Part shown: positions 1 through 64,000 of the stretch, in pieces
Layout: each line of letters opens with the position of its first letter
Position numbering within the stretch: the first letter of the stretch is position 1
NCBI GenBank assembly: GCA_963731665.1
Contig: CAVSWP010000008.1
Span: forward strand, 807,678 to 871,677
DNA length: 64,000 bases
DNA from: an uncultured Acidimicrobiales bacterium
GTDB lineage: Bacteria > Actinomycetota > Acidimicrobiia > Acidimicrobiales > UBA8190
Reading direction: 5' to 3'
Notes under the pieces: model-generated
What the model was told of the DNA's origin: nothing
The model's database searches: none
What the model saw: the letters and a program-made list of their open reading frames with translations, nothing else
Program-made: the position numbers and the translations under genes

Positions 1-377
1 CCGGGTACCTCGACGACGAGGGGTACCTGTTCCTCCATGATCGGATCAAGGACATGGTGGTCTCCGGAGGGGAGAACATCTATCCCGCCGAGGTGGAGAA
101 CGTGCTGCTCGCCCTGGCGGGTGTGGCCGACGCCGCCGTGATCGGCGTCCCCGACGACCGGTGGGGCGAGACGGTCAAGGCCGTCGTGGTGCTGGCCCGG
201 GGCGCCGATCTCGACGCAGCATCGGTCATTGCGTTCTGTCGGGAGAGGTTGGCTCACTACAAGTGCCCGACGACGGTGGACTTCGTCTCGATCCTCCCCC
301 GCAATCCCTCCGGCAAGGTGCTCAAGCGCGTCCTGCGCGAGCCCTACTGGCGCGACGTCGAACGCCGGATCCACTGA
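1..377 (+). CDS. acyl-CoA/fatty-acid ligase (AMP-binding family), C-terminal part; 5' end lies outside the window
   Basis: Open frame runs from the window edge. DRIKDMVVSGGENIYPAEVENVL and PRNPSGKVLKR are typical of the AMP-binding C-terminal domain. Confidence 0.8.
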   Translation, partial: GYLDDEGYLFLHDRIKDMVVSGGENIYPAEVENVLLALAGVADAAVIGVPDDRWGETVKAVVVLARGADLDAASVIAFCRERLAHYKCPTTVDFVSILPRNPSGKVLKRVLREPYWRDVERRIH

Positions 378-380
378 CCG

Positions 381-1685
381 ATGACCCCGTCGCCCACCCC
401 CGGCCCGTCGACGTCGCGCCAGGAGCTCGACCTCGACGGCGAGCTCCTGGCCGTACTGGGGACACCCGAGGGGCGCGCTGACCCCTATCCCCACTACGCC
501 CGGATGCGGGAGCACGAGCCGGTGTTCCGGTCCTCCATCGGCAGCTGGATCGTGACCCGCTTCGAAGACTGCCAGCAGGTGCTGCGCTCTCCGAAGTTCG
601 GCAAAGGGGCCGACCAGGACGCCACCGCCCGGGAGCGCCTGGCCCGATGGGGAGTCCCCGCCGAGGAGGCCGCCGACTTCCGCGCCTTCTTCGAGCGCCG
701 GCAGTCGATGCTCACGCTCAATCCCCCCGACCACACCCGGCTGCGTGGCCTGGTGGCCCGGGCCTTCACCCCGAACACGGTCGAAGCCTTGCGTCCTCAT
801 GTGGTGGCGCTGTGCGACGGGCTTCTCGACACCGTGGCCGACCGGGCGAGCGGCGGGAAGCCCGTAGACGTCATGCACGAGCTCGCCTTCCCCCTCCCGG
901 TGGCCGTGATCGGGGAGCTGCTCGGCGTGCCGGTCCAGGACCGCACCCAGTTCCAGGCTCTGGTACGCGCCGCCACGGTCATCCTCGAGCCCATGTCCGA
1001 CCTCGAGGACCTTCGAAGGGCGCGTGATGCGAGGGTCACGATGGAGCAGTACTTCGAGGGGCTCATCGCCGAACGGCGGCGGCGACCGACCGACGATCTG
1101 CTGTCGGAGCTCATCGCCGTGTCCGACGGCTCGGACCGACTCACGCAGGACGAAGTGATGTCCACCGCCATCCTGCTCTTCGCGGCGGGCTTCGAGACCA
1201 CGACCAACCTCATCGGCAACGGTCTCTACGCGCTCTTGCGCCACCGTGACCAGCTGACGTTCCTGCGGGACTGGGCCCACGACGTGGGCGCCGTGCACAG
1301 GGCGGTCGAGGAACTGTTGCGGTGGGACAGCCCCGTCCAGCTCGACGTACGGGTGGCACTGCGCGACCTCGAGGTCGCGGGCCGGCCCGTGGCCGACGGG
1401 GAACAGGTCATGACGCTTCTGGGAGCGGCCAACCGCGACCCCCGCCGCTTCCGCGAACCCGACACCCTCCACCTGGGACGCGACGAAGGAGCCCCTCTGA
1501 GCTTCGGGAGCGGGATCCACTACTGCCTGGGGGCGGCACTGGCCCGGCTCGAAGGACAGGTGTGCTTCGGTCGCCTGCTGACCCGGTTCGAAGACGTCGA
1601 GCTCGGCGATGGCGACGTCGCGCATCGCGACTCCATCACGCTCCGGGGCGTGACCCGCCTCCCGGTGATCTTGACGCCGACCTGA
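381..1685 (+). CDS. cytochrome P450
   Basis: 434-aa ORF with the EXXR motif (VEELLRW) and the heme-thiolate loop FGSGIHYCLGAALAR. Confidence 0.9.
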   Translation: MTPSPTPGPSTSRQELDLDGELLAVLGTPEGRADPYPHYARMREHEPVFRSSIGSWIVTRFEDCQQVLRSPKFGKGADQDATARERLARWGVPAEEAADFRAFFERRQSMLTLNPPDHTRLRGLVARAFTPNTVEALRPHVVALCDGLLDTVADRASGGKPVDVMHELAFPLPVAVIGELLGVPVQDRTQFQALVRAATVILEPMSDLEDLRRARDARVTMEQYFEGLIAERRRRPTDDLLSELIAVSDGSDRLTQDEVMSTAILLFAAGFETTTNLIGNGLYALLRHRDQLTFLRDWAHDVGAVHRAVEELLRWDSPVQLDVRVALRDLEVAGRPVADGEQVMTLLGAANRDPRRFREPDTLHLGRDEGAPLSFGSGIHYCLGAALARLEGQVCFGRLLTRFEDVELGDGDVAHRDSITLRGVTRLPVILTPT

Positions 1686-1702
1686 AGGGCCCGGGCGCGG
1701 CG

Positions 1703-2101
1703 TCAGAAGGGAAGCTTGTCTCCTTTGGGCGCGTCCTCGGCCGAACCCAGCGCCCCCGGACCGTCAGGGCCCAGCGCGGCGAGGTCCACGTCGCCGTCGA
1801 CGGCGTCGTCACCGGGGTGCCCGGGGCCGGCGGGACCTGAGGACGCCGCGGCGCGTCCCATCGCCTCGAGCTTGGGAACAAGGTCTTCGACCTGGGCCCG
1901 GGTGCGCCGGATGCGCCGGTCGAGCTCGTCCACGATGGCTGTCGCCCGCTCGAGCCTGGCGACGAGCTGGTCGACGTCGACCTCGCTCCTTTCGAAGAAC
2001 TCCACGATCCCGTCGAGCTCGTGGCTGGCGGCCATGTAGCTGAGCTGCTCCACCGGTTCGGCATCGTCGTCGCTGTGCTCGTCACGTCGGGGTGCGTTCA
2101 T
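1703..2101 (-). CDS. xseB: exodeoxyribonuclease VII small subunit with a long Gly/Asp-rich tail
   Basis: Start overlaps the xseA stop (ATGA coupling). The helical core LDGIVEFFERSEVDVDQLVARLERATAIVDEL is typical of XseB. Confidence 0.75.
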   Translation of the reverse strand: MNAPRRDEHSDDDAEPVEQLSYMAASHELDGIVEFFERSEVDVDQLVARLERATAIVDELDRRIRRTRAQVEDLVPKLEAMGRAAASSGPAGPGHPGDDAVDGDVDLAALGPDGPGALGSAEDAPKGDKLPF

Positions 2102-3462
2102 GTCGCGCCCTCGGTATTCGATCGAAGCTCCGTGGTCTGGACCGTCGAGCGTGCCCTACCGTCGGCGAAGCGCGTGACCAGCATGGCTCCCGGGTCGAGG
2201 TCGGCGACCGATCGCACCAGGTGGCCGTCGGGCCGCAGCGTGATCGTGTAGCCCCGTTCGAGCTGACGCTCGATGTCGTAAGCGGCCAGCAACCGTCTCC
2301 AGTTGGCCGCCCGGTCCTGCTGGCGATCGAGGACGGACAACGCCCGCGGGCCGACGAGGGCGGCCCGGCGCTCCACCGAATCTCCGGCCAACTCGAGCTG
2401 CCGGCGGGTGTTGGTGGCGATCTGGGCCACCCTGCGCTCGAGGCGCTCGGAGTGTCGCGCCAGCTGATTGCGCGTGGCCGCGCCCAGACGTTGACGCGCC
2501 GCCGAGTCATGCAACATCGCCGCGTGCAGCGTGTCGCCGGCACGCTGTCCTACGCGCCCACCGCGGGCCGCCACCGACTCCCACCACTGCCTCACGTGCC
2601 GGACCAGCTCCTGGGCGCACGCCGTCGGCGTGACGAAACTCTTGTTGGCGACGATGTCGGCAACGGACTGGTCCCCGGTGTGCCCGATCCCGGTCCATAG
2701 CGGGACCGGCAGCACGGAGATGGCCCGGGCAACGGGCTCGGAGTCGAAGGCCGCCAGATCGCTGCGAGAGCCGCCGCCGCGCACGAGGACGACCACATCA
2801 CAGTCGGAGCCGGCGGCGGCATCGAGAGCCCTGGCGACCGAGGCCGGGGCCCCGGCCCCCTGGACGTTGGCACGGAACAAGACGACGGAGAAGGCGAGCT
2901 CCGACCCCAGCAGCTGGCCGACGAAGTCGTTGTGGCCCTCGGAGCCGGGGCTGGCTACCAGGCCGATGCGCAGGGGCACGGCGGGCACCACCAGGCCCCG
3001 GTTGCGCTGCAGACGGCCCTCGGTCTCCAGGGCGTGCAGCAGGGCCGCCCGACGCGCCGCCAGCCGGCCGAGCAGCGCCGTGACGTCGACCTCGGATGCG
3101 ATGAAGTTGACCTGCCCCTTCGGGGGATAGAACTCCACCCGGCCGCGCAACGCGACCACCATGCCGGGCTCGAGGACGACGCCCTGGCGCCCGAGCGCAA
3201 GTTTCAACGGTCCCCAGGTCCTGCCCCAGCAGTTGACCTTGAGGACCGGGGTGTCGCGGCCCCGGGCCGAGTCCGGGTCGACGAGATCGAGGTAGCAGTG
3301 GCCGGTCCGGTCGCTGATGCTCTGGATCTCACCTCGCACCCATTGCAGATGGCCCCGCGGGAAGGAGGCCGAGACGGCCGCCTGGACCTGACGGTAGAGC
3401 GCCGCCACCGACAGCGCCTCGGGTTGCTCCTCGAGGGCAAGCCGCTCGGGTTGCGGGTCCAT
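2098..3462 (-). CDS. xseA: exodeoxyribonuclease VII large subunit
   Basis: 454-aa ORF with an N-terminal OB-fold segment (WVRGEIQSISDRTGHCYLDLVD) and core motifs IGLVASPGSEGHNDFV and VVVLVRGGGSRSDL. Confidence 0.9.
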   Translation of the reverse strand: MDPQPERLALEEQPEALSVAALYRQVQAAVSASFPRGHLQWVRGEIQSISDRTGHCYLDLVDPDSARGRDTPVLKVNCWGRTWGPLKLALGRQGVVLEPGMVVALRGRVEFYPPKGQVNFIASEVDVTALLGRLAARRAALLHALETEGRLQRNRGLVVPAVPLRIGLVASPGSEGHNDFVGQLLGSELAFSVVLFRANVQGAGAPASVARALDAAAGSDCDVVVLVRGGGSRSDLAAFDSEPVARAISVLPVPLWTGIGHTGDQSVADIVANKSFVTPTACAQELVRHVRQWWESVAARGGRVGQRAGDTLHAAMLHDSAARQRLGAATRNQLARHSERLERRVAQIATNTRRQLELAGDSVERRAALVGPRALSVLDRQQDRAANWRRLLAAYDIERQLERGYTITLRPDGHLVRSVADLDPGAMLVTRFADGRARSTVQTTELRSNTEGAT

Positions 3463-3555
3463 GGTGCCACCCTATCGAGGGGGATGGTCGCTGACGGCCC
3501 CTTCACATCCGTCGAGGCCCGCCGCGGCGGGGGCCGCACCTGACAGACTGACGGG

Positions 3556-3931
<376 letters not shown>

Positions 3932-3952
3932 ACCTGGTAGGATATCGAGATA

Positions 3953-3972
3953 TCCCAACTACATCCCAACTA
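3953..3972 (+). promoter_or_regulatory. two tandem TCCCAACTA repeats; candidate integrase arm-type sites (left arm)
   Basis: TCCCAACTA occurs at 3953-3961 and 3964-3972. The same 9-mer occurs twice more at 16181-16200 near attR, in the same orientation. Confidence 0.4.
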
Positions 3973-3987
3973 CCGGGAGGGAATCCG

Positions 3988-5163
3988 ATGACCGGCACGC
4001 TGCGGGAGCTGCCCAAGTCCAAGAGCGGCGAGAGGCGGTGGGAGCTACGTGTTTTCGTGGGTCGCGGGCCCGCACCTGGGGGCGTGAACCCGAAGACGGG
4101 CAAGCCTCGCCAGGGCCCGGTGCTCCACCGCTCCAAGGTCGTCAAGGGCGTCGGCATTCGCGAAGCGCGACACGCGCTCACCGCTTTCGTGAGCGAGGTC
4201 GGAACCGAGAACAACACCGGGACGCGCGCCACCTTCTCGAAGCTCCTCGATGACTGGCTCGCCAGCCTGCCGCGGCTGGGCAAGGCCCGCTCCACCATCG
4301 AGCGCTACACCAACGATGTGAAGACGCACATCAAACCGGCGCTCGGGCTGATCCGACTCGACAAGCTGACAGCCCACGATCTCGACAATTACTTTGCGGC
4401 CCTCGAGGCCAAGGGTCTGGCGGCGTCGACCATCCGCCTCAATCACGCCATCGTTTCGGCGGCGCTGACCCAAGGCGTCAAGTGGAAGTGGATTCCGAGC
4501 AACCCCGCCAAGGACGCCAGCCTCGCTGACAAGGTCACGACGAAGACGAAGGCTCTGACCGTCGACCAGATCCGCACCCTCTACACCAAGGCGCTCGAGG
4601 ACGACGAGGACATGGCGGTGACCATCGTCCTGGCCGCGCTCACTGGCTGCAGGCGTGGGGAACTATGCGGGCTCAAGTGGGGCGACGTCGATTGGGAGAA
4701 AGCGAGTCTCACGGTGGAGCGCCAGTGGGTGCCGGGGAAGGGTGGCCAGCATCTCACGGCCACCACAAAGACGGGCAACGGCAGAACCGTGTTCGTGGGT
4801 GCACTGGGGCTCGAGCTCCTCAAGCGCTACCAAGCCGCCAAAACCGAGTTGGTGGGCCATGAACCGACTGGCTGGCTGCTGAGCGCCGATGGTGGGACCA
4901 CGCCCCTACGGGCCAAAGGTGTGAGTGCCTATGTTGTGGCTTTGGGGAAGAAGGTGAAGGTGCCCGTGGTCTTCCACACCCTTCGCCATTTTGCCGCCAC
5001 CGAGCTCGTCCACGCCGGGGTCGACCTGCCCACGGCCGCGCGACAGCTTGGCCACTCCCCCGCCGTGATGGCCGGAACCTACTTGCACACCTCCGACGAG
5101 CGCGGTGCGGCGGCCGGGGAACTGATCGCTGCGGTGATCGGGAAGGCGCTCGAGCCGAAATGA
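3988..5163 (+). CDS. tyrosine-type site-specific integrase
   Basis: ATG follows GGGAGGG. The C-terminal catalytic region is HTLRHFAATELVHAGVDLPTAARQLGHSPAVMAGTYLH (R..H-x-x-R..Y), and LRRGELCGLKWGDVD is also present. The track ORF start at 3868 would overlap rnpB, so it was trimmed. Confidence 0.9.
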   Translation: MTGTLRELPKSKSGERRWELRVFVGRGPAPGGVNPKTGKPRQGPVLHRSKVVKGVGIREARHALTAFVSEVGTENNTGTRATFSKLLDDWLASLPRLGKARSTIERYTNDVKTHIKPALGLIRLDKLTAHDLDNYFAALEAKGLAASTIRLNHAIVSAALTQGVKWKWIPSNPAKDASLADKVTTKTKALTVDQIRTLYTKALEDDEDMAVTIVLAALTGCRRGELCGLKWGDVDWEKASLTVERQWVPGKGGQHLTATTKTGNGRTVFVGALGLELLKRYQAAKTELVGHEPTGWLLSADGGTTPLRAKGVSAYVVALGKKVKVPVVFHTLRHFAATELVHAGVDLPTAARQLGHSPAVMAGTYLHTSDERGAAAGELIAAVIGKALEPK

Positions 5164-5181
5164 AGGATCGAAGCTAACTAA

Positions 5182-5757
5182 TTACGAGCGCCGGCCGCCA
5201 CCCCATGATGCGAACGACGACACACGCCTAAAGGACGTTCTTAGAACCTCGTCCCAGTCCTCCCGCGCTGGTTCGACCCCGTGTTCTTGGATGAGGAATC
5301 GCAGAACGTCTTCATAGAAGACGCGCCCCGTTGGGATGTGGAGTTTGCCCAGACCGTGAAACTCAGGGTCGGCACGCCGCAAGTGCAGATGGGGGTAGAT
5401 CGGTTCCACGGAGGCCCATTCCCACGAGTAGAGCTGCGGCTTCAGCGCGTCCGACTCACCAACGGTGTGGGCGTAGTAGTGAGTCGACGCCTTGCGCTCG
5501 GGTGACTCGAACCGCATGTCGTCGACATATGAGTATTCGAGAGTCGAGCGGAGATACAGCGTGGGCGCAGCAGTCCGAAGAGGGATGCTTGTGGGATTCG
5601 TGAAGGCGGCGAAAACGCCGGCACCTCGAGGGGTTATGAACCAGACCGCTTCCCTGCTCACAGTCGAAAGCGAACGGTTCAGGACCCCGAGGAGGCGACC
5701 CTTCGCCTGAGCGTCAGTGCGAGCAGGTTCCCGGTCAGCAGGTGTGTAATTCGACAC
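5182..5757 (-). CDS. hypothetical protein (int-proximal, antisense to the main element operon)
   Basis: Open frame with good coding character. The GTG at 5757 overlaps the upstream small gene by 23 nt. No motif recognised. Confidence 0.45.
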   Translation of the reverse strand: MSNYTPADREPARTDAQAKGRLLGVLNRSLSTVSREAVWFITPRGAGVFAAFTNPTSIPLRTAAPTLYLRSTLEYSYVDDMRFESPERKASTHYYAHTVGESDALKPQLYSWEWASVEPIYPHLHLRRADPEFHGLGKLHIPTGRVFYEDVLRFLIQEHGVEPAREDWDEVLRTSFRRVSSFASWGGGRRS

Positions 5758-5947
5758 CCGCCAGCAGGGCGATGTGGACGACCATCGGGTCCTCCTCCGG
5801 AAGTGCGTCAGCCGCGGCGCGACTCCGGAACTCCTCAATCGACATGTCTAGGTACTTCCGGGCCTGCTCATCGGCGAACCGTTCGGCCTCTTCCGGGGTC
5901 AGCTCGTCTCGACCCTCTTCTACCGCCTGAGAGAGTGCTGCGCTCAT
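5735..5947 (-). CDS. small acidic hypothetical protein (70 aa)
   Basis: ORF with an acidic helical composition (DELTPEEAERFADEQARKYLDMSIEEFRSRAA). It overlaps the downstream gene, which suggests an operon. Confidence 0.45.
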   Translation of the reverse strand: MSAALSQAVEEGRDELTPEEAERFADEQARKYLDMSIEEFRSRAAADALPEEDPMVVHIALLAGVELHTC

Positions 5948-6050
5948 GGCTCTTGCACCTCCTCCCTTCGACTCTAGCTAGGTGCTCATCCAATGGTACG
6001 GAGGGGGTGTAAGAAGGGGCTAGATAGTTGCATTGGACAAGAGATCCCTC

Positions 6051-6479
6051 TCACGGGAGACGAGCTCGCTTCCTGCCAGCACTTCCTGTCTCGGTTGCCA
6101 ACGCCTCGAGCTTGGCGGTTCCGTACTCCCGGTCAAAGGCGCGGCAGCGGGCACACCGGACTCGGAGCCGATCGGTGCTCGGACCGGTCGTGGTCGTCGC
6201 CGGTATCCCTGTCACCCAGGCCCCGTCGGGTAGCAGGAGCGGAACCGGTGGGCGCGTCATCGTGACAATCCGTCCGCACGGTGTGACGGTGGTCGCGAAG
6301 TAACGGGTATCGCGGGCGAATTCCAAGGCCAACGAGCCATCGGGCCCGTAGGTCGTTCCGACGCTCCGGATAAAGCGCACCGCAGGGTGCCCACATTTGG
6401 GGCAAGCCAATTGGACATAGTCGGGTGGCGGACGATTCCACGTGAGTCGAGGTTGGGCGTTGACAGGGAGGGCCACCAC
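6051..6479 (-). CDS. hypothetical protein with a possible zinc ribbon (CPKC ... CARC)
   Basis: 142-aa ORF with two CxxC pairs. No other recognisable motif. Confidence 0.4.
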   Translation of the reverse strand: MVALPVNAQPRLTWNRPPPDYVQLACPKCGHPAVRFIRSVGTTYGPDGSLALEFARDTRYFATTVTPCGRIVTMTRPPVPLLLPDGAWVTGIPATTTTGPSTDRLRVRCARCRAFDREYGTAKLEALATETGSAGRKRARLP

Positions 6480-6615
6480 CGGCCATCATAGACGCTGACA
6501 GACTTGTAACTACCGCGCTGCAACTCTTCTTGCAGTCAACGGTCGGAACGGCGGCCCTTCCGCAGCACCCGCCACAGGATCACCCGTAGCACGGTGGTCC
6601 CGAAGGGTGCTGGCC

Positions 6616-6813
6616 ATGCCGGAACTGCCAACCGATCGGCCCTGGACGCTTAACGAGGCTGCCTCCTACCTAAGAGAGAGCCCGCGCACGACCCGGCGGC
6701 GAGCTGCCCGCGGGGACCTCGAGGTAATCCGACCACCTGGGTCCCGAAAGATGCTGTTCGACCCTGCCTCCGTACGTCGGTTCCTTGACGATGCCCGGGT
6801 GGTGGCGCCGTGA
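6616..6813 (+). CDS. excisionase-family / MerR-like HTH DNA-binding protein
   Basis: LNEAASYLRESPRTTRRRAARGDLEVIRPPGSRKMLFDPASVRRFL matches the HTH_17/excisionase pattern. GAAGGG lies upstream of the ATG. Confidence 0.65.
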   Translation: MPELPTDRPWTLNEAASYLRESPRTTRRRAARGDLEVIRPPGSRKMLFDPASVRRFLDDARVVAP

Positions 6814-6995
6814 GCATCACGCCGCTGCCTGGCTGGCGGACACTCCCTCAACTCGCTCAAGCGGTTGGCATTTCCGAGTGGAAGCTTCGCGAGGAAGCCA
6901 AGGCCGGTCGGCTCCGGGTGCGTCGCGTTGGCAGATGCGCCCGGGTGCTCGACGAGGACGCCGCCGCGTGGATGCGCGGGCAGGCGACACCGTGA
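6810..6995 (+). CDS. excisionase-family HTH DNA-binding protein (second copy)
   Basis: LPQLAQAVGISEWKLREEAKAGRLRVRRVGRCARVLDEDAAAWM. The GTG start overlaps the previous stop. Confidence 0.65.
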   Translation: MSITPLPGWRTLPQLAQAVGISEWKLREEAKAGRLRVRRVGRCARVLDEDAAAWMRGQATP

Positions 6996-7942
6996 GCGCC
7001 GACCTCGAGGACCGCATCGGCCCCATTGTCGAGCGCGTGCTGATTGTGGAGTTGCTCGCCGAACGCGGCCACGAACCAACCAAGCGCCAGGGAATGACGT
7101 GGACCTATCACTGTCCACTGCCCGGTCACCTTGACACGAATCCGTCGTTTACCGTGAAGGACGCCAAGTGGCGATGCTGGTCAATCTGCGGGTGCGGTGG
7201 GGACGTGGTTGACCTCGTTATGGCCCTCGACGGCATCAACAGCGCCACTGCCATCGAACAACTGGCTGCGCGGATCGGGCTCGGGCGCGAACCGCGCCCA
7301 CAGGCCCGTGGTCTGAGTCCGGAGAAGGAAAGCGCACTACTTGAGAGTTTCACCGCTAACCGCCAATGGGAGCCCGACGCGGTCGCCGGCGCTGGGCTAT
7401 CGGTCGTGCTGGACGATTTCGGTCGCCCAAGGATTAGATTTCCCTATCGCATCAAGGGCCGCAAGGTCTGGCACCAGGATCGGGCTATCGGATCGGCGGA
7501 GCCGAAATGGCTTGCTCCAAAGGACTCAAGGCGTTTGCTCTACAACGCCGACTCGATCACGCTGGCGGGTCAACGCGGCGGGTGCTGGCTCCTTGAGGGA
7601 CCGTGCGACGTGCTCGCACTTCAGAGCACCTACGAGGCGCCCGCGGCGTTGGGCATTCCAGGAGTTGAAGGTTTTCGCCCCGATTGGGTGGCCGCATTCG
7701 CCGATCTGCAAGGCGTTTTCCTGGTGGCCGACAACGATCCCGCGGGCGAAAAGCTACGGGCGCAGCTAGACGCCCTGTTCGCTCCTTTGACAACGCCGCT
7801 GCTCCATGTGCGGGTTCCCGAGTCGTATAACGACCTCGACGAATGGCGCCGCGGTGCTGGCGCGGATAACGATCAGTTCGACGACGAGCTGCTGGCCGCT
7901 GTCATCGTCGCACAGGCTGAACGGGATCGGATCGACCGATGA
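6992..7942 (+). CDS. DNA primase (CHC2 zinc finger + Toprim)
   Basis: CHC2 finger YHCPLPGHLDTNPSFTVKDAKWRCWSICGCGGDVVDL, plus Toprim-like LLEGPCDVLAL and FLVADNDPAGE. The GTG start overlaps the previous stop, so the track start at 6785 was trimmed. Confidence 0.8.
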   Translation: MSADLEDRIGPIVERVLIVELLAERGHEPTKRQGMTWTYHCPLPGHLDTNPSFTVKDAKWRCWSICGCGGDVVDLVMALDGINSATAIEQLAARIGLGREPRPQARGLSPEKESALLESFTANRQWEPDAVAGAGLSVVLDDFGRPRIRFPYRIKGRKVWHQDRAIGSAEPKWLAPKDSRRLLYNADSITLAGQRGGCWLLEGPCDVLALQSTYEAPAALGIPGVEGFRPDWVAAFADLQGVFLVADNDPAGEKLRAQLDALFAPLTTPLLHVRVPESYNDLDEWRRGAGADNDQFDDELLAAVIVAQAERDRIDR

Positions 7943-8922
7943 GTGAACCGCGGCTAGATGTGCTCGGCGCGGCACCTGTGGGGATGAATGGGCACACCGA
8001 TGAGACTTTCGGACCCATCATCACGGCGGCCGACATCGGCATCATGCCGATTGACTGGCCATCGTTCTGGGCGCAGGAGGTGCCCGAAGAGGACTACGTG
8101 ATCTCGCCGATTGTGCCGGCCGGTCGGCAAACCGGGATCTACAGCGTCGCCAAGACGGGAAAGAGTCTGCTCGCGCTCGACATCAGCGCGGCAGGCGCCA
8201 CAGGACGCTCCATCCTCGGGCAACCACCATCGGCACCGATAGATGTGGTGTACCTCGACCTTGAGATGACCGAGGCCGACTTCCGCGAACGCCTGCCGGA
8301 CCTCGGTTATGGCCCGGACGACGACCTGACGCGGCTGCACTACTTCCAGCTTCCGGCGTTGCCTCCACTGGACACGGACCTCGGTGGCGAGACCGTCCTC
8401 TCGATCTGCACGGAGCGCACGGCCAGCGTCCTGATCGTCGACACCATGGCTCGAGCCGTGCGCGGCGAGGAGAATTCCGCCGACACGTATCGCAACTTCT
8501 ACGCGAGCACTGGGCGTCGGCTCAAGGCCGCAGGGATTGCCCTGCTGCGGCTCGACCACCAGGGCAAGGACCCCGCTCTCGGCCAGCGAGGCTCATCGGC
8601 GAAGGTCGACGACGTGGACGTGGTTTTCAAGATGACCACCGTTGACCGCACCCGTATCCAGCTCACCCGCACCCACAGCCGCGTGCCGTGGGTGCCCGCC
8701 GAGATCGCCATAGATCGTCTCGAGGAGCCAACCCTGCGGCACGTCCTGGCCGGTGATTCATGGCCCGCTGGGACCTCGGACGTGGCGCTGCTGCTCGACG
8801 AGCTCGACGTGGCACTCGACGCCACGGTGGTTGCGGCCGCATCGGCCCTCAGGACCGCTGGCACGGGCAAGCGCAAGGCGTTGGTGATGGCAGCGCTCAA
8901 GTTCAGGAGGACACGTCCATGA
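7939..8922 (+). CDS. RecA-like P-loop ATPase (RepA / DnaB-C-terminal-like, AAA_25 type)
   Basis: Walker A SVAKTGKSLL and Walker B VLIVDTMARAV, plus LLRLDHQGKD. Translationally coupled to the primase. Confidence 0.7.
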   Translation: MSEPRLDVLGAAPVGMNGHTDETFGPIITAADIGIMPIDWPSFWAQEVPEEDYVISPIVPAGRQTGIYSVAKTGKSLLALDISAAGATGRSILGQPPSAPIDVVYLDLEMTEADFRERLPDLGYGPDDDLTRLHYFQLPALPPLDTDLGGETVLSICTERTASVLIVDTMARAVRGEENSADTYRNFYASTGRRLKAAGIALLRLDHQGKDPALGQRGSSAKVDDVDVVFKMTTVDRTRIQLTRTHSRVPWVPAEIAIDRLEEPTLRHVLAGDSWPAGTSDVALLLDELDVALDATVVAAASALRTAGTGKRKALVMAALKFRRTRP

Positions 8923-8932
8923 GGCCCGAAAA

Positions 8933-9097
8933 GGTTCCCGGAACCGTCGCCGCGGGGTCGGTGGGAACCGGACAGGGAACTGGTTCCCATGGGGCCAAGA
9001 GACTGCCCGAAGCCCTGCCTAGGTCGGTTCCCGGAACCGTTGGGAACCGTCGTCGGGGCACCACGGGAACCGGTACCCCGTCTTTAGACGGGAACCG
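8933..9097. repeat. iteron-like cluster of GGGAACCG / CGGTTCCC motifs; candidate replication origin
   Basis: Ten half-sites lie within 165 bp. Palindromic pairs are at 8933-8946, 8975-8988 and 9025-9039; single sites are at 8963, 9042, 9065 and 9090. Confidence 0.5.
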
Positions 9098-9158
9098 GGC
9101 CCGGAGCCGAGAAACGCTCGAGGACAAGGGTCAGAGACTCTTATCCACCGGCGCGGTG

Positions 9159-9356
9159 ATGGTGCTGTTCGCCGACGAGCTTCACATCGTCGCTCGGGTC
9201 AGAGGCGACGCTGGTGTCTACGACACCGAGTGGAGTCGATGGTCGGGGTGGTCGTGTACGTGTCCCAACCTCCACCGCTGTAGCCACCAGGCGGCGGTCG
9301 CCTCGGTCACCACAAAGCCCCTGCTTCATGCCGTCGTGGGTGGTGGTGCCCCGTGA
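9159..9356 (+). CDS. SWIM zinc-finger protein (alternative in-frame start at 8919)
   Basis: WSCTCPNLHRCSHQAAV fits the SWIM CxCxnCxH signature. The upstream in-frame part is low-complexity sequence encoded by the repeat cluster. Confidence 0.55.
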   Translation: MVLFADELHIVARVRGDAGVYDTEWSRWSGWSCTCPNLHRCSHQAAVASVTTKPLLHAVVGGGAP

Positions 9357-9670
9357 GGCCGCCCCGGTCCTGTTCATGTGGAGGTGTCCACCCCGCCGGC
9401 CAGCGCTGTCCCGCCAGCGTGGCCCGACGCGGGACCACTAGAGAGCGCATGGGCCCGGGCTGGGAGTCGATCAGTAGGCGCGTGATCGCTCGAGACGGCG
9501 GTCAGTGCCAACTACGGCGTCCGGGGTGCGCGGGAGTCGCCGACACGGTCGACCACCTCGTCAGTAGAGCTACGGCGCGGAGGCAGGGCTGGGCTGACGG
9601 TGACATCAACGCCGAGTTCAACCTTGTCGCGGCCTGTCGGCACTGCAACGCGAGCAAGGGGAGCCGATGA
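9353..9670 (+). CDS. HNH endonuclease
   Basis: DGGQCQLRRPGCAGVADTVDHLV ... NLVAACRHCNASKG (HNH motif). Confidence 0.85.
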   Translation: MRPPRSCSCGGVHPAGQRCPASVARRGTTRERMGPGWESISRRVIARDGGQCQLRRPGCAGVADTVDHLVSRATARRQGWADGDINAEFNLVAACRHCNASKGSR

Positions 9671-9788
9671 CAGTGAGTGGTCGGATACGCACCGGGGGAG
9701 GGCAAAATGGGGGAAAGCCCAGGTCAGGACCCCCAACAGGCTCCCCAGCACCTGCGCGGGTTTCGGCCGTTTCAGGAGGGGGTTGGCG

Positions 9789-10313
9789 ATGACCAACACC
9801 CGCGGGCCGTTGCCAAAGGCATCGTCCCGGCGCTCACGGGCACGCCAGGCGACCGGTACAGAGGTGGTCTTCGCCCATGCGGTCACGCGTCACCCCACGC
9901 CAGCACCGGAAGCACCAGCCGACCTCGGTGGGCCTGGGATGGTCGTCTGGTCGGACGCCTGGGCGCTCCCCTGGACCGCTGCGGCTGACCGTGGGGCGAT
10001 CCTCAACCTCTGTCGGCTCGAGGACGAACGGGCACTCCTTGCCGCCGCCGTGGAGAGCCACGGCGCCGTGCTCGAGAAGGTCCTGACGAGTGCCAGAGGT
10101 GACGTCGTCGGGACCGAGCTCTACCCGAACCCTGCACACCGGGAGTTACGGCGCATCGACGCCGCTCTCCTGGCGCTACGTGACCGGCTGGGGTTGAGTC
10201 CGCTCTACAGGGCTCGCCTCGGTCTCGCCTTGGTCGAACTGGAGAAGCAGGAGAGCGCCGCCGTTGTCCGCCTGCGGACCTTGTACCGGTCCTATGGGGA
10301 GGAGGGCCAGTGA
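9789..10313 (+). CDS. terminase small subunit (P27-like)
   Basis: Positioned between HNH and TerL. N-terminal basic segment, then ...YPNPAHRELRRIDAALLALRDRLGLSPLYRARL, typical of P27-family TerS. AGGAGGGGG lies upstream of the ATG. Confidence 0.6.
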   Translation: MTNTRGPLPKASSRRSRARQATGTEVVFAHAVTRHPTPAPEAPADLGGPGMVVWSDAWALPWTAAADRGAILNLCRLEDERALLAAAVESHGAVLEKVLTSARGDVVGTELYPNPAHRELRRIDAALLALRDRLGLSPLYRARLGLALVELEKQESAAVVRLRTLYRSYGEEGQ

Positions 10314-11866
10314 ACGCCGTCCGCTCCATTCCCGATACCGTGCCGCCCCCGGATCGCACCCTCGGCTGGGCCGTTCTCGATTGGACCGCCGCGTGGCTGT
10401 TGCAACCGGACGGCCCCACGGCCGGCGAGCCGTGGGAGTTCACCCGGGAGCAGGCGCGCTGGGTCTTGAGGTGGTACCGGATCGACGCCAGGGGGCGCTT
10501 CGCCTATCGGCGGGGCACGCTGAGGCGCTGTAAGGGTTGGGGCAAGAATCCCGTTTTAGACATCGTGGCCGCTGTGGAGTTGTGCGGACCGTGCCGGTTC
10601 GACGGCTGGGACGGCACAGGCCACCCCGTGGTCATCCCTCACCCCGCGCCGTGGATTCAGATCGCCGCCGTCTCCCAGGACCAGACCAAAAACTCCATGA
10701 CGCTGTTTCCGGCGCTGTTCTCTGACGCCGCCGTCAAAGAGTTTGACATCGACATTGGGAAGACAGTCGTTTATGCCCGCAACGGTGCCGGTCAGATCGA
10801 GTCGGTCACCAGCTCGCCTCGCGCGCTCGAGGGCAAGCGCCCCTCGTTGGTCGTGCTCGACGAGTCCCAGCACTGGCTCCCGTCGAATGACGGGTGGGAG
10901 ATGGCTGAGTCCATTCGCCGCAACGCGGCCAAGGCCCGAGAGGGGGCTGCCCGCACCCTTGAGATAACCAACGCGCATCTCCCCGGTGAGGGTTCGGTGG
11001 CAGAGGCCACGTTTGAGACGTGGAGGGCGGCCGGGGGGGCGGTACCGGGACTCCTATACGACAGCCTCGAGGCGCCACCAGTCGTGGACCTTAGTGACCT
11101 CGACGCGCTTCGCGAGGCCCTGACCTTGGCGCGGGGCGACTCCACCTGGCTGGACATTGACCGGCTGGTGGCTGAGATCCAGGACCCGACCACGCCCGCG
11201 TCGACGGCGCGGAGGTTCTATCTAAATCAGGTCGTGGCCAGCGGTGCGGAGCAGTGGATCGACGCCGCGTTATGGGACGACCTCGCGCGCCCAGATCGTG
11301 AGGTCCCCGACGGCGCGCCCATAATCGCCGCGTTTGATGGGTCTTTCAATAACGATTCCACGGCCGTCGTCGGCATTCTCGTTGCTGAAACGCCCCACGT
11401 TTTCGTCATCGGACACTGGCAGCCCGCGGTGCCCGGTGATGAGGTGGACATCCTCGACGTTGAGGAAGCTCTGCGCCAGGCGGCACGGCGTTACAAGGTG
11501 TTGGAGCTGTGCGCGGATCCGTTTCGTTGGGCGAGAAGCTTGCAAATCTTGTTCGACGACGGCGTCCCGGTGTGCAACTTCCCGCAAAATGCGACCCGCA
11601 TGTCGCCAGCCACCGCTCGCTTCGCCGCCACCGTGGCCACAAGAGGCCTCACACACTCCGGCGACGTGAACCTTAGGACTCACGTTCTAAACGCCGTGGT
11701 GGTGAGCGATACCCGCGGCCGGCGCATCGTCAAGGACTCAAAGAAATCACCGCGCAGGATCGACCTCGCCGTCGCCGCGCTCATGGGCCTGGACAGATTC
11801 GCACAAGGTGAAGACCCGCAGAGGGAACTACTACGGCAACGGAATAGGAGAGCAAATGTCGGCTGA
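10310..11866 (+). CDS. terminase large subunit
   Basis: 518-aa ORF with an ATPase Walker B-like SLVVLDESQHW and a C-terminal nuclease half (AAFDGSFNNDSTAVV ... DLAVAALM). Gene order is HNH-TerS-TerL. Confidence 0.8.
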   Translation: MNAVRSIPDTVPPPDRTLGWAVLDWTAAWLLQPDGPTAGEPWEFTREQARWVLRWYRIDARGRFAYRRGTLRRCKGWGKNPVLDIVAAVELCGPCRFDGWDGTGHPVVIPHPAPWIQIAAVSQDQTKNSMTLFPALFSDAAVKEFDIDIGKTVVYARNGAGQIESVTSSPRALEGKRPSLVVLDESQHWLPSNDGWEMAESIRRNAAKAREGAARTLEITNAHLPGEGSVAEATFETWRAAGGAVPGLLYDSLEAPPVVDLSDLDALREALTLARGDSTWLDIDRLVAEIQDPTTPASTARRFYLNQVVASGAEQWIDAALWDDLARPDREVPDGAPIIAAFDGSFNNDSTAVVGILVAETPHVFVIGHWQPAVPGDEVDILDVEEALRQAARRYKVLELCADPFRWARSLQILFDDGVPVCNFPQNATRMSPATARFAATVATRGLTHSGDVNLRTHVLNAVVVSDTRGRRIVKDSKKSPRRIDLAVAALMGLDRFAQGEDPQRELLRQRNRRANVG

Positions 11867-12056
11867 ATACGACGCCAAAAGCGGTGCGGTACAAAAGAAG
11901 CGCCGCGGACCGATGTATATCAACTTGAACGCCGATATCGACGCCGAGTTTGCCCGGTACGAGGGGACCGAAGCGACGCCGACGGAGGAGCGCTGGGTAA
12001 CCGAGCCGGTCCCCGTGGCTTGGCTCGAGGAACTACTCAATCGCCCCCGTGACTGA
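11856..12056 (+). CDS. hypothetical protein
   Basis: 66-aa ORF after GGAATAGGAG. No motif recognised. Confidence 0.4.
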   Translation: MSAEYDAKSGAVQKKRRGPMYINLNADIDAEFARYEGTEATPTEERWVTEPVPVAWLEELLNRPRD

Positions 12057-12342
12057 GATACCTCACGACTGGTGGTACGCGTCAGGCGTCGACGTCGTCG
12101 GCGCCACCAGCCTGCTGCCAGCCGACGAGTTGCGCGACCTGGTGGCGAATCTGAGGAGCTCCATCGGGCGCCTACCTTCTCGAGACGACGACGACGTGGC
12201 CGTGTTGCGTGCCGGATTCCTCGCGCTCGCCGAGTGTGTCGCGAATGACACCGACCCTACCGAGGCCGCGAGGGATTATGACGCCGCCGTGATCCGGGCG
12301 ATCGCCGATCGCAGGGCCAAGCGGCGCGCCCGGACGGTCTGA
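12049..12342 (+). CDS. hypothetical protein
   Basis: 97-aa ORF that overlaps its neighbour (operon-like). Confidence 0.45.
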   Translation: MTEIPHDWWYASGVDVVGATSLLPADELRDLVANLRSSIGRLPSRDDDDVAVLRAGFLALAECVANDTDPTEAARDYDAAVIRAIADRRAKRRARTV

Positions 12343-12344
12343 CC

Positions 12345-12788
12345 ATGCTTGAGTGGAGGCGACCGCCTGACTTCGCCCGCGTTGGCGAGGAGACCGTCAT
12401 CGTGCACGACTCGGGCGCGATTACCGTCCCGGCCCACATTGCCCATGAGTGGGCCAAAGTTTTGCGGCCGGCCATGAAAGACGCCGAGGACGCCGGCAGG
12501 CACGTGTTCACCGAGGCGGCCTGGGACGCCGCCGGGGCACTCGCCGCGTGCGCTCTGCGCTTCGAGGACCTAAGCGCGTCAACCACTCCGGTAGACGGCC
12601 CTTCCGATGGGCGGTTGACATCTGACACGGTGAGAACCGTGGAGATCACAATCGCCGAATATGCCAAACGCACGGGCCGAGCTCGTCAGAGCGTCTGGCG
12701 CAGCGTCGCCAAGCGCAAGTCCCTGCCCGGCAGGTTCGACCCCGACCGCGGCCTGTACGTGGTCACAGTGCCAGAGGACGTGGCATGA
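12345..12788 (+). CDS. hypothetical protein with a possible C-terminal HTH
   Basis: 147-aa ORF. The segment ITIAEYAKRTGRARQSVWRSVAKRKSL looks like a helix-turn-helix. Confidence 0.45.
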   Translation: MLEWRRPPDFARVGEETVIVHDSGAITVPAHIAHEWAKVLRPAMKDAEDAGRHVFTEAAWDAAGALAACALRFEDLSASTTPVDGPSDGRLTSDTVRTVEITIAEYAKRTGRARQSVWRSVAKRKSLPGRFDPDRGLYVVTVPEDVA

Positions 12789-12955
12789 CCGACAAGGTCC
12801 ACAAACTGACCGTGGAGCAACGGCTGGACCGCCTGGAGGAGCTTGTCGTCGGCGTCGCCTTCGGGCTTGCTCAGGCGAGCGGCGCTGCCTGTGTTTACCC
12901 GGTCCGAGAGCCGCTCATAGCCGTCCGGGAAGACATCGAGGCTCGCAATGCCTGA
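12785..12955 (+). CDS. small hypothetical protein (56 aa, below the track cut-off)
   Basis: Read directly from the DNA. The ATG overlaps the previous stop (ATGA), and its stop overlaps the next start at 12948. No internal stops. Confidence 0.3.
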   Translation: MTDKVHKLTVEQRLDRLEELVVGVAFGLAQASGAACVYPVREPLIAVREDIEARNA

Positions 12956-13442
12956 CGAAGCCGACGACATTCTCAGGCGGATTCAAGCGCTCGAGGGCGG
13001 CCGACGATTCCCCTCTCTGCCGCGAGACGACGCGTGGCCGGCGGTGAACCATCACCCCGGACCTCCCCGACCAGAAACGGACTGGGAGAAGCGACAGCGG
13101 CAGATTCGCGAGCGGGAACAGGCCGTCAGGGACGCATACAAGGCCGATTGCGACGCCCGGGAGGCTGCCAACCTCGCCGAGTGGAACGCTCGACGCGACG
13201 CCCAAGCCTCTGAACGCGGCATGGCAAGGAGTCGGCTGGCGGCGGTGGTCAACGAGATTCGGGCCATAGAGGAAGCGCTGCAACCCAAAGTGGCCGAGAA
13301 GCGGCGACTCCTAGAAGTCATTCATCGTTTCGATGACGCCAAGATGCCGAAGGTGGAGCATCCACCGCCGCCGCGCCCAGGTTCGCCGCTCGACGGCAGG
13401 GGCGGCTATTTGACGCCGTACGGAGTCGACCGAGCGCAGTGA
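12948..13442 (+). CDS. hypothetical coiled-coil protein
   Basis: 164-aa ORF with charged heptad-like composition. Confidence 0.45.
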   Translation: MPDEADDILRRIQALEGGRRFPSLPRDDAWPAVNHHPGPPRPETDWEKRQRQIREREQAVRDAYKADCDAREAANLAEWNARRDAQASERGMARSRLAAVVNEIRAIEEALQPKVAEKRRLLEVIHRFDDAKMPKVEHPPPPRPGSPLDGRGGYLTPYGVDRAQ

Positions 13443-13457
13443 TAAAGGACGAAGACA

Positions 13458-13802
13458 ATGAGCGATGAGGTTCCCGAGCCCAGGTATGTCTGGCTTTACA
13501 GGGTCAACTACAACCGACAGCCCTCCTACGAAGAGATGTGCGTCGAGCACGAACACCTTGGTCAGCGGGCGCAGGACCTATTTGCCCAGGGGCTTGACTC
13601 TGAGAAACGGGGTGACAGTCGCACGCACCTCGCCGCTCTGAGGTCCGAGTATGACGCCTTGTTCGCTGACCTCAAGGAGAGCAAGCGCTACCTCGAGGCC
13701 TACAACGAACGGTGGGCAGAACAGCGGGGCCAGTACATCAAAGAACGCGACCGCCGGTGGCGGCGAATGCTGATTGCCGCCTACGGCCATGCCCCAAGTT
13801 GA
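13458..13802 (+). CDS. hypothetical protein
   Basis: 114-aa ORF after AAAGGACGAAG. Confidence 0.45.
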   Translation: MSDEVPEPRYVWLYRVNYNRQPSYEEMCVEHEHLGQRAQDLFAQGLDSEKRGDSRTHLAALRSEYDALFADLKESKRYLEAYNERWAEQRGQYIKERDRRWRRMLIAAYGHAPS

Positions 13803-14337
13803 ACCGCCGCGTCCGCTCGAGGTGGCGAGTTTCCACGAAGGGGGACATGCGGTTCTCGGGCACCGCCTCGGTTATGCCGTTCGCAGCCTTACGTTGCGCC
13901 CGCCGCAGACATCGTTCGCGAAGCCTATTGAAGACCCCATGGCCGACCTTGCCGTCAGTGTTGCCGGTCGCTGCGCCGAGCTAATCGCGTTCCCGGAGCT
14001 GGGCGACCGGCCCAACCCGAACCGCGACGACCTGGCGTGGACTGACGCTGACGCCTGGCGCTGCACCGCCGACCTCGGCGCTATGGGCGCACTGATCGCG
14101 GACGTCACGGTGCGTGTGACCGAGTGGCTCATAACAGATTGGCGTCTCGTGGAGCGCATTGCTTACGCGCTGCTCATGGCCCGGCCCGAACGTCTCAACG
14201 CCGATGACATCCGTCGGCTTGTTCCTTGTCGGCGCGTACCCGCGAGGGCTTTCTTACCTTTCACCTCGCGGGACGTGTCGTCAGGAGCGGTGGGCGGCCC
14301 GGGGCAGTCTCGACCCCGGGCCGCCCAGGTGGCGTAA
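13789..14337 (+). CDS. stand-alone FtsH-like (M41) zinc metallopeptidase domain protein
   Basis: SFHEGGHAVLGHRLGY (HEXXH), VAGRCAELIAF (compare FtsH GGRAAEELIF) and a C-terminal helical region resembling the M41 domain. No AAA+ module. Confidence 0.55.
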   Translation: MPQVEPPRPLEVASFHEGGHAVLGHRLGYAVRSLTLRPPQTSFAKPIEDPMADLAVSVAGRCAELIAFPELGDRPNPNRDDLAWTDADAWRCTADLGAMGALIADVTVRVTEWLITDWRLVERIAYALLMARPERLNADDIRRLVPCRRVPARAFLPFTSRDVSSGAVGGPGQSRPRAAQVA

Positions 14338-14418
14338 ACCGATGGCAAGGGCACTCGCCGAGGACTTCGCCGGGTTTATCGGGTCAGGCCCAGCCCTCGT
14401 CGGGGCCGGAAGCAGGGC

Positions 14419-15075
14419 GTGGCTGTCGTGAGGAAAGCCATGGGACTGAAGGACGTATGCGGGATACGTTGGGTCGATGGAGGCCTTAGACCCGTGACCC
14501 TCTTGGCGGTCGTCGAGAGTGGCCCTGTGATGCTCATGGCGGCCGATAGCCAGGAGCTTCACGATAACTACGAGGCGGGCTTCAGGGTCACGGTCGACAA
14601 GCTGGTTCAAATGGGCGACGAGAAGATCGTTTGGGGCTACTGGGGCCACACCGAGGCTGGGGCCAAGTTCGCCCACCGATTGGCCCAGGAATCCTTTGGC
14701 GACTGGGACGCCCTCGACGCGTGGGTAAGCCCGCAGAGGCTTGCTCTCAACGGCGAACACACTCCATTCGGAGTGCTGGTCGCTGGCTGGCTCGGGGGGG
14801 TTCGGAGGGCGATGGCATACGGTGACGGCGTTCTCTCGGGGACCGACTTCATGTTTTGCGGGAACGGGTGCCTTGTCGGCCAGGTGGCGTGGGAGGTGAC
14901 AACGGGACTCGACGTCCCCCTGGACGAGCGTTTCAAGCTGGTCATGACAAAGACCATCGAGGGTGGCCAACCGACCCTCGGCTTCCCCCTCAACATGTGG
15001 GAGATCACGGAGCATGAGCGGCCGAGGCGTATCCGAGGAACAGACCAGCCCAAGCACGTCAGCCTCGGCGGCTAG
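14419..15075 (+). CDS. proteasome-beta / HslV-like Ntn-hydrolase fold protein (tentative)
   Basis: RPV-TLLAVVESGPVMLMAADSQ mirrors the proteasome beta pattern G-TTIVAV..GVVLAADSR (Thr1, Asp17). VDKLVQMGDEKIVWGYWG places a Lys near position 33-35. Confidence 0.4.
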   Translation: MAVVRKAMGLKDVCGIRWVDGGLRPVTLLAVVESGPVMLMAADSQELHDNYEAGFRVTVDKLVQMGDEKIVWGYWGHTEAGAKFAHRLAQESFGDWDALDAWVSPQRLALNGEHTPFGVLVAGWLGGVRRAMAYGDGVLSGTDFMFCGNGCLVGQVAWEVTTGLDVPLDERFKLVMTKTIEGGQPTLGFPLNMWEITEHERPRRIRGTDQPKHVSLGG

Positions 15076-15135
15076 GGAGGCTTTGCTCATCTAGGCTTTC
15101 TTCGATGGCGTCCGGCCTCGTGGCTCCGTAAGTCC

Positions 15136-15621
15136 GTGCATGAGCGCCGAGGATTCGGAATCGCACTCAGCACCACACTTGTTGGCGTTGGATTTGGAGC
15201 CTTTCTCGCCTACTACATCGCTATGGCAGCTTTGGCCCCGAGCCGCCGCGGCGATTATGGGTGGGTACCGGTTCTGGCTCTTGCCATGGTGGGTGTGGCC
15301 TTTGCCGTGGGCGTGGCGGTCTTCGTCAGCCTTTACAGAGAGTCAACCCGACGGCGTGCTCTGGGAGCATTCGCCAAGCGTGGGCGCGAGCTGGGAGTGA
15401 ACTACCAAAATCAGGTCGGTGAACGCCAAGCGGTCCAGGATTGGATAGACGAAACGAGGACCTGGCTGGACACGAACCTCCCCGACTATGCTGAACTTTT
15501 CTCAACCCCGGTTCTTGGCCGAATGCCCCCACAGGACCTCAATAACGTCGTCAGTGATGAGGTTCGAGCTGTGATCCTCAGTCACTTGCAGCGGCTAGCA
15601 GAAATCATGATCAAGCTATGA
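15136..15621 (+). CDS. membrane protein (2 TM helices + cytoplasmic domain)
   Basis: Two hydrophobic helices (LSTTLVGVGFGAFLAYYIAMAAL and VPVLALAMVGVAFAVGVAVFVSL). Confidence 0.5.
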   Translation: MHERRGFGIALSTTLVGVGFGAFLAYYIAMAALAPSRRGDYGWVPVLALAMVGVAFAVGVAVFVSLYRESTRRRALGAFAKRGRELGVNYQNQVGERQAVQDWIDETRTWLDTNLPDYAELFSTPVLGRMPPQDLNNVVSDEVRAVILSHLQRLAEIMIKL

Positions 15622-15694
15622 CTTTCCTAGACCAAGTTATCCGGCTCGCCACGCATATCCGCGCTTTGCTCCCCGGTACTGCCCAGGATGCAAC

Positions 15695-16150
15695 CTAGAG
15701 GGGCAGCCTGACAGCGTTGATCTCCTCGATGGCATCGTCGACAAGCTCGAGAATGGATTGCAGTGCCGCCTCGTCGATGGGGAAAGCCTCCACGGGGCCG
15801 CGGCCTCGGTCCTTCCGAACCCAGCGAAAGGGACGCTGGGCGTTGCCGATCGTGGCCGGTCGAGCGTGCAAGATGTCGTTGCGAGGCCCCGCAAGCCGGG
15901 TTAGCCACTTAGCGCAGGCGGCCAGGAAGGCTTGTGCACGCGCGTCGGAAACACCCGCGAGGTGCTGACGGATCTCGGCACCGAGCCCTCCTGTGGTGCG
16001 CCATGCCAGGTTGTCGATAGACAATTCAGGAGGGAGGCCCGGTAGGCGCGCAAGGTCGCCTAGGAGTCCACCTTCGATGTAGCTGATGGCATAAGCCGCT
16101 CGGCCGATCTGAAGGACGAAATCGTCCTCGGGGAATGGGACTCGGGACAT
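15695..16150 (-). CDS. hypothetical protein (attR-proximal, opposite strand)
   Basis: 151-aa ORF with good coding character. No motif recognised. Confidence 0.45.
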   Translation of the reverse strand: MSRVPFPEDDFVLQIGRAAYAISYIEGGLLGDLARLPGLPPELSIDNLAWRTTGGLGAEIRQHLAGVSDARAQAFLAACAKWLTRLAGPRNDILHARPATIGNAQRPFRWVRKDRGRGPVEAFPIDEAALQSILELVDDAIEEINAVRLPL

Positions 16151-16180
16151 GGCCGCACAGGTTAGCCAGGAGCATCTTCA

Positions 16181-16200
16181 TCCCAACTATGTCCCAACTA
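16181..16200 (+). promoter_or_regulatory. two TCCCAACTA repeats; candidate integrase arm-type sites (right arm)
   Basis: TCCCAACTA occurs at 16181-16189 and 16192-16200, matching the pair at 3953-3972. Confidence 0.4.
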
Positions 16201-16303
16201 TCGCCGCGGTTTCGTCGTGCTCGACTCCCACAACTGTCGGCATTTCCCCTGGTCAGCGATGTGATACGCGCTTTGACACTCCCCCACTCGCCTACCTGGT
16301 AGT

Positions 16304-16331
16304 ACCCCGCCTACAGGCCGACTCACCGTCA
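16304..16331. repeat. attR core (displaced original rnpB 3' end)
   Basis: Identical 28-mer to 3904-3931. Confidence 0.8.
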
Positions 16332-17012
16332 CGAATCACTCTGAGCAGGAACTTCACACCAGGTAGCGGTTCGTCTGACACAGATCTGACACACGAGCCA
16401 GCGTGGAGATATCCCCGTGCGACTCGCCTCGGCCCCCGCGCGTGTCGTGGGACGACAAACGTGAGCGGCCCGAAGCAGTCAGAGACCGAAGGCGCCCGGC
16501 TTGTAGCTACCGCATTTCGGATTGGTACAGGCGACCTCGGGGGGACGAGGGAGTCGACCCTCCTCTTCGACGCGAACATCAACGTTATCCACTCGGGCCG
16601 GGGACCCTCACCGCTTACATCGTCCGTTGGGTTTCACTTGAAGTTCACCTCCTTGATTCCCAAGGTATGCGCCATTTCGGCGGGTCCGACGGACCCCTGT
16701 TCCAGAGCGAGTGGGAGTACCGGGAGCAAGTCCCGAGCCTTCAATGCTCGTGTCGAAATCTAAGGTGTTTCAAATCGAACCGGAGAACGATCGGGCGCAA
16801 ATATCGGACGGTCCAGGACACGTCGAGCCCGCGGCTGTGATCCGGCATGTGCGAGCAGTCCGAGGCCATCACTGGACATCCGATAGCGGATGCGCTACGC
16901 AACGGCCAACCGTGATGGCCCCATGGGGTTGTCCTGTACCCGGCAGGGATCGGATGGTCACCATTAGGAAATCACTCAGAGAAAGGGCGGTGGTACCGAT
17001 CGGGTTGTGTCG

Positions 17013-20000
17013 TTACCGCTGGTTATCGTCAAGCAGTTGGAGTGCCCACGAAGCGCGGCGTTCGACGTTCCCATATCCGTTGACCGCTGCAGCGGACTGC
17101 GCCCTAGTGAGCAGTTCCCGAGCCCTCTCAGTGTCTCCCGGGGTACGGCGTTCGGCGAGCATCCTTCCCCACAGCAGGTCCGTACGGGTGGCGAAGAACT
17201 TTGCGCCCACACGGTCGCTGAACGCTTCCGATTGGGCGAAGTAGGTGTCCGCCTCGTTGTATCGGCCGAGGACGGCAGCGAGGCCACCGAGGAAGTGGCT
17301 GACCGGGCCTGATGTCGTGATGCTGCCAAGAACGGTCAGCTGATCGGCCCACGGAGTCAGTCGATCGAACAGCGGACCGGCGTAATTCGGGTCCCGGCAC
17401 TCGATGGCCGCGTCCGCGTAGCAAACCATTCCCGTGGTCCAGGCCTGGTCCAAGGGGAGATCGAAATCTGCGGCCGCAAACGCCGCTAGCAGGCGGCGTG
17501 CGTCAGCAGTGCGGTCCGCTTCCGCGTGGGCCGCAGCCAGGGCCGCCGTGAATACGGGGAGCCTGGGATTGTCGGTCGCTGCCTGCTCGATGAGTCGGAC
17601 CAGCTCGCCCATCGTTCCGCGTTGCATGCTCACAATCATGAACTGTCCGCCGAAGATGGTTTCGGCGTCGGGCTCGCCGCTGTCGGTTCCGATCTGGTGA
17701 GCCTCGGTGGCCAAATGCTCGGCCCGATCGGTGTCTCCGGCGATCTGCGCTCGCACGGTGCGCGTGAGGGTTTCGAAATAGTTCAATGTCGGCTGGTCGA
17801 GCTGTTCTATGAGCGACCCGCGAATCTCAAGGCAGCGGTCCAACTCGTCGATGTCGCCAGCGCGGGCGGCAGCTTCAGCTCGCCATTCTGCCGCCCAGAA
17901 GAGCTGTACCGGGTCACCGACCCGTTCGGCTCGAACCAGAGCGTCGGCCGACCAGGCCAACGACTGCTCAAGCAAAGACGGTACGCCAAGCGGGACGTTG
18001 ATATGGTTGAGGACCCGCACGATGATGGCGTCGTCACCAGAAGACTGGGCCATGCCCAGGGCCTCGTCAGCGAGGGCCTGGCGGCGTTCAAGTGGGCTCC
18101 CGAAGGCGAGTTCCGAACACAAGGTCGCGAGTACGAGCGCCCGATCAGGGCTGTCCGCCGAAAGCCGATCGACGGCCAGCTCCAGGACTGCGACCTTGTC
18201 GGCGTCGATGGCACCGGCGCCGACACTCACCCCCCGGTCGTTGGCCAGGGCGGCGGCCACAAGGCGTTCGGTGTCACCCAGGTCGGCCGCCCGGCGAGAA
18301 GCGCCGAGGAGGGTGTCGCGAAAAGCGGGGTCCCCGGTCTGGCGCTGGGCGGTGCCCAACCCGATCGCCAGGTCGATGCCCAGAACAGGATCGGGGTCAG
18401 TTGCTTGGGGGTAGAGGTCGAGGGCCTGCGCGTAATAGCGAAGCGCCTCGGCCGGGGCGAGGGCATGGAGGGCGGCGTCGCCCGCTTGTCGGGAGTAGCT
18501 GATGGCCTTGGCCAGGTCGATGGGTTGGGTGGCACGGAACCAATGACGGGCCAGTTCGCCCACCCTGTTCCCGGGGCGATCCCCGCATAGATCCTCCAAG
18601 GCTTCGGCCACCTGTCGGTGTCCACGTGCTCGGCGGTTGTGACCGAGGTCTTCATACAGCGTGTGCTGTATGAGGGCGTGGGCGAAGGCATACCGACTCG
18701 TGTCGGCAACCTCGCGTACCAGGGCCGCAGCCGCGGCGGCGTCGAGGATGTCGAGCAGATCGTCTTCCGATGTCTTTGTGGCTCTAGCTAGAAGGTCGAG
18801 GTCGAAGTCCCGACCGATGACCGCCGCCATCGACAGCACCCGTCCGGCGTCTTGTCCGAGTCGTCCGACCCGCGCCCCGATCACCACACGGACGCTGTCG
18901 GGCAGCGCCATCTGTTCGAGCGAATCATCAGCGGTCCACCGCCCCGTAGCATCTTGGTGGATGGCCCCAGTCTCCGAAAGATGACGCAACACCTCGCTTA
19001 CGAAGAAGGGGTTGCCGTCAGTCTCGCGATAGACGGCGTGGGCGAGGTCCACCCCGGCATCATCGAGTGTGTGCCCAGCGGCCGTTTCCAAAAACGACAC
19101 CACCCCGCTGTCGTCCAGGCCGACCAGCTCTACGTGAGACACACCGTGCTGTCTGTGGAGCGCCGCCAGGGTGTCAAGTAAGGGATGGAACTGCGACAAC
19201 TCGCTGTCGCGATAGGTGCCGAGGATGAGCACTCGCATGGCTTGTTCGGCCGCGGCCAGGTGTCGAAACAGCAACAAGCTGCCTTTGTCGGCCCACTGCA
19301 GGTCGTCGAGGACGATGACGACAAGCTGGTGCGCTGATGCCCTAACCAGCAGTCCCACGACGGCGGCGAAGAGCAGGTAGCGCTCTGTGTCGGAGTCGGT
19401 GGCCTTCGACGGCGGGAGGTCAGGGATGCGGCTGGCCAGAGCAGGAACCAACCGGGCCAGTTCCGACCCGTGTTCGGAGACGTGGGCGCGGAGCCGATCT
19501 TCGGGAGCCTGGGTGACGTAATGACCGAGGGCCTCGGCGAAGAGCTGGTACGGGGTGGCGAGATCTTCTTCGCAGTGACCGAACAGCACACACGCACCGG
19601 CGTCGTAGGCGGCCCTGGCCGCCTCGGCCACCAGAGTCGTCTTTCCCATGCCGGCTTCCCCCGAAACGAGCAGGACCTCGCGCCCCTCGCTCCCGGCGAC
19701 GCGCTTGGTGGCGTCGGTAAGCGCTTGCGTTTCTGCTTCGCGCCCGACCACACCGATGGTGGGACGCACGGCCAGACGACCAGGAAGTGGGATGGACGTC
19801 TCGGTGTCGGCCCCTCCGAGAGGCTCCCACAGCACCTCGACGGTCTCGACGGAGTCCGACAAGCCCTTCAGGGTCCGCTCCCCGAGTGGGCGACACTCGT
19901 GACGGCTGCGCCGACCGGCCATGGCCCGGACCACATCGGTGGCCAGGACTTGCCCGCTCTCGCAGGTGGCACATAGCCGAGCCGCCTCGACGACCGGATC

Positions 20001-20330
20001 GCCGAAGTAGTCGTCGTCCTCTTTGCTGACCTCGCCACCGCTCAGCCCGACCCGCAACCCAACCGAGTGCTCCCGGTCTCGATTGTCCCGCTCGACGCCC
20101 TGTTGCATCACCACGGCGCACGCCAGGGCAGCCGCCGCCGAACCGAAGACCACCATGAGCCCATCACCCAAGTTCTTCACCTCGGTCCCGCCTGATTCGG
20201 CGATGGCCTGGCGCAGGATCGAGAAGTGCTCCCGGCGCACCTCGTCGGCGGCCTCGGCCGACAGGCGCTGCGACAACTCCGTAGAGCCCACCTGGTCGGT
20301 GAACAGGATCGTCGCGCTCTCGGTACCCAA
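17013..20330 (-). CDS. class III adenylate/guanylate cyclase - STAND (AAA_16) NTPase - TPR protein
   Basis: N-terminal cyclase motifs ILFTDQVGSTEL and KNLGDGLMVVFGS. Walker A GEAGMGKTTL and Walker B VVIVLDDLQWAD. Long helical TPR-like C-terminus. No C-terminal LuxR-type HTH is visible. Confidence 0.85.
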   Translation of the reverse strand: MGTESATILFTDQVGSTELSQRLSAEAADEVRREHFSILRQAIAESGGTEVKNLGDGLMVVFGSAAAALACAVVMQQGVERDNRDREHSVGLRVGLSGGEVSKEDDDYFGDPVVEAARLCATCESGQVLATDVVRAMAGRRSRHECRPLGERTLKGLSDSVETVEVLWEPLGGADTETSIPLPGRLAVRPTIGVVGREAETQALTDATKRVAGSEGREVLLVSGEAGMGKTTLVAEAARAAYDAGACVLFGHCEEDLATPYQLFAEALGHYVTQAPEDRLRAHVSEHGSELARLVPALASRIPDLPPSKATDSDTERYLLFAAVVGLLVRASAHQLVVIVLDDLQWADKGSLLLFRHLAAAEQAMRVLILGTYRDSELSQFHPLLDTLAALHRQHGVSHVELVGLDDSGVVSFLETAAGHTLDDAGVDLAHAVYRETDGNPFFVSEVLRHLSETGAIHQDATGRWTADDSLEQMALPDSVRVVIGARVGRLGQDAGRVLSMAAVIGRDFDLDLLARATKTSEDDLLDILDAAAAAALVREVADTSRYAFAHALIQHTLYEDLGHNRRARGHRQVAEALEDLCGDRPGNRVGELARHWFRATQPIDLAKAISYSRQAGDAALHALAPAEALRYYAQALDLYPQATDPDPVLGIDLAIGLGTAQRQTGDPAFRDTLLGASRRAADLGDTERLVAAALANDRGVSVGAGAIDADKVAVLELAVDRLSADSPDRALVLATLCSELAFGSPLERRQALADEALGMAQSSGDDAIIVRVLNHINVPLGVPSLLEQSLAWSADALVRAERVGDPVQLFWAAEWRAEAAARAGDIDELDRCLEIRGSLIEQLDQPTLNYFETLTRTVRAQIAGDTDRAEHLATEAHQIGTDSGEPDAETIFGGQFMIVSMQRGTMGELVRLIEQAATDNPRLPVFTAALAAAHAEADRTADARRLLAAFAAADFDLPLDQAWTTGMVCYADAAIECRDPNYAGPLFDRLTPWADQLTVLGSITTSGPVSHFLGGLAAVLGRYNEADTYFAQSEAFSDRVGAKFFATRTDLLWGRMLAERRTPGDTERARELLTRAQSAAAVNGYGNVERRASWALQLLDDNQR

Positions 20331-20485
20331 GAATCACCCTCCCGCCCGGAAGTCACCAGAGTAGACGAGGACCGAAATGGCCTGCTGAGGCGACCGACGG
20401 CCTCCTCTGGGGGGTTATGGCCGAGCCCCGATCAGTTCAACGGCGTTCTCGATCACGAACGAAAGGCGAGCGGCAACGACGCGGC

Positions 20486-20627
20486 GTGTATTCATCTGGC
20501 CCGGCGCGAGATGTGCCTGATTCGGTACCGACTGGTCAGAGGGTCGGACTGCCGATGAGCTTAGGACGTACGTATTCGGGGATACCGGTAGCACCGTGTA
20601 TTCATCCGGCCAAGCGCGCTAAGTGCC
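20486..20627. repeat. two 32-bp imperfect direct repeats upstream of the cyclase-STAND gene
   Basis: GTGTATTCATCTGGCCCGGCGCGAGATGTGCC (20486-20517) versus GTGTATTCATCCGGCCAAGCGCGCTAAGTGCC (20596-20627). Confidence 0.45.
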
Positions 20628-20745
20628 GTTTGTCAGCTCCCAACCCGGAGGTGATCCTCCCTGTATCGCCGGTACGGAACATTTGCGATCTGTAGGACCT
20701 GACGAGGCCTGACTCCAGCCCGACCATGACCCAGCACGTAGCGGG

Positions 20746-20958
20746 TCACATGAAGCGCTGGGCAATCTGCCTAGCCGTGTGACTCGCGTTCCTGGCGCCG
20801 CTCATCTCCGAAGCGGTTCGGCCTTGAACGGCGTCCTCCACGGCATCTGCCAACTCCTCAACTGCCCTGGCAAGCTCGCTCAACCCGTGTTTGAGCGACC
20901 TAATGTCGGATTCTGTGTCCATCGGCGCACCGTACCCACAGGACGACCTGCCCGACAA
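20746..20958 (-). CDS. small hypothetical protein
   Basis: 70-aa ORF (possibly starting at the internal MDTESD). Helical composition, weak support. Confidence 0.3.
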   Translation of the reverse strand: MSGRSSCGYGAPMDTESDIRSLKHGLSELARAVEELADAVEDAVQGRTASEMSGARNASHTARQIAQRFM

Positions 20959-21084
20959 GAGGTTGCGGGCAGCTGAGAGGGGGCTCGGCCGATTTGCAAC
21001 GTGTGTTTGACGGGACCGGTCTGGAAGTGCGGGAGTAGTGCGCCTCCGGCTGGCCGAGAACCGCGCGCAACGTCGGGGCTCCCG

Positions 21085-21867
21085 TCACAGAGCCGGTAGG
21101 AGTTTGACCAAGGTGGCGCGATCGGAAATGGGACCTTCGGTCATGATGGATTCTGGGATCGCAGGCAGCCTTCCCCAAAGTAGAAGAAGCAGCTCGGCTG
21201 CAGAACCACCCAGCCGTGCCTCGGCTGGAAGATCATCGCGCCGCACGATACGACCACTGGCGGGAAGCGTTACCGTCCAACGATCCCCGGTGTCGAGGGC
21301 TTCGATGCGCACCGTCGGTCCAGTGGGAGCGCCTGACTGTGCTCGGCCAGTTGCCACAAAGATGTCTAGGAACTCATCTATCCCATCCGCGGCAACACTC
21401 GGATCGATCGGGTCGGCAGCCCCCGTTGCGCCCATTTGGGCGTCCCATCGGTGAACGACACATTCGTGGGCCATGCGACGTGGCCAGAAGCTCACGCGCC
21501 CTCCTGCGCCTTCGTACCAGTTCCAACACGCGTCCGTCGCCGGAGTCTTCTCCAAGGCCTCACACATACCCGCAGTACCCTGCGCGAACCAACTAAGAAA
21601 GCTCGGGTCGTCTTTCTCGGGTGAATCAAGGGTCGCAAACAGGCCGAAGTCGGCCGTCGGCCGATCGGCGATGATGCCAGCCACCACGTGATGGAGGCCG
21701 GCCACATGACGTGCGACCGTGCCGACGCTCCATCGATCAGACCATGGCACGCGTCCCATCGGCGAAGTCGCGTACGCGTCGGCGATTCGTCGCGACTCCC
21801 CACTGATCAGGTCAAGGTAGACGAATGTCATGGCTGACTCGATGCTCCCGGCATGGTCCCTTGGCAA
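21085..21867 (-). CDS. maleylpyruvate isomerase-family mycothiol-dependent enzyme (DinB/MDMPI_N fold)
   Basis: WSVGTVARHVAGLHHVVAGII, plus a downstream HECVVHRWD-type His motif typical of the TIGR03083-like family. Confidence 0.65.
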   Translation of the reverse strand: MPRDHAGSIESAMTFVYLDLISGESRRIADAYATSPMGRVPWSDRWSVGTVARHVAGLHHVVAGIIADRPTADFGLFATLDSPEKDDPSFLSWFAQGTAGMCEALEKTPATDACWNWYEGAGGRVSFWPRRMAHECVVHRWDAQMGATGAADPIDPSVAADGIDEFLDIFVATGRAQSGAPTGPTVRIEALDTGDRWTVTLPASGRIVRRDDLPAEARLGGSAAELLLLLWGRLPAIPESIMTEGPISDRATLVKLLPAL

Positions 21868-22211
21868 CCAAGCAATAGGGATAGTGGACGTTGTGGACTT
21901 GGGGCAATAGCTCCGATCAAGCTACCGTAGACCCCGCTGGCACACGCAACGCGATAATTTCAGCTAGAAGCCTTCTGCGGGACCACCCGAGACATGCCCG
22001 ATTTTGATCGGGTTGGGTCGACGACAGCGTCCAACACATGTAGCGCATGATCGGGGTTACCGAGCACGTGATTTACCCATCTGGCCGTCACGGGGTGTGC
22101 CGAGTTGCGCTACTTGGTCACCAGAGCGACCCGCCCGTAACTACGAAGAAGGCAACATAGGACAGGCTCGATCCTACTGGCCCGGACGGATGTCTCCAGA
22201 CACCCGGAGGA

Positions 22212-22673
22212 TCAATGCACGAACTGGCGATCGACGAAGCCGGCTACGAGTACCAGCCAGGCTCCGATCTCCACGGTCATCAAGCTGGACATAAAAACTC
22301 GGAGCCCCTCCCTGGCCGGTGCGAACTGGTTCTCGGTGTCCCTTCGCCACCCGTGCCATGTGTAGCCACCGACGGCCATAGCGAAATAGGCAGCCATGGC
22401 ACTTCCGGCGGCGAGGTTCACGGAGAAGTCCCACTGCCCGAACTGCACGAAGGTACTTATGAGAAGTAGAGCGAAGCTGTAGAGGAGCGCGGCACGGTGG
22501 GCGATGTCGGTGTACGGGTGGGCTCGGTGGTCTGGCGACCGCAGGATCTGTCCGTACTTGAGAGTGCCGAGCAATAGGGCCCAGAGGAACATTCCAGCGG
22601 CGAAGAGCATCACGATCTTTGTCGCATCGTGTAGGTGGTCCGTCGGGCACCTCCCTCCACCAAAGTGCCCCAT
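22212..22673 (-). CDS. membrane protein
   Basis: 153-aa ORF with 4 predicted hydrophobic helices. Confidence 0.5.
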   Translation of the reverse strand: MGHFGGGRCPTDHLHDATKIVMLFAAGMFLWALLLGTLKYGQILRSPDHRAHPYTDIAHRAALLYSFALLLISTFVQFGQWDFSVNLAAGSAMAAYFAMAVGGYTWHGWRRDTENQFAPAREGLRVFMSSLMTVEIGAWLVLVAGFVDRQFVH

Positions 22674-22866
22674 CGTGCCTTATCCGTGCGCCTCGGGGGT
22701 GGACCACCCTCGCCGGATTTCGATGACTTGCGGGAGGGATGGAACCTGACTCCGAGGACCCGGGACCCATCCTGCAAGTGCCGGTCCCGAGCCGGCGCAG
22801 GCCGGGGCCGACTGGGGCTCGGGCATCCTGTAATCGGGGCTATGCGTGGCCCGTGTTCTCAGCTGC

Positions 22867-24306
22867 GTCCGACAGGTTGCACCGGATTCGGGTAACCGGG
22901 GCGATTAGCGACCCGCGCAGTATTCGCGTCGCCTTGGGCTCAAGGGGTGAGCGCGACATCTCCTGACCTGGAGGTGTCAGATGGAGACCCGAGGACGGAA
23001 GCGCCGCTCGAGCCAAACGGATCTCGACGCGGCGGTCGAGGCGGTGCTCGCCGGAGCGAGCTATAAGAGAGCCGAGGCGTTGACGGGAGTTCCTGCCTCA
23101 ACTGTGCAGGATTACGTCGTTCGATGGGGGTTCGTGCGACGGAGCGTTCCGGTGTGCGGCACCAACAAGCGGTTCGTCGACAGGGTATCCACCTTCAGAA
23201 CGGGTCTTGGCGACGACGGTGTGGCCATGACACGCGAACGTAAGCGGCGCCCCGGCTCGCTGAGCGCGTCTGAGCGCGAGGAGATCAGGGTCGGCATCGA
23301 GGTCGGAGAGTCCGACGAAGCCATCGCCGCCCGCGTCGGCCGGCACCGCTCGACGATCTGGCGTGAGATTGCGGCCAACGGTGGGCGGGGGTGCTACCGG
23401 GCGGCAATGGCCGAAGAGCGAGCGGCACGAGCCGCCCTCCGGCCCAAGGCTCCCTGGACTGAGCAGCGCCCCTGGCTGTGGGAGGAGGTCCAGGCACTGC
23501 TGCGCACCAAGAAATGGTCGCCCGAGCAGATCGCCCACCGGTGCCGCAAGGAGCACCCCGACCGGCCAGAGTGGTGGGTGTCGCACGAGGCCATCCACCA
23601 GGCGGTCTTCGTCCAGGCCAAGGGCGAGCTGCGCAAGGAGCTCACCGCCTGCCTGCGCTCGGGCCGGGCTCGGAGACGTCCTCGTTCTCGAGCCTCCTAT
23701 GGACGAAGCGCGATCCTCGGGATGGTCAGCATCTCCGAACGCCCCGCCGAGGTCGAAGACCGGGCCGTGCCGGGCCACTGGGAGGGTGACCTCATGATCG
23801 GGGAGGGCGGCGCCAGCGCCGTCGCCACGTTGGTGGAACGCACCACCCGCATGGGCATGCTCATCAAGCTCGAGAACCGCACCGCCGAGCACGTCGCGTC
23901 GGCAGTGGCGAAGAACATCGTGCGTCTACCAGAGCACCTGGCCAAGTCCCTCACTTGGGATCAGGGGATCGAGATGGCCACCCACGCGGCGTTCAAAGTC
24001 GCCACCGGCGTCCCCGTCTACTTCTGCGACCCCCATTCGCCGTGGCAGCGCGGGAGCAACGAGAACTGGAACGGCCTCGTCCGTCAGTTCCTGCCCAAGG
24101 GAACGGACCTGTCGGTCCACTCCCAAGAGGACCTCGATGCCATCGCCGCCTTGCTCAACGAGCGCCCACGCAAGACCCTGGAGTGGGAGACTCCAGGGGA
24201 ACGATTCAACCGACTTGTCGCGGCCACCCCTTGAATCCGCCGCGACGCGAATACTGCGCGGGTCGCCAATCGGCCCGGCTACCCGAATCCGGTGCGACCT
24301 GTCGGA
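22867..24306 (+). mobile_element. IS30-family insertion sequence
   Basis: Single DDE transposase gene flanked by about 66-bp imperfect inverted repeats: GTCCGACAGGTTGCACCGGATTCGGGTAACCGG... at 22867, with its reverse complement ending at 24306. Confidence 0.85.
22981..24234 (+). CDS. IS30-family transposase
   Basis: 417-aa ORF with N-terminal HTH segments and a DDE core (HWEGDLMIG ... [10 protein letters not shown] ... [18 protein letters not shown]). Confidence 0.9.
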
Positions 24307-24366
24307 CACAGGGAAAACACTGGGTACGCATAGCCCCGAGTATCGGGCGGCTCCCAGCCGTTGTCG

Positions 24367-24837
24367 TTAGTGCGTCGTGCTGCACACCTGATCCAGTCGT
24401 TCCAGCGTCTTGGTCATGCCGGCGAGCCATGCATTGCCGTTGTCCACGGCTTCGCGGACACTGTCGGCGGAATCCGTGCAGTCGTAGGTTTCCGTCACCA
24501 CCGTTGCGTCCGAGCTATCTGGAGTGAGGTCGAACCTCCAGCGAGATCCGTTCCTGAGGTGTTCCGGGTTTCCCGGTTCCCAGGCGATGGACCGGTCCGC
24601 ATCAAACACGACGACGCGATTGTGCATTTCGTAGTCGCCCATCGCCGTGAAGTACATCTTTGTGACGAACACGTCCCCTACGCCAACGATGACCTTGTTC
24701 TTTGCACCCCGTCGCAGCATCCCTGAGCCATCGAACTCGGGGTGTCGGTCTGGGTCGGCCAGAAGTTTGAAGATGTCGGCGGCTGGGGCCTCGATTCGTC
24801 GGGACACCGACACGGGCTTGCATTCGTCGTTTCCCAT
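24367..24837 (-). CDS. SRPBCC (polyketide cyclase/START-like) family protein
   Basis: 156-aa ORF. N-terminal VSRRIEAPAADIFKLLADPDRHPEFDGS is typical of the SRPBCC fold. Confidence 0.65.
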   Translation of the reverse strand: MGNDECKPVSVSRRIEAPAADIFKLLADPDRHPEFDGSGMLRRGAKNKVIVGVGDVFVTKMYFTAMGDYEMHNRVVVFDADRSIAWEPGNPEHLRNGSRWRFDLTPDSSDATVVTETYDCTDSADSVREAVDNGNAWLAGMTKTLERLDQVCSTTH

Positions 24838-25128
24838 CGTGCCTCTCCTAAGTCCGTTCCTGCCTCATGGGGCGTTCACCAAGGTAGCCGCCAAGGCCCC
24901 TGAGACTCAGGGGTCGACGATCTTCGATCCCTGACGCCGGTTCAGTGGCAATAGTCTTCCGTCCGATAAACGCTTGATGCTGCTTATCGCGAGCGGTGAT
25001 GAAGGACGACACAAGCTGCTCGGCATTGCCAGATCCGGGGACCCAAGCGGGGTCGGGCGGGACGGGGATGAGGATGGGGTCGATAACACCCGGCTCAGGC
25101 TGGGCGACGCTGCGTCTACGAGTGGCGG

Positions 25129-25236
25129 GTCACTCCGAAGGTGACGGGTCATCTCCAACCTGTCCCATCCGCTATCGCTCAGCGACGCAAATACTGCGCG
25201 GGTCGCCGTCCGGCCCCGTTACCCGAATCCGGTGCA
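25129..25236. repeat. solo IS30-end-related repeat (right-end type; terminus faces right)
   Basis: GACGCAAATACTGCGCGGGTCGCC...GTTACCCGAATCCGGTGCA matches the right IR of the IS at 24245-24296. A further 55 bp are shared only with 28653-28764, in inverted orientation. Confidence 0.65.
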
Positions 25237-26198
25237 GTGCTCATGCCACGGACGGATACATGGGGTACTCGGGAACCCCGCCACGCGTGGCTCCGTCTAT
25301 CGACGGCTCCATGCCAGATGCCGATCGGCACCGGCACGTCCTGTACGGCGCCACAGAGATACCGAGACGTGGGATCACCCGGGGTTGTGCGTGGGTGCCA
25401 AAAATGTCATCCGTGAATGTCATGTCTAGCTGGGTTTTGTCGTCAAGCCTTTGGGGGCAAGCCCGGCACTGCCTTGTCAGACGTTCAAGACGTCCCGTCG
25501 ACAACACCTCTGCAGTTGATGAAGAACGTACAAGGCCAAGGCGTTGGCCTGTTCGGTGTTGCCCATGTCGATGTCGAACCCCGACGCCGAAAGTCGCTGT
25601 GCCATGGGGAGTCCTGGGCGGCGTCCAACATCTCCTTGGCCCTCTGGAGAGTCGGCTTAGCTGGCGAGTAAGTCATGTAAGGGCACCCGAGCGAGGGACA
25701 CGCGACAGAACCCCATCCACATTGGAAATGACCCGCCCAGAGCCGCGTGCCTCTGTTCCATCACCCACGGCGCACACTCCATCCCGCCAACATCCAGGAA
25801 CCTACGTGTCCCCGGGGGATGAGTCCATCGGCCCCTCGGCTCGGTGCCGTGACGTGGTCAGCCCACCCCTCTCGGTCGGGATACCAGGACGACAATCCCC
25901 AACGTCGTCCTCTTGTTATCCCCATGGCCGAGGCACGAAAGTGACGCTGTTGGTCAGGGACTTGTCCCCAAGACCAACAACAACGGGGAGTCCGAGTGCC
26001 GTACTTCGACCACCCTTTCTGGCCAAGGACAAGGGAGGAGTTCTACCAGCGTCGCCATGCGGAGTTGGAGCGGGCCAGGGAGTGGGTGTTGGGCAAGTTG
26101 CAGCACCCACATGAGGGGCTTGCCGTGTGAGGGTGTTGTCCCCGAGCGACCTGTTGCCCCCCATCAGGTCGCTGGGATGACACCCCTGGCGAGGACAG

Positions 26199-26570
26199 GT
26201 GACGATGGCTGGCAGGCTCCAAGTGTCTCGGCTCCCGGGATTACTCGACCGTTACCGCAAGTGGGACATCGTGCTCGATGGCGATGTGGCCGGTTCCGTC
26301 GCCAACGGCCAGACCTGCGAGGTGCTGGTCGCTTGTGGCACCCATTCCTTGCGTGTTGGACACCGGTGGTGGGCCAGCCCGACGCGGTCGTTCACCGTCA
26401 TGGATGCGAAGACGGTCGAGTTCGTCTGCCGCCCTCGGCCTCATCCAATGATTTGGATTCCTTATGGGGTGGCCTCGCTGTACCGGAACGACCCCTTCAT
26501 CGTTCTGGAGCGCATGCCCGCGAGAAGGTCAAGATCGAGGGGCTCGTTCTCCCTCACGACTCAGCCCTGA
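26199..26570 (+). CDS. small hypothetical protein (paralog of 33886-34191)
   Basis: WDIVLDGDVAGSVANGQTCEVLVACGTHSLRV...FTV aligns with YDAEVDGERVGSVEMNDTIEIPIEAGRHTLQV...LTF. It has a hydrophobic C-terminus. Confidence 0.5.
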   Translation: MTMAGRLQVSRLPGLLDRYRKWDIVLDGDVAGSVANGQTCEVLVACGTHSLRVGHRWWASPTRSFTVMDAKTVEFVCRPRPHPMIWIPYGVASLYRNDPFIVLERMPARRSRSRGSFSLTTQP

Positions 26571-26635
26571 TCAGGTTCTAGATCGGCTTCGCATCGAGCT
26601 TTAGACCCGCCTGGATTATCGGCGGCTGCTCCGCC

Positions 26636-27106
26636 CTACGATTGGTTCGGCCTCGGTTCACTGATGGTCACCGTGCCCTGGGCAGCTCCCACGAGGCGGT
26701 CGCCATTCGTGGCGTCGATTCGGACGACGGCTGTCCGTTTCGTCAGTGAGATGACCTCTGAGCGCGCGCGCAGCACGCCGTCGCGGATAGGGGCCAAGAA
26801 GTTCACCTTTAGCTCTGTCGTGGCCGCCCAGGCGCCGCGTGGGATGAGCGGATAGAGCACAGCTCCGAGGACGTGGTCCATGAGGGCAGCCAGCACCCCT
26901 CCATGGGCAGAACCGAACGGGTTGAGCAGTTCGGGACGAATCTCAAGCTCGGCGGTCATCGTGCCCGGTCCGACCTCGGTGACATGGATGCCCAGAAACT
27001 CGGGGATTCCAGTCAAGGGCATGCTCGACACCATGGCCTCTGCCACTGCAGGGTCGTAGGTGTCGAAGGATGGTCGAGGGCTCGGTGAGCCGATGGGGTT
27101 GGGCAC
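26636..27106 (-). CDS. PaaI-family hotdog-fold thioesterase
   Basis: NPFGSAHGGVLAALMDHVLGA motif in a 156-aa ORF. Confidence 0.8.
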   Translation of the reverse strand: MPNPIGSPSPRPSFDTYDPAVAEAMVSSMPLTGIPEFLGIHVTEVGPGTMTAELEIRPELLNPFGSAHGGVLAALMDHVLGAVLYPLIPRGAWAATTELKVNFLAPIRDGVLRARSEVISLTKRTAVVRIDATNGDRLVGAAQGTVTISEPRPNQS

Positions 27107-27145
27107 AGGCTCTTTCTACTCAGCGCCGATAGGAAAGAACAAGGA

Positions 27146-27799
27146 CTACCCGCCCTCCGGGCCCTCCTCTTCGTCGAGTCCCGTCGACCACTGCCGTACA
27201 CAGTGTTCGCAGATAGCCGCATCGGTGCCCGAAAAGAGTTGACCGGTATCAGGTGGTTGGCGACCGCAAAACGAACATCCGACGACAACACCTGCCCTCC
27301 TCGTCCCAACGGCCCACGACCGCCTACGACCCCGGTGCTCGGACGAGTGAACGTAGGGAATAGGCTGATTGTGCAGAAGAGCCAGCACCATCTCTCGTGT
27401 CTCTTCCAGTCCCGCCCCCAAACTCACGAGCACCTGGGACCCGACACCTTCACCCTCGCTCAGGAGACCGAGGAGCAAGTGCTCGGCGCCGATGTAGTTG
27501 TGGCCGAGTTGGAGAGACTCACGCATCGAGAGTTCAAGAACTTTCTTTGCCCTTGGGGTGAACGGAGGCGAACCCGTCGGAGCTGCTCCGAACACGCCAA
27601 TGATCTCGTCCACCTTCTCCCGCACAGCGTCCAGCGAGATGTCCATTTGGGCGAGGGCCTGGGCGGCAAGGCCTTCACGTTCCTGGATGAGTCCGAGGAG
27701 GATGTGCTCGGTCCCTATGAACTGATGGTTCAGGAGACGCGCCTCTTCCTGGGCCAGCACCAGGACCCGACGGGAACGGTCAGTGAAACGCTCGAACAT
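27146..27799 (-). CDS. Clp N-terminal (R) double-repeat domain fused to a ClpX-type C4 zinc finger, with no AAA+ module
   Basis: MFERFTDRSRRVLVLAQEEARLLNHQFIGTEHILLGL, plus the second repeat FTPRAKKVLELSMRESLQLGHNYIGAEHLLLGL. C-terminal CSFCGRQPPDTGQLFSGTDAAICEHC. Confidence 0.8.
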   Translation of the reverse strand: MFERFTDRSRRVLVLAQEEARLLNHQFIGTEHILLGLIQEREGLAAQALAQMDISLDAVREKVDEIIGVFGAAPTGSPPFTPRAKKVLELSMRESLQLGHNYIGAEHLLLGLLSEGEGVGSQVLVSLGAGLEETREMVLALLHNQPIPYVHSSEHRGRRRSWAVGTRRAGVVVGCSFCGRQPPDTGQLFSGTDAAICEHCVRQWSTGLDEEEGPEGG

Positions 27800-28018
27800 T
27801 GGCCATAGGTTCCCACTCTTGTGGGGTCATCGCCATCGGTCACTGGAGAGGCCTGATGTGAGGGACGCGCGCAGTTGACTTTGGGGTTGACGTTGACTTC
27901 CCCTTTTCCCTTTGGTTCCCGGCAGGGGTCTGAGGGAGGGCCCACGCGACGAACCCGAGCACGCGGCCCAGGGCTCGTCACCCTTTACCCTTTGGTCCCA
28001 TTGGGGTCCTCAGGTGTC

Positions 28019-28597
28019 ATGCATGGTGCCGAGGATGTCGCGTCTCGACGTGCTTCGATCGAAGAAGCGATGAGAAGGCACGAGTCCAGGCAATGGTGGG
28101 TTCGTCCTCTATTGACACTCGCCGTTCTCGCTGGCTTGGCTGCCATTATTGCAGGAGCCCTATGGCTTGCAGATAGCGAAAGCGCGCAGACAAGCCCTGC
28201 CGCTGGCGACCGAGGCGGGGGAATCCTCCAACTCACCGTGCGGGCTCTTGACCGAAGCGTCCCCCCGGGTGGCCGAATCGTCAGGCACCGATACACGGAG
28301 CTCAGGCGCATAGCTTGCCCACGGATCTATTTCTTTGGACAGAACTACACGGCTGTCCTCGCCAATGTCGTGTTCACGGCCCCAGCTACTGAATCTAGCC
28401 AGTCGATCGACCTCTACCTGAGTCAGCACCATTGGATTGGAACCGGATCGAACGCGTGGGAGTATGACTTCAACTACTCCCTTGATGGACGACGCACAGA
28501 TCGATCTCTCCTTCCACCGGGTAGCGCTGAACAGAGTACGTCGACGTGGGAGTTCAATGCGAATGCACCTTCGTTCAGCAGCTGGGGAGAAAACTGA
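28019..28597 (+). CDS. membrane-anchored hypothetical protein
   Basis: The internal ATG gives MHGAEDV..., followed by one TM helix (LLTLAVLAGLAAIIAGALWL) and then a soluble domain. The track start (TTG at 27875) is judged too far upstream. Confidence 0.4.
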   Translation: MHGAEDVASRRASIEEAMRRHESRQWWVRPLLTLAVLAGLAAIIAGALWLADSESAQTSPAAGDRGGGILQLTVRALDRSVPPGGRIVRHRYTELRRIACPRIYFFGQNYTAVLANVVFTAPATESSQSIDLYLSQHHWIGTGSNAWEYDFNYSLDGRRTDRSLLPPGSAEQSTSTWEFNANAPSFSSWGEN

Positions 28598-28652
28598 GGG
28601 AGCGCATACTCGGGGGTACCGAGCCCCCTTGTATCCACCTGTGGCAGGAGGT

Positions 28653-28764
28653 TTGCACCGGATTCGGGTAACCGGGGCGATTAGCGACCCGCGCAGTATT
28701 CGCGTCGCGCTGAGCGATAGCGGGTGGGTTAGGTCGGAGACGAGTTCGCCAGCTTCGGAGTGAC
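28653..28764. repeat. solo IS30-end-related repeat (left-end type; terminus faces left)
   Basis: TTGCACCGGATTCGGGTAACCGGGGCGATTAGCGACCCGCGCAGTATTCGCGTCGC is near-identical to the IS left end at 22877-22932. The next 55 bp are the inverted copy of 25129-25185. Confidence 0.65.
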
Positions 28765-28808
28765 TCGGCACTGGTAGAGGGAGCGTCACCCGCCCGAGTC
28801 CGCAGGAG

Positions 28809-29357
28809 GTGATCTCGCCTGGTAAGCGCGCGGTCAGTCGGAACCCTCGTTGTATTCCAAGTAATCTTGTGGAGGTGAAGCCGACCTCGGTGAGCTTGGC
28901 GAAAATCCTGGTCGGTTTGGGCTTCATTCTGGTGGGTGTCGGTCCCATACCGCTCTTCATCGGGCTCGATTCGGTGTCTCCCCGTAGCGAGAACTTCTAC
29001 TGGATCGTGACGGCGTTCGGCTACGGGTTATTGGGCGTGGCATCGTGGGTGTGGCTGAACAACTTGTTCAAGACTGAGAACGGCCATCCTGGGATGCGGC
29101 TTGTCCTCAGGTTGGTTGCTGTGGCCTGTCTTGTACTGGGGGTTGCCTACGTGGGGCTCTTCAACGAACTGATCGAGATACACCGACGCTTCTCGCACCA
29201 GGGACTGCGGCGGCAGGAAGTGAGTTACGCGTTGTCGATGATCGGGTTCTGCCTGGCCGCATTGGGATTCTGGATTGCCGGACGTGTTCTGGGCTCCACG
29301 ACGGGTTCTCAGCACGCAAGCAGCAAGCCGACCCCATTGACGACAACGGGTTCGTGA
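28809..29357 (+). CDS. multi-pass membrane protein
   Basis: 182-aa ORF with several hydrophobic helices. Start is uncertain (GTG at 28809 or a downstream GTG). Confidence 0.45.
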   Translation: MISPGKRAVSRNPRCIPSNLVEVKPTSVSLAKILVGLGFILVGVGPIPLFIGLDSVSPRSENFYWIVTAFGYGLLGVASWVWLNNLFKTENGHPGMRLVLRLVAVACLVLGVAYVGLFNELIEIHRRFSHQGLRRQEVSYALSMIGFCLAALGFWIAGRVLGSTTGSQHASSKPTPLTTTGS

Positions 29358-29424
29358 GGATCTAGGTCGTGGGGGCGATGCCTTCCGCCCGGCGATTCGT
29401 TAGGACTCAATCCCATTCCGGTAC

Positions 29425-29763
29425 GTGGCGGTATCGACTGAAAGTACGGGATTGGTGTTGAGAAGGGACGAACAACCCCGGCGCCGGAACCGCATACAAG
29501 CCGTCACCGGTTTCCTATCGGCATTGAGCGGTGTCATGGCGCTCGCTGGGTTTGTCACGTTCGGGTTGGGTGCTAGCGACAACTCGACATGTGTCGCGAA
29601 CCATCAGCGGTTCGGCGCAGGTGCGGACACGATGTGCCCGGCCACTCAAACAACCATAGGCCTGGTGCTCCTCGGGGGTGCCCTGGTAGCGGTTCTGGCC
29701 GTCGTAGTCCTCTGCCTCGTTTGTCGCACCATAAAGCAGCAAGCAAGAGGGCGGGCCGAGTAG
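29425..29763 (+). CDS. small membrane protein
   Basis: 112-aa ORF with two hydrophobic helices. Confidence 0.4.
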   Translation: MAVSTESTGLVLRRDEQPRRRNRIQAVTGFLSALSGVMALAGFVTFGLGASDNSTCVANHQRFGAGADTMCPATQTTIGLVLLGGALVAVLAVVVLCLVCRTIKQQARGRAE

Positions 29764-30039
29764 CGCCTTACTCAGGGATCCGTACGCGTTGTGTATCAAT
29801 CCGGGCCGAGCAGGACGTGCCGCTACAGCTCGAATGGCGTCGGGCACACGACCGTCTGGAATCACCCCCGCACGATTCCAGTCCCATAGTCGCTCAGCTA
29901 TCACGCTCGGAGCTTAGAAGTTCGGCAAGACTGTCAGCCATGGCGTTCGGTCAACAGTCAGGCCCACCGGCCTCGACAAGCCAGGTGAAGGAGCGTTTGG
30001 GTCTCCTCAAGAACGCGGGTTACGCCGACTTCCGCGCAG

Positions 30040-30306
30040 CTACTTCTTGAGTATGACGTTGTGAACTTCTCTCACCACGTCGATCTCTACACCGGGGACA
30101 TTCGGCTTCACATTGTTGTCGAACCAGTTCTGGAAGTCGTCCCGGCTCTCCCATACCTCAGAGACGTGAAACACGCCGTCTCCCATGAAGGCCACGTGGG
30201 CGACGAATCCCGGCGCGGCCAGAACGAGGGGCGTGAGCTGCTCTGACACCTTGTCGTACATGTCCGTCGTCATTCCTGAAGCAGATAACCTCACCAGTAC
30301 CGACAT
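30040..30306 (-). CDS. small ferredoxin-like (ABM/Dabb-type) protein
   Basis: 88-aa ORF. Size and the pattern ...GFVAHVAF..GDGVFHVSEVWESRDDFQNWF resemble antibiotic-biosynthesis-monooxygenase-like domains. Confidence 0.4.
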   Translation of the reverse strand: MSVLVRLSASGMTTDMYDKVSEQLTPLVLAAPGFVAHVAFMGDGVFHVSEVWESRDDFQNWFDNNVKPNVPGVEIDVVREVHNVILKK

Positions 30307-30639
30307 CTTCGCTCCCCTTGGGTTCGTGTTTCGTGTGCTGTGAACAGCACCCTACTTACATCTCCCTCCTCGCGCGCCGGGCCCTTGTCTGCGTGCGGCT
30401 TTGCTCGCGTGGATATATAGGGGCTCGGGATCCCCGAGTACCCGGCTCTCCTCGGCCCGGGGTTGCTGTGAACGGGGACGTTCGGGATCGACAGCGTATG
30501 ACTATCCGCTCTCCGGATCCTGATGTCCGGCTCCGGGCGCCCTGATGGTTGCGTGACCCGCCCCCTGGTCGCCCCACGGGACATGCCCCGCTACCACACG
30601 AGGGCCGGCCGGGAACCCCGGCCCGCCCTCCGTGCTTCC

Positions 30640-31548
30640 CTACGACGAGTAGGAGCTCAAGTAATAGAAGCTGTCGACGGGAGCGTTCGTGGAACTAACC
30701 CCTGCGCCGGTCGTCACCGTGACGTCGACCGTGCCTGTGTCGGCTGGGGCGACGGCGTCGATGGTGTTGTCGTTGACCACCGTGAACGACCTCGCTCCGA
30801 CACCGCCGAAGTCAACAGCACTGGCAGCTTGGCCCAAGTACTTGAAGCCGAACCCGGTGATGGTCACCGACTGCCCTCCAAGGGTGAGGCCGAAGTCCGG
30901 GGCCACCGAGGTGACCTCGGGAAGTCCCGACACGAATGTGTAGTCGTCGGCGCCGTTCTCGTCGACGGGCGACGTGCCGCTCGGAGTCGTCACCGTGACC
31001 TGGACAGTGGTCTTCGATGGCTCGGCTGGAGCGATGGCGGTGACGGCCTGGTCGGAATCCACTTGGAAGCTGGTGGCCGCCACGGAGCCGAACTCCACGG
31101 CGGTAGCCCCGGTGAAGCCGGCACCGTTGACCTGTACCCGGTTGCCGCCGGCGGACGGCCCTCGACCTGGCGTGACGTGCTGGATGGTCGGAATCTCCTC
31201 GTAGGTGAACCCATTTCTGAGCGTGGTGGTCTGGCCGTGGATCGTCACCGAGATGGACACTGCGCCGGCTGCACTGGCGGGCGCGATGGCGTGGAACTCG
31301 TGTGAGCTGTGAGGGATGACGTCTGTCGCCTCCGTCGAGCCGAAGTACACGTCTCCGTTTGAGACGCCTTGAAGATTCTTGCCCCTGATGAGGACATTCG
31401 TACCTCCGCCCACCGGCCCCACATCGGGCTTCGCCGATTTGATCGTTGGTGCGCTCGAACCACGCGCCACCGCCACACCGGCCACACTCGCCGTCGCCAG
31501 GCTCGCGCCAAGCGTCAGTGCGACTGCAATGAACTTGAGACGCCTCAT
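30640..31548 (-). CDS. secreted protein with three IPT/TIG domains
   Basis: Signal peptide MRRLKFIAVALTLGASLATASVAG, then three repeats of the type P.I.SV.P..GP..GG..V.I.G.GF. Confidence 0.7.
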   Translation of the reverse strand: MRRLKFIAVALTLGASLATASVAGVAVARGSSAPTIKSAKPDVGPVGGGTNVLIRGKNLQGVSNGDVYFGSTEATDVIPHSSHEFHAIAPASAAGAVSISVTIHGQTTTLRNGFTYEEIPTIQHVTPGRGPSAGGNRVQVNGAGFTGATAVEFGSVAATSFQVDSDQAVTAIAPAEPSKTTVQVTVTTPSGTSPVDENGADDYTFVSGLPEVTSVAPDFGLTLGGQSVTITGFGFKYLGQAASAVDFGGVGARSFTVVNDNTIDAVAPADTGTVDVTVTTGAGVSSTNAPVDSFYYLSSYSS

Positions 31549-32244
31549 CAGTGCCTCCTTCTTGTCGTATAGACATATCCTCCGCGTACGGCGGGTAGTT
31601 GTTCATATCATCAAAATGGATGAACCACTGCGCGTAGCAGTTCGACTGCCGGCAGTAGGTGCACGTGTCTTGCAACGCGGGCCGCCCGCACCTGGCGGAG
31701 AGTGAGCGCCCTGGTCATCGCCCCGGCTGGCGTGAGGGAAAGACCCGGTTCACCACGGGGTCGGATGCCAAGGTAAGGCCATCGGCGTCCCAGCATCCCA
31801 GATGCTTCTCGAACTGACCGCCCGGTATCGGCGATCACCGAGACTGGGGCGGGTAGGCCGTGGGCGCTCCGACCGATGACAGATGGGACTGGTGATGGAG
31901 GACGCGCGCCCGGGTACCCCTGATTATCGATCGCCTGTGATCGCCGCATGGCGCCAACTTGAAGCCTTCATTCGATAGAGAACGAACCTGAGATACCTAT
32001 CCGCGCGCAGATCGCCGACCAGGCACCCGTCTGGGAACGAGGCCCCGGCCGGTTACCGCGTCAGATGCCTCGGGCCCCTGCCTCGGAGAGCGCTGGTCAA
32101 TGGAGACTGAGCTTGGGCGGAGCGCCCCTTTCCCACTGCCTGTCGAGCGCGCTGTTCGATCTAAAGTCCTGGTCTCGCTCCCCTTGCCCTCGGGAGCGTC
32201 CGATCCATGTCGTACCGCTATGCGGCGCCGGACGACCGACGATC

Positions 32245-32395
32245 GGCGAACGGGCATTTGAATTTCGGCCACATTGAGAGAGTGATCCTCTTCATGGAAC
32301 TCGTGGAACATCTCGCGGCTCTGCGCCGCTAACTGATAGCCGCTCTCCTCGATCCAGCGAGCCAGACTCTTATACATCGGCACTACTTCGTCCAT
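32245..32395 (-). pseudogene. 5'-truncated remnant of a GyrI-like effector-binding domain gene
   Basis: Only the C-terminal roughly 50 residues of the fold are present (MYKSLARWIEESGYQLAAQSREMFHEF...VAEIQMPV). The rest of the 132-aa track ORF is Arg/Ser-rich read-through. Confidence 0.45.
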
Positions 32396-32516
32396 GTCCC
32401 CTCGTGACGGGGCTGACGCCGGCCCGGAACAAGCCGCGAGCTGCCACGGAGGTGGATCGGTTACGCTCTGTGGCCTGCTCTGAGGGCAATCGTCATCGAG
32501 AGGGAGATGTCACGAA

Positions 32517-33728
32517 ATGCCTGCTTGGATCACCAAAGGTCGGAAGTGGCGGATCGGGGCGTGCGCCCTCGCTGCCATTGTTTCAGCGTCCCTCCTCGCC
32601 GCCTGCTCGTCATCGCCGACTGCCCACTCAGCCCAGCTGATCGACAATGCCGCTGTGACCACCCTCTCGATGACGTCACCCACCCCCTATACACCACACG
32701 CCCAGAACGGAGGCACCGACGACTACCACTGCACGCTCCTGAACCCCCATGTGCAGCGGGACTCATTCATTGTCGCCAGTCAGTTCTTCCCCGGGAAGGG
32801 GCCATCGACGGTCGAGGTTCACCATGCGATCCTCTTCTTGGTTCCGCCGGAACTGGTGAGTGCGGCCGAAACGGCCAATGACGGAGGCATGGGCTGGACC
32901 TGCTTCGGCGAGCCACCGGTTCTCGGACGTGGTCTGGGCCAGTTCCTCAACATGCCATGGCTCAGCGCGTGGGCGCCTGGACACGGCAAGGACGTCCTGC
33001 CGCTCACCACCGGTACACCGTTGGCCAAGGGCAGTTTGATCATCATGCAGGTCCACTACAACCTGCTCGTTGGTGACAAACCTGTCAGTCCGAGCGTGCA
33101 GCTCGAGACCGTGCCCGCGTCCGCCAACCTTCGACCCACCACGATCCAACCCGTCGTCGCCGTCCCCAACATCCCCTGCCCAGCCGGGGTCACGGGTCCG
33201 CTGTGCAACCGCACGGCTGAAGTCGCCAATCTCGACCAACGTTTCGGCTACTACATGGGAGCCTTTGATGCGGGCATGGAGACGGTCTGCGGTGAAGACC
33301 CCGCGAACCCGCCTGTGGGGGACTCGACTTCCTGTACCTGGCAGATCGGTCAGGCCGGCTACATCGTGCGGGATATGGCACATATGCATCTGACCGGCGT
33401 GTCAGAGACGCTCACACTGAACCCGGGCACACCTCAGGCAAACACCATCATGGACGTCCCCGACTACAATTTCCACTATCAACGCGCCTACAACCTGAAG
33501 AACTGGGTCAAGGTGACCGCCGGCGAGTCCGTGCAAGTGAGTTGCAAGTACAACCCGACTCTCGCCCAGGAGCTGCCGGCGCTGCGATCGCTGCCACCCC
33601 ACTTCATCACCTGGGGTGACGGCTCGTCCGATGAGATGTGTCTCGGCCTCGTCTGGGAGGTTCCGCTCAATCCGAATGCCACCGTGGATTGGGGACATCC
33701 CACTGGTGGGCTCAACATCCGGGCCTAA
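32517..33728 (+). CDS. exported copper type II ascorbate-dependent monooxygenase-like protein (PHM/DBH-like)
   Basis: Lipoprotein-like signal (LLAACSSS). CuH-type ligands are VHHAILF and MQVHYN; CuM-type ligands are HMHLTG and DEMCLG. Order and spacing match peptidylglycine alpha-hydroxylating monooxygenase. Confidence 0.6.
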   Translation: MPAWITKGRKWRIGACALAAIVSASLLAACSSSPTAHSAQLIDNAAVTTLSMTSPTPYTPHAQNGGTDDYHCTLLNPHVQRDSFIVASQFFPGKGPSTVEVHHAILFLVPPELVSAAETANDGGMGWTCFGEPPVLGRGLGQFLNMPWLSAWAPGHGKDVLPLTTGTPLAKGSLIIMQVHYNLLVGDKPVSPSVQLETVPASANLRPTTIQPVVAVPNIPCPAGVTGPLCNRTAEVANLDQRFGYYMGAFDAGMETVCGEDPANPPVGDSTSCTWQIGQAGYIVRDMAHMHLTGVSETLTLNPGTPQANTIMDVPDYNFHYQRAYNLKNWVKVTAGESVQVSCKYNPTLAQELPALRSLPPHFITWGDGSSDEMCLGLVWEVPLNPNATVDWGHPTGGLNIRA

Positions 33729-33885
33729 GCGAATGAGCTTTGGGGATCCCATCGCTGTTCCACTGCGAGCGCCTCGGGACCAGCAACAAGGTGTGACATT
33801 TCTCATTGCTGGTAGGCGGAGGCGGCGCCTTTATGATCAAAGCAGCTGGCAAGAGCCGACGACTGAAACAGCAAGGAGACTGAAG

Positions 33886-34191
33886 ATGTCGGCAACTCTC
33901 AAGCTGACCCATAAAGCAATCGGAGCAGAGGTCCGTCGTGGTGCATACGATGCCGAGGTCGACGGCGAGCGCGTCGGGTCGGTCGAAATGAACGACACGA
34001 TCGAGATACCAATCGAGGCTGGCCGTCACACCCTGCAAGTCCGCAACGGCCGAAACTCAAGCCGCACGCTGACCTTCGACGCGGTCGAGGGCCAGCTCGT
34101 CGCCTTCCGATGCACCGGGAAGAGGTTCTTGCCGATCTTTCTCGTGTCGTTCGTCGTGCCACGCCTGGCGCTCTCGCTCCGTCCGGTGTAG
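33886..34191 (+). CDS. small hypothetical protein (paralog of 26199-26570)
   Basis: ATG follows AAGGAG. Aligns with the 26199 product and has a hydrophobic C-terminal helix. Confidence 0.5.
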   Translation: MSATLKLTHKAIGAEVRRGAYDAEVDGERVGSVEMNDTIEIPIEAGRHTLQVRNGRNSSRTLTFDAVEGQLVAFRCTGKRFLPIFLVSFVVPRLALSLRPV

Positions 34192-34403
34192 CAGGGGCAC
34201 TCAGAATCGAAAGATCCCTAAGCCACTCGAACCTGGAGAGCAGCTGTGCAAACCGACGCCACGCGCACATGCGAGCTGGTGGTGGGCTTGCACGACGTGA
34301 CGACCCACCCAGAACGCTCTGTCCCTGTTTCTGATCGGGCTGGGCGACACGAGCCGATTTGGCGCCACCATGGCGGGATAGAACCGTCCACTAGCGTGAT
34401 CAC

Positions 34404-35144
34404 ATGTTCAGTCTCGGCGGCCGGGTCGTGCTCATCACTGGTGCGGCCAGCGGCATAGGTCGTGCCACCGCACTGCTCGCCGCTCAGGAGGGGGCCTCGA
34501 TAGGTGCCATCGACCTAGATTCCGCTGGTCTTCAGAGCTTGGTCGATGCCACCCGGCGCGGTGGCGGGCACATTGCCGGGCGGGTGACTGATGTCTCGGA
34601 CGTCGCAGATCTGGCTGCCTCGATTGCCTCGCTTGTCGAGGAGTTGGGGATTCTCCACGGCGTTTTCGCCAATGCTGGGATCCTTCCTCCTCCCGTCCCG
34701 TCACCGGCAATCGACTGGACCGAATGGCGGCGGGTCTTGGACGTCAACCTCACCGGAGCTATATCGACGATCGTGGCGTCATTGCCTCACGTCGTCGACG
34801 GGGGGTCCCTCCTGGTGAACGGATCATCCATGGCCATACGCCCTCGAGAGGAGAGACTCGCCTATGTCGCTGCCAAGGCGGGACTCCACACGGCAGCGCG
34901 AGCCCTGGCGCTGGAGGTTGCTCCCCGTCGAATCAGAGTGAACGTAATCGCGCCTGGCCTCACCGATACCCCCATGGTTCGGCGCATCCCGGGCCACATC
35001 GAGAGCGGGCTTCCCTCGGTGCCACTCGGCGAGCTGGTTCCTGCTCAGGAGGTCGCCGCCTTGGCGGTATATCTCCTCTCCGACGCTGCGAAACACCTGA
35101 CCGGCGCCGTCGTGAGCGTGGACGGAGGACGCACGGCCGGATGA
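34404..35144 (+). CDS. SDR-family oxidoreductase
   Basis: ITGAASGIGRA glycine-rich loop and YVAAK catalytic motif. Confidence 0.85.
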   Translation: MFSLGGRVVLITGAASGIGRATALLAAQEGASIGAIDLDSAGLQSLVDATRRGGGHIAGRVTDVSDVADLAASIASLVEELGILHGVFANAGILPPPVPSPAIDWTEWRRVLDVNLTGAISTIVASLPHVVDGGSLLVNGSSMAIRPREERLAYVAAKAGLHTAARALALEVAPRRIRVNVIAPGLTDTPMVRRIPGHIESGLPSVPLGELVPAQEVAALAVYLLSDAAKHLTGAVVSVDGGRTAG

Positions 35145-35171
35145 GCGACCATCCAGTCCTGTCCTTGTAAA

Positions 35172-37271
35172 TCAGCTGTCGTCGTTCACCAGTTCCACGG
35201 CCACCGCGTTCCACGGGGAGCGAGCGCCTCGATCGGCGATGCGGACGACGGTGCCGGCCGGTCCCGTCGCCTGGTTGGTGAACTGCACCCACGACGCCCG
35301 GTGCCCGCCGACGGCGCCGCTCGGCAAGGAGAACCACCCGTAGGGCACATGACGGGTATTCCCGGTGGCACCCTGAACGACCGCATAGACCAGGGAGGCG
35401 CCGCTGGTGGTGGTGAGCTGGAGGCCGAGCGGTCCCGACGCACCCGATGACGCCGAAGCGGCTCCGACGCCGTCGGCCCCCTCGAGGGCGATTACGGTCA
35501 GATGCTGAGAGGCGCTCGGCTGCGACAGCGACGACGAGACGGTCACCGCCGGCGTCTCTTCGGGGACGGCTGCCGTCCAGATCTCGAGGTCGCCGGACGC
35601 GGCGTCGGAGCGCCTTACCAGGTGCCAACGAAGGCTGCCACCGGTGACGGTTGCACGCTGCCCGCGACCTCCGCCAGCGCTCACGAAGGCGACCAGGTCC
35701 TCTTCGCCGAACGCGATCGGGAACCGGGGTGTGGTCACCGTTCCGGCGCCGTGGGCGGCCGTCTCTCTCTGGAGGACGAAGCACGCCATCGGAGGGGCAG
35801 GGTTTTGCACTGTGACCCCTATCGCCTGAGACATTACGACGGTCCCGCCTTCGTTGGTGGCGACTGCGGTGAGGGCGTAGGTGCCGTCGGCCACAGAACG
35901 GGTGTTCCATGACACCGAGTAGGGCGCCGTCGTGACCGGACCACCGAGGACACGCCCGTCCACCTCAAACTGCACTGAACGAATACCGACGTCGTCAAAG
36001 GCGTCGGCCGCCACGGGGACGGAGCCCGACAGGGTCTGGCCCGGTGCCGGGTTGATGATGCTCGCAGTGGGCGCTGAGTTCGGCGCGGCACTCAGTGCGG
36101 TGGGGACCGAGTCGTGGACGGTGACCGATCGCACCGGCGCCGTGATTACGTCGCCGGCAGAGTCGGTGGCCTCTGCACTGAGCAGGTGGTTGCCGGGCAC
36201 GGTGTTGCCCACGGTCCAGTTGTAGGAGAACGGCGCGGTGGTGACGGGGGCACCGAGCGGTTCACCATCGAGGAGGTACTGCACCGATTTGACCGTCCGA
36301 GAACGTGACGGGTGCAGGGCGGCGCTGAGCACGGCTGCTCCCTGCACGATGCCTCCGGGCGCCGGAATCTCGATGGACATGTTCCCGGCCGGGTTGTAGG
36401 GACCGGTCTGAGAGATCACCTGGACCGTGCTGTTGTTGTCGATCACAGGGCTGCCGTCGGTGTTACTGATATAGAGCTCGGTGTCGGTCACGTTGTTGGT
36501 CTTGTTGCTCTCGGTGAAGAGGTTGTCGGGGTCGACCGTGGCCTGCAGGATGTAGTACTGGTTCGTGGGCAGGCCGGTAAGGTCGATGGGCTGGCCCGGA
36601 TCGGTCTGGTCGTACTCGTCCCCCCACCCCACGCTCCATCCCAGGGGCGCCGAGGGTTTGTTGCAGTCGCTCTGGGGGATGAAGTCGTTGTTGGGGGTAT
36701 TGGGAACCCCCCCGACTTGCGTGTCGCCCTGGATGCAATAGTCGGTCTTTGGGCTGGTGGCCACTACTGCTCCCAAGGACCCGTCGGAACTCATGTCGTT
36801 GAGAGTGAAGCTTGTAAGCGGGAAACGGTAGTGGGCTTCCGACGCGATGAAGATCCCCGTCCGTGCCAGGGGAACGCTGTAGTCCTTGCGCCAGCTGGTC
36901 CCACCCCGGCTCTTGAAGATCACCTGGCTGAACGTGGCGATCCCTGTGTGCCTGTTGAACTTGGGCTTGAGCTCGAAAGGCCCCGTTCCCGCGTCCCACG
37001 TGATGTGGGTGAACTGAAGGTCGGGATCACCGGTATTGGGGTCCGGACCGATGCCGATCAAGCCCGTGGGGACAGCGATCTCGAGGTCGGGCAGCGTGAC
37101 GTGGTAGGGCAAGCGGACCGCCGAGGCGCGGGCGCTGGCGATCGTCACGATGCACAACGCGATCAACAGAGTCGCGCCCCCACCCCCCGCCACCCGGCGC
37201 CAACCCCGAGCCACCGGCGTACCGTCCTTCTCGTCCCTAAGCCGAGCGACCCCGCTCTGTCGGCCCGACAC
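35172..37271 (-). CDS. secreted lysyl-oxidase-like domain protein with Ig-like repeats
   Basis: N-terminal TM/signal. PKTDYCIQGDT and GWSVGWGDEYDQTDPGQPIDLTGLPTNQYYILQATVDPDNLFTESNKTNNV parallel LOX HKASFCLEDT and GCYDTY..QWIDITDV.PGNYILKVSVNP...ESDYTNNV. Two Ig-like repeats follow (VKSVQYLLDGEPLG and IRSVQFEVDGRVLG). Confidence 0.5.
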   Translation of the reverse strand: MSGRQSGVARLRDEKDGTPVARGWRRVAGGGGATLLIALCIVTIASARASAVRLPYHVTLPDLEIAVPTGLIGIGPDPNTGDPDLQFTHITWDAGTGPFELKPKFNRHTGIATFSQVIFKSRGGTSWRKDYSVPLARTGIFIASEAHYRFPLTSFTLNDMSSDGSLGAVVATSPKTDYCIQGDTQVGGVPNTPNNDFIPQSDCNKPSAPLGWSVGWGDEYDQTDPGQPIDLTGLPTNQYYILQATVDPDNLFTESNKTNNVTDTELYISNTDGSPVIDNNSTVQVISQTGPYNPAGNMSIEIPAPGGIVQGAAVLSAALHPSRSRTVKSVQYLLDGEPLGAPVTTAPFSYNWTVGNTVPGNHLLSAEATDSAGDVITAPVRSVTVHDSVPTALSAAPNSAPTASIINPAPGQTLSGSVPVAADAFDDVGIRSVQFEVDGRVLGGPVTTAPYSVSWNTRSVADGTYALTAVATNEGGTVVMSQAIGVTVQNPAPPMACFVLQRETAAHGAGTVTTPRFPIAFGEEDLVAFVSAGGGRGQRATVTGGSLRWHLVRRSDAASGDLEIWTAAVPEETPAVTVSSSLSQPSASQHLTVIALEGADGVGAASASSGASGPLGLQLTTTSGASLVYAVVQGATGNTRHVPYGWFSLPSGAVGGHRASWVQFTNQATGPAGTVVRIADRGARSPWNAVAVELVNDDS

Positions 37272-37485
37272 CCTGAGCGGCCACCTTACTGTTGCTCGAC
37301 CCTAGGGGCTCAGAAGACTCCATCGAGCCGGTTGACCTCGGCTTCCTTCCCTTGTTCGGCCGGAGCGCACACCGCTCGATGATGGCAGCCCGCGTGGCAT
37401 CGGCCCCGCAGCCCGGTGTTCGGGACACCGCCACCAACGCGGCGCGATCCACTCCCCCAAAAGGAGAAACTGGGGGTCGCCTCGT

Positions 37486-38994
37486 TTAGGAAATAGTGAT
37501 CGACAGCACTTTCGTGGCAGTGTTCTGCGTTGACGGATGACCCCTCGTCCTCTTCGTTTTGTGGTCGACGACCTTCACAGTGAAGGGGTATGTCCCACTG
37601 TCCCTCCTGTTGGGCATGCCAGAGACCACCCCAGTCGTCTTGTTCAGACGGAGATCCTTGGGGAGGCTGCCGGAGAACAGAGACCACTTGTACGGGGGAT
37701 TTCCGCCGCTGGCCGAAAGGGGAGTCGAGTAAGCGACCTTTGCCTCTCCAGCTGGCAACGACTCAGTTGAGATCCGCAACGTTGTCCCAGCGTCCAGGGA
37801 AGCCAGATGCAGGTACAGGGTCAGACCGTCTGGGGACACAGCTGTGCCGGCATAGTCGGAGATCAGGGCATAGTTGTCAGCGCCGTCACTCAGCGCGCTA
37901 CAGGTGGTGGACGTATCGCCTAGCACCCACCATCCCCAGGCAAGGTAGCTGACGCCATCTGTGTCAGCCCAGTTCATGAAGCTCTCATCGAACGTTGTCA
38001 GGCTCGACGGTCCAGACGGGGGATCGGCGCAGTCATAGCCCTGGTCGAACTCACCCGTCACCACCGGTACCTGTTTCGCTACGCTCGCGATCGAGGTGTT
38101 CCAGCACGATACGGTGTCGCAGGACTCGCCGTAGTAGTTGTGGAACGATGCAGCCAACTGATTGTCGGGGTCCGTCGGCTCATTGGTCAGCCAGCCACTC
38201 AGATCATTGGCGTAGCTCAAACCACCGAGCAGGATCGGCTGGCTCGCACCGGTCGCCCGGATTGCCGTTACCAGCGCCTGCATACCGACGGCTGCATACG
38301 TGTCGTTGTCGTCGATGGTGCCATTTTGGTTGGCCACGGGCACCGAACACCCACCGTCAAGCCAACATGACCAGTTCACAGAGAGCGATGAGTTTCCGTT
38401 GGCCGCCGGTGAATAGGGCTCGTTGAAGACGTCGAACACGACCGCCGGATTGTCCTTGAAGTCACTGGCCACCGACGTCCAAAACGCAGCCGAGTGATCG
38501 TCGGGCATCGGGCGCTGGCCGTCAGCATTTAGGGTGCCGGGTGCCGACCAATGCAGATCGAGGATCACATACAACCCTGCCGCGTTGAGATCCGAAACCC
38601 ACGATTCGATGGCCTGCTGGTACCCGGCCTGCGTACCGTATGACGGCTGGCCGTTCAGGCCCAGCCAGCAGTCCTCATTCAGAGGAACTCTCACCGCATT
38701 GGCGTGCCATGAGGCAATCGCCAGAGCGGTGGCGGTCGTCAACGGTTGTGAAGAGTATCCCCAACCCTCGTCGCACGCGTACTCAGTGCTCGGCACATCG
38801 ACGCCAAGAAGGCGGATCGTCTGGCCGTCGCCGTTGACGAAATGGTTGCCTGAGACTGCAATTGACAGGGCCGGACCGGCCTGGGCCGAACCGGTGACTG
38901 CGCCGGCCAAGACACAAGCCGCGACTACCGTGCCAACGGCGAATGTCAACGTCCATGCTGACCTTTGACGGCGCCGTCCCGGGCCCCTCTTCAC
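37486..38994 (-). CDS. secreted glycoside hydrolase family 5 (cellulase-like) with a C-terminal cadherin-like Ig domain
   Basis: Signal peptide. YVILDLHW, FDVFNEP (acid/base Glu) and VVTGEFD (nucleophile Glu). C-terminal ...SASGGNPPYKWSL..GSLP.GL.LN..TGVVSG repeat. Confidence 0.8.
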   Translation of the reverse strand: MKRGPGRRRQRSAWTLTFAVGTVVAACVLAGAVTGSAQAGPALSIAVSGNHFVNGDGQTIRLLGVDVPSTEYACDEGWGYSSQPLTTATALAIASWHANAVRVPLNEDCWLGLNGQPSYGTQAGYQQAIESWVSDLNAAGLYVILDLHWSAPGTLNADGQRPMPDDHSAAFWTSVASDFKDNPAVVFDVFNEPYSPAANGNSSLSVNWSCWLDGGCSVPVANQNGTIDDNDTYAAVGMQALVTAIRATGASQPILLGGLSYANDLSGWLTNEPTDPDNQLAASFHNYYGESCDTVSCWNTSIASVAKQVPVVTGEFDQGYDCADPPSGPSSLTTFDESFMNWADTDGVSYLAWGWWVLGDTSTTCSALSDGADNYALISDYAGTAVSPDGLTLYLHLASLDAGTTLRISTESLPAGEAKVAYSTPLSASGGNPPYKWSLFSGSLPKDLRLNKTTGVVSGMPNRRDSGTYPFTVKVVDHKTKRTRGHPSTQNTATKVLSITIS

Positions 38995-39133
38995 ACCGTG
39001 GATGTCTAGACCAGTGGTGTCAACGAGTCAACGTGGCAGAACCCGTTGACAGGGAACGATTCGTCTCACGTGACCTGCGAGTTCGGGGCGGGGACTACTA
39101 AAGCAGGAAGGGTGATGAGCCGATATCGCATGG

Positions 39134-39400
39134 ATGGGAAGCTACCTCAGTATCGAGGAGCGGGAGCGACTGCTAGCTGCTCAGATTGCCGAGCACGGCA
39201 AGGCCTATAACAGCGGGGCGCTCCTAAGGTTCGGCGAGTCGTTCGATCGACACGACGAGGCCGTCGAGCTGTTTCAGGCTCTCGCCGAACTCGCGTGGGC
39301 TGACAGCGTCATCGGCGGTCACGAGGATGCACGCGATGCGTTTGAGAAAGTGGCACAGCTGCTGAACGAGCTGTGTAACAACGTCAAGATGGATTTCTAG
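39134..39400 (+). CDS. hypothetical protein
   Basis: 88-aa helical ORF. No motif recognised. Confidence 0.35.
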   Translation: MGSYLSIEERERLLAAQIAEHGKAYNSGALLRFGESFDRHDEAVELFQALAELAWADSVIGGHEDARDAFEKVAQLLNELCNNVKMDF

Positions 39401-39512
39401 CTCACGAGTGCTCACGCCCCAGACGAGAAATCTGTGGCGCCTCCCGGTGCTCCATCTCAACAGTACGGTCGTCGGTCGGGAGATTGATCCATCGGGGATT
39501 CCCGGAGGTGGG

Positions 39513-40160
39513 TTACTGCATCGAAGGGCGCGTGGGTGGCCCGGGATGTAATGCTGAGGCTCCGTCCGGACCGGGCACTTCGACCACAGGGTCCTCTCGA
39601 TCGTCGAATTCTGTCCGTAGGGCCCGTGACATTACGGCGTGCTGGAAGTACAAGGAAGTGATGTAGGTCAACTCGAGGATCTCTTCGTCGCTCAGCCGGT
39701 CCTGGAGCGCGCCGAACAGAGCGTCGGGGACACGGCCGTGGTCATAGACGAGACAGTCGGTGTAGGCAAGGACAAGGCGTTCCGTCTCGTCGTAACAGGA
39801 TGCCACCGACCAATGAGGGATCGACTGGATCTTCTCCTCGGCCACACCGAGATCCCGCAAGGACTTGCAGTGTTGGGAGTACACGAACTGGCTCCCTGCT
39901 GCCCATCCTGCGCGGATCTGGCCCAACTCTCGCAGGACCGGGTCTAGTCGCCGCTTCGGGCTCTGGTACAGCGCAAAGCCCGCAACGGCATGCTCGAGGA
40001 CATCGGGGACGAGCGCAAACACGGTCCACCAATCACCGGGCGAGGCTGTCCAGGTGCCCGGCTCGTCAACAGGGTCCCGACCTTCGAAGAGGAAGTCGTA
40101 CATCGTCGTGACGATGGGCGCTTTTGCCTCTGACCTGCGCACCTGACGGAGTCGGGGCAC
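39513..40160 (-). CDS. carboxymuconolactone decarboxylase (AhpD-like) family protein
   Basis: 215-aa ORF. The pattern ...VYSQHCKSLRDLGVAEEKI...LELTYITSLY is typical of the CMD fold. Confidence 0.55.
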   Translation of the reverse strand: MPRLRQVRRSEAKAPIVTTMYDFLFEGRDPVDEPGTWTASPGDWWTVFALVPDVLEHAVAGFALYQSPKRRLDPVLRELGQIRAGWAAGSQFVYSQHCKSLRDLGVAEEKIQSIPHWSVASCYDETERLVLAYTDCLVYDHGRVPDALFGALQDRLSDEEILELTYITSLYFQHAVMSRALRTEFDDREDPVVEVPGPDGASALHPGPPTRPSMQ

Positions 40161-40166
40161 CGTCGC

Positions 40167-40718
40167 TCAGGCGTCGATCCGGACAACCGGTTCAGGGTCG
40201 TGCAACAAATCACCTTCATCGAGAACCCGGGTCCAACAGGCGAACTCGAGAAGGATCCCGTCAGGGTCCTGGAAGTAGACGGATCGTACAAACACTCCCG
40301 GATGCATGGTGTCGCTGATGCCGAACTCACTGTCGTCGTGATTGGCAACCTCGGTACAGTCGACCCCGGCAGCTAACAGGCGGGCCCGGTACTCGTCGAT
40401 GCGTTCCGGTGCGACAGTGAATGCCACGTGGTTCATCGAACCTATGGCACTGGTGAGATCCCCTTTGTCGGGGCGGGCAGCCGGTGCCGATATTCCAGGA
40501 ACCCCGTCGGGAGCCCCGGGGAACCAGAAGAACGCGAGGCAGTCGCCTCCCCCACAATCGAAGAAGAAATGCTGGCCCATGCCCTCTGGCAGCTGGATCG
40601 TCTTGACCAGCCGCATCCCCAGCACGTTCGAATAGAAGTCGACCGTGCGCCCCATGTCGCGGCAAACGAGGGCCAAGTGGTGGACGCCCCGGAACTCAAA
40701 TGGCTTGCGATCCTCCAT
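40167..40718 (-). CDS. VOC (glyoxalase/bleomycin resistance/dioxygenase) family protein
   Basis: FRGVHHLALVCRDMGRTVDFYSNVLGMRLV and NHVAFTV motifs. The start was trimmed to the internal ATG (MEDRKPF). Confidence 0.75.
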   Translation of the reverse strand: MEDRKPFEFRGVHHLALVCRDMGRTVDFYSNVLGMRLVKTIQLPEGMGQHFFFDCGGGDCLAFFWFPGAPDGVPGISAPAARPDKGDLTSAIGSMNHVAFTVAPERIDEYRARLLAAGVDCTEVANHDDSEFGISDTMHPGVFVRSVYFQDPDGILLEFACWTRVLDEGDLLHDPEPVVRIDA

Positions 40719-41085
40719 GCAACACCCCACTGTGAGACGGTGATACCAGTCTAGATGTTGGAAGGAAGATCGTCCTGATAGATACGGCGTGCCGGATGGC
40801 CTCTGCCACCCTTCCCCAGGGTTGATCAATGGCACCCACGATCACGGCGGCCGAAGTGGCCCAGATGCTCAGGCGGGCTCGCGCTCTGCAATGAAGCCGA
40901 AGCCCAAACGTGCGGCCAGAAGCCCACGCAGAATGAACATCGGCACTGCCAGGCCAAGCCTCACGAACCTCATCAACCCTGTCGGAGAGAAGTGTCGAGC
41001 GGTCTGGAGCTAACCCGGCTCCCAGATTTGGCGCGATACTCTTCGTCGACTGGACTAACGCCATTGCGCCTGCGGGGGTAAGCGA

Positions 41086-42288
41086 GTGTCGAACACGAAG
41101 CCGGTGGAGGACTGGACGACCGACTTCGAAGTCCTCGACGAGCAGTACGTCCAGCACCCGTTCGAGATCTGGGACGAACTGCGTACCACGTGCCCAATCG
41201 CGGTTAGCGACCGGCGCGGCCGCACGTGGCTTCCCACGACCTACGAGGACGTCACTGCCCTCGCGCACAACACCTCCACGTTTAGCTCGCTCGACGTGAG
41301 CGTGATCGCCGTCGTCCCAGAGCAAGGGGACGAGGACAAGCTCCCCTATGGCATGCCGCCCATATCGGCCGATCCGCCGCTGCACTCGTGGACAAGGCGA
41401 CTCCTGTTGCCCTGGTTCTCTCACAACAAGGTCGACTCCTACGAAGAGATGACGCGTGCGCTATGCGGCTCGCTGATCGACGCTGTGATCGAAGACGGGC
41501 GCACCGATGCGGCCCGTGGCTATGCCCAACAAATCCCTGTCCGGGTGATCGCGACCATCCTGGGCGTCCCCGAGGAGATGTCAGACACGTTCACGGGTTG
41601 GGTTCGCGACTCCCTCGAGTTCGCCGACGATCCTGAGCGTCGCAAGCGCGGGAATTATGGCATCGGCTACTACCTATGGGATCAGATGCAGGTGCGTCGC
41701 GAAAAGCCCGGAGATGACCTGTTGAGCTACCTTTTGCACGCTGAGGTCGACGGCGCGTCGATCGAACCCACGATTGTCCTCGGCATGGCGATGTTGACGT
41801 TGATAGCCGGCATCGACACGACATGGAGCGCGATCGGCTCGGCCCTCTGGCACCTCGCTGGCCACGATGACGACCGGAAACGGCTCGTCGCGGAGCCCGA
41901 ACTCATGTCCACGGCCGTCGAGGAATTCCTCCGGGCGTATTCGCCGGTGACGATGGCACGCGTCGTGACCGAGGACGTGACGTTCCATGGTTGTCCGATG
42001 CGCGCGGGTGACAAGGTGTTGATGAACTTCCCCGCAGCCAACCGAGACCCACAGGCGTTCGACCGTGCCGACCAGGTCGTACTCGACCGTGCCACCAACC
42101 GCCATGTGGCGTTCGGGTTGGGTATTCACCGGTGCGCGGGATCCAACCTTGCGCGCATGGAATTGCGGGTCGCCCTCGAGGAGTGGCTCACGCGCATCCC
42201 GTCGTTCCACCTCGAGGAGGGGCGGCCGGTGTTGTGGGCCGGCGGGCAGGTGCGTGGACCGCGCGAGCTCCCCGTGGTGTTGCGATGA
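41086..42288 (+). CDS. cytochrome P450
   Basis: EEFLRAYSP (EXXR) and FGLGIHRCAGSNLAR heme loop. Confidence 0.9.
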   Translation: MSNTKPVEDWTTDFEVLDEQYVQHPFEIWDELRTTCPIAVSDRRGRTWLPTTYEDVTALAHNTSTFSSLDVSVIAVVPEQGDEDKLPYGMPPISADPPLHSWTRRLLLPWFSHNKVDSYEEMTRALCGSLIDAVIEDGRTDAARGYAQQIPVRVIATILGVPEEMSDTFTGWVRDSLEFADDPERRKRGNYGIGYYLWDQMQVRREKPGDDLLSYLLHAEVDGASIEPTIVLGMAMLTLIAGIDTTWSAIGSALWHLAGHDDDRKRLVAEPELMSTAVEEFLRAYSPVTMARVVTEDVTFHGCPMRAGDKVLMNFPAANRDPQAFDRADQVVLDRATNRHVAFGLGIHRCAGSNLARMELRVALEEWLTRIPSFHLEEGRPVLWAGGQVRGPRELPVVLR

Positions 42289-42638
42289 GCCTCGAGATCG
42301 ACGCCCTCGAGGTCGAGGTCCGCACGGCAAGGTAGTCGCCCCGACCCTCGGGGTGCGGGGTCACCCGCTCCGAACGATAACGCCGTGACGATCAAGATGA
42401 CGATTCGCGACCGTTGGTGATGATCGGCCTATGCCTCTTTGCAAGCGACACTGGAATGGCGGCATATGTGCGCGCAGTTGCTTGCGACCTCAATGGGTCG
42501 GGCTCTGACGCGGGGCGAGGTGGACCAGGCCGACGCCGTCGGTATTGATCCAGTCGGTCTTTCGGCGCCCTACCCCTTCCCTTCATCAATTCTGATGGGG
42601 TCCCGCAAGTCCTGTGTCTGTAGCGTGATCGGAGCGCG

Positions 42639-45600
42639 ATGTCTAGCGCATCCGAAGGGGGCCCGATGGGCTGGCGTTTTCCGGGAAACCGTCATTGGGG
42701 TCCGTCGGGTACCGCGACCCGCGTTGGGATTGCGAGCCTCATAGTCGGCGTCGGCTGTCTTGCGGGCGCATTGAGTGTGGTCATGGGGGCGGCCGCGAAC
42801 GCGCTGCCGGCTGACTGGGCCACGCAACAACAATTCCCGATAGCCCAGGACACCTATAGCGCCATCGCGTGCAACGATGCTTCAAGCTGCTTCGCCGTGG
42901 GTGCCCAGGTCACATCCAATGCAGGCGTGGTCGTTTCCACAACCGACGGCGGCTCGCATTGGACGCCCCAAACCCTGCCCAGCGGGGCCGGATCGCTCGC
43001 GGGAGTGACGTGCACGTCGAGCGCAGACTGTTGGGCCGTGGGGAGCGATCCCACCTTCACCAATGGAGTGGTCTTGTCCACCGATGACGGTGGGGCCACT
43101 TGGAGCACCCAGAGCTTGCCAAGCGGCATAGGGCCTCTTTCTTCAATCACCTGCACGTCAGGGTCACATTGTTGGGCCGTCGGCGCCGACTTCCTTGAAG
43201 GCGTGGGGGGAACCGGCACGGGCACGGGCACGGGAACCGGCACGGGCACGGAAACCGGGACGGGAACCGGAACGGGGACGGGGACGGGCACGGGTATCGG
43301 CTCTGGCACCGGCAACACCGGCCCAGGCGCCACCGTCCCCGACAGCGGCATCGCCGTGGCGACGACTGACGGTGGGGCCACATGGAGCAGCCAAGTCCTG
43401 CCCAGTGACGCCGGGCCGCTCTCGGGGGTGGCGTGTGTCTCGAGTTCGGATTGCTGGGCGGTTGGTAGTGATCCCACCAACACCACCGGCTTGGCGTTGT
43501 CCACGACAGACGGCGGAAGTACCTGGGACGCTCAAAGCCTGCCCGCCAACGTGGGTCCGCTGGCGGCGGTGTCATGCGGGTCAGGTTCCGATTGCCAAGC
43601 GGCGGGCACCTCCCCCATTGCCGGAAACGGGGCGCTCGTCGGTATGGTCGTCGCCACCACCGACGGAGGGTCGACCTGGAGGACCGGGACCCTGCCCAAC
43701 GGCACCGGGCCGCTGGGGGCGGTGGCGTGTACCGCCGGCACCGAGTGCTGGGCTGCAGGCAGCGGCTTCACCGGCGGTGACGGCGTGGTCGTCTCCACCA
43801 GTGACGGGTCGACTTGGAGCGCCCAGACTCTTCCTTCGAGCACGGGCCCACTCGCCGGATTGGCCTGTCCTTCGAACTCAGCCTGCTTCGCCGTGGGCAG
43901 CGGTCCGTACGGCGGCTTCACGGTCACCGGCACCGCCGTGCGAGCGGCTCTCAAGGATCGTGTCGTCAGAGCATCGGTAGCCAAGGCCTCTGTGTCGCTC
44001 GACCTGGGCTCGGGCGATGCTCTCTTATACGGCTCGGGGAACCCGGGCGTGATCGTGGCCACCACGGACGGCGGCAATACCTGGAGCACTCAGCCCGTGT
44101 CGTTGAGCGGGCTGACCAGCCTCTCCTCGATGTCGTGCCCGCAAGCACTGGACTGTTGGGCGCTCGCCTCAGATCCGAGCGGGACCCCCGTCGTGCTGGC
44201 GACCACTGACGGGTGGCACACATGGAGCACTCAGAGCGTTCCCACCCGTGTGGATGAGCTCAGCGGCATCACGTGTGCGAGCTCATCGGACTGCTGGGCG
44301 GTCGGCGGGAACATCGCATATACACCCACGAGCATCACCGCCAGCGGCGTCGTGTTGGCTACCACCGATGGTGGTACGACCTGGAATGCCGAGACGGTTC
44401 CCGAAGGGACCGGACTGCTGAGCGGTGTGGCATGTGCCTCCGCCTCCGACTGCTGGGCGGTTGGTTACGACGTGCTGACTGAGGTGGGGATCGTCCTTGG
44501 CACCACGGATGGCGGTGCGACCTGGACCGCCCAAACCCTTCCCAACGGCACCGGTGCACTGTCTTCGGCGGCGTGCGCGTCCAGCTCCGACTGTTGGGTT
44601 GTGGGTAGCCAGCCCCAGGGGGAAGGCGCCGCCGTGGCCGCCACCACCGATGGCGGTGCTACCTGGAGCCTCCAGCAGGTTCCCGTCGGCTCGGGGCCGC
44701 TGCTGTCCATAGCGTGTCCCTCTACGTCGACCTGCTTTGCGTCGGGCAGCGCGGTGTACGGGGGTGAAGTCCTCGCCACCACCGATGGCGGAGCCACTTG
44801 GGCGACACAGAACCTCCCCTCGTCAATCCAAGACCTGACGAGCATCTCGTGCCCCAGCCCGGATGACTGCTGGGCAGGTGGGGGGGCGACCCCCATCGGA
44901 ATCGGCGTCGTTGGTCCCCTGGGACCTTCGAGCGGCGGCGACACCATCGTGGCTACCACCGATGGAGGGAGCCTGTGGAGCGTCCAGGGTGTGCCCAGTG
45001 ACGTCCTCGGTGTGGCGTCCGTCTCGTGTTCGTCAACTACGGACTGCTGGGCCTCGGGGATGACCGAAAGCGACTATGCGATCCTGTCGGAGGTCGGTGT
45101 CACGGTCACTCCGACCACGACACTGCCGCCACCGGTCACTGTCCCCAACGGCAACGCCACGCCCTACGAGCTGTACTGCCCGGGGTCACCGGTGGGAGAC
45201 ATCGTCCTCAACAACGTCACCACGACGGCCGCACTATCACCCCCGAATCCCTCCGCTGGCGAGCAATTTCACGTGGTCAACTACCAAACCCAGCTTATGA
45301 TCCCGTCCTCGATCGCATCGGCGGCGCAGGCCCTGGGCAACACCGAAATTACGGGGACGGCTTCAGCGGCGGTGGATGCCGCCGGGGCAACGCCCTCATC
45401 GATCGCCACGGGCAAGCTCAGCTTTAACCTTCCCCTCCCCCGACCGGTGCCCGCGTCAGGCGTGACCCTGATCGTGCCGTCGACTCCGGGGACCATCGGC
45501 CCATTCGTGTCTTCGGGGGGTCAAATCACCATCTCCGAAGACAGTCACGCAACACTGAGCTTGGTGGTCTCGGGAAGCAGCCTTGGGCTTACCTGTACCA

Positions 45601-46175
45601 CCTATCCTAACAACAGCGCGGCCTCCGGCATCGTGGCGGGCAGCCCGCCTGGCTCACCCATCTCGCCGGTCATCGCAACCACCCAGTCTGGGACTTCGAC
45701 CACCACGCTCGCGACGACGGCACCCACGACCACGACGACCACTGCTTCCCCGACCACGAGCACGACCCCGGGCTCAACGGTCACGAGCCTCGCCCCCGCC
45801 GGTGGTAGCTCGACAACGAGCAATGGCTCGGCGGGAGGAGCCGTCACGACTGCGAATTCGGGATCGACTCTCTCCCGGACGTCGGGCTCGATCACCCAGG
45901 CCAGCTCCGGTGCCTTGGCCTTCACCGGCCCGGGAAGAGCCACCGAGTGGCTCGGGGTGTCCGGTCTGGTGCTCACCCTTCTCGGGTTGGCACTCCTCGG
46001 TCTTGTCGATGCACCCCGTCGAGTTTTGAGGCGCCTTGCGTATCTCGGCCCCGGACGTTGGCATACGTGGCGTGCTCGCGGCTTGAGCTCACGAGGACGT
46101 CTGTCTGCCGGCGCACTTGGCTCCCGGCTCGTGAGCAGCGCAGTGCGTGGCTCCAGGTGGCTCTTGGGTCGCTGA
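42639..46175 (+). CDS. large cell-wall-anchored (LAxTG) repeat protein with Ycf48/BNR-like propeller repeats
   Basis: N-terminal TM/signal. Thirteen repeats of (S/A)TTDGGxTW ... G(P)L..(V/I)(A/T)C.S.SDCWAVG. Thr-rich stalk, then LAFTG + hydrophobic helix + Arg-rich tail. Confidence 0.8.
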   Translation: MSSASEGGPMGWRFPGNRHWGPSGTATRVGIASLIVGVGCLAGALSVVMGAAANALPADWATQQQFPIAQDTYSAIACNDASSCFAVGAQVTSNAGVVVSTTDGGSHWTPQTLPSGAGSLAGVTCTSSADCWAVGSDPTFTNGVVLSTDDGGATWSTQSLPSGIGPLSSITCTSGSHCWAVGADFLEGVGGTGTGTGTGTGTGTETGTGTGTGTGTGTGIGSGTGNTGPGATVPDSGIAVATTDGGATWSSQVLPSDAGPLSGVACVSSSDCWAVGSDPTNTTGLALSTTDGGSTWDAQSLPANVGPLAAVSCGSGSDCQAAGTSPIAGNGALVGMVVATTDGGSTWRTGTLPNGTGPLGAVACTAGTECWAAGSGFTGGDGVVVSTSDGSTWSAQTLPSSTGPLAGLACPSNSACFAVGSGPYGGFTVTGTAVRAALKDRVVRASVAKASVSLDLGSGDALLYGSGNPGVIVATTDGGNTWSTQPVSLSGLTSLSSMSCPQALDCWALASDPSGTPVVLATTDGWHTWSTQSVPTRVDELSGITCASSSDCWAVGGNIAYTPTSITASGVVLATTDGGTTWNAETVPEGTGLLSGVACASASDCWAVGYDVLTEVGIVLGTTDGGATWTAQTLPNGTGALSSAACASSSDCWVVGSQPQGEGAAVAATTDGGATWSLQQVPVGSGPLLSIACPSTSTCFASGSAVYGGEVLATTDGGATWATQNLPSSIQDLTSISCPSPDDCWAGGGATPIGIGVVGPLGPSSGGDTIVATTDGGSLWSVQGVPSDVLGVASVSCSSTTDCWASGMTESDYAILSEVGVTVTPTTTLPPPVTVPNGNATPYELYCPGSPVGDIVLNNVTTTAALSPPNPSAGEQFHVVNYQTQLMIPSSIASAAQALGNTEITGTASAAVDAAGATPSSIATGKLSFNLPLPRPVPASGVTLIVPSTPGTIGPFVSSGGQITISEDSHATLSLVVSGSSLGLTCTTYPNNSAASGIVAGSPPGSPISPVIATTQSGTSTTTLATTAPTTTTTTASPTTSTTPGSTVTSLAPAGGSSTTSNGSAGGAVTTANSGSTLSRTSGSITQASSGALAFTGPGRATEWLGVSGLVLTLLGLALLGLVDAPRRVLRRLAYLGPGRWHTWRARGLSSRGRLSAGALGSRLVSSAVRGSRWLLGR
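43209..43310 (+). repeat. 17 tandem GGN-ACN hexanucleotide units encoding (Gly-Thr)n inside the surface protein gene
   Basis: GGAACCGGCACGGGCACGGGCACGGGAACCGGCACG..., translated as GTGTGTGTGTGTGTETGTGTGTGTGTGTGIGSGT. Confidence 0.85.
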
Positions 46176-46182
46176 CCCGCTG

Positions 46183-46758
46183 TTACACCCTGACGCTTGG
46201 GGTGGCGAAGTCGACCTTCTCGGCCGTGGCCGTCCCGGTTGTACGGCCCGGGTAGCTGACCCAGGACATGCAGACGTTGAGCTCGTCGACGACGTTCGAG
46301 GCCTCGATCTTGGTCCCGTTGTCGAGCTCCATTGTCATCGTGGTGTGGGCGTCCTCGATGAGGGTCAGGTCATAGCCCCGGTCCAGAGCGCCGTACGCCG
46401 TGGCGCGGACGCACCAGTTGGTGGCGGCGCCAGCCAGCACGACGTGGGTCGCGCCCAGCTGGCCGAGTACCTGCTCGAGCTCGGTCTGCTCGAACGACGA
46501 GTTGAACCTCTTGTGGATCAGCGGCTCGCCCTTTCCAGGTACCAGCTCCGGCACCCACTGCCACTGCGGGCTTCCGTGAGGCAGCTCGTCATCGGAGTGC
46601 TGCACCCACACCACAGGCACCCCCTCGGCGCGAGCGCGCCCTACGGCACGCGCAACGTTCTTGGTGATCCGCTCGGAATCCCACGACTCGTCCATCACGC
46701 CGACCTGCACGTCGACCACCAGAAGCACCCTTTTGTCACCCTCGCGGACCGTTGCCAT
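46183..46758 (-). CDS. isochorismatase-family cysteine hydrolase
   Basis: RVLLVVDVQVG, KRFNSSF and VLAGAATNWCVRATA (catalytic Cys). The start was trimmed to MATVREGD. Confidence 0.8.
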   Translation of the reverse strand: MATVREGDKRVLLVVDVQVGVMDESWDSERITKNVARAVGRARAEGVPVVWVQHSDDELPHGSPQWQWVPELVPGKGEPLIHKRFNSSFEQTELEQVLGQLGATHVVLAGAATNWCVRATAYGALDRGYDLTLIEDAHTTMTMELDNGTKIEASNVVDELNVCMSWVSYPGRTTGTATAEKVDFATPSVRV

Positions 46759-46961
46759 GGTGATTCCCTTTCGCACGCGCCGTCCAACGGCCGCAATAGT
46801 AGAGCGATCTCGTTCATGACCGACCGCTCGAGCCGACACCTCGACATCGAGGTCGAAGACCTCGACGCTTCCGCCGGTGTGGCAATTGCCCTGAGAGCGC
46901 GGCTCACCCACTTCCAGCGGCAAGACGGCGCTGCCCGTCGAATGCAGGCCGATCCCGACGT

Positions 46962-47318
46962 TCAGCTCATTACGTGCGGGGCCATCATCTGGAACGGAGG
47001 GAGCGTGGCGCCCTGCGGCTCGTCTCGCCCCCAGGAGCACGTCGGCAAGTCATCGAGGACGTCGGCCGTCTCATCGTCACCTGTCGTCTTGATGGTCCGG
47101 ATGCCACACCAGCATCGCCAGGGATGGACGAACACAGGGTCGTGCATTGCGTTCACGGTGTAGAAGAGGTCCCCGGCGGTGAGCCTGCCCAGCACGGTGG
47201 CCATGTCCCAGCGTTCCGGGGACCCCGGCTTGGCAGCGGTCTCCACTCCGGTGATGTGCCGGTGTCCCCAATTCGTCAACGACCGGGCGACGCACGATAT
47301 CTGAAACGCCTCTGCCAT
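46962..47318 (-). CDS. DUF3892-like small protein
   Basis: HITGVE...W....V...L..GDLFYT...TTGDDETADVLDDLPTC resembles the DUF3892 pattern. Confidence 0.4.
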   Translation of the reverse strand: MAEAFQISCVARSLTNWGHRHITGVETAAKPGSPERWDMATVLGRLTAGDLFYTVNAMHDPVFVHPWRCWCGIRTIKTTGDDETADVLDDLPTCSWGRDEPQGATLPPFQMMAPHVMS

Positions 47319-47534
47319 GGCCTGCCTCTTCCGATGACCTCCCGGGTAATCGCGGCGCAATCAATGACTATCCCCAAATCATACGAACAATCACAGACGG
47401 ACGGACCGGGAAGGTTCTCGGCGGCGAACAACCGATGCACAACTTCGCCCCTCACTCCTGTCAAAGGCGGCCCGCGGGTGCCGAGAATCACAGAGGCTGT
47501 CCAAGACAACCCCTTCCAAGGCAGACAGAGAGAC

Positions 47535-47765
47535 ATGAGCGTTTTCCGGATCGTCTACCGTCAGCTCGAGGCGGACCGGCGCCCGCCTGAGGACGTCGAA
47601 GCCGTCGAGTTCGTGCAGATGGAACCTTGGATCGTGTTCCTTGACCCGGCTGGAACCTGTCTCACCGTTCGTACCGAGCACGTGGAACACATCGAAAGGG
47701 TGCCCCTCATGCTTCCCGTTCCTCAGCCCGAGACGAGCCTGCCGTCGGACCTCCCCTTGGGTTGA
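47535..47765 (+). CDS. small hypothetical protein
   Basis: 76-aa segment with coding character, starting at the internal ATG of a long track ORF. Confidence 0.3.
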   Translation: MSVFRIVYRQLEADRRPPEDVEAVEFVQMEPWIVFLDPAGTCLTVRTEHVEHIERVPLMLPVPQPETSLPSDLPLG

Positions 47766-47795
47766 CCCGTCAGCCGTTGACGGTAGGCGAGGAAG

Positions 47796-48560
47796 TCAGG
47801 TGACAGATTCCGACCAGGCGACGTCGACGAGAAGGTCGGCCACAAGGTCGGGACGGCTCAGGAACGGTGAGTGCCCGGTGGGCCACTCGACGACCCGATC
47901 GGCACGGCGGCCCAGGATCCTCTGCAGGTCAGGGTGGACGATGTTGTCGAGGGTGCACACGGCATAGGTCGAAGCCCGCTGACGCCAAGCCACTTCGTTC
48001 GGCGTCTGTGTCAGGGTCACCATCGGGTGCGGCCCGAGCCGGTCGACCGCCCTATCGGCAAGATCGTCCGGACAGTCGTTGTAGAACAGGGCTCGTGCCC
48101 CCTGAGCCTCGACCGTGCTGGTGGCGTCTTCGGCCACACGAAACGAGGCGAGCGCGTCGGGGCGGCCCGAGTAATCCAGATGGCCGGCCTCAGACGCATC
48201 GGTCGCGACACTCATCGCCGACTCTCCCTCGTCGAGGTTGAAGGCGGCGATGTACACGAGATGCGATACCCGGGGATGAACGCCCGCTTCGGTGATGACC
48301 ACTCCCCCATAGGAATGGCCGACGAGGACGACGGGACTTGCCAGTCGGTCCAACACTGTTCGCACCCTGTCGGCATCCCCATGGAGGTCGGTGAGGGGCC
48401 CGTCGTCAACCCCGTGCCCCGGGAGATCGATGGCCATCGCCGCGACGTCGCGTTCCGCCAGTAGATCCACGACTTGCTCCCAACACCACGCGCCGTGCCA
48501 TGCACCGTGGACGAGAAGCACCGGTCTTGGACCCACACCCCATTGTGCCAGGGTCGGCAC
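47796..48560 (-). CDS. alpha/beta hydrolase
   Basis: VLLVHGAWHGAWCW and LVGHSYGG nucleophile elbow. Confidence 0.8.
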   Translation of the reverse strand: MPTLAQWGVGPRPVLLVHGAWHGAWCWEQVVDLLAERDVAAMAIDLPGHGVDDGPLTDLHGDADRVRTVLDRLASPVVLVGHSYGGVVITEAGVHPRVSHLVYIAAFNLDEGESAMSVATDASEAGHLDYSGRPDALASFRVAEDATSTVEAQGARALFYNDCPDDLADRAVDRLGPHPMVTLTQTPNEVAWRQRASTYAVCTLDNIVHPDLQRILGRRADRVVEWPTGHSPFLSRPDLVADLLVDVAWSESVT

Positions 48561-48569
48561 CGGCCGGGT

Positions 48570-49529
48570 CTACTGCGCGCGATCGTCCTCGAGACAACCA
48601 CGCAGGAAGCCCTCCAGACGTGGCCACCAGTGGGTCAACACCGTGGCGAGCCCGATGCATCCGTGGGGGGCGTCGGGGTACACGAGCATCTCGGCCCGGT
48701 TCCCGGCCACCACCCAGCGATTGGCGAAGAACAAGGTGTCGTCGACGAGGTGATCAGCGGTCCCGACGGTGAACAGCCCCGGGGGCATGCCCCGCAGGTC
48801 GGCATACATGGGCGACAGGCTCGGGTTACGCCGTTGCTCCGAAGACATGCCTGGTGCGAACTGCTCGATCATGAACTCCATGTCGATAGGGTCGAGGAGG
48901 TCTGCGTCGGGCTCCAGACCGGTGCCCATCGCGCTTGGTGTGCCGCCGAGGTCGTAGGCGCCGAAGACGAGGTTGGCTCCGCAGAACCGGCCACCGAGTC
49001 CATGGCGATCACGCATCCTGAGCAGGGTCACAGCCGACAGGTGGGCACCAGCGGACTCCCCGCCGATGAGAAGACGCTCGGTGCCGTACTCGGCGGCCGC
49101 GTTCCCGATCAGCCACAAGGCCGCCGCCTCGCAGTCGTCTGGTCCCGCCGGGTAGGGGTGCTCAGGCGCCAGCCGGTACTCGACGCTCACGATGGCCAGG
49201 TTCAGCTGCTGGCACAGCGCTTCGTTCAACAGGTCGGTCAGCTCGGGCTCGCCGGTCATCCAGCCGCCCCCGTGGATGTGGAGCATGGCTCCCTCCGCCC
49301 GATCGGGCCGGAACTCTCGGAGGCGAAGCGGCCCGGCAGGACCAGGGACCATGCGGTCCACCCCCTTCTCCGAACGCAGCACCAGCGCTGATTCCGCGGC
49401 CCGTCGGGCCTGGGCACGTTCCAGCGCGGAGCCGGTGTCCTCAGCGGGGGGAAAGCGATCGACGAACTCCTTGGACTCCGACCGGATCTGTTCCCGTGCC
49501 TCCTCGAGCTCCTCGTCCCACAGCCTCAT
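48570..49529 (-). CDS. alpha/beta hydrolase, hormone-sensitive-lipase-type esterase
   Basis: HIHGGGW oxyanion motif and GGESAGAHL nucleophile elbow. Confidence 0.85.
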   Translation of the reverse strand: MRLWDEELEEAREQIRSESKEFVDRFPPAEDTGSALERAQARRAAESALVLRSEKGVDRMVPGPAGPLRLREFRPDRAEGAMLHIHGGGWMTGEPELTDLLNEALCQQLNLAIVSVEYRLAPEHPYPAGPDDCEAAALWLIGNAAAEYGTERLLIGGESAGAHLSAVTLLRMRDRHGLGGRFCGANLVFGAYDLGGTPSAMGTGLEPDADLLDPIDMEFMIEQFAPGMSSEQRRNPSLSPMYADLRGMPPGLFTVGTADHLVDDTLFFANRWVVAGNRAEMLVYPDAPHGCIGLATVLTHWWPRLEGFLRGCLEDDRAQ

Positions 49530-49586
49530 TGGTCACCTCGAGCTTCCTGGTCTCTTCCGTCCGATCACGCTAACCAATCGGCCTCC

Positions 49587-49976
49587 CTAGGCCTTGTCGT
49601 AGGCGGCTCGGGCGGGGCCGAGGTCGAAATACTCTCGCCAGGCCCGGATGCGGCCGTCTTCGATCTCGAAGACACCACAGATCGGCAAGGTGACGGCCTT
49701 CCCGTTGATCGTGATGTGGTCCGTCCGCTCGTTCATCACGACGTTGGCGGAGGCGACCTGGTGATGGACCTCCAGACGCCCCGGGGGGACGTCGGCGAAT
49801 TTGTCCACGAACTCGCGGATGGCCGGCTTCCCGACGATCGCCGTCAGGGGGACGCTGTGATAGACGGCGTCCTCGGCGAAGCAGTCGATGATGTACTGGG
49901 TGTCTCGATGCTCCCACGCGGCGAGGAAATCCCGGATCAACCTGTCGTTGCGTCCCTCGGGGGTGTCCGCGTCCAT
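49587..49976 (-). CDS. limonene-1,2-epoxide hydrolase / SnoaL-like (NTF2 fold) protein
   Basis: LIRDFLAAWEHRD...DCFAEDAVYHSVP...GVFEIEDGRIRAWREYFD. Paralogous to 53891-54265. Confidence 0.65.
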   Translation of the reverse strand: MDADTPEGRNDRLIRDFLAAWEHRDTQYIIDCFAEDAVYHSVPLTAIVGKPAIREFVDKFADVPPGRLEVHHQVASANVVMNERTDHITINGKAVTLPICGVFEIEDGRIRAWREYFDLGPARAAYDKA

Positions 49977-50001
49977 GATGGGCTCCGCTTCCCGGCCCTC
50001 C

Positions 50002-50733
50002 CTACCCGAATTTGACCGTCGTCCAGGCCCGGGCGACGGACTGGTCACCTTCGACCGACACAGCCTCGTCGGCACTCCCCCGCCTGCCGAGGAGCCAGAG
50101 CAAGAGGTCCGACGTGCTGGCCCGCACGACGGCGTCAGTTTCGTCGAGCCCGGGGTGGAAGTCGATGTGGTCGGGAGCCAGGGCCAGCGTGAATTCGACG
50201 GGCGCGTCGGTGGCCGAGAGCGCCAGGGAGCCTGAGAGTTCAGGCCGGGGGGTCAGGGCCAACCAGAACGAGACGATGTGGAGGTATTCGTCGATACCGT
50301 CGGCGGCGAGAGCCGTATCGAGAGGGTGGGCAACTCCGCCGGCGTGTTCGGCGTCCCACCGGTGCACGGCGGTCTCCTGGGCCACGCGGCGATGCCAGAA
50401 GCGGGCGGGCCCGGGGCCCATGACGATCCAGTTCCACACTGGCTCGTCAGCACCGACGTCCTCCAGGACCGTGACGAGCATCGACATCCCTTCCTCGTAC
50501 CAGGCGCACAACACGTCCCAATCCTCGGGCCTGTCGGGGAAGGCGCCCATCTCGGTGGCCCGCGTGCGGACCATGTCCCCCACCCACCGGTGAGCACTGC
50601 CGATGTGCCCGACGAGGTCGGACATGTCCCAGCCGGGACAACTCGGCACCGGGGCCGTCGGGTCCCCTCGGCCCGCCGCCAACAAGGCGGCTCCGTCGAC
50701 CTTGACGCATTCGATGAACAAGTCCGGCTCCAT
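50002..50733 (-). CDS. maleylpyruvate isomerase-family mycothiol-dependent enzyme
   Basis: VPSCPGWDMSDLVGHIGSAHRWV and ETAVHRWDAEHA. The start was trimmed to MEPDLF because the upstream part of the track ORF is Ser/Arg-rich off-frame sequence. Confidence 0.6.
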   Translation of the reverse strand: MEPDLFIECVKVDGAALLAAGRGDPTAPVPSCPGWDMSDLVGHIGSAHRWVGDMVRTRATEMGAFPDRPEDWDVLCAWYEEGMSMLVTVLEDVGADEPVWNWIVMGPGPARFWHRRVAQETAVHRWDAEHAGGVAHPLDTALAADGIDEYLHIVSFWLALTPRPELSGSLALSATDAPVEFTLALAPDHIDFHPGLDETDAVVRASTSDLLLWLLGRRGSADEAVSVEGDQSVARAWTTVKFG

Positions 50734-50806
50734 GGCCCTGAGTCTCTCAGGGATCGGCGCCTCTTCCCAACGCGGTGTACGGGCAACTCCCCCTACAGTT
50801 GCAGCC

Positions 50807-50965
50807 ATGCTGGACCAAGGGCTCATAGACGACCTGACTACGCACGCCGTCATGATCGAGGAGGTCCGCGACGGCCTCCGTGATGGCCTGCTTCCCGACG
50901 AGATCGTGCGGCTCTCCATCGACATTCGGAGGGCCATCGAGAACCTGATCGAGGACGAAGAATGA
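50807..50965 (+). CDS. small acidic hypothetical protein (52 aa)
   Basis: MLDQGLIDDLTTHAVMIEEVRDGLRDGLLPDEIVRLSIDIRRAIENLIEDEE reads as genuine helical protein sequence. Short, so weak support. Confidence 0.3.
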   Translation: MLDQGLIDDLTTHAVMIEEVRDGLRDGLLPDEIVRLSIDIRRAIENLIEDEE

Positions 50966-50986
50966 TCCTCGGCGCATCGGGCTGAT

Positions 50987-51364
50987 TCAGCCGCCGTCAC
51001 CCACCGCCTGATCGCGGTTCACGGCGTCGGGAGAGAACGCCGGCAGGCACACCGCCACGTAGCGGGCGCCGCACCGAGGGGTCGAGTACCGAACCCACTC
51101 ATTCGCAGGGGCACCGACGGCTTGTCCGGCCGTGGCTGTGAGCGATCCGTGCTGCGTCTCCACCAGGACCTCACCTTCGATGACGATGGTGTATTCATCG
51201 AACGCTGGCGTCTGTCCGGGTTCGGACCAGCCCGCCGGGCTCTCCATCACCGCCACGGAGACCGACTCTGTGCCCGTGGCCAGTCGGCCGATGAACTCGG
51301 AGATCTGCTTGGGAGGCGAGCCGGCCGCCGTCAGGACCGTGGGCGCGGGGACGAGGTGAACCAT
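50987..51364 (-). CDS. cupin-domain protein
   Basis: 125-aa beta-rich ORF (DEYTIVIEGEVLVETQHGSLTATAGQAV). Its start shares one base with the stop of the upstream cupin gene. Confidence 0.55.
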   Translation of the reverse strand: MVHLVPAPTVLTAAGSPPKQISEFIGRLATGTESVSVAVMESPAGWSEPGQTPAFDEYTIVIEGEVLVETQHGSLTATAGQAVGAPANEWVRYSTPRCGARYVAVCLPAFSPDAVNRDQAVGDGG

Positions 51365-51744
51365 CAGCTCGTGTAGTCGACAGGACCTGCGCCTTTCACC
51401 CCGAAGGCGAAGGCCAGGCCCCGCAGCGGCGCGTGGTCGGTCGTGGGCCAGATGCTGTGTGTCGTGTCCGGAGGTGTGTAGATGAGGTCGCCCTGGCCCA
51501 CCACCCGTTCCTCGGGGCCTATCTTCATGATGCCGCGGCCGGACAGGATGTAATAGAACTCGTGGGTGGGGTGGGAATGGGGGTCGACCAGACCTCCGCC
51601 GGGGACTTGCCATTCACTGACGAGCTCGAGGAATCCACCGTCGGTGGCGGCCCGCATTTCCTGCGGTGGGACCAACCACCACACGGGCACCGTGCCGTTG
51701 TGCTCGACGACGGGGGCGATCTCTTCGATCGATCTGACGTCCAT
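51364..51744 (-). CDS. cupin-domain protein
   Basis: GGLVDPHSHPTHEFYYILSGRG...GDLIYTPPDTTHSI (cupin motifs 1 and 2). Confidence 0.7.
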   Translation of the reverse strand: MDVRSIEEIAPVVEHNGTVPVWWLVPPQEMRAATDGGFLELVSEWQVPGGGLVDPHSHPTHEFYYILSGRGIMKIGPEERVVGQGDLIYTPPDTTHSIWPTTDHAPLRGLAFAFGVKGAGPVDYTS

Positions 51745-51916
51745 GAGTCGCTCACCTCCTGTTCCTCGCAGATCCTGCCATCTGGGTCCGCCGGGGTGTC
51801 GCCCGCGGGTGACGCCCGTCCAAGGGCTCGACCATCGGCGAGCCGCTCGGCACTCGGGCACACCCGAGGTCATGGGTTCTAACCTGGGGCGACGTTCCAC
51901 CCACAGGGAGAGGGAA

Positions 51917-52255
51917 ATGGTTGCCACCTACGAAGACGCCGCCCTTGTCATGCAAATCGTCCGCTGGGGAGCGGAGATGGGTCTCGACGACGCCGGGCAC
52001 GCGATCTTTGCCGACGCCTTCGACGCAAAATCGGCTTCGCTCGACAATCCGGCCGTGAGGAAGATGCTGTCGTTCGGCGAGACCGTCGCCACCCTCGTCA
52101 AGCACGGGATCCTCGACGAGGCGCTCGTCCAGGACCTCTGGTGGATCGAGGGCGCGTGGGGCCGCGTGGGGCCGGCGGCAAAACGCGACCGAGAGCGCCT
52201 CGGAGAGCCTCGTCTGTACGAGAACTTCGAGGCGCTGGCCGCCGCCACCGGCTGA
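51917..52255 (+). CDS. hypothetical protein
   Basis: 112-aa ORF after GGGAGAGGGAA, with good coding character. Confidence 0.45.
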   Translation: MVATYEDAALVMQIVRWGAEMGLDDAGHAIFADAFDAKSASLDNPAVRKMLSFGETVATLVKHGILDEALVQDLWWIEGAWGRVGPAAKRDRERLGEPRLYENFEALAAATG

Positions 52256-52312
52256 CGCACCGACGGGTTCCGACCCACAAGGCGGTCCCGACCGCCAGGC
52301 ACCTCGCCCCCG

Positions 52313-52882
52313 TCAGGGAAGGGAACGCCGGTACCGGAGCTCATCGACCTGGACGCCCCAGACCTCCGCCGTGCGCTGGAGTTCGTCCGGCGACCACCCG
52401 TCGGCTCGGTAGAAGCGCTGGGCACGATCGTTTCCCACCAGGACCCACAACACGGCGTGGGTGAAGCCGCTTTGCACCAGGTGCGCTCGCGCCCTCGCCA
52501 TGAGACGGCGGCCCACGCCGAGTCCCCACGCCGAGGGGTCGACGTAGAGCGCCAGGACCTCTCCGGCCTCCCGAGCGTCGGGGTCTTGGGACGGACCGAC
52601 GGTGGCGAAGCCACACACGGCACCGTCTTCGTCGGCCACGAGCGTCGACGGAAGGGTCGGGTCAGTGGCACCGAAGCGGTAGTGGGACATGCGATCGTCG
52701 GCTCGCAGACCATCGAGGTAGGCGTCGGGGAGTAAACCTCGGTAGGCGACCTGCCAGGCGCGCACGTGCACCTGTGCGACCTCGGCGGCATCGCCGGTCC
52801 GAGCGGGGCGCACACGCAGCACCCGCGTATTCTCCCAGGCCGAGCTTCGGCCCCATGCCTGGATCTGGAGGTATCCGGGCAT
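52313..52882 (-). CDS. GNAT-family N-acetyltransferase
   Basis: VRPARTGDAAEVAQV..., LYVDPSAWGLGVGRRLM (acetyl-CoA motif A) and RAQRFYRADGW. Confidence 0.75.
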   Translation of the reverse strand: MPGYLQIQAWGRSSAWENTRVLRVRPARTGDAAEVAQVHVRAWQVAYRGLLPDAYLDGLRADDRMSHYRFGATDPTLPSTLVADEDGAVCGFATVGPSQDPDAREAGEVLALYVDPSAWGLGVGRRLMARARAHLVQSGFTHAVLWVLVGNDRAQRFYRADGWSPDELQRTAEVWGVQVDELRYRRSLP

Positions 52883-52970
52883 GCCGAGACGTCGTTGCGT
52901 CGACCCCGATCGGGCTCCGAACACAACGAGGAGGCGTTAGGCTCGTGAGGGGCCATCTTTCGGGGAGGCG

Positions 52971-53864
52971 GTGGTCTCGGGGAGGCGTTGGATGCGCAGG
53001 GGGGCGGTCGCGGTCGCAGTGGTGGGGCTCGCCCTGTCGACGCTCGGCGGGTGCACTCTCCCCCACGTGGGGTCCACCGCCTTGGGCTTCTTCGTGCCCT
53101 CGCAGAGCGTGAGCGACGTCGATGCCCTCGCCAGCCACCTCGGCGTCCAGGTCGAGGGGATCTCGGGCTACACGAGCCAGTCGTCGTGGGCCGCCATCGG
53201 CAGCTACCAGCCACCGTCCACGTCGTTGCGCCTCTATTTGAGTGTGAGCATGTCGCCGAGCAACTCGAGTCCCGCTCAAACCCCCGCCAATCTCGGCGTC
53301 TACCAGACGCTCGCCCAGAGTCTGGTCAACGCCGGACAGCCCTACGCCATACTGCGGATCGGGTGGGAATGGTCCACCACGTACTTCTCGTGGGGGGTCC
53401 AGAACACGACTCCCGCTCAGTACGTCACGGCCTTCGACGACATCGTCACCACCATGCGCAGTGTCCCCGGACAGCACTTTCTCTTCGACTGGTGCGCGGC
53501 CGCCGACGAGGTGCCCACCAACGGGTCGTACGCGGCGTCGTACCCCGGCGACCAGTACGTCGACTACATTGGCACGGACCAGTACGACAACCCCGGTTCA
53601 AGTTGGGCGGCCACCCTCAACACCGTCGGCGGCCTCGCCTACACGGTCAACTTCGCCAAGGCTCACGGGAAGTTCGTGAGCATTCCCGAGTGGGGCCTCA
53701 ACGGCACCGACGATCCGGGGTTCATCAATTCGATGCACGCCTTCATCGCCGACCCCGGCAACGACGTGGGCTACAGCTCCTACTTCTCCGATGACGCCAC
53801 GGTCGACTCCGACATCACCCAGTTCCCGAGCTCCGAGGCGGCGTTCACCCAAGACTTCGGGTAG
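52971..53864 (+). CDS. secreted GH26-like glycoside hydrolase (tentative)
   Basis: Signal + lipobox-like LGGC. ILRIGWEWSTTYFSWG, DYIGTDQYD and SIPEWGLNG resemble the GH26 mannanase motif order. Confidence 0.5.
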   Translation: MVSGRRWMRRGAVAVAVVGLALSTLGGCTLPHVGSTALGFFVPSQSVSDVDALASHLGVQVEGISGYTSQSSWAAIGSYQPPSTSLRLYLSVSMSPSNSSPAQTPANLGVYQTLAQSLVNAGQPYAILRIGWEWSTTYFSWGVQNTTPAQYVTAFDDIVTTMRSVPGQHFLFDWCAAADEVPTNGSYAASYPGDQYVDYIGTDQYDNPGSSWAATLNTVGGLAYTVNFAKAHGKFVSIPEWGLNGTDDPGFINSMHAFIADPGNDVGYSSYFSDDATVDSDITQFPSSEAAFTQDFG

Positions 53865-53890
53865 CCCGGTGGCAGCGGCCCTGCCCGGGA

Positions 53891-54265
53891 TCAGTCCGAG
53901 AGCTGGCTCATGAACTGGTTGAGGTCGAAGTAGTCGCGCCACGCTTTGATGAGCCCACCGTCCAGCTCGAAGGTCCCCATGACGGGGAGGCTCACCGTGC
54001 GCTCCGGAGAGGCGAAATGGTCCACCCGTTCGGTGAGCACGACATCACCGTGGGCTACGGCGTGACGGACCTCGAAGTCCACCCGGTCCCACCCCGTGGT
54101 GAAGCTCACGATCATCTCCCGGATGTCCTCGCGCCCCACGATCGGGTCCACCGGAATGTTGTGGTACACGGCGTCGGCGTCGAAGTACTCCATCATCTCG
54201 TCGATGTCGAGCTTCGACCAGGCCGCACAAAAGTTCGTCACGATCTCGAGCGCTGCTGCGGACAC
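53891..54265 (-). CDS. limonene-1,2-epoxide hydrolase / SnoaL-like protein
   Basis: VTNFCAAWSKLDIDEMMEYFDADAVYHNIP...GTFELDGGLIKAWRDYFD. A GTG start was chosen because the upstream track ORF is off-character. Confidence 0.65.
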   Translation of the reverse strand: MSAAALEIVTNFCAAWSKLDIDEMMEYFDADAVYHNIPVDPIVGREDIREMIVSFTTGWDRVDFEVRHAVAHGDVVLTERVDHFASPERTVSLPVMGTFELDGGLIKAWRDYFDLNQFMSQLSD

Positions 54266-54365
54266 CTGATGACCTCTCTGTCGGTAGTGCTCGTCATGCG
54301 TAGCACGGCCGACCCGGTGATGGCATGTCGAAAGACCATATTCCGGGCGGTCGCCGCCCAGGAGC

Positions 54366-55295
54366 TCAGCCTGCGGCGTCGCGTACGTCGAGTGTGGCCG
54401 GCATGGGGCGCAGTCCGGCCTCGTCCTCATGGGTCTGGCCCTGGACGAGTTGGCTGCGGCTGATGGCCACCACCCCCGCCACCAATGCCGCCAGGGCGGC
54501 GGCCTCGACGACGATGGCGAACGGCGCCAGCTGCAGGTGCTCTTGGAAGATGAACACGCCGAGCAGGCTGGCGACGAGCGGATCGACGATGGTGAAGCCC
54601 GGCTGCGAGGCTGCCAGGGGACCGGCCTGGAAGGCGTGCGTCGAGAGCAGCATCGACGCCGCTCCCACGACCAGAAGGGCGTACGGCGACCACGTCAGGA
54701 AGATGTTGAAGCCTTCTCCGGTGTGAGAGCTGAGCTCCTTGATCACCGCCGCCACGAACCCCCACGAGATTCCGGTGGCCACACCGAGCGTGGCCGCCTT
54801 GCGGGCCGGAGAAGGTTGCACGCCCCGTCGCATGGGAGTGAACGCCATGACGGTGGCGACGAGCGCCAGTCCGATGGCGGAGACCCCCGCGAACCACCAC
54901 GAGGCCGCCGGCGCGTGCAGGTGCCCACCCGACGGGTTGGCCGTGAAGAGAAAGACCCCGAGACCGGCGGCCATGGCGGCCGCCGCGAGCCAGTCATGGC
55001 GCGCGATGCCGCGATTCCCGATCAGTGCCATATAGGCGAACACAAAGAGCAACTCGCTGGCCAGGATGGGCTGGACCAGGGCAAGGTCTCCGAAGTGCAG
55101 GGCCGCGACCTGGAAGACAAACCCCAGGATCATGCTGGCGATGCCGGCCAGCCAGATGCGTTGCCGGATGAGGTACAGCAAAAGGCGCGGGCTGAAGCGT
55201 TCACCACCAGGGGCGGTGGCAGCTCCCAGGCGCTGGCACACCGACGACGTGGCCGTGCAGAAGCTCGCGGCCAACGCCAAGACCACCGCCTTCAC
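54366..55295 (-). CDS. DMT-superfamily (EamA-like) transporter
   Basis: 309-aa ORF with about 10 hydrophobic helices in two similar halves. Confidence 0.7.
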   Translation of the reverse strand: MKAVVLALAASFCTATSSVCQRLGAATAPGGERFSPRLLLYLIRQRIWLAGIASMILGFVFQVAALHFGDLALVQPILASELLFVFAYMALIGNRGIARHDWLAAAAMAAGLGVFLFTANPSGGHLHAPAASWWFAGVSAIGLALVATVMAFTPMRRGVQPSPARKAATLGVATGISWGFVAAVIKELSSHTGEGFNIFLTWSPYALLVVGAASMLLSTHAFQAGPLAASQPGFTIVDPLVASLLGVFIFQEHLQLAPFAIVVEAAALAALVAGVVAISRSQLVQGQTHEDEAGLRPMPATLDVRDAAG

Positions 55296-55385
55296 CGTGA
55301 GCCGACTCTCTGGTCCATTGACCTTCCCGTGCGCTACCCCCCGACTTGCATGCTATTTGGTGGCCGGGTAGCCGTGGTCCCAGGC

Positions 55386-55649
55386 TCAGCAGGAGTCGAA
55401 GGTGGCGCCGGTAGAACCTCGTAGCGCGAAGCGGGGCCGGACGCCACTGGGCGGCCCGTCGGGGCCCACCAGGCGCCAACCGGTCCGAATGAGAAGCTCC
55501 CCGAGCACGCGCGCGGCCCGCTTGTTGACGGCGTGTGGCCCGCCAGCCCCCCACCCCGGCGTCTCGGGGGTCACCCGCACCCCCGAGGCGGTGCGGGCCA
55601 ATTCGCGGCGGTGTTCGTCGGCCAATCGCTCGGCCATCCAGGGGTGCAT
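55386..55649 (-). CDS. hypothetical protein
   Basis: 87-aa ORF. No motif recognised. Confidence 0.3.
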   Translation of the reverse strand: MHPWMAERLADEHRRELARTASGVRVTPETPGWGAGGPHAVNKRAARVLGELLIRTGWRLVGPDGPPSGVRPRFALRGSTGATFDSC

Positions 55650-55752
55650 CGTGTCTCCTACCGAAGGAACCTCGGGAGATCGGGGTGTCCGATTGCCTCG
55701 ATCTCCATTGCCCTTGCATGCTACCTGGATATATGTATATAGTCAACTCGCT

Positions 55753-56793
55753 ATGCCAACACTCGACGACGGCGTCTCCGCCGCACCCCGGCCCACGGTC
55801 ACGGTGCGCGCCTCGGCCCCCGTCGAGCTGTGCTGGGCACTGCACGCCGGGGTGAAACAGGAATTCCGTGAGGGCCATCCCGTGCTGCGCGCCCTGTACG
55901 ACGAGCATCCCGAGCTCCTCGAGCACGCCGCGACGTTTTGGAACGACGACGCCTCGCCGGGCCTGGGCTTTCTCGAGCTGCTCGTCTTGGCCCATGCCGC
56001 CGGTGAGCTCTTCGCTCTCGATCTGGGCGGGCTGTTCTCGAAACTCGACTCCGTGGCCGCCAAGACCCAGCCGCACCTGTCGTTGGCCTCGGAGAGCGCG
56101 GCCGACCGGCTGATCGTCATCGACAGGCTCGCCCGGCTGCGACGCTCGGCGCGGCTGCGCCAGAGCTACAGCGCGTTGCTCGAAGCGGTGTGGGGCGAGA
56201 TCGGCCCGGGATGGAGGCGAGAGGGCCGGCGCGCCGTCGAAGCCGTGTGCGCCGACAAGCGCGAGCAGCTCGCCCGAGGAGCCCAGTGGCCCGAGATCAC
56301 CCGCATCGAATGCGACGTCGACGAGATGATGGCCCGTCTCGTCGCCGGCGTGACCCCCGACGGGGAGCTGGCCGTCGTCCCCGCCTACTTCACCCACAAG
56401 AGCATGCTCTTCGACCTGCCCGGCCTCGTCGTCATCGGCGTGCGCGCCGACGTCTCGGACTCCGGGAACCGGGCCCGCACCCAAGCGCTCGCCCGCCGGC
56501 TGAAGACCTTGGCCGACCCCACCCGCCTCGGCATCGTGGACCATCTGGTGAGGGGCCCGAGCACGGTGTCGGAACTAGCTCGACATTTCGGGATCGCCCA
56601 ACCCACGGCGTCGAACCACGTGAAGCTCCTGCGCGACGCCGGGCTGGTCACCGATGTCCGGGTGGGGGCCCAGCGCCAGCTCGTCCTGGACCCGGCCACG
56701 GTCGAAGACCTGCTCGACCATCTCCGGGTCATGCTCGAGCCCACGCTCGAGGGTGGCACCCCTCCCCCGCAAAGGGTCTTGCGCAGGAAATAA
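55753..56793 (+). CDS. ArsR-family transcriptional regulator with a large N-terminal domain
   Basis: C-terminal winged HTH LKTLADPTRLGIVDHLVRGPSTVSELARHFGIAQPTASNHVKLLRDAGLV. The start was trimmed to MPTLDDG. Confidence 0.75.
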   Translation: MPTLDDGVSAAPRPTVTVRASAPVELCWALHAGVKQEFREGHPVLRALYDEHPELLEHAATFWNDDASPGLGFLELLVLAHAAGELFALDLGGLFSKLDSVAAKTQPHLSLASESAADRLIVIDRLARLRRSARLRQSYSALLEAVWGEIGPGWRREGRRAVEAVCADKREQLARGAQWPEITRIECDVDEMMARLVAGVTPDGELAVVPAYFTHKSMLFDLPGLVVIGVRADVSDSGNRARTQALARRLKTLADPTRLGIVDHLVRGPSTVSELARHFGIAQPTASNHVKLLRDAGLVTDVRVGAQRQLVLDPATVEDLLDHLRVMLEPTLEGGTPPPQRVLRRK

Positions 56794-56857
56794 AGATAGG
56801 CAAAACTATCTTTAAGCAGGCAGGGCCTTTGGAACCGGCTCGAGGGAGGTTGCCAAC

Positions 56858-57592
56858 ATGGCCATCGCACTGGTGACGGGGGCGTCGCGGGGTCTCGGGC
56901 TGGCCCTGGCCGAGGAGCTGGCGGGGCGGGGATGGAGCCTGGTGGTCGACGGGCGAGACGTGACGTCGCTCGCCCGCGCCGAGCAGGCCATCGGCTCCCA
57001 CGTGGCACCGGGTGCTTCGCTCGTTGCCCTGGCTGGTGACGTCGCCGACGCCACCCACCGCCGGGCTCTAGTGGCCGCGGCCGAGGGCCTCGGCGGCCTC
57101 GACCTGCTGGTCAACAACGCCAGCACCCTGGGCGCCACCCCGCTGCCGAAGCTCGCCGCCTATCCCCTCGACGAGCTGGCCCGGGCCCTCGAGGTCAACG
57201 TCGTGGCGCCGCTCGCCCTGGTGCAGCAGGCCATGGCGCTGCTGCGGCGGTCGGTACGCCCCACCGTGCTGAACATCACCTCCGACGCCTCGGCCGAGGC
57301 GTACGAAGGCTGGGGAGGCTACGGGTTGTCCAAGGCCGCTCTCGACCACCTGAGCGCCGTCCTGGCCGTCGAGGAGCCTGAGCTCGCGGTGTGGGCCGTC
57401 GATCCCGGTGACATGCGGACCCAGATGCACCAGGACGCCTTCCCGGGTGAGGACATCTCGGACCGTCCCCTGCCAGCCGACGTGGTGCCGAACCTCGTGG
57501 GGCTCCTCGAGCGCGACCTCCCGAGCGGACGGTACCGCCTGTCCCAGCTCGAGCCGGCGACCGAGCCCGAGCTCGAGGTGGAGCACTCATGA
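56858..57592 (+). CDS. SDR-family oxidoreductase
   Basis: VTGASRGLGLA glycine-rich loop and YGLSKAAL catalytic motif. Confidence 0.85.
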   Translation: MAIALVTGASRGLGLALAEELAGRGWSLVVDGRDVTSLARAEQAIGSHVAPGASLVALAGDVADATHRRALVAAAEGLGGLDLLVNNASTLGATPLPKLAAYPLDELARALEVNVVAPLALVQQAMALLRRSVRPTVLNITSDASAEAYEGWGGYGLSKAALDHLSAVLAVEEPELAVWAVDPGDMRTQMHQDAFPGEDISDRPLPADVVPNLVGLLERDLPSGRYRLSQLEPATEPELEVEHS

Positions 57593-58656
57593 CCACGCTC
57601 GTCCCCACCGGAAGTCGCGTCATCGCCGGGCTTCCCGCCTTCGAGCTCCCGCCCGAGCTCGAGGCGAGCTCCCCGCCCGAAGCCCGGGGGATGACACGAG
57701 ACGCCGTCAGGATGCTCGTCGCCCACCGCCGTGACGGCACCCTCGTGCACTCACACTTCTCGCAACTGCCGCGCTTTCTCGACGAGGGAGATCTCATCGT
57801 CATCAACACGTCGGGAACGCTGGCCGCCGCCGTCGAGGGCCGGGACGGGGCCGGGCGCCAACTCGAGGTGCATTTCTCCACCCAGCTGCCCGCCGACCTG
57901 TGGAGCGTGGAGCTGCGCGCCGGCACCGAGGGGTGGTTGGGTGCCGAGGCCGGGGAGGTGGTCGCGCTGGCGGGGGGCGGGGCCGTCACGCTGCTGGCGC
58001 CCTACGCCACGCACCCCAGCGGTGTGCGCCTGTGGATCGCCGCCGTCTCCACCCCGGATCCCTTGCACACCTACCTGGCCGTGCACGGCCATCCCATCCG
58101 CTACGGGTACGTGCGGGGCAGCTGGCCGATCTCGACGTACCAGAACGTGTACGCCACTGAGCCCGGCTCGGCGGAGATGCCCAGCGCGGGGCGGCCCTTC
58201 ACCCCCGAGGTCCTCACCCGACTCGTGGCCCGGGGGGTGGGGGTGGCCCCCGTGGTCCTGCACACCGGCGTGGCATCGCTCGAGGCGTCCGAGCCGCCGT
58301 ACCCCGAGTACTACCGGGTGTCTCGTGCCACCGCCCACAGGATCAACGACACCCGGCGCGAAGGCGGCCGAGTCATCGCCATCGGCACCACCGTGGTGCG
58401 GGCCTTGGAGACCGTGGTGGACACCAGGAGCGAGGTGCACGCCGGACACGGGTGGACCGACACGGTGGTGACAGCATTACACCCCGTCACGTCGGTCGAC
58501 GGGCTGCTCACCGGCTGGCACGAGCCCGAGGCCTCGCACCTCGCCATGCTGGAGGCGATCGCCGGGAGGGAGCTGCTCGAGCACTCGTATGCCGCCGCGC
58601 TCTCCGAGGGGTATCTGTGGCACGAATTCGGCGACGTGCACCTGGTCCTGCCGTGA
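57589..58656 (+). CDS. queA: S-adenosylmethionine:tRNA ribosyltransferase-isomerase (QueA) family protein
   Basis: DLIVINTS, YQNVYA..PGSAEMPSAGRPFT, VIAIGTTVVRALE and TGWHEPEASHL parallel E. coli QueA (LLVFNNTRV, YQTVY..PGAVAAPTAGLHF, VIAVGTTSVRSLE, TNFHLPESTL). ATGA overlap with the SDR gene. Confidence 0.75.
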   Translation: MTTLVPTGSRVIAGLPAFELPPELEASSPPEARGMTRDAVRMLVAHRRDGTLVHSHFSQLPRFLDEGDLIVINTSGTLAAAVEGRDGAGRQLEVHFSTQLPADLWSVELRAGTEGWLGAEAGEVVALAGGGAVTLLAPYATHPSGVRLWIAAVSTPDPLHTYLAVHGHPIRYGYVRGSWPISTYQNVYATEPGSAEMPSAGRPFTPEVLTRLVARGVGVAPVVLHTGVASLEASEPPYPEYYRVSRATAHRINDTRREGGRVIAIGTTVVRALETVVDTRSEVHAGHGWTDTVVTALHPVTSVDGLLTGWHEPEASHLAMLEAIAGRELLEHSYAAALSEGYLWHEFGDVHLVLP

Positions 58657-59309
58657 ACGACCGCGTGGCCCGCTTCGAACCGCCGTTGGCGGCCATGCCG
58701 ACGACGAGGCGCGCCCTTCTGCTGGCGCTGAAACGCAATGGGTCGATGCGCGCCAACGAGCTGGCCGAGCAGCTGGGGATCACCGTTGCCGCCGTCCGCC
58801 AGCAACTCCTGCGGCTGAGCCAGGACGGGCTCGTCACCCATCATCCCCACCCCGAGGGCCGAGGCCGGCCGACACACTCCTATGAGCTCACCCCCACGGC
58901 TGAGATGTTGTTCCCCAAGCGCTATGGAGACCTCACCACCGAGTTGCTGGGCTACCTGGGGGGCCCCGACAGCAACGAGGTGACCGAGCTCTTCGAGCAC
59001 CGGCGCCAACGGCGCCTCGCCGACGCCCGGTCCCGCCTCGCCCAGATGACCCTGGACGAGCAGGTGGGCGAGCTCACCCGCATTCTCGATGAGGACGGAT
59101 ATCTGGCCGACGTCGAACGCCTCGACGACGGCGGGTGGCGGATCACCGAGCACAACTGCGCCATCCTGTCGGTGGCCACCGGATTTCGCCAAGCATGCTC
59201 CAGCGAGATCGCCTTCATCCGAGACGCTCTCCCCGGTGCCCGGGTGGAGCGCGTCGCCCATCTCATGGACGGTGCACACGTGTGCGCCTACGAGGTCCAC
59301 CCTCGCTGA
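58653..59309 (+). CDS. winged-helix (ArsR/SufR-like) transcriptional regulator with a C-terminal Cys motif
   Basis: RRALLLALKRNGSMRANELAEQLGITVAAVRQQLLRLSQDGLV, then C-x12-C ... C (HNCAILSVATGFRQAC...HVCAYEV). The GTG start overlaps the queA stop. Confidence 0.55.
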   Translation: MNDRVARFEPPLAAMPTTRRALLLALKRNGSMRANELAEQLGITVAAVRQQLLRLSQDGLVTHHPHPEGRGRPTHSYELTPTAEMLFPKRYGDLTTELLGYLGGPDSNEVTELFEHRRQRRLADARSRLAQMTLDEQVGELTRILDEDGYLADVERLDDGGWRITEHNCAILSVATGFRQACSSEIAFIRDALPGARVERVAHLMDGAHVCAYEVHPR

Positions 59310-59390
59310 CGTCGGACGACACCGGCGACTCGTAGCGCGGTCCCGGGCCGCCACCGTAAGCTCGATCGCGACGACCGCCAGGGGGCCCGC

Positions 59391-60710
59391 ATGGAGACGA
59401 CGACCGATCGAGTCCCGCAGAGCCGGTTGTTGCAGACCGAGATCCCCGGCCCCCGCTCCCGAGAGCTCATGGATCGCCGCCGGGCCGCCGTACCGGCGGG
59501 AGTGGGCACGACCTTGGGCGTGTTCGTGGCCCGGGCCGAAGGGGCGATCGTCGAAGACGTGGACGGCAACCGCCTGATCGACTTCGCCTCGGGGATATCG
59601 GTGGTCAACGTCGGCCACAGCGCGCCGCGCGTCGTGGCGGCCGTGACCGACCAGGTCGGGCGATTCACCCACACCTGTTTCCAGGTGACCCCGTACGTCG
59701 GCTATGTGGAAGTGTGCGAGCAGCTCAACCGCCTCACACCCGGCGACCACGAGAAGCGCACCTTCCTCGTGAACTCCGGCGCCGAAGCCGTCGAGAACGC
59801 CGTCAAGGTGGCCCGCTACGCCACCGCACGCAGCGGGGTGGTCGCCTTCGACCACGGGTTCCACGGCCGCACCCTTCTGGGCCTGAGCCTGACGGGCAAG
59901 GCCATGCCCTACAAGCAGGGGTTCGGGCCCTTCGCTCCCGAGGTCTACCGGGCACCGTACTCCGACCCCTTCCGGGGCAGCGGCAAACTGGCCGACACCC
60001 TCGACGCCATCGACACGATGGTGGGGGCGGACTCCATCGCCTGTGTCGTGGTCGAGCCCATCGCCGGTGAAGGCGGCTTCATCGTGCCCGAACCAGGCTG
60101 GCTCCCGGGCCTGGCCGAGTGGTGCGCCGCCAATGGCGTCGTGTTCGTGGCCGACGAGATCCAGTCCGGGTTCGGAAGAACGGGCGCCTGGTTCGCGTGC
60201 GAGCACGAGGGTGTCGTGCCCGACATCATCACCACCGCCAAGAGCCTCGGAGGCGGTCTGCCCATCGCCGGGGTCACGGCAAGAGCGGACCTCGTGGACA
60301 GCGTGCACCCCGGGGGGCTGGGAGGCACCTTCGGAGGCAACCCCGTGTCCTGTGTTGCGGCCCTGGCGGCCATCGAGACCATGCAGGCGGAGGGGCTCGT
60401 CGAGCGCGCCCAGAAGATCGGGGCCGTCATGCTGAGCCGCCTCCAGACCATGGCGGCGGCGCATGCCGTCGTGGGTGACGCCCGGGGTCGGGGCGCCATG
60501 GTGGCCATCGAGCTCGTCGGCCCCGACGGCATCACTCCCGACAAGGCGACCACGGCCCGCCTGGCCGCCGCCTGTCACGCCCAGGGGCTGCTGGTGCTGA
60601 CCGCCGGCACCCACGGCAACGTCGTGCGACTGCTCCCGTCGTTGGCGATCCCCGAGGACCTGCTGGACGAGGGACTGGGCATCCTCGAGGCGGCGCTGTC
60701 CGACGCCTGA
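59391..60710 (+). CDS. gabT: class III aminotransferase (4-aminobutyrate aminotransferase-like)
   Basis: 439-aa ORF with GFHGRTL, FVADEIQSGFGRTG and ITTAKSLGGGLP (PLP-Lys). Confidence 0.8.
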   Translation: METTTDRVPQSRLLQTEIPGPRSRELMDRRRAAVPAGVGTTLGVFVARAEGAIVEDVDGNRLIDFASGISVVNVGHSAPRVVAAVTDQVGRFTHTCFQVTPYVGYVEVCEQLNRLTPGDHEKRTFLVNSGAEAVENAVKVARYATARSGVVAFDHGFHGRTLLGLSLTGKAMPYKQGFGPFAPEVYRAPYSDPFRGSGKLADTLDAIDTMVGADSIACVVVEPIAGEGGFIVPEPGWLPGLAEWCAANGVVFVADEIQSGFGRTGAWFACEHEGVVPDIITTAKSLGGGLPIAGVTARADLVDSVHPGGLGGTFGGNPVSCVAALAAIETMQAEGLVERAQKIGAVMLSRLQTMAAAHAVVGDARGRGAMVAIELVGPDGITPDKATTARLAAACHAQGLLVLTAGTHGNVVRLLPSLAIPEDLLDEGLGILEAALSDA

Positions 60711-60726
60711 ACCCTGGCCCGCCCCG

Positions 60727-62166
60727 TCACGAGTCGAGTGACGACATGACGTGCTTGATGCGGGTGTAGTCCTCGAACCCGTAGGCGGAGAGGTCCTTGC
60801 CGTAGCCGGAGTGCCGGAAGCCCCCATGGGGCATCTCGGCCACCAGAGGGATGTGGGTGTTGATCCACACGCACCCGAAATCGAGCCGCTTGGACATGCG
60901 CATGGCCCGGCCGTGGTCGCGCGTCCACACCGATGACGCCAGACCGTATTCCACACCGTTGGCCCATGCCACGGCTTGGTCCTCGTCGTTGAACCGCTGC
61001 ACCGTGATCACCGGTCCGAACACCTCTTGCTGGACGATGGCGTCATCCTGGAGGACGTCGCTCACCACCGTGGGCTCGTAGAAGAACCCGCGGTCGCCGA
61101 TCTGATGGCCACCCGTGCGCAACTCGGCATGGGCAGGCAGGTCGTCGATGAAGGCGCGGACCCGGGCCAGCTGGTCGGTGTTGTTGAGGGGGCCGAAGTC
61201 CGCTCCTTCGACATCGGGCCCGGCCACGCTCTGGCCCTGTGCCTGTTCGACGAGGGCGGCAGCCAGGTCGTCGTGCACGTGCGGTCCAGCGAGCACCCGC
61301 GTCGCCGCGGTGCAGTCCTGGCCGGCGTTGAAATAGCCGGCGACCGCGATGGCCTCGGCCGCCTTCTCGACGTCGGCGTCGTCGAACACCACCACGGGCG
61401 CCTTCCCGCCCAGCTCCAGATGGACGCGCTTGATGTCCTGGGCAGCGGCGATGGCCACCTCGCGGCCGGCTCGTACGCTCCCGGTGATCGACACCATCTG
61501 GGGCACACGGTGCGCCACCAGAGCGCGTCCGGTATCACGATCCCCGCACACGACGTTGAAGACGCCGGGAGGGACGAGCTCGGCGACGATCTCGGCCAGC
61601 AGCAGGGTCGACACCGGCGTGGTGGGGGCGGGTTTGAGCACGACCGTGTTGCCGGCCGCAATGGCGGGGGCGAACTTCCACACGGCCATCATCATGGGGT
61701 AGTTCCACGGCGTGACCTGGGCGCACACCCCGATGGGCTCACGCCGGACGTAGGACGTGAACCCCGACATGTACTCACCGGCCGAACGACCCTCGAGTAG
61801 TCGGCACGCGCCGGCGAAGAAACGGATCTGGTCGACCATGGGCGGGATCTCCTCCGACATGGTGAGTGCCTTGGGCTTGCCCGTGTTCTCACACTCGGCG
61901 TCCACGAGGTCCTGGGCGCGCCCCTCGACGGCGTCGGCGATCCGTAACAGCGCCAGGCTGCGCTCCGAGGGCGTCGTCTCGCGCCATCCCTCGAAGGCGT
62001 CGAGCGCTGCGGTGAAGGCGCGATCGACATCGGCGGGGCCCGAGACAGGCATAGTGGCGAAGACTTCCCCCGTCGAGGGGTTCACGAGGTCCTGGGACGC
62101 CCCACCCTCGGGGTCGGCGTAGGCTCCGCCGACGAAGTTCCTCAACTCGCGTCGGTCATCGGTCAT
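60727..62166 (-). CDS. NAD(P)-dependent aldehyde dehydrogenase
   Basis: 479-aa ORF from [14 protein letters not shown], with [16 protein letters not shown] and [12 protein letters not shown] (catalytic Cys). The upstream 370 aa of the track ORF are antisense to the next gene and were rejected. Confidence 0.9.
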
Positions 62167-62292
62167 CGATGCTCCTTTTCCCGGGTGGTCGGTACGGCCG
62201 TGGTCGTCGACCCACAATCGCACTCGAGGCCGTCGCCGACAAGGGACAGCGGCGTCGCCGGCTCTCACGCCGATGGCCTTGGGCCGAGGTCC

Positions 62293-63532
62293 TTGCCGGT
62301 ACTGTCGGGGAAATCGCGCGTCCTGCTGGTCGGAGCCGGAGGGGTGGGGACGGCCTTTGCCAGGATCGCCGCCCGCCGGGGTGTCTTCGAGCACATCGTG
62401 GTCGCCGATCATTCGCTCGGTCGTGCCGAGCGCGCCGCGCAGGCCGCCAGTGACCGGTTCGAGGCCGCCGCCCTCGACGCCTCGGACGAGCATGCCGTCG
62501 AGCAGCTGCTGCGCGCCGAGGGCTGCGACGTGCTCGTCAACGCCGTCGACCCCCGATTCGTCATGCCCCTGTTCAACGGGGCCCTGCATGCCGGGGTCAA
62601 TTACCTCGACATGGCCATGTCGCTGTCGCGCCCCAATCCCGAGCACCCCTACTCGGAGACGGGGGTCAAGCTCGGTGACGAGCAATTCGCCCTTTCGGCC
62701 ACCTGGGAGAGGCGCGGCCAGCTCGCTCTCGTGGGCATGGGGGTCGAGCCCGGCCTGTCGGATGTCTTCGCCCGTCACGCTGCGGACAGCCTGTTCTCCC
62801 ACATCGACGAGATCGGTGTCCGCGATGGTGCCAACCTCGTGGTCGAGGGCTACGAGTTCGCGCCCACGTTCTCGATCTGGACCACCATCGAGGAGTGTCT
62901 GAACCCGCCCGTCATCTGGGAGCGGGAACGGGGCTGGTTCACCACCGACCCCTTCAGCGAGCTCGAGGTCTTCGAGTTCCCGGCGGACATCGGTGCTGTT
63001 GAGTGCGTCAACGTCGAGCACGAGGAGGTCGTTCTCGTCCCGCGGTGGGTCGACGCCAATCGTGTCACCTTCAAGTACGGCCTGGGCCAGGAATTCATCT
63101 GGGTGTTGAAGACGCTGCACAAACTTGGCCTCGACTCCACCGCCACCGGTGAAAGTGGGCCAGATCGAGGTGTCGCCGCGCGACGTGGTGGGGGCGTGCC
63201 TGCCCGACCCGGCCGAGCTCGGGGAGCGGATGCACGGCGTCACCTGTGCCGGCACCTGGGTGACCGGCACCGGCAAGGACGGCCGCCCTCGGGAGGTCTA
63301 CCTCCACCATGTGGTCGACAACGCCTGGTCCATGGCCGAGTACCGGTCGCAGGCCGTGGTGTGGCAGACCGCCGTCAACCCGGTCGTGGCCCTCGAGCTC
63401 GTCGCCTCGGGGACATGGGCGGGCACCGGAGTGCTCGGACCCGAGGCCTTCCCTGCCGCTGCGTTCCTCGAGCTCCTCGACGACTACGGCTCGCCGTGGA
63501 GTCTCGACGAGCGCACGCCCAGCCGACCCTGA
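62293..63532 (+). pseudogene. saccharopine dehydrogenase-family gene with an apparent +1 frame disruption near 63140-63150
   Basis: Frame 1 reads [16 protein letters not shown]...[25 protein letters not shown] and then becomes Arg/Gly-rich nonsense. Frame 2 continues with [15 protein letters not shown]...[21 protein letters not shown]... and stops at 63532. Confidence 0.7.
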
Positions 63533-63557
63533 GACTCTCGGGAGAGCATGGGGCGCC

Positions 63558-63842
63558 TCACGGCAGGGCCCGCTCGTCGGGCCAAGGAGGAGGCCACGGC
63601 GAGGACTGGTCATCGAGACCGAGCTCACGTAGCGAGCGTTCGAGGACGAGCTCGGACAGCTCGGCGGCACTGGCGTCGAGGATCCTGGTATTGAGTGCCA
63701 CCCGGCGGGCGTGGGCCTCGGCCGCGGCGAACTGCTCTTCGAGGCGGCTGCGGCCGCGCGCCCGGTGCAAGAGCCCTGCGGCCGCGGCGCAGCCAACGAG
63801 CAGTACTTCTGCGGCCAGCGCGAACGCCAGGGCCGTGGTCAC
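63558..63842 (-). CDS. hypothetical protein (N-terminal TM helix + coiled coil)
   Basis: 94-aa ORF with weak support. Confidence 0.3.
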   Translation of the reverse strand: MTTALAFALAAEVLLVGCAAAAGLLHRARGRSRLEEQFAAAEAHARRVALNTRILDASAAELSELVLERSLRELGLDDQSSPWPPPWPDERALP

Positions 63843-63899
63843 CCCCCCACCCCCATCAATGCCCAGAATACTGGGGATCGAACGGCTCGGCCTCGGCCG

Positions 63900-64000
63900 T
63901 CACTCCTCGGGGGCCGGGACCACCAGGACGGGCACGGTGGAGCGATGCAGGAGCTTGTGGGGCACCGAGCCCAAGATGGCCCCCACGATGGGGCGCTCGC
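63900..64000 (-). CDS. universal stress protein, C-terminal end (partial; continues beyond the window)
   Basis: The reverse strand reads ...ERPIVGAILGSVPHKLLHRSTVPVLVVPAPEE-stop, the typical UspA C-terminus. Confidence 0.5.
   Translation of the reverse strand, partial: ERPIVGAILGSVPHKLLHRSTVPVLVVPAPEE

Follow-up and report, generated by a model that had tools for sequence, protein, structure and literature searches.

Results

In the window, the stretch of 64 kb of DNA that was analysed here, a 12.4-kb element is flanked by a perfect 28-bp direct repeat (3904-3931 and 16304-16331), which reaches 31 nt with one mismatch. This repeat had been taken as the boundary of a cassette in an earlier sequence-only reading, and it indeed occurs in two copies only in the 64-kb window, with 0 expected by chance. 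The left copy, the attL core, corresponds to the 3' end of the host rnpB gene for the class A RNase P RNA (3561-3929, forward strand; Rfam RF00010, RNaseP_bact_a, full length, 228.8 bits). This gene is the integration target, and the att core of the element restores its 3' end. An identical 28-mer is present at the rnpB end in at least 120 metagenome contigs. The host is a soil actinobacterium. Next to the attL core, the P' arm (3932-3972, forward strand) contains a core-adjacent ACCTGGTAG and two 11-bp-spaced TCCCAACTA arm-type repeats. The P arm (16181-16302, forward strand) has the same components, with two 11-bp-spaced TCCCAACTA repeats at 16181-16200 and the core-adjacent ACCTGGTAG at 16294-16302, just before the attR core (16304-16331). 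All four copies of TCCCAACTA in the 64-kb window are located at the element ends (0.09 expected), ACCTGGTAG is restricted to the positions adjoining the two cores, and a period of 11 was reported by TRF for the arm-type repeats. Both motifs are presumed integrase binding sites, and related arm motifs are found in other rnpB-site elements. Empty rnpB sites, which the sequence-only reading had suggested looking for in relatives, were found in related metagenome contigs (L212/L213 and L197). The reconstructed attB aligns with them without interruption across the junction (89.7% over 300 nt for L212/L213 and 88.4% over 303 nt for L197), and the flank past attR runs on from rnpB in these empty sites. 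The insertion at rnpB is thus precise and at a defined att site. A second assembly (L290) carries the same element at the same site, and the exact element is known from these two near-identical assemblies only. The att core gave no match among IMG/VR viral contigs, and neither an excised (attP) form nor a circular contig of the element was found.

The first gene of the element encodes a tyrosine integrase of 391 residues (3988-5163, forward strand; Pfam Phage_integrase, 1e-22, with SAM-like N-terminal domains; phrog_1, 1e-63). Its ORF spans 3868-5163, and the likely start is the ATG at 3988, preceded by the ribosome-binding sequence GGGAGGG. Three ORFs on the reverse strand (5182-6479) separate the integrase gene from the excisionase-type genes. 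They encode proteins of 218 aa (5182-5838) and 70 aa (5735-5947) and a double zinc-ribbon protein of 142 aa (6051-6479), and they gave no significant match in Pfam, PHROGs, PADLOC, NCBIfam or PDB, with weak Zn-ribbon matches only. They may have a regulatory role, as this is where phage-inducible chromosomal islands (PICIs) have their master repressor or sensor. A putative divergent control region follows (6480-6606), with a promoter-like site from 6460 (TTGACA-18-CATCAT, 10/12 matches) and the repeated motifs ACGGTGGTC(G/C)CGAAG and GGTCCCGAA (repeats D2 and D5). The genes downstream are on the forward strand. Two overlapping genes (6607-6813 and 6810-6995) encode excisionase/AlpA-type proteins (Pfam HTH_17, E = 1.9e-6 and 7e-3). 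They are followed by a DNA primase with a CHC2 zinc finger and a Toprim domain (6992-7942, in an ORF spanning 6785-7942 with its likely start at 6992; Pfam Zn_ribbon_DnaG, 7.1e-10, and Toprim_2, 4e-3; phrog_47 DNA primase, 6.3e-20). The next protein, a RepA/DnaB-like ATPase with a RecA fold (7939-8922; Pfam AAA_25, 7.5e-21), matches PHROG families of helicases and primase-polymerases at about 1e-9 to 1e-10 and is presumably the replicative helicase or initiator. The adjacent region 8933-9096 is without clear coding phase and contains eight iteron-like GGGAAC(C/T) sites, among which the palindromic GGTTCCCGGAACCGT is found twice in perfect form. This cluster has a Poisson probability of about 1e-14, and any other 176-bp window holds at most three such sites. 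Since it follows the rep genes, as the origin does in PICIs, it is a candidate replication origin. By Pfam and PHROGs, the integrase-excisionase-primase-replication module is complete.

The packaging genes lie beyond this candidate origin. A small protein, probably of only about 65 aa (9159-9356, forward strand), displays a CxC...CxH motif of the SWIM zinc-finger type, and its Pfam match (E = 0.0075) is below the cut-off. It is the weak entry in the gene list of the sequence-only reading; the integrase, the two HTH_17 proteins, the primase, the ATPase, the HNH endonuclease and both terminase subunits were all recovered with Pfam or PHROGs. The HNH endonuclease (9353-9670, forward strand) is of the packaging-associated type (Pfam HNH, 5.8e-5; phrog_333, 1.1e-14). 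The small terminase subunit TerS (9789-10313, forward strand; 174 aa; Pfam Terminase_4, 1.3e-6) starts at 9789 and not at 9600, as indicated by homology and by a ribosome-binding site, GGAGGGGG preceding the ATG. The large subunit TerL (10310-11866, forward strand; 518 aa; phrog_9, 2.7e-78; TerL_nuclease) is intact and keeps all 71 invariant columns of a 26-sequence alignment (A1). We can predict a cos site in the gap between HNH and TerS (9671-9788) by analogy with HK97-type cos phages, where the order is HNH-cos-TerS-TerL (Kala et al. 2014, as cited in PMC10085698); conservation of this gap versus the related element L001 is only patchy. The HNH protein and TerS are, respectively, 59% and 73% (over 174 aa) identical to their L001 homologs. 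The complete HNH-TerS-TerL set is under purifying selection, with dN/dS values of 0.29, 0.14 and 0.11, respectively, in a comparison of two elements, the window element and L001, that are both without portal and capsid genes.

Ten small ORFs of 56-218 aa follow TerL, and all show a coding GC pattern (GC3 0.61-0.81 versus GC2 0.40-0.55). As in the rest of the element, they are intact, densely packed and often overlap at start and stop codons. The first six, small and translationally coupled, are on the forward strand between 11808 and 13802: 11808/11856-12056 (conserved in L001), 12049-12342, 12345-12788 (with a C-terminal HTH, also conserved in L001), 12785-12955, and the helical and charged 12948-13442 and 13458-13802. 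None has a match in Pfam, PHROGs, PADLOC, NCBIfam or PDB, and they are candidates for helper-interaction or capsid-size factors. The next gene (13789-14337, forward strand) encodes a stand-alone FtsH/M41-like metallopeptidase domain with a HEGGH motif. Its statistics are marginal (E = 0.073 for Pfam M41; E = 0.017 for the PDB FtsH entries 2dhr/4eiw, with the HExxH motif and a downstream AGRxAE segment aligned), and homologs are present in the sister elements L166 and L009, the L166 copy matching Pfam M41 with E = 0.0011. The largest gene after TerL (14494-15075, forward strand) had been noted as an ORF of 218 aa, which it is; the protein, starting with MTLLAV, has about 193 aa and is related to the HslV/proteasome-beta Ntn threonine peptidases. 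It has 51 homolog clusters, and in their alignment (A5) Thr2 is near-invariant and Asp18 and Lys36 are invariant. The family profile matches HslV 5ji3 (E = 2.9e-5) as well as proteasome beta2 and BPH, and 3/38 members match Pfam Proteasome (best 3.7e-7). A membrane protein of 161 aa with two hydrophobic N-terminal segments (15136-15621, forward strand) has sub-threshold matches only (MHYT, 0.0028; a holin family, 0.2). The last ORF (15695-16150, reverse strand; 151 aa), with a coding GC pattern, gave no match in the family, profile and structure databases searched. Neither a known defence protein (PADLOC) nor a homolog of Sid, Psu or Ccm was detected in the element.

For the ORFs after TerL, Pfam and PHROGs gave no match to any family of portal, capsid, protease, tail or lysis proteins, in line with the sequence-only reading, which had recognised no tail, lysis or capsid motif. 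It had named portal and capsid homologs among the small ORFs, or fragments of decayed structural genes, as the findings that would speak against a satellite. Neither was found: 110 custom cluster HMMs, built from 165 related loci comprising the closest phage relatives and including Pfam-verified SPP1 and HK97 portals, HK97 and P22 capsids, S78 and a tail tube, revealed no structural gene or decayed fragment in stop-to-stop six-frame translations, and matched only TerL, TerS, HNH and the integrase at E<=1. The seven right-arm ORFs left without assignment, together with AlphaFold models of two ORFs that are unusable (pLDDT 37 and 42), mean that this arm may hide unrecognisable structural or size-determining proteins. 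A self-sufficient mini virus or capsid-forming PICI (cfPICI) with a capsid and portal too divergent to recognise is nevertheless highly improbable, as the ORFs after TerL reach 218 aa at most, no reading frame has a longer open stretch, the HK97-fold capsid proteins and portals of all relatives have at least 300 and at least 400 aa, respectively, and the two largest ORFs are peptidase-like.

In Thermoleophilia and Acidimicrobiia MAGs, tRNA-integrated elements of 11-16 kb form a family of which the window element is a member. TerL proteins at most 48% identical to its own belong to normal prophages arranged as TerL-portal-protease-MCP-tail. The clade of TerL proteins at least 50% identical includes small tRNA-integrated elements with their own direct repeats, and interspersed among these are HK97-type phages that have portal, S78 and major capsid protein (MCP) genes. 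The S78 prohead protease is the only head gene kept in 11/14 small elements; L091 keeps MCP and S78 (and an integrase gene), and L007 (12.9 kb, with perfect 48-nt direct repeats) has neither capsid nor S78, as in the window element. Despite their divergent gene content, the lengths cluster tightly at about 12.4-13 kb (12.40, 12.48, 12.94 and 12.95 kb; others measure 11.18, 14.31 and about 16 kb), a pattern that would be predicted if packaging limits their size. The window element is the barest form in a graded family in which the other members keep S78 or a capsid gene. This could mean that it is a degenerating, immobile remnant of what was a capsid-forming island or a small prophage in the same family, with its portal, capsid and protease genes lost and its terminase not yet eroded. 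The series from phages (portal, S78 and MCP) through L091 and the S78-only elements to the window element resembles progressive loss, the right-arm orphans have no homologs in sister elements, and the exact element is limited to two assemblies. However, structural pseudogene traces are absent from all frames, the ORFs are intact and closely packed, the att cores are perfect with arm sites paired at both ends, and a comparison of two elements devoid of portal and capsid shows purifying selection on TerL, TerS and HNH. The independent L007, without head genes, has perfect repeats and a conserved size that is not expected of decaying remnants. We thus consider a remnant unlikely.

Discussion

We propose, with a probability of roughly 60%, that this cassette, intact and inserted site-specifically, is a PICI-like helper-dependent satellite with its own terminase holoenzyme. 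That the element is functional is supported by its precise insertion, its intact att sites, its origin-like iterons and the purifying selection acting on its packaging genes. Since it carries integration, replication and complete packaging enzymes but no virus-shell genes, it most likely spreads by packaging its DNA into empty heads made by a helper phage, a dependence suggested by its gene content. No helper phage was identified, and none is visible in the 64-kb window.

The sequence-only reading had also favoured a satellite, which holds with regard to gene content, and had added that the element does not fit any known class, which was overstated. SatelliteFinder (de Sousa et al. 2023, PMC10085698) distinguishes five PICI core components, and the window element has four of them (integrase, AlpA-type regulator, primase-replicase and TerS) and none of the forbidden components (PMC10085698). 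Like PICIs (SaPIs, EcCICFT073), it is an island of about 12 kb with a terminal tyrosine integrase, leftward genes, a divergent rightward operon, an AlpA/Xis-type HTH protein, a primase-replicase, a putative origin after rep, TerS and accessory genes, and without tail, holin, portal or connector genes. This likeness is one of gene content and order, with no sequence relationship to characterised PICIs shown. The element differs by its HNH protein and full-length TerL, the latter being treated as a marker that separates cfPICIs from PICIs (PMC10085698), by the absence of a recognisable capsid-morphogenesis gene, and by its host, an uncultured high-GC soil actinobacterium, and rnpB site. It shares with cfPICIs (Alqurainy et al., bioRxiv 10.1101/2022.09.08.507074) the HNH, TerS and TerL genes downstream of int-alpA-primase and, presumably, the reliance on a helper for whatever else the virion needs. 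However, cfPICIs additionally encode a major capsid protein, prohead protease, portal, head-tail adaptor and connector and take only tails from the helper; all five head genes are absent here, leaving 6/11 core components when at least nine are required.

Among actinobacterial elements, phiRv1/phiRv2 and the Mycobacterium candidate PICIs, long considered too small for phages, are likewise small (about 10 kb) and have an integrase, primase-type replication and a terminase (Hendrix 1999; PMC10654092). They are defined by a major capsid protein (and prohead protease), neither of which the window element has; the sister element L091 (MCP, S78 and integrase) is their closer analogue. The Streptomyces satellites MulchRoom and MiniFlayer also have TerS, TerL and HNH, but their genomes are of low GC with direct terminal repeats (DTR), and they encode portal, capsid, scaffold and adaptor without primase or replicase (PMC10690885), a division of labour opposite to that of the window element. 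P4 and the cos-type SaPIs (SaPIbov5) are cos-packaged satellites of about 11-14 kb, a size like that of the window element, carried in helper-encoded heads. This is about one third of the helper genome. They have only a helper-type cos site, use the helper terminase and alter the size of the capsid through Sid/Psu or Ccm. The window element instead supplies the whole terminase, and has no detected homolog of these remodelling proteins.

For the proposed satellite, the following life cycle can be envisaged. The element resides at the rnpB 3' end until, we infer, infection by or induction of a helper derepresses the rightward operon. This helper would most plausibly be an HK97-type siphovirus related to the phages of the same TerL clade. 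The integrase and the HTH_17 Xis/AlpA proteins would excise the element by recombination at the 28-bp core, and the primase and AAA_25 helicase would replicate it from the iteron cluster. Its own HNH-TerS-TerL holoenzyme would then recognise and cut the predicted satellite-specific cos, dock on helper-made, portal-containing procapsids and package the satellite DNA, and helper connectors, tails and lysis functions would complete and release the particles. We know of no experimental demonstration, also in the literature searched, of a satellite TerL working on a foreign portal. Helper-interference, capsid-adaptation or cargo functions may reside in the variable right arm, with its small ORFs, its membrane protein and its M41-like and HslV-like peptidases.

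Alternatively, the element could be a defence island that excises and replicates on infection and whose terminase nuclease, HNH and peptidases mainly sabotage phage packaging or maturation in an abortive-infection-like manner, with little or no transfer of its own. Satellites often act against phages (PMC10085698), the two stand-alone peptidases and the membrane protein could target helper proteins, and no capsid-size or head-tail genes were recognised. This explanation seems rather improbable: none of its products is a known defence protein according to PADLOC, self-packaging accounts more simply for the selected terminase and HNH set and for the size conservation in the family, and interference and transfer do not exclude each other in known satellites. 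As a helper-dependent satellite, the element would swap out the helper's whole packaging motor and not merely its specificity subunit. Such a terminase-carrying, capsid-less satellite would represent a little-explored variant of phage parasitism.

Integration at rnpB

The insertion of the 12.4-kb element at the 3' end of rnpB is precise and intact. A repeat finder returned a 31-nt direct repeat with one mismatch, whose perfect 28-bp part lies at 3904-3931 and 16304-16331. This 28-mer occurs exactly twice in the window, where none is expected by chance, in agreement with the sequence-only reading, which had described a perfect 28-bp repeat bounding the cassette. According to Rfam, 3561-3929 encodes a class A RNase P RNA (rnpB) in full length (228.8 bits); the left repeat is thus the 3' end of this gene, and insertion regenerates rnpB. 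No tRNA or other RNA family besides rnpB was detected in the window. In at least 120 soil-metagenome contigs, the att core forms the conserved end of rnpB. When the left flank, the core and the right flank were joined to reconstruct attB, the sequence aligned uninterrupted through the junction with L212/L213 (89.7% over 300 nt) and L197 (88.4% over 303 nt), and the upstream xseA gene is also present on these contigs (78-79% amino acid identity). These loci are therefore empty sites in relatives, for which a search had been proposed. The predicted attP junction is ...CCTACCTGGTAGT-core-ACCTGGTAGGATATCG... and the predicted attB junction ...GTGAACAGA-core-CGAATCACTC....

On its element-facing side, each of the two cores is accompanied by ACCTGGTAG and by two TCCCAACTA repeats spaced 11 bp apart. 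The 64 kb contain four copies of TCCCAACTA, all at the two element ends, for 0.09 expected. This predicted arm-site layout is that of a functional attP. The core had no match in IMG/VR, where an excised or packaged form was sought, and no related whole contig carries terminal repeats. On other contigs, integrases 49-64% identical directly follow the same core, with similar repeats (ATCCCTAC...) and different cargo, indicating that this int/att module is common to several rnpB-using elements. Loci L184, L199, L202, L221, L233 and L198 show this combination of 28-bp rnpB core, related integrase and paired arm repeats, and the terminase is absent from their available sequence; in L198, two cores 6.66 kb apart enclose a small island of another kind. 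In these actinobacteria, rnpB seems to be a hot spot for integration.

Both flanks are ordinary chromosome, with P450, XseB and XseA on the left and a cyclase-STAND ATPase, a mycothiol-dependent MDMPI protein and an IS30-like transposase on the right. In a second assembly (L290), the right arm, attR and flank are the same as those of the window at near identity, and the whole element shows almost no differences, too few to gauge selection on the orphan ORFs. The adenylate/guanylate cyclase and AAA_16 STAND ATPase (1105 aa, 17013-20330, minus strand) lies just outside attR. In a 9.2-kb comparison with L290, a strain contig 95% identical, this gene accounts for 361 of the 373 substitutions (80/60/221 by codon position), its flanks differing hardly at all; the allele is hypervariable or recombined. 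The IS30-like transposase (HTH_38 and rve) is encoded at 22981-24234. The end of the L290 contig matches short repeated sequences at three nearby places (~24243-24342, 25183-25236 and 28653-28707), which suggests IS ends or a repeat-rich region that breaks assembly.

Integration, control and replication genes

The integrase (Pfam Phage_integrase, 1e-22; phrog_1, 1e-63) probably starts at 3988. It is accompanied by two overlapping HTH_17 proteins of excisionase/AlpA-like fold (Pfam), and by a CHC2 and Toprim primase, probably starting at 6992, with an AAA_25 ATPase beside it (Pfam, PHROGs). For these genes (integrase, two HTH proteins, primase and RecA-like ATPase) and for HNH, TerS and TerL, Pfam and PHROGs bear out the calls first made by eye. 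The SWIM protein call holds less well: the match is below threshold and the gene is probably only ~65 aa long. None of the leftward ORFs between int and xis was recognised as an Stl-like repressor. Motifs of the forms ACGGTGGTC(G/C)CGAAG and GGTCCCGAA(G/A)G recur at 6286-6300, 6591-6612 and 6740-6756, in the divergent int-proximal control region and its surroundings, and are candidate operator sites. Terminator and promoter scans gave background level only.

The 164 bp following the AAA_25 gene (8933-9096) hold GGGAAC(C/T) eight times (Poisson P ~1e-14), with the palindrome GGTTCCCGGAACCGT present among these sites in two perfect copies; any other window of equal size holds at most three, and the segment shows no clear coding phase. 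In PICI-type satellites such as the SaPIs, the origin lies immediately 3' of the replication genes. We infer that this iteron cluster is a candidate origin. In the sister element L001, a tandem 48-nt repeat at L001:4142-4252 (TCCGGAACCCGCGGAACCGG...) is rich in the GGAACC hexamer shared with these iterons. It sits at the 3' end of a DUF3631 replication gene, whose product is unrelated to the primase/AAA_25 pair of the window.

Packaging genes and the search for virion genes

TerL is assigned to phrog_9 (E=2.7e-78) and has all 71 invariant columns of a 26-member alignment. TerS (Pfam Terminase_4, 1.3e-6) is 73% identical to that of L001; with its start corrected to 9789 it is 174 aa long, matches the L001 protein end to end and has a GGAGGGGG ribosome-binding site. 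HNH gene, cos and terS-terL are described as contiguous in HK97-type phages (Kala et al. 2014, cited in PMC10085698), which leads us to predict cos in 9671-9788. When aligned with L001 and L002, the HNH-TerS gap proved to be conserved only in patches, and no cos was called.

To look for head genes, 165 related loci around TerL homologs were gathered from reference genomes, IMG/VR and metagenomes, and their clustered proteins yielded 110 profile HMMs. For the main clusters, representatives were verified with Pfam as SPP1_portal, Phage_portal, Phage_capsid (two clusters), P22-type coat, Peptidase_S78 (S78, prohead protease), VG15 and tail tube. At E<=1, no profiles other than those for TerL, TerS, HNH and integrase matched the six-frame stop-to-stop translation of 3800-16400, and the library found no structural gene in the whole 64-kb window. 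Likewise, tblastn with the S78 proteins of L001 and L004 found no trace in the window, Pfam and PHROGs detected no tail, holin, portal, head-tail adaptor or connector among the element ORFs, and none of Pfam, PHROGs and the custom profiles gave a capsid-related match in the element. The ten ORFs after TerL (56-218 aa) have no Pfam or PHROG match. Each has the high GC3 and low GC2 of real genes in a 65-70% GC genome.

These results weigh on two alternatives. A self-sufficient element with an unrecognised capsid is highly improbable, as no frame after TerL stays open for more than 218 codons, whereas the portals of relatives measure 410-530 aa and their capsid proteins ~300-500 aa. The original observation that the largest ORF after TerL has 218 aa, with no capsid, tail or lysis motif, thus extends to the Pfam, PHROG and custom profiles. 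The second alternative, a non-mobile remnant, is unlikely. The pseudogenes or fragments of structural, tail and lysis genes that characterise a defective prophage were not found in the six-frame search. Furthermore, a comparison of the window element with L001, two elements without portal and capsid gene, gives a dN/dS of 0.11 for TerL, 0.14 for TerS and 0.29 for HNH, all clearly below 1, although these values are approximate because dS is near saturation. With no frame above 218 codons and a negative six-frame search, neither of the observations named beforehand as speaking against a satellite was made: no portal or major capsid homologs among the small ORFs (Pfam, PHROGs, six-frame profiles), and no decayed structural-gene fragments (110 profiles from related phages, six frames).

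Graded head-gene content in the TerL family

TerL has more than 1500 homologs, about 120 of them at least 50% identical, the best from a cultured phage being only 45% identical (Streptomyces phage Attoomi). In gene-size maps, the genes after TerLs at most 48% identical encode a portal of ~470 aa, a head protein of ~255-280 aa and a capsid protein of ~320 aa, and tail genes come next; such loci are normal prophages in Streptomyces and related genera. Among TerLs 50-76% identical, many belong to small elements. These typically begin with an integrase and a replication gene (AAA_25, DUF3631 or primase), in some cases with HNH next, and continue with TerS, TerL, about four small ORFs, a 220-430-aa Peptidase_S78 protein and more small ORFs. 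In the MAGs of Solirubrobacteraceae and Acidimicrobiales that contain them, the small elements adjoin tRNA genes for Arg, Gln, Cys or Val and are bounded by their own direct repeats. The search for homologous elements was thus successful in actinobacterial MAGs. Initially, all TerLs at least 50% identical were taken to belong to small elements; this was abandoned when an IMG/VR scan showed phage-type members. Phage-type contigs with TerLs 51-57% identical carry an HK97 portal, and on most of them S78 of the shared cluster and a common ~498-aa capsid family are present as well.

When the small-element group was scanned with the profiles in six frames, 11 of 14 members had S78 and no other head gene; the scan found nothing in L007 and L106, and in L155 a portal match ~9 kb from TerL. 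In L091, a 491-aa Phage_capsid protein and S78 precede an integrase. A 437-aa ORF of L007, considered as a portal, is actually a sigma-70 region 4/HTH protein. L009 (TerL 50% identical) encodes at 14873-16777 a 634-aa protein with a PhageMin_Tail (tape-measure-like) domain; this element also has an S78 match, and neither portal nor capsid. The post-TerL module of this family is very plastic. In a rough NJ tree, small-element TerL subclades interleave with phage-type TerLs. In the simplest history, HK97-type phages gave rise to the small elements as head genes were lost step by step, and the window element and L007 stand at the end of this series. The phage-type relatives with TerLs 51-57% identical are natural helper candidates.

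The att-defined lengths are 12.40 kb for the window element, 12.48 for L001, 12.94 for L007, 12.95 for L006, 11.18 for L008, 14.31 for L167 and ~16 kb for L166. Gene content outside the packaging genes is largely different among them, and a packaging constraint would lead to such similar lengths. For two phage-type relatives the contigs measure 40.3 and 40.7 kb; if complete, these could correspond to three satellite units in one head, which is no more than a suggestion.

Genes of the right arm

The 218-aa ORF (14419-15075), situated between TerL and attR, has two close homologs in a word-indexed database and 51 cluster representatives by exhaustive HMMER search. As most homologs start at query residue 26-27, the protein is likely to have ~193 aa and to begin MTLLAV; the homologs support this shorter predicted form. 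In the family alignment, Thr2 is near-invariant and Asp18 and Lys36 are invariant. Starting at the first residue, the family profile aligns with HslV (5ji3, E=2.9e-5), with beta subunits of the proteasome and with BPH; Pfam Proteasome is matched directly by 3 of 38 members. As judged from sequence, it is an HslV/proteasome-like Ntn peptidase. Its closest homologs (65-70%) are on the short contigs L168 and L169, where an IS1595 transposase and a conserved 140-aa gene adjoin it and no satellite is recognisable. The peptidase is probably mobile cargo and not a satellite core gene.

The neighbouring 187-aa ORF (13774-14337) aligns with the FtsH M41 protease domain over HExxH and the following AGRxAE segment (E=0.017). 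It has homologs in the sister elements L166 and L009, the former matching Pfam M41 with E=0.0011. The evidence for a putative M41-like metallopeptidase is marginal but consistent. Public annotation clusters contain both proteins, P0121 (132 aa, M41-like) and P0123 (193 aa, HslV-like). The 132-aa form would leave out the HEGGH motif, and homology to FtsH and to the L166 protein supports a predicted longer form from 13789. AlphaFold2 models were unusable (pLDDT 36.7 for the 218-aa ORF with a 3-sequence alignment, 41.6 for the 187-aa ORF as single sequence). The remaining right-arm ORFs have no significant NCBIfam or PDB-sequence match; the first post-TerL ORF and a 147-aa ORF with a C-terminal HTH are kept in L001. 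A perfect 14-nt inverted repeat at 14291-14327 (TGGGCGGCCCGGGG / CCCCGGGCCGCCCA, 9-nt loop) is located where the M41-like gene ends, ahead of the HslV-like gene. This hairpin may be transcriptional or regulatory, separating the conserved operon from distal cargo genes.

That the element is mainly a defensive island is less probable still than a remnant: PADLOC finds no defence protein among the right-arm and leftward ORFs. Its weak matches to PycC (Pycsar cyclase) concern the N-terminus of the neighbouring 1105-aa STAND protein.

Comparison with known satellites

The PICI core of SatelliteFinder comprises an integrase, an AlpA/MerR/Stl regulator, a primase-replicase, a capsid-morphogenesis gene and TerS; four of the five suffice (Type B), HNH and serine protease occur 'occasionally', and tails, holins, portal and head-tail genes are forbidden (PMC10085698). 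The window element has four of these five, provided that the HTH_17 proteins are taken as the regulator, and none of the forbidden components. It lacks a capsid-morphogenesis gene and carries HNH and TerL besides TerS. The cfPICIs are marked off by TerL and head-tail genes, with at least 9 of 11 components required (PMC10085698). The element resembles them in having TerL and HNH besides TerS, but has only 6 of the 11: portal, major capsid protein and prohead protease are missing, as are head-tail adaptor and connector. It would work as a PICI does, yet its place is between PICI and cfPICI. The view that it fits no known class is thus to be softened: it is a PICI-kind variant, belonging to a so far undescribed family of terminase-carrying satellites of soil Actinomycetota.

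Mycobacterial elements of the phiRv1/phiRv2 type are defined by integrase and major capsid gene (PMC10654092), whereas the window element has an integrase and no capsid gene. The Streptomyces satellites MulchRoom and MiniFlayer, with a full capsid set and no primase (PMC10690885), show the opposite arrangement. An incomplete literature search revealed no satellite with TerS, TerL and HNH but without head genes, and none in Thermoleophilia. P4-like elements have a core of Psu, Sid, Delta, Epsilon and the alpha primase-helicase. The window element shows only generic primase and AlpA-like similarity to them, and no Psu, Sid or Delta-type family appeared in the Pfam/PHROG results for any of its ORFs. 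The hallmarks of AICEs are an FtsK/SpoIIIE-type Tra translocase and an AICE-type Rep; this reading was rejected, no element ORF having an FtsK_SpoIIIE or related match.

Proposed life cycle and significance

Every available test supports the satellite interpretation. We consider it probable, at roughly 60%, that the element is a helper-dependent satellite that packages itself with its own terminase into helper heads. After integration at rnpB, the element would be derepressed by a helper phage, excised by Int and the Xis/AlpA-type proteins, and replicated from the iterons by primase and helicase. Its own HNH-TerS-TerL would then cut a satellite cos, and the satellite motor would dock on helper procapsids, the helper supplying head, connectors, tail and lysis functions. 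The right arm may hold helper-interaction, capsid-adaptation or cargo genes. Speculatively, S78 in sister elements and the M41-like and HslV-like proteins here point to a recurring role of proteolysis, directed at head or helper proteins. More tentatively, and at a little under even odds, we propose an undescribed family of 'motor-swapping' satellites in soil Actinomycetota (Thermoleophilia and Acidimicrobiia). Of HK97-type ancestry, it would have lost portal, capsid and finally prohead protease and kept an HNH-TerS-TerL that docks on the helper portal, the ~12.5-kb length being a fixed fraction of helper capsid capacity.

Known satellites redirect packaging by a helper-type cos or pac site, by only TerS or a TerS-binding protein, or by their own capsids; P4 and cos-SaPIs use the helper's terminase. 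We know of no satellite-helper system in the abundant uncultured soil Actinomycetota. Capsid-based or SatelliteFinder-style searches would miss or misclassify elements of the present type, and rnpB is flagged as an integration hot spot. The graded series, from phage to capsid and protease, protease only and none, is a natural data set on the origin of satellites from phages and lets one ask which head functions are dispensable. If true, a satellite with a whole terminase motor but no head proteins would represent an intermediate strategy, and would imply cross-recognition of satellite TerL and helper portal.

Follow-up and report, generated by a model that had tools for sequence, protein, structure and literature searches.

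Four probably separate genes, including an M41-like peptidase and a divergent proteasome-like protein, at the attR end of a satellite-like element in rnpB

The window analysed here is a 64,000-nt stretch from the ~65% GC genome of an uncultured Acidimicrobiales bacterium, in which a 12.4-kb integrative element sits in the 3' end of rnpB and closes, at its right border, with four ORFs that we term P1 to P4 (Table 1). An earlier note on this DNA had read these genes as attR-proximal in a satellite-like element, and the att repeats, rnpB and an empty site all agree with that placement. The direct repeat (family D3) is present in two copies, 12,400 nt apart. The empty site was seen in one metagenome contig (391 nt, run X2) covering 16304-16400, in which the letters preceding this segment are those of 3874-3903 of the window, so that an uninterrupted rnpB is joined directly to the right flank. 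The element encodes an integrase (int), a primase, an AAA_25 helicase (7939-8922) that is its sole ATPase, an HNH protein, TerS, and TerL, and no capsid, portal, or tail families were found among the ORFs scanned with Pfam and PHROG. Judged by this gene content, the element is probably phage-satellite-like. Counts from a promoter and terminator scan of 11800-16500 did not rise above those of shuffled sequence. The metagenome contigs matched to the window were short, none spans two of P1 to P4, and the parts left uncovered are uninformative.

Table 1. Features of the integration site and of the attR end of the element (positions in the window)
Feature	Position	Strand	Basis
rnpB (RNase P RNA, class A), integration target at 3' end	3561..3929	+	Rfam RF00010, 228.8 bits, E 4.7e-73, full length 1-367
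attL, left copy of 31-nt direct repeat, overlaps rnpB 3' end	3901..3931	.	Repeat family D3
114-aa helical protein	13458..13802	+	ORF; end overlaps P1 start by 14 nt; conserved with P1
P1, stand-alone FtsH-protease-domain (M41-like) zinc peptidase, 182 aa	13789..14337	+	Profile, AF2 fold, motifs
GGAGG, Shine-Dalgarno-like	14479..14483	+	10 nt before GTG 14494
P2, proteasome-beta/HslV-like N-terminal-threonine protein, 193 aa	14494..15075	+	GTG 14494; longest ORF from 14419
P3, 161 aa, two transmembrane helices and soluble C-terminal part	15136..15621	+	Hydropathy
P4, 151 aa, family unassigned, last gene before attR	15695..16150	-	ORF, coding-type GC, paralog
attR, right repeat copy, 30/31 identical	16301..16331	.	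Repeat family D3

All four ORFs were present where the earlier note had drawn them, and their GC content by codon position (0.44 to 0.54 at position 2 and 0.61 to 0.79 at position 3) is coding-like for this genome. P1, P2, and P3 are co-directional and close, and P4 is convergent with P3. When P1 to P4 and the four ORFs upstream were searched against PADLOC-DB 2.0, which holds known and candidate defence systems, no family matched at E ≤ 0.1.

Because an HEXXH motif alone is weak evidence, the likeness of P1 to FtsH was checked by sequence, profile, and fold. P1 carries the HEGGH and AGRCAELIAF segments and has neither an AAA+ nor a transmembrane (TM) part, as had been read from the sequence. 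The single sequence matched FtsH in the PDB at E 0.035 and the family profile did so at E 2e-8. An AF2 model (pLDDT 82.7) returned 32 Foldseek matches at E ≤ 0.001, with only FtsH, Yme1, and AFG3L2 among the matches listed, and comparison with the FtsH protease domain (2di4_A) gave TM scores of 0.61/0.63; the FtsH-like fold proposed earlier is hence upheld. The conserved domain comprises residues 1-148, followed by a disordered, nonconserved tail (158-182). H16, E17, and H20 are kept in all eight family rows that cover them. The third zinc ligand of M41 peptidases is an Asp or Glu located after the G-R-A-A-E helix. In the P1 family, 9 of 10 rows have an acidic residue at the position of D86 and 6 of 10 have Asp at that of D88, with the Asp of FtsH falling on different P1 residues depending on whether the HMMER alignment or a reading of the motif is followed. 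Against the Pfam M41 family (PF01434), P1 scored 13.4 bits, below the cut-off of 29.9, and since it also has no AAA+ or TM part, we describe it as M41-like and not as an FtsH. The best match in BFVD was a 214-aa 'Peptidase M41 domain-containing protein' from an uncultured tailed phage (A0A6J5RJ76, E 8.9e-6), and the Atlas contains small clusters under the name Peptidase family M41, including viral ones. No match to P1 was found by tblastn among 50,697 phage records, and a search of viral contigs for related loci with its alignment (A3) found none.

With the helical protein encoded upstream of P1, no family in Pfam, PHROG, or NCBIfam scored above threshold. A copy of it, 45% identical, lies directly upstream of a P1 paralog (55% identical to P1) in another element of this genome, now decayed (locus L039), where the two genes overlap again. 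In that element, the P1 paralog follows copies of the SWIM gene and of the genes at 12785 and 13458, in the same order as here, and the genes downstream differ. In another genome (G074), a 139-aa P1 relative is the penultimate gene of an int-primase element next to tRNA-Val, and beyond that element lie chromosomal CLC and SulP genes. At the settings used, no att repeats were detected for the elements in loci L039 and L040. The P1 profile search returned 11 proteins, two of which are the P1 of the window and its paralog. A genome hit for P1 in G434 was rejected as spurious, lying inside unrelated genes. The earlier note had regarded P1 as accessory cargo, a view that does not fit the recurrence of P1 and its upstream genes in the same order in a second element. 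From gene order, P1 looks like part of the conserved backbone of the element.

P2 had been proposed to have a proteasome-beta/HslV-like Ntn fold, and the structure and profile searches returned the alpha-beta-beta-alpha sandwich of that fold. The AF2 model (pLDDT 88.2, pTM 0.83) had at least 500 Foldseek matches at E ≤ 0.001, the top one at E 1.3e-8, and all 33 rows listed were proteasome chains, nearly all of them beta subunits. Structural alignment by VIA gave Z 19.9 and rmsd 2.7 over 180 residues, with T27 placed on residue 1 of the mature chains, and Z values to beta subunits and Anbu were 19 to 20. HslV was the best sequence-profile match of the family profile (E 7.6e-6). P2 itself matched nothing in Pfam, PHROG, or NCBIfam; across the 38 family members, Pfam recognises one, two touch the HslV model of NCBIfam, and none touches a dedicated family there.

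The spacing of catalytic residues pointed out in the earlier note stood, but the propeptide of about 24 aa that it had proposed is doubtful. T27, D43, and K61 of the longest ORF are spaced as Thr1, Asp17, and Lys35 (the Lys33 equivalent), and the Asp and Lys align on those of HslV in the family profile alignment. Conservation is complete for T27 (37/37 covering rows), D43 (Thr+16, 38/38), and K61 (Thr+34, 38/38), and G73 (Thr+46, the Gly47 equivalent) is kept in 33/38. The Ser of the G-S-G segment has a role in HslV and beta subunits. P2 has Asn in its place. The propeptide is probably an artefact of having taken the longest ORF, given the GGAGG, the database gene call (P0001, 193 aa, MTLL...), which also starts at GTG 14494, and the Met-Thr starts of the family. 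In the 38-sequence alignment, Thr follows M in 25 rows, V in 11, and K in 1; 17 proteins begin M-T, and in all 16 related genes inspected an ATG or GTG directly precedes the Thr codon. From these sequence features, the most likely start of P2 is GTG 14494, giving Met-Thr and no propeptide.

A four-copy model of P2 scored 0.58 against 0.01 for the best control, a pass that may only reflect likeness to solved proteasome and HslV complexes. In the calibration, 20 of 30 proteins solved as one-chain pairs came up to the self-association mark, as did 1 of 23 known as single chains; the P2 run departed from that calibration in its four copies and its purpose-built alignment. The one confident contact was two-fold, through H3/H4, and no ring was formed. 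Across runs, contact agreement was at least 71% and partner pLDDT at least 80, with interface residues 152-165 and 174-183.

Relatives of P2 are few, with 51 (clusters) at E ≤ 1e-3 among 1.84 billion representatives, and the family is patchy (3/61 relatives); the 10 relatives looked up were all metagenomic, with neither names nor NCBI accessions. Full-length members of its own family occur in 2 of 401 genomes of the order, namely this genome and G034, the latter with its copy between mazG and eno in a housekeeping-gene region. This genome, G009, and G016 also carry P2-family genes near clpP, within an IS-rich variable island that in G016 includes an Abi_2 gene; these three loci represent one ancestral context in one genus and are not independent. 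Two further P2-type matches were screened by tblastn only, that in G501 being an N-terminal fragment and that in G661 scoring like a related actinobacterial family (A6, see below). No match to P2 was found by tblastn in the 50,697 phage records, and searches for related loci with the P2 sequence in genome and viral contigs and with a three-sequence alignment (A2) in metagenome contigs found none.

P3 had been called a 2-TM protein, in agreement with two Kyte-Doolittle peaks (1.8 at residues 7-34 and 2.8 at residues 40-67) that precede a soluble tail of ~95 aa. Pfam at E up to 10 gave sub-threshold matches only, including MHYT (18 bits against a cut-off of 21) and an actinobacterial holin family (E 0.2). 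Among five genomes, no P3 relatives were found except for one match at E 0.009 over the hydrophobic part. For P4, the opposite-strand placement was confirmed by its minus-strand ORF, whose GC content is typical of coding DNA. A single paralog within this genome (G000:C12; 29% identity by tblastn and 33% in the A5 alignment) shares RND(I/V)(L/I)HARP with P4. The motif R90-N-D-I-L-H95 is thus kept in its one paralog. HEPN RNases are defined by an R-x4-6-H motif in a four-helix HEPN fold. P4 matched no Pfam (E up to 10), PHROG, NCBIfam, or PADLOC family, its profile found nothing in the PDB, and its Atlas matches were to unnamed clusters only. Single-sequence PDB searches with P3 and P4 gave chance-level matches only. 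Matches for P4 in G196 and G422 were discarded as alternative-frame, low-complexity hits.

The earlier note had grouped these genes as one combination, a reading that by its own terms would fall if they fail to co-occur elsewhere; in the loci examined outside this one, no co-occurrence was found. No P1, P3, or P4 relative lies within ~10 kb of any of four other P2-family loci (three of them in the same island), and no P2-family gene lies in the 20 kb taken for either of two other P1-family loci, a sample that is small beside the 51 metagenomic relatives of P2 and the 11 proteins from the P1 profile search. The elements with P1 relatives in L039 and G074 have none of P2, P3, and P4. A small P1-family gene was found in only one of four genomes with a P2-family gene, this one; G009, G016, and G034 have the P2-family gene without it, and G074 shows the reverse. 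Taken together, we consider it likely, at a probability of roughly two in three, that P1 to P4, which close the attR side of an rnpB-inserted, satellite-like element, are separate from one another and not one system. Given the small sample, P2 and P3 may still be linked functionally at this locus, and because P1, P2, and P3 are co-directional and close, they may be co-transcribed.

That P1, P2, and P3, perhaps with P4, form one two-protease, membrane-linked module that blocks phages or manipulates a helper is very doubtful. The genes are adjacent, co-directional, and at the accessory end of a mobile element, and both proteases keep their catalytic residues while neither has its usual ATPase partner. 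Against this, co-occurrence was nil at both the P2-family (0/4) and the P1-family (0/2) loci, G009, G016, and G034 carry a P2-family gene without a small P1-family one and G074 the reverse, P3 has no relatives in those genomes, PADLOC matches were nil, and P1 travels with upstream backbone genes and not with P2. A narrower alternative, in which P2, alone or with P3, serves as a defence or abortive-infection moron, a proteasome-like peptidase that attacks phage or host proteins upon infection, and P1 is unrelated backbone, is possible, although we judge it unlikely. Its rare and patchy family is cargo here and occurs as well in the variable island near clpP of three genomes, which in one of them also contains Abi_2, and section 3.2 of Fuchs, Alva, and Lupas 2021 (PMC8665760) reports the proteasome-like families PPH and AAH as spread by phages. 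However, PADLOC gave no match, the G034 copy sits among housekeeping genes, the three island copies amount to one ancestral context, and, as P3 is without relatives, the P2-P3 pair is not conserved.

It is improbable that either protease, or both, has lost its activity and persists as a remnant or as a structural protein with the fold retained, and that some of the ORFs are unexpressed. Both fall below curated Pfam thresholds (P1 at 13.4 against 29.9 bits, P2 with no match) and P2 lacks the Ser of G-S-G, but Thr, Asp, and Lys of P2 are retained (37/37, 38/38, and 38/38) across relatives only 21 to 37% identical and the HEXXH of P1 (8/8) across relatives 25 to 50% identical. Such retention across divergent relatives suggests that activity has been under selection; the codon-position GC is coding-like and the SD site of P2 is good. 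The alternative named in the earlier note, a role for P2 in virion assembly as prohead protease or scaffold, deserves next to no credence. P2 does lie downstream of TerS and TerL, the usual place of head genes, but it has no PHROG match, its relatives occur in nonphage contexts, and its proteasome-beta fold (Z 19 to 20) excludes that assignment.

With P1 to P4 read as separate genes, we infer the following about the enzymatic activity, oligomeric state, and substrates of P1 and P2 and their part, if any, in conflict with phages. P1 is a bare FtsH-type zinc-peptidase domain with HEXXH and a conserved acidic residue as a possible third zinc ligand, and its translation is presumably coupled to that of the helical protein encoded just upstream (13458-13802). 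Its targets could be few, or even a single one, accessible and unstructured and part of the element's own life cycle, which it would cut as a regulatory or anti-repressor-type protease; alternatively, it could act on or with the host FtsH. P2 is probably accessory cargo, a divergent proteasome-beta/HslV-like peptidase that keeps the equivalents of Asp17, Lys33, and Gly47 and in which removal of Met from the Met-Thr start would expose Thr1 as the nucleophile. By its model, it probably self-associates via helices H3/H4, and, like BPH, it probably needs no ATPase partner. P3, with two TM helices, and P4, with its RNDxxH motif, are probably further, unrelated cargo. More speculatively, and with little likelihood of holding, P2 and P3 could be a satellite-borne, ATPase-independent, proteasome-like effector that is triggered when a helper phage infects and degrades proteins at the membrane, with P1 as a helper-sensing regulatory protease. 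If so, phage or host proteins would be cut and the phage blocked or redirected for the benefit of the satellite, which would be the first role of proteasome-like homologs in phage-satellite-host conflict.

Prokaryotic proteasome-like proteins beyond HslV and the 20S core form a large and almost unstudied group, and this locus presents a divergent, rare member as cargo of an actinobacterial integrative element, invisible to Pfam. Its clean Met-Thr start and complete catalytic set make P2 tractable for expression and assay. P1, an M41 domain without an unfoldase and coupled to its upstream gene, appears to be a backbone gene in a family of small integrative elements, a role that raises the question of what such a domain cleaves. 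The lack of co-occurrence in the loci examined spares the work of assaying the four genes as a single defence system. No published description was found in the literature on phage M41 or FtsH-like proteases, on HslV or the proteasome in anti-phage defence, or on rnpB as an integration site; each search returned nothing relevant, and the first yielded no function for the stand-alone M41 proteins of tailed phages.

Like phage satellites (PICI-like elements and Streptomyces MiniFlayer), the element is small and integrative, with int, replication, and packaging genes, no recognised virion genes, and accessory genes at its far end, a likeness of gene content. Unlike them, it has both TerS and TerL plus HNH and targets rnpB instead of a tRNA. 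P1 shares with the FtsH protease domain (MEROPS M41, PF01434) its fold (TM ~0.6), HEXXH, the G-R-x-A-E helix, and the C-terminal helices, but lacks the AAA+ module and membrane anchor and has ~145 aa instead of ~200. In being small, ATPase-less, and encoded by a virus or mobile element, it resembles the 'Peptidase M41 domain-containing' proteins of tailed phages (A0A6J5RJ76 and the Atlas clusters), a likeness of structure or features only.

P2 shares with HslV (ClpQ) the aligned Thr1, Asp17, Lys33, and G-x-G segment and a Met-Thr start. In contrast, it has no match to HslV models, its structural-alignment identity is ~12 to 14%, and neither its immediate neighbours nor the rest of the element include an hslU-type ATPase gene. 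A further comparison is with A6, an actinobacterial 231-aa proteasome-like family positive for PF00227, which aligned with the P2 family by hhalign at a probability of 99.2% (E 1.6e-19) and has the same Met/Val-Thr start. A6 differs in keeping G-S-G, in being longer, and in occurring in 13 of 401 genomes of the phylum, the P2 family being much rarer. BPH matched the P2 profile at E 0.0078, and Anbu aligned with P2 at Z 19.6 and rmsd 2.6 over 176 residues. As described in Fuchs, Alva, and Lupas 2021 (PMC8665760), BPH, Anbu, and the families AAH, PPH, DAH, and others are, like P2, compact proteins with Thr1, Asp17, and Lys33, and lack, as P2 probably does, a propeptide and a known unfoldase. Proteasome-like genes on phages are already catalogued in that work, which lists 22 families of prokaryotic proteasome-like proteins and, in its account of AAH, gives phage-linked transfer as not seen in Actinobacteria. 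Set beside its named clusters by description only, P2 differs in that here the proteasome-like gene rides an actinobacterial mobile element.

The four genes P1 to P4 lie at one end of a 12.4-kb element whose attachment site is the 3' end of the RNase P RNA gene rnpB, restored by the element's own copy. The two copies of a 31-nt direct repeat agree at 30 of 31 bases, and the left copy coincides with the 3' end of a full-length, class-A rnpB (Rfam, 228.8 bits). A 391-nt contig from sequencing run X2 matches window positions 16304-16400, and the 30 letters preceding the match are those of window 3874-3903. This contig is the empty site, with intact rnpB joined straight to the right flank, and hence independently backs the element borders. 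Together, the repeat borders and the empty site place P1-P4 as the last genes before attR, bearing out the position at the accessory end of a satellite-like element given in the earlier note. No capsid, portal, or tail families were detected among the scanned element ORFs, and the small ORFs between the repeats had no family match. The GC content of the window ranges from 0.60 to 0.72, and the source assembly is 4.03 Mb and 94% complete. Among the literature titles listed, nothing relevant was found on rnpB as an integration target.

Features of the element, all positions in the window
Feature	Position	Remark
rnpB	3561-3929	class-A RNase P RNA
attL	3901-3931	direct repeat, left copy
Tyrosine integrase	3868-5163	ORF frame; inside repeats
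Candidate repressor	5182-5838	inside repeats
DnaG-type primase	6785-7942	inside repeats
AAA_25 helicase	7939-8922	inside repeats
SWIM-finger protein	8760-9356	weak match; inside repeats
HNH endonuclease	9353-9670	inside repeats
TerS	9600-10313	inside repeats
TerL	10310-11866	phrog_9, E 2.7e-78
Six small co-directional ORFs	11808-13802	82, 97, 147, 56, 164, and 114 aa; ends overlap or abut; no family match
P1	13789-14337	M41-like
P2	14419-15075	proteasome-like; likely start 14494
P3	15136-15621	two hydrophobic segments
P4	15695-16150	minus strand
attR	16301-16331	direct repeat, right copy

Contigs identical to parts of window 12000-16400, all short, were found in four runs (four studies) annotated as peat or soil metagenomes; one of these runs may be the source sample, so the matches are not independent evidence of spread. 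Outside attR, the ~680 bp up to the next gene (16332-17012) showed no convincing ORF, a flat position-specific GC profile, and no Rfam match at the gathering threshold. That gene (17013-20330, minus strand) encodes a 1105-aa protein combining an adenylate/guanylate cyclase domain, an AAA_16 STAND-type ATPase, and TPR-like repeats, with weak PADLOC matches to Pycsar cyclases (E 4.5e-6).

The earlier note had grouped P1-P4 as a single protease cargo combination, and this grouping was not supported in the loci examined. Using tblastn, with the upstream small ORFs as additional queries, no relatives of P1, P3, or P4 were found in the 20-kb stretches of four other P2-family loci, nor in 12 stretches carrying a related 231-aa actinobacterial family (A6). 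Conversely, hmmsearch with the P2-family profile found no P2-family gene in the 20-kb loci of the two other P1-bearing elements. The best account is that P1-P4 are four independent genes: P1 travels with the element backbone, P2 occurs by itself, P3 is an orphan gene, and P4 has its own paralog elsewhere.

As a single sequence, P1 offered weak support for a likeness to FtsH (Pfam M41, E 0.073, 13.4 bits against a cut-off of 29.9; PDB FtsH, E 0.035), and a word-based search returned P1 itself and one frame-shifted near-copy, nothing more. Six-frame searching of 401 phylum genomes gave matches in three: the genome of the window (G000) at two places, G074, and G434, the last being spurious. The profile built from the three true P1-type sequences retrieved 11 proteins, window P1 and its paralog included; the resulting alignment (A4) comprised 10 sequences, two of them fragments without the N-terminus, after exclusion of the frame-shifted P0005. 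H16, E17, and H20 were present in all eight rows covering them and an acidic residue at D86 in 9 of 10. Against PDB, the A4 profile matched FtsH at 2e-8 in two stretches, spanning the HEXXH/G-R-A-A-E part and the C-terminal helices, and its top nine rows were FtsH or Yme1. The AF2 model of P1 (pLDDT 82.7, tail 158-182 disordered) had 32 Foldseek matches at E<=0.001, the rows listed all being FtsH, FtsHi, AFG3L2, or Yme1, and compared with the isolated FtsH protease domain 2di4_A it scored TM 0.61/0.63. The FtsH-protease-like fold proposed for P1 was thus confirmed by the profile and structure matches: P1 is an M41-like protease domain lacking unfoldase and membrane anchor, not an FtsH. Among viral models, P1 best matched a protein of 214 aa from an uncultured tailed phage, annotated 'Peptidase M41 domain-containing protein' (E 8.9e-6), and the Atlas holds small clusters, some viral, that bear the name Peptidase family M41; no published study of the stand-alone M41 domains annotated in viral databases was found among the titles listed.

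The P1 paralog in G000 (55% identity over residues 4-145) lies in locus L039 (G000:C8:345000-364999), in an element at approximately 7200-18240 beside tRNA-Gly(gcc). This is a second integrative element, apparently decayed, whose integrase ORF is split (17040-18020 and 17704-18141). The element also encodes an XRE-type regulator, a replication initiator, and SWIM, HNH, and HTH proteins, the last resembling the 147-aa ORF of the post-TerL run, and it is without TerS or TerL. At least two of the six post-TerL ORFs recur there, namely 12785-12955 (63% identical) and 13458-13802 (45%), in the gene order of the window. In the window, the start of P1 (ATG 13789) overlaps the end of the 114-aa ORF 13458-13802 by 14 nt, and in L039 the corresponding gene again overlaps the start of the P1-like gene. 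Downstream of the latter follow 132-aa, 288-aa multi-TM, and 238-aa proteins, all three without a family match, then a RES/HTH pair (7198-9073). In G074, a P1 relative of 139 aa is encoded by the penultimate gene of an int-primase element next to tRNA-Val, after which come chromosomal CLC-channel and SulP genes. P1 appears to be a backbone gene, accompanied above all by the gene that overlaps its start, in two of three P1-bearing elements. When whole genomes were searched with the A4 profile, G000 (two) and G074 (one) alone had small P1-family genes; the matches in G009, G016, and G034 were all to long open frames (568-753 aa, E 4e-5 to 4e-4), presumably the FtsH genes of those genomes. P1 would then be an element-encoded, unfoldase-less M41-type peptidase, probably acting on a specific, accessible target in the element life cycle.

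For P2, a word-based search gave three proteins, and exhaustive HMMER against 1.84 billion representatives gave 51 matches at E<=1e-3, 15 at <=1e-10, and two at <=1e-30. The family alignment (A1) combined window P2 with 37 of these; the 14 dropped were P0001, which is window P2 itself, together with 13 entries that were either short fragments or the weakest of the split matches (P0014, P0019, P0035, P0036, P0038, P0042, P0045, P0048-50, and P0052-54). In proteasome numbering, T27 corresponds to Thr1 (37/37 rows covering the column), D43 to Asp17 (exact; 38/38), K61 to Lys33 (+2; 38/38), and G73 to Gly47 (33/38), while G123 (38/38) has no proteasome number. The A1 profile matched HslV (7.6e-6), beta2 subunits (7e-4), and BPH (0.0078), the Thr, Asp, Lys, and G-x-G segment aligning on their HslV equivalents. 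The Pfam Proteasome model recognizes 1 of 38 family members and the NCBIfam HslV model two; no dedicated NCBIfam model exists for the family. The AF2 model (pLDDT 88.2, pTM 0.83, residues 2-21 disordered) had at least 500 Foldseek matches at E<=0.001, the best of them beta subunits (1.3e-8), and VIA-align gave Z 19.9 to a beta subunit (rmsd 2.7 over 180 residues) and 19.6 to Anbu, residue 27 superposing on residue 1 of the mature chains. The proteasome-beta/HslV-like fold with Thr, Asp, and Lys suggested in the earlier note thus stands, and a prohead protease or scaffold is excluded, as the fold matches proteasome beta subunits.

The ~24-aa propeptide proposed for P2 probably does not exist. 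Across the family, the Thr is preceded by M in 25 rows, V in 11, and K in one, and 17 of 38 proteins begin exactly M-T; each of 16 related genes taken from genomes has ATG or GTG directly before the Thr codon, in many cases following a stretch rich in purines. Within the window, GGAGG (14479-14483) sits 10 nt before GTG 14494, where the database gene call (P0001) also starts. Given these observations, the first 26 residues encoded by the long ORF are most likely untranslated and the protein would start Met-Thr. Fuchs et al. 2021 (PMC8665760) describe propeptides in most beta and HslV subunits and in no other proteasome-like homolog, with which this start agrees.

A four-copy prediction of P2 residues 27-218 scored 0.58 against 0.01 for the best control, in a setup (own alignment, four copies) differing from the calibration of the tool. 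Of 30 proteins solved as pairs of one chain, 20 reach the self-association mark of this tool; of 23 solved as single chains, one does. Runs agreed in at least 71% of contacts, with partner pLDDT of at least 80. The interface predicted with confidence involves residues 152-165 and 174-183 (helices H3 and H4) and is two-fold, with no ring; H3 and H4 are described as the helices joining the two beta rings (PMC8665760). This pass may only mirror likeness, because proteasome and HslV complexes are solved.

P2 matched in three of 61 related genomes (G000, G009, and G016). Searching 401 genomes of the order at E<=1e-8 gave four matches: G000, G034 (3e-30), G661, which scores like A6 and was rejected, and G501, a fragment and not accepted as a full member. 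The second A1-family gene of G000 is on contig 13, where it neighbours a GNAT gene within an IS-rich island close to clpP; the G009 gene occupies the same island, as does that of G016, which is truncated and has an Abi_2 gene nearby. The G034 gene is found among housekeeping genes, between mazG and eno. This clpP-side variable island, common to three genomes of the genus (L021, G000:C13:277000-289247; L004, G009; L005, G016), contains an XRE regulator, a lipoprotein, the GNAT gene, and the P2-family paralog, with three ISXO2-like transposase genes in G000. Given these mobile and variable contexts, a role of P2 in defence or helper interference, with or without P3, is plausible; PADLOC gave no model match for such a role. 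P2 would be a Met-Thr-starting, ATPase-independent proteasome-like peptidase, carried as cargo.

Two hydrophobic segments stand out clearly in P3, followed by a soluble tail, in agreement with its description as a 2-TM protein. P3 gave only sub-threshold Pfam matches, and in five genomes no relative beyond one match at E 0.009 over the hydrophobic part. P4 has one paralog, on G000 contig 12 (29% identical by tblastn and 33% in alignment A5), with which it shares R-N-D-(I/V)-(L/I)-H-A-R-P. The R-x4-H spacing resembles that of HEPN RNases; no profile or PDB match supported this reading. The paralog (L052, G000:C12:16000-35999, at 10139-10597) stands alone in a gene-poor stretch of another variable region, with a pentapeptide-repeat protein of 593 aa and a DDE transposase in the vicinity. 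P3 and P4 would be two unrelated small cargo genes.

Among 401 phylum genomes, 14 matched the A1 profile at E<=1e-5, of which 13 carry the different family A6 (L022-L034). A6 proteins are well conserved and set apart from canonical 20S beta subunits by length and start: they begin MTVVLALRC..., contain DSQIT, and each gene starts ATG/GTG-Thr. The Pfam Proteasome model recognizes both A6 members scanned. Fuchs, Alva, and Lupas reported 22 new proteasome-like families, including the phage-borne PPH and AAH, and saw no phage-linked transfer of AAH in Actinobacteria (PMC8665760). P2 appears to be a new, rare member of the proteasome-like homologs, on an actinobacterial mobile element; it may fall in one of their clusters, and their supplements and Mendeley data may already contain its family. 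A6, at 231 aa and retaining G-S-G, is distinct from the P2 family, yet the two are related (hhalign probability 99.2%, E 1.6e-19), and P2 itself is like HslV in its predicted Met-Thr start and in the alignment of its Thr/Asp/Lys and G-x-G.
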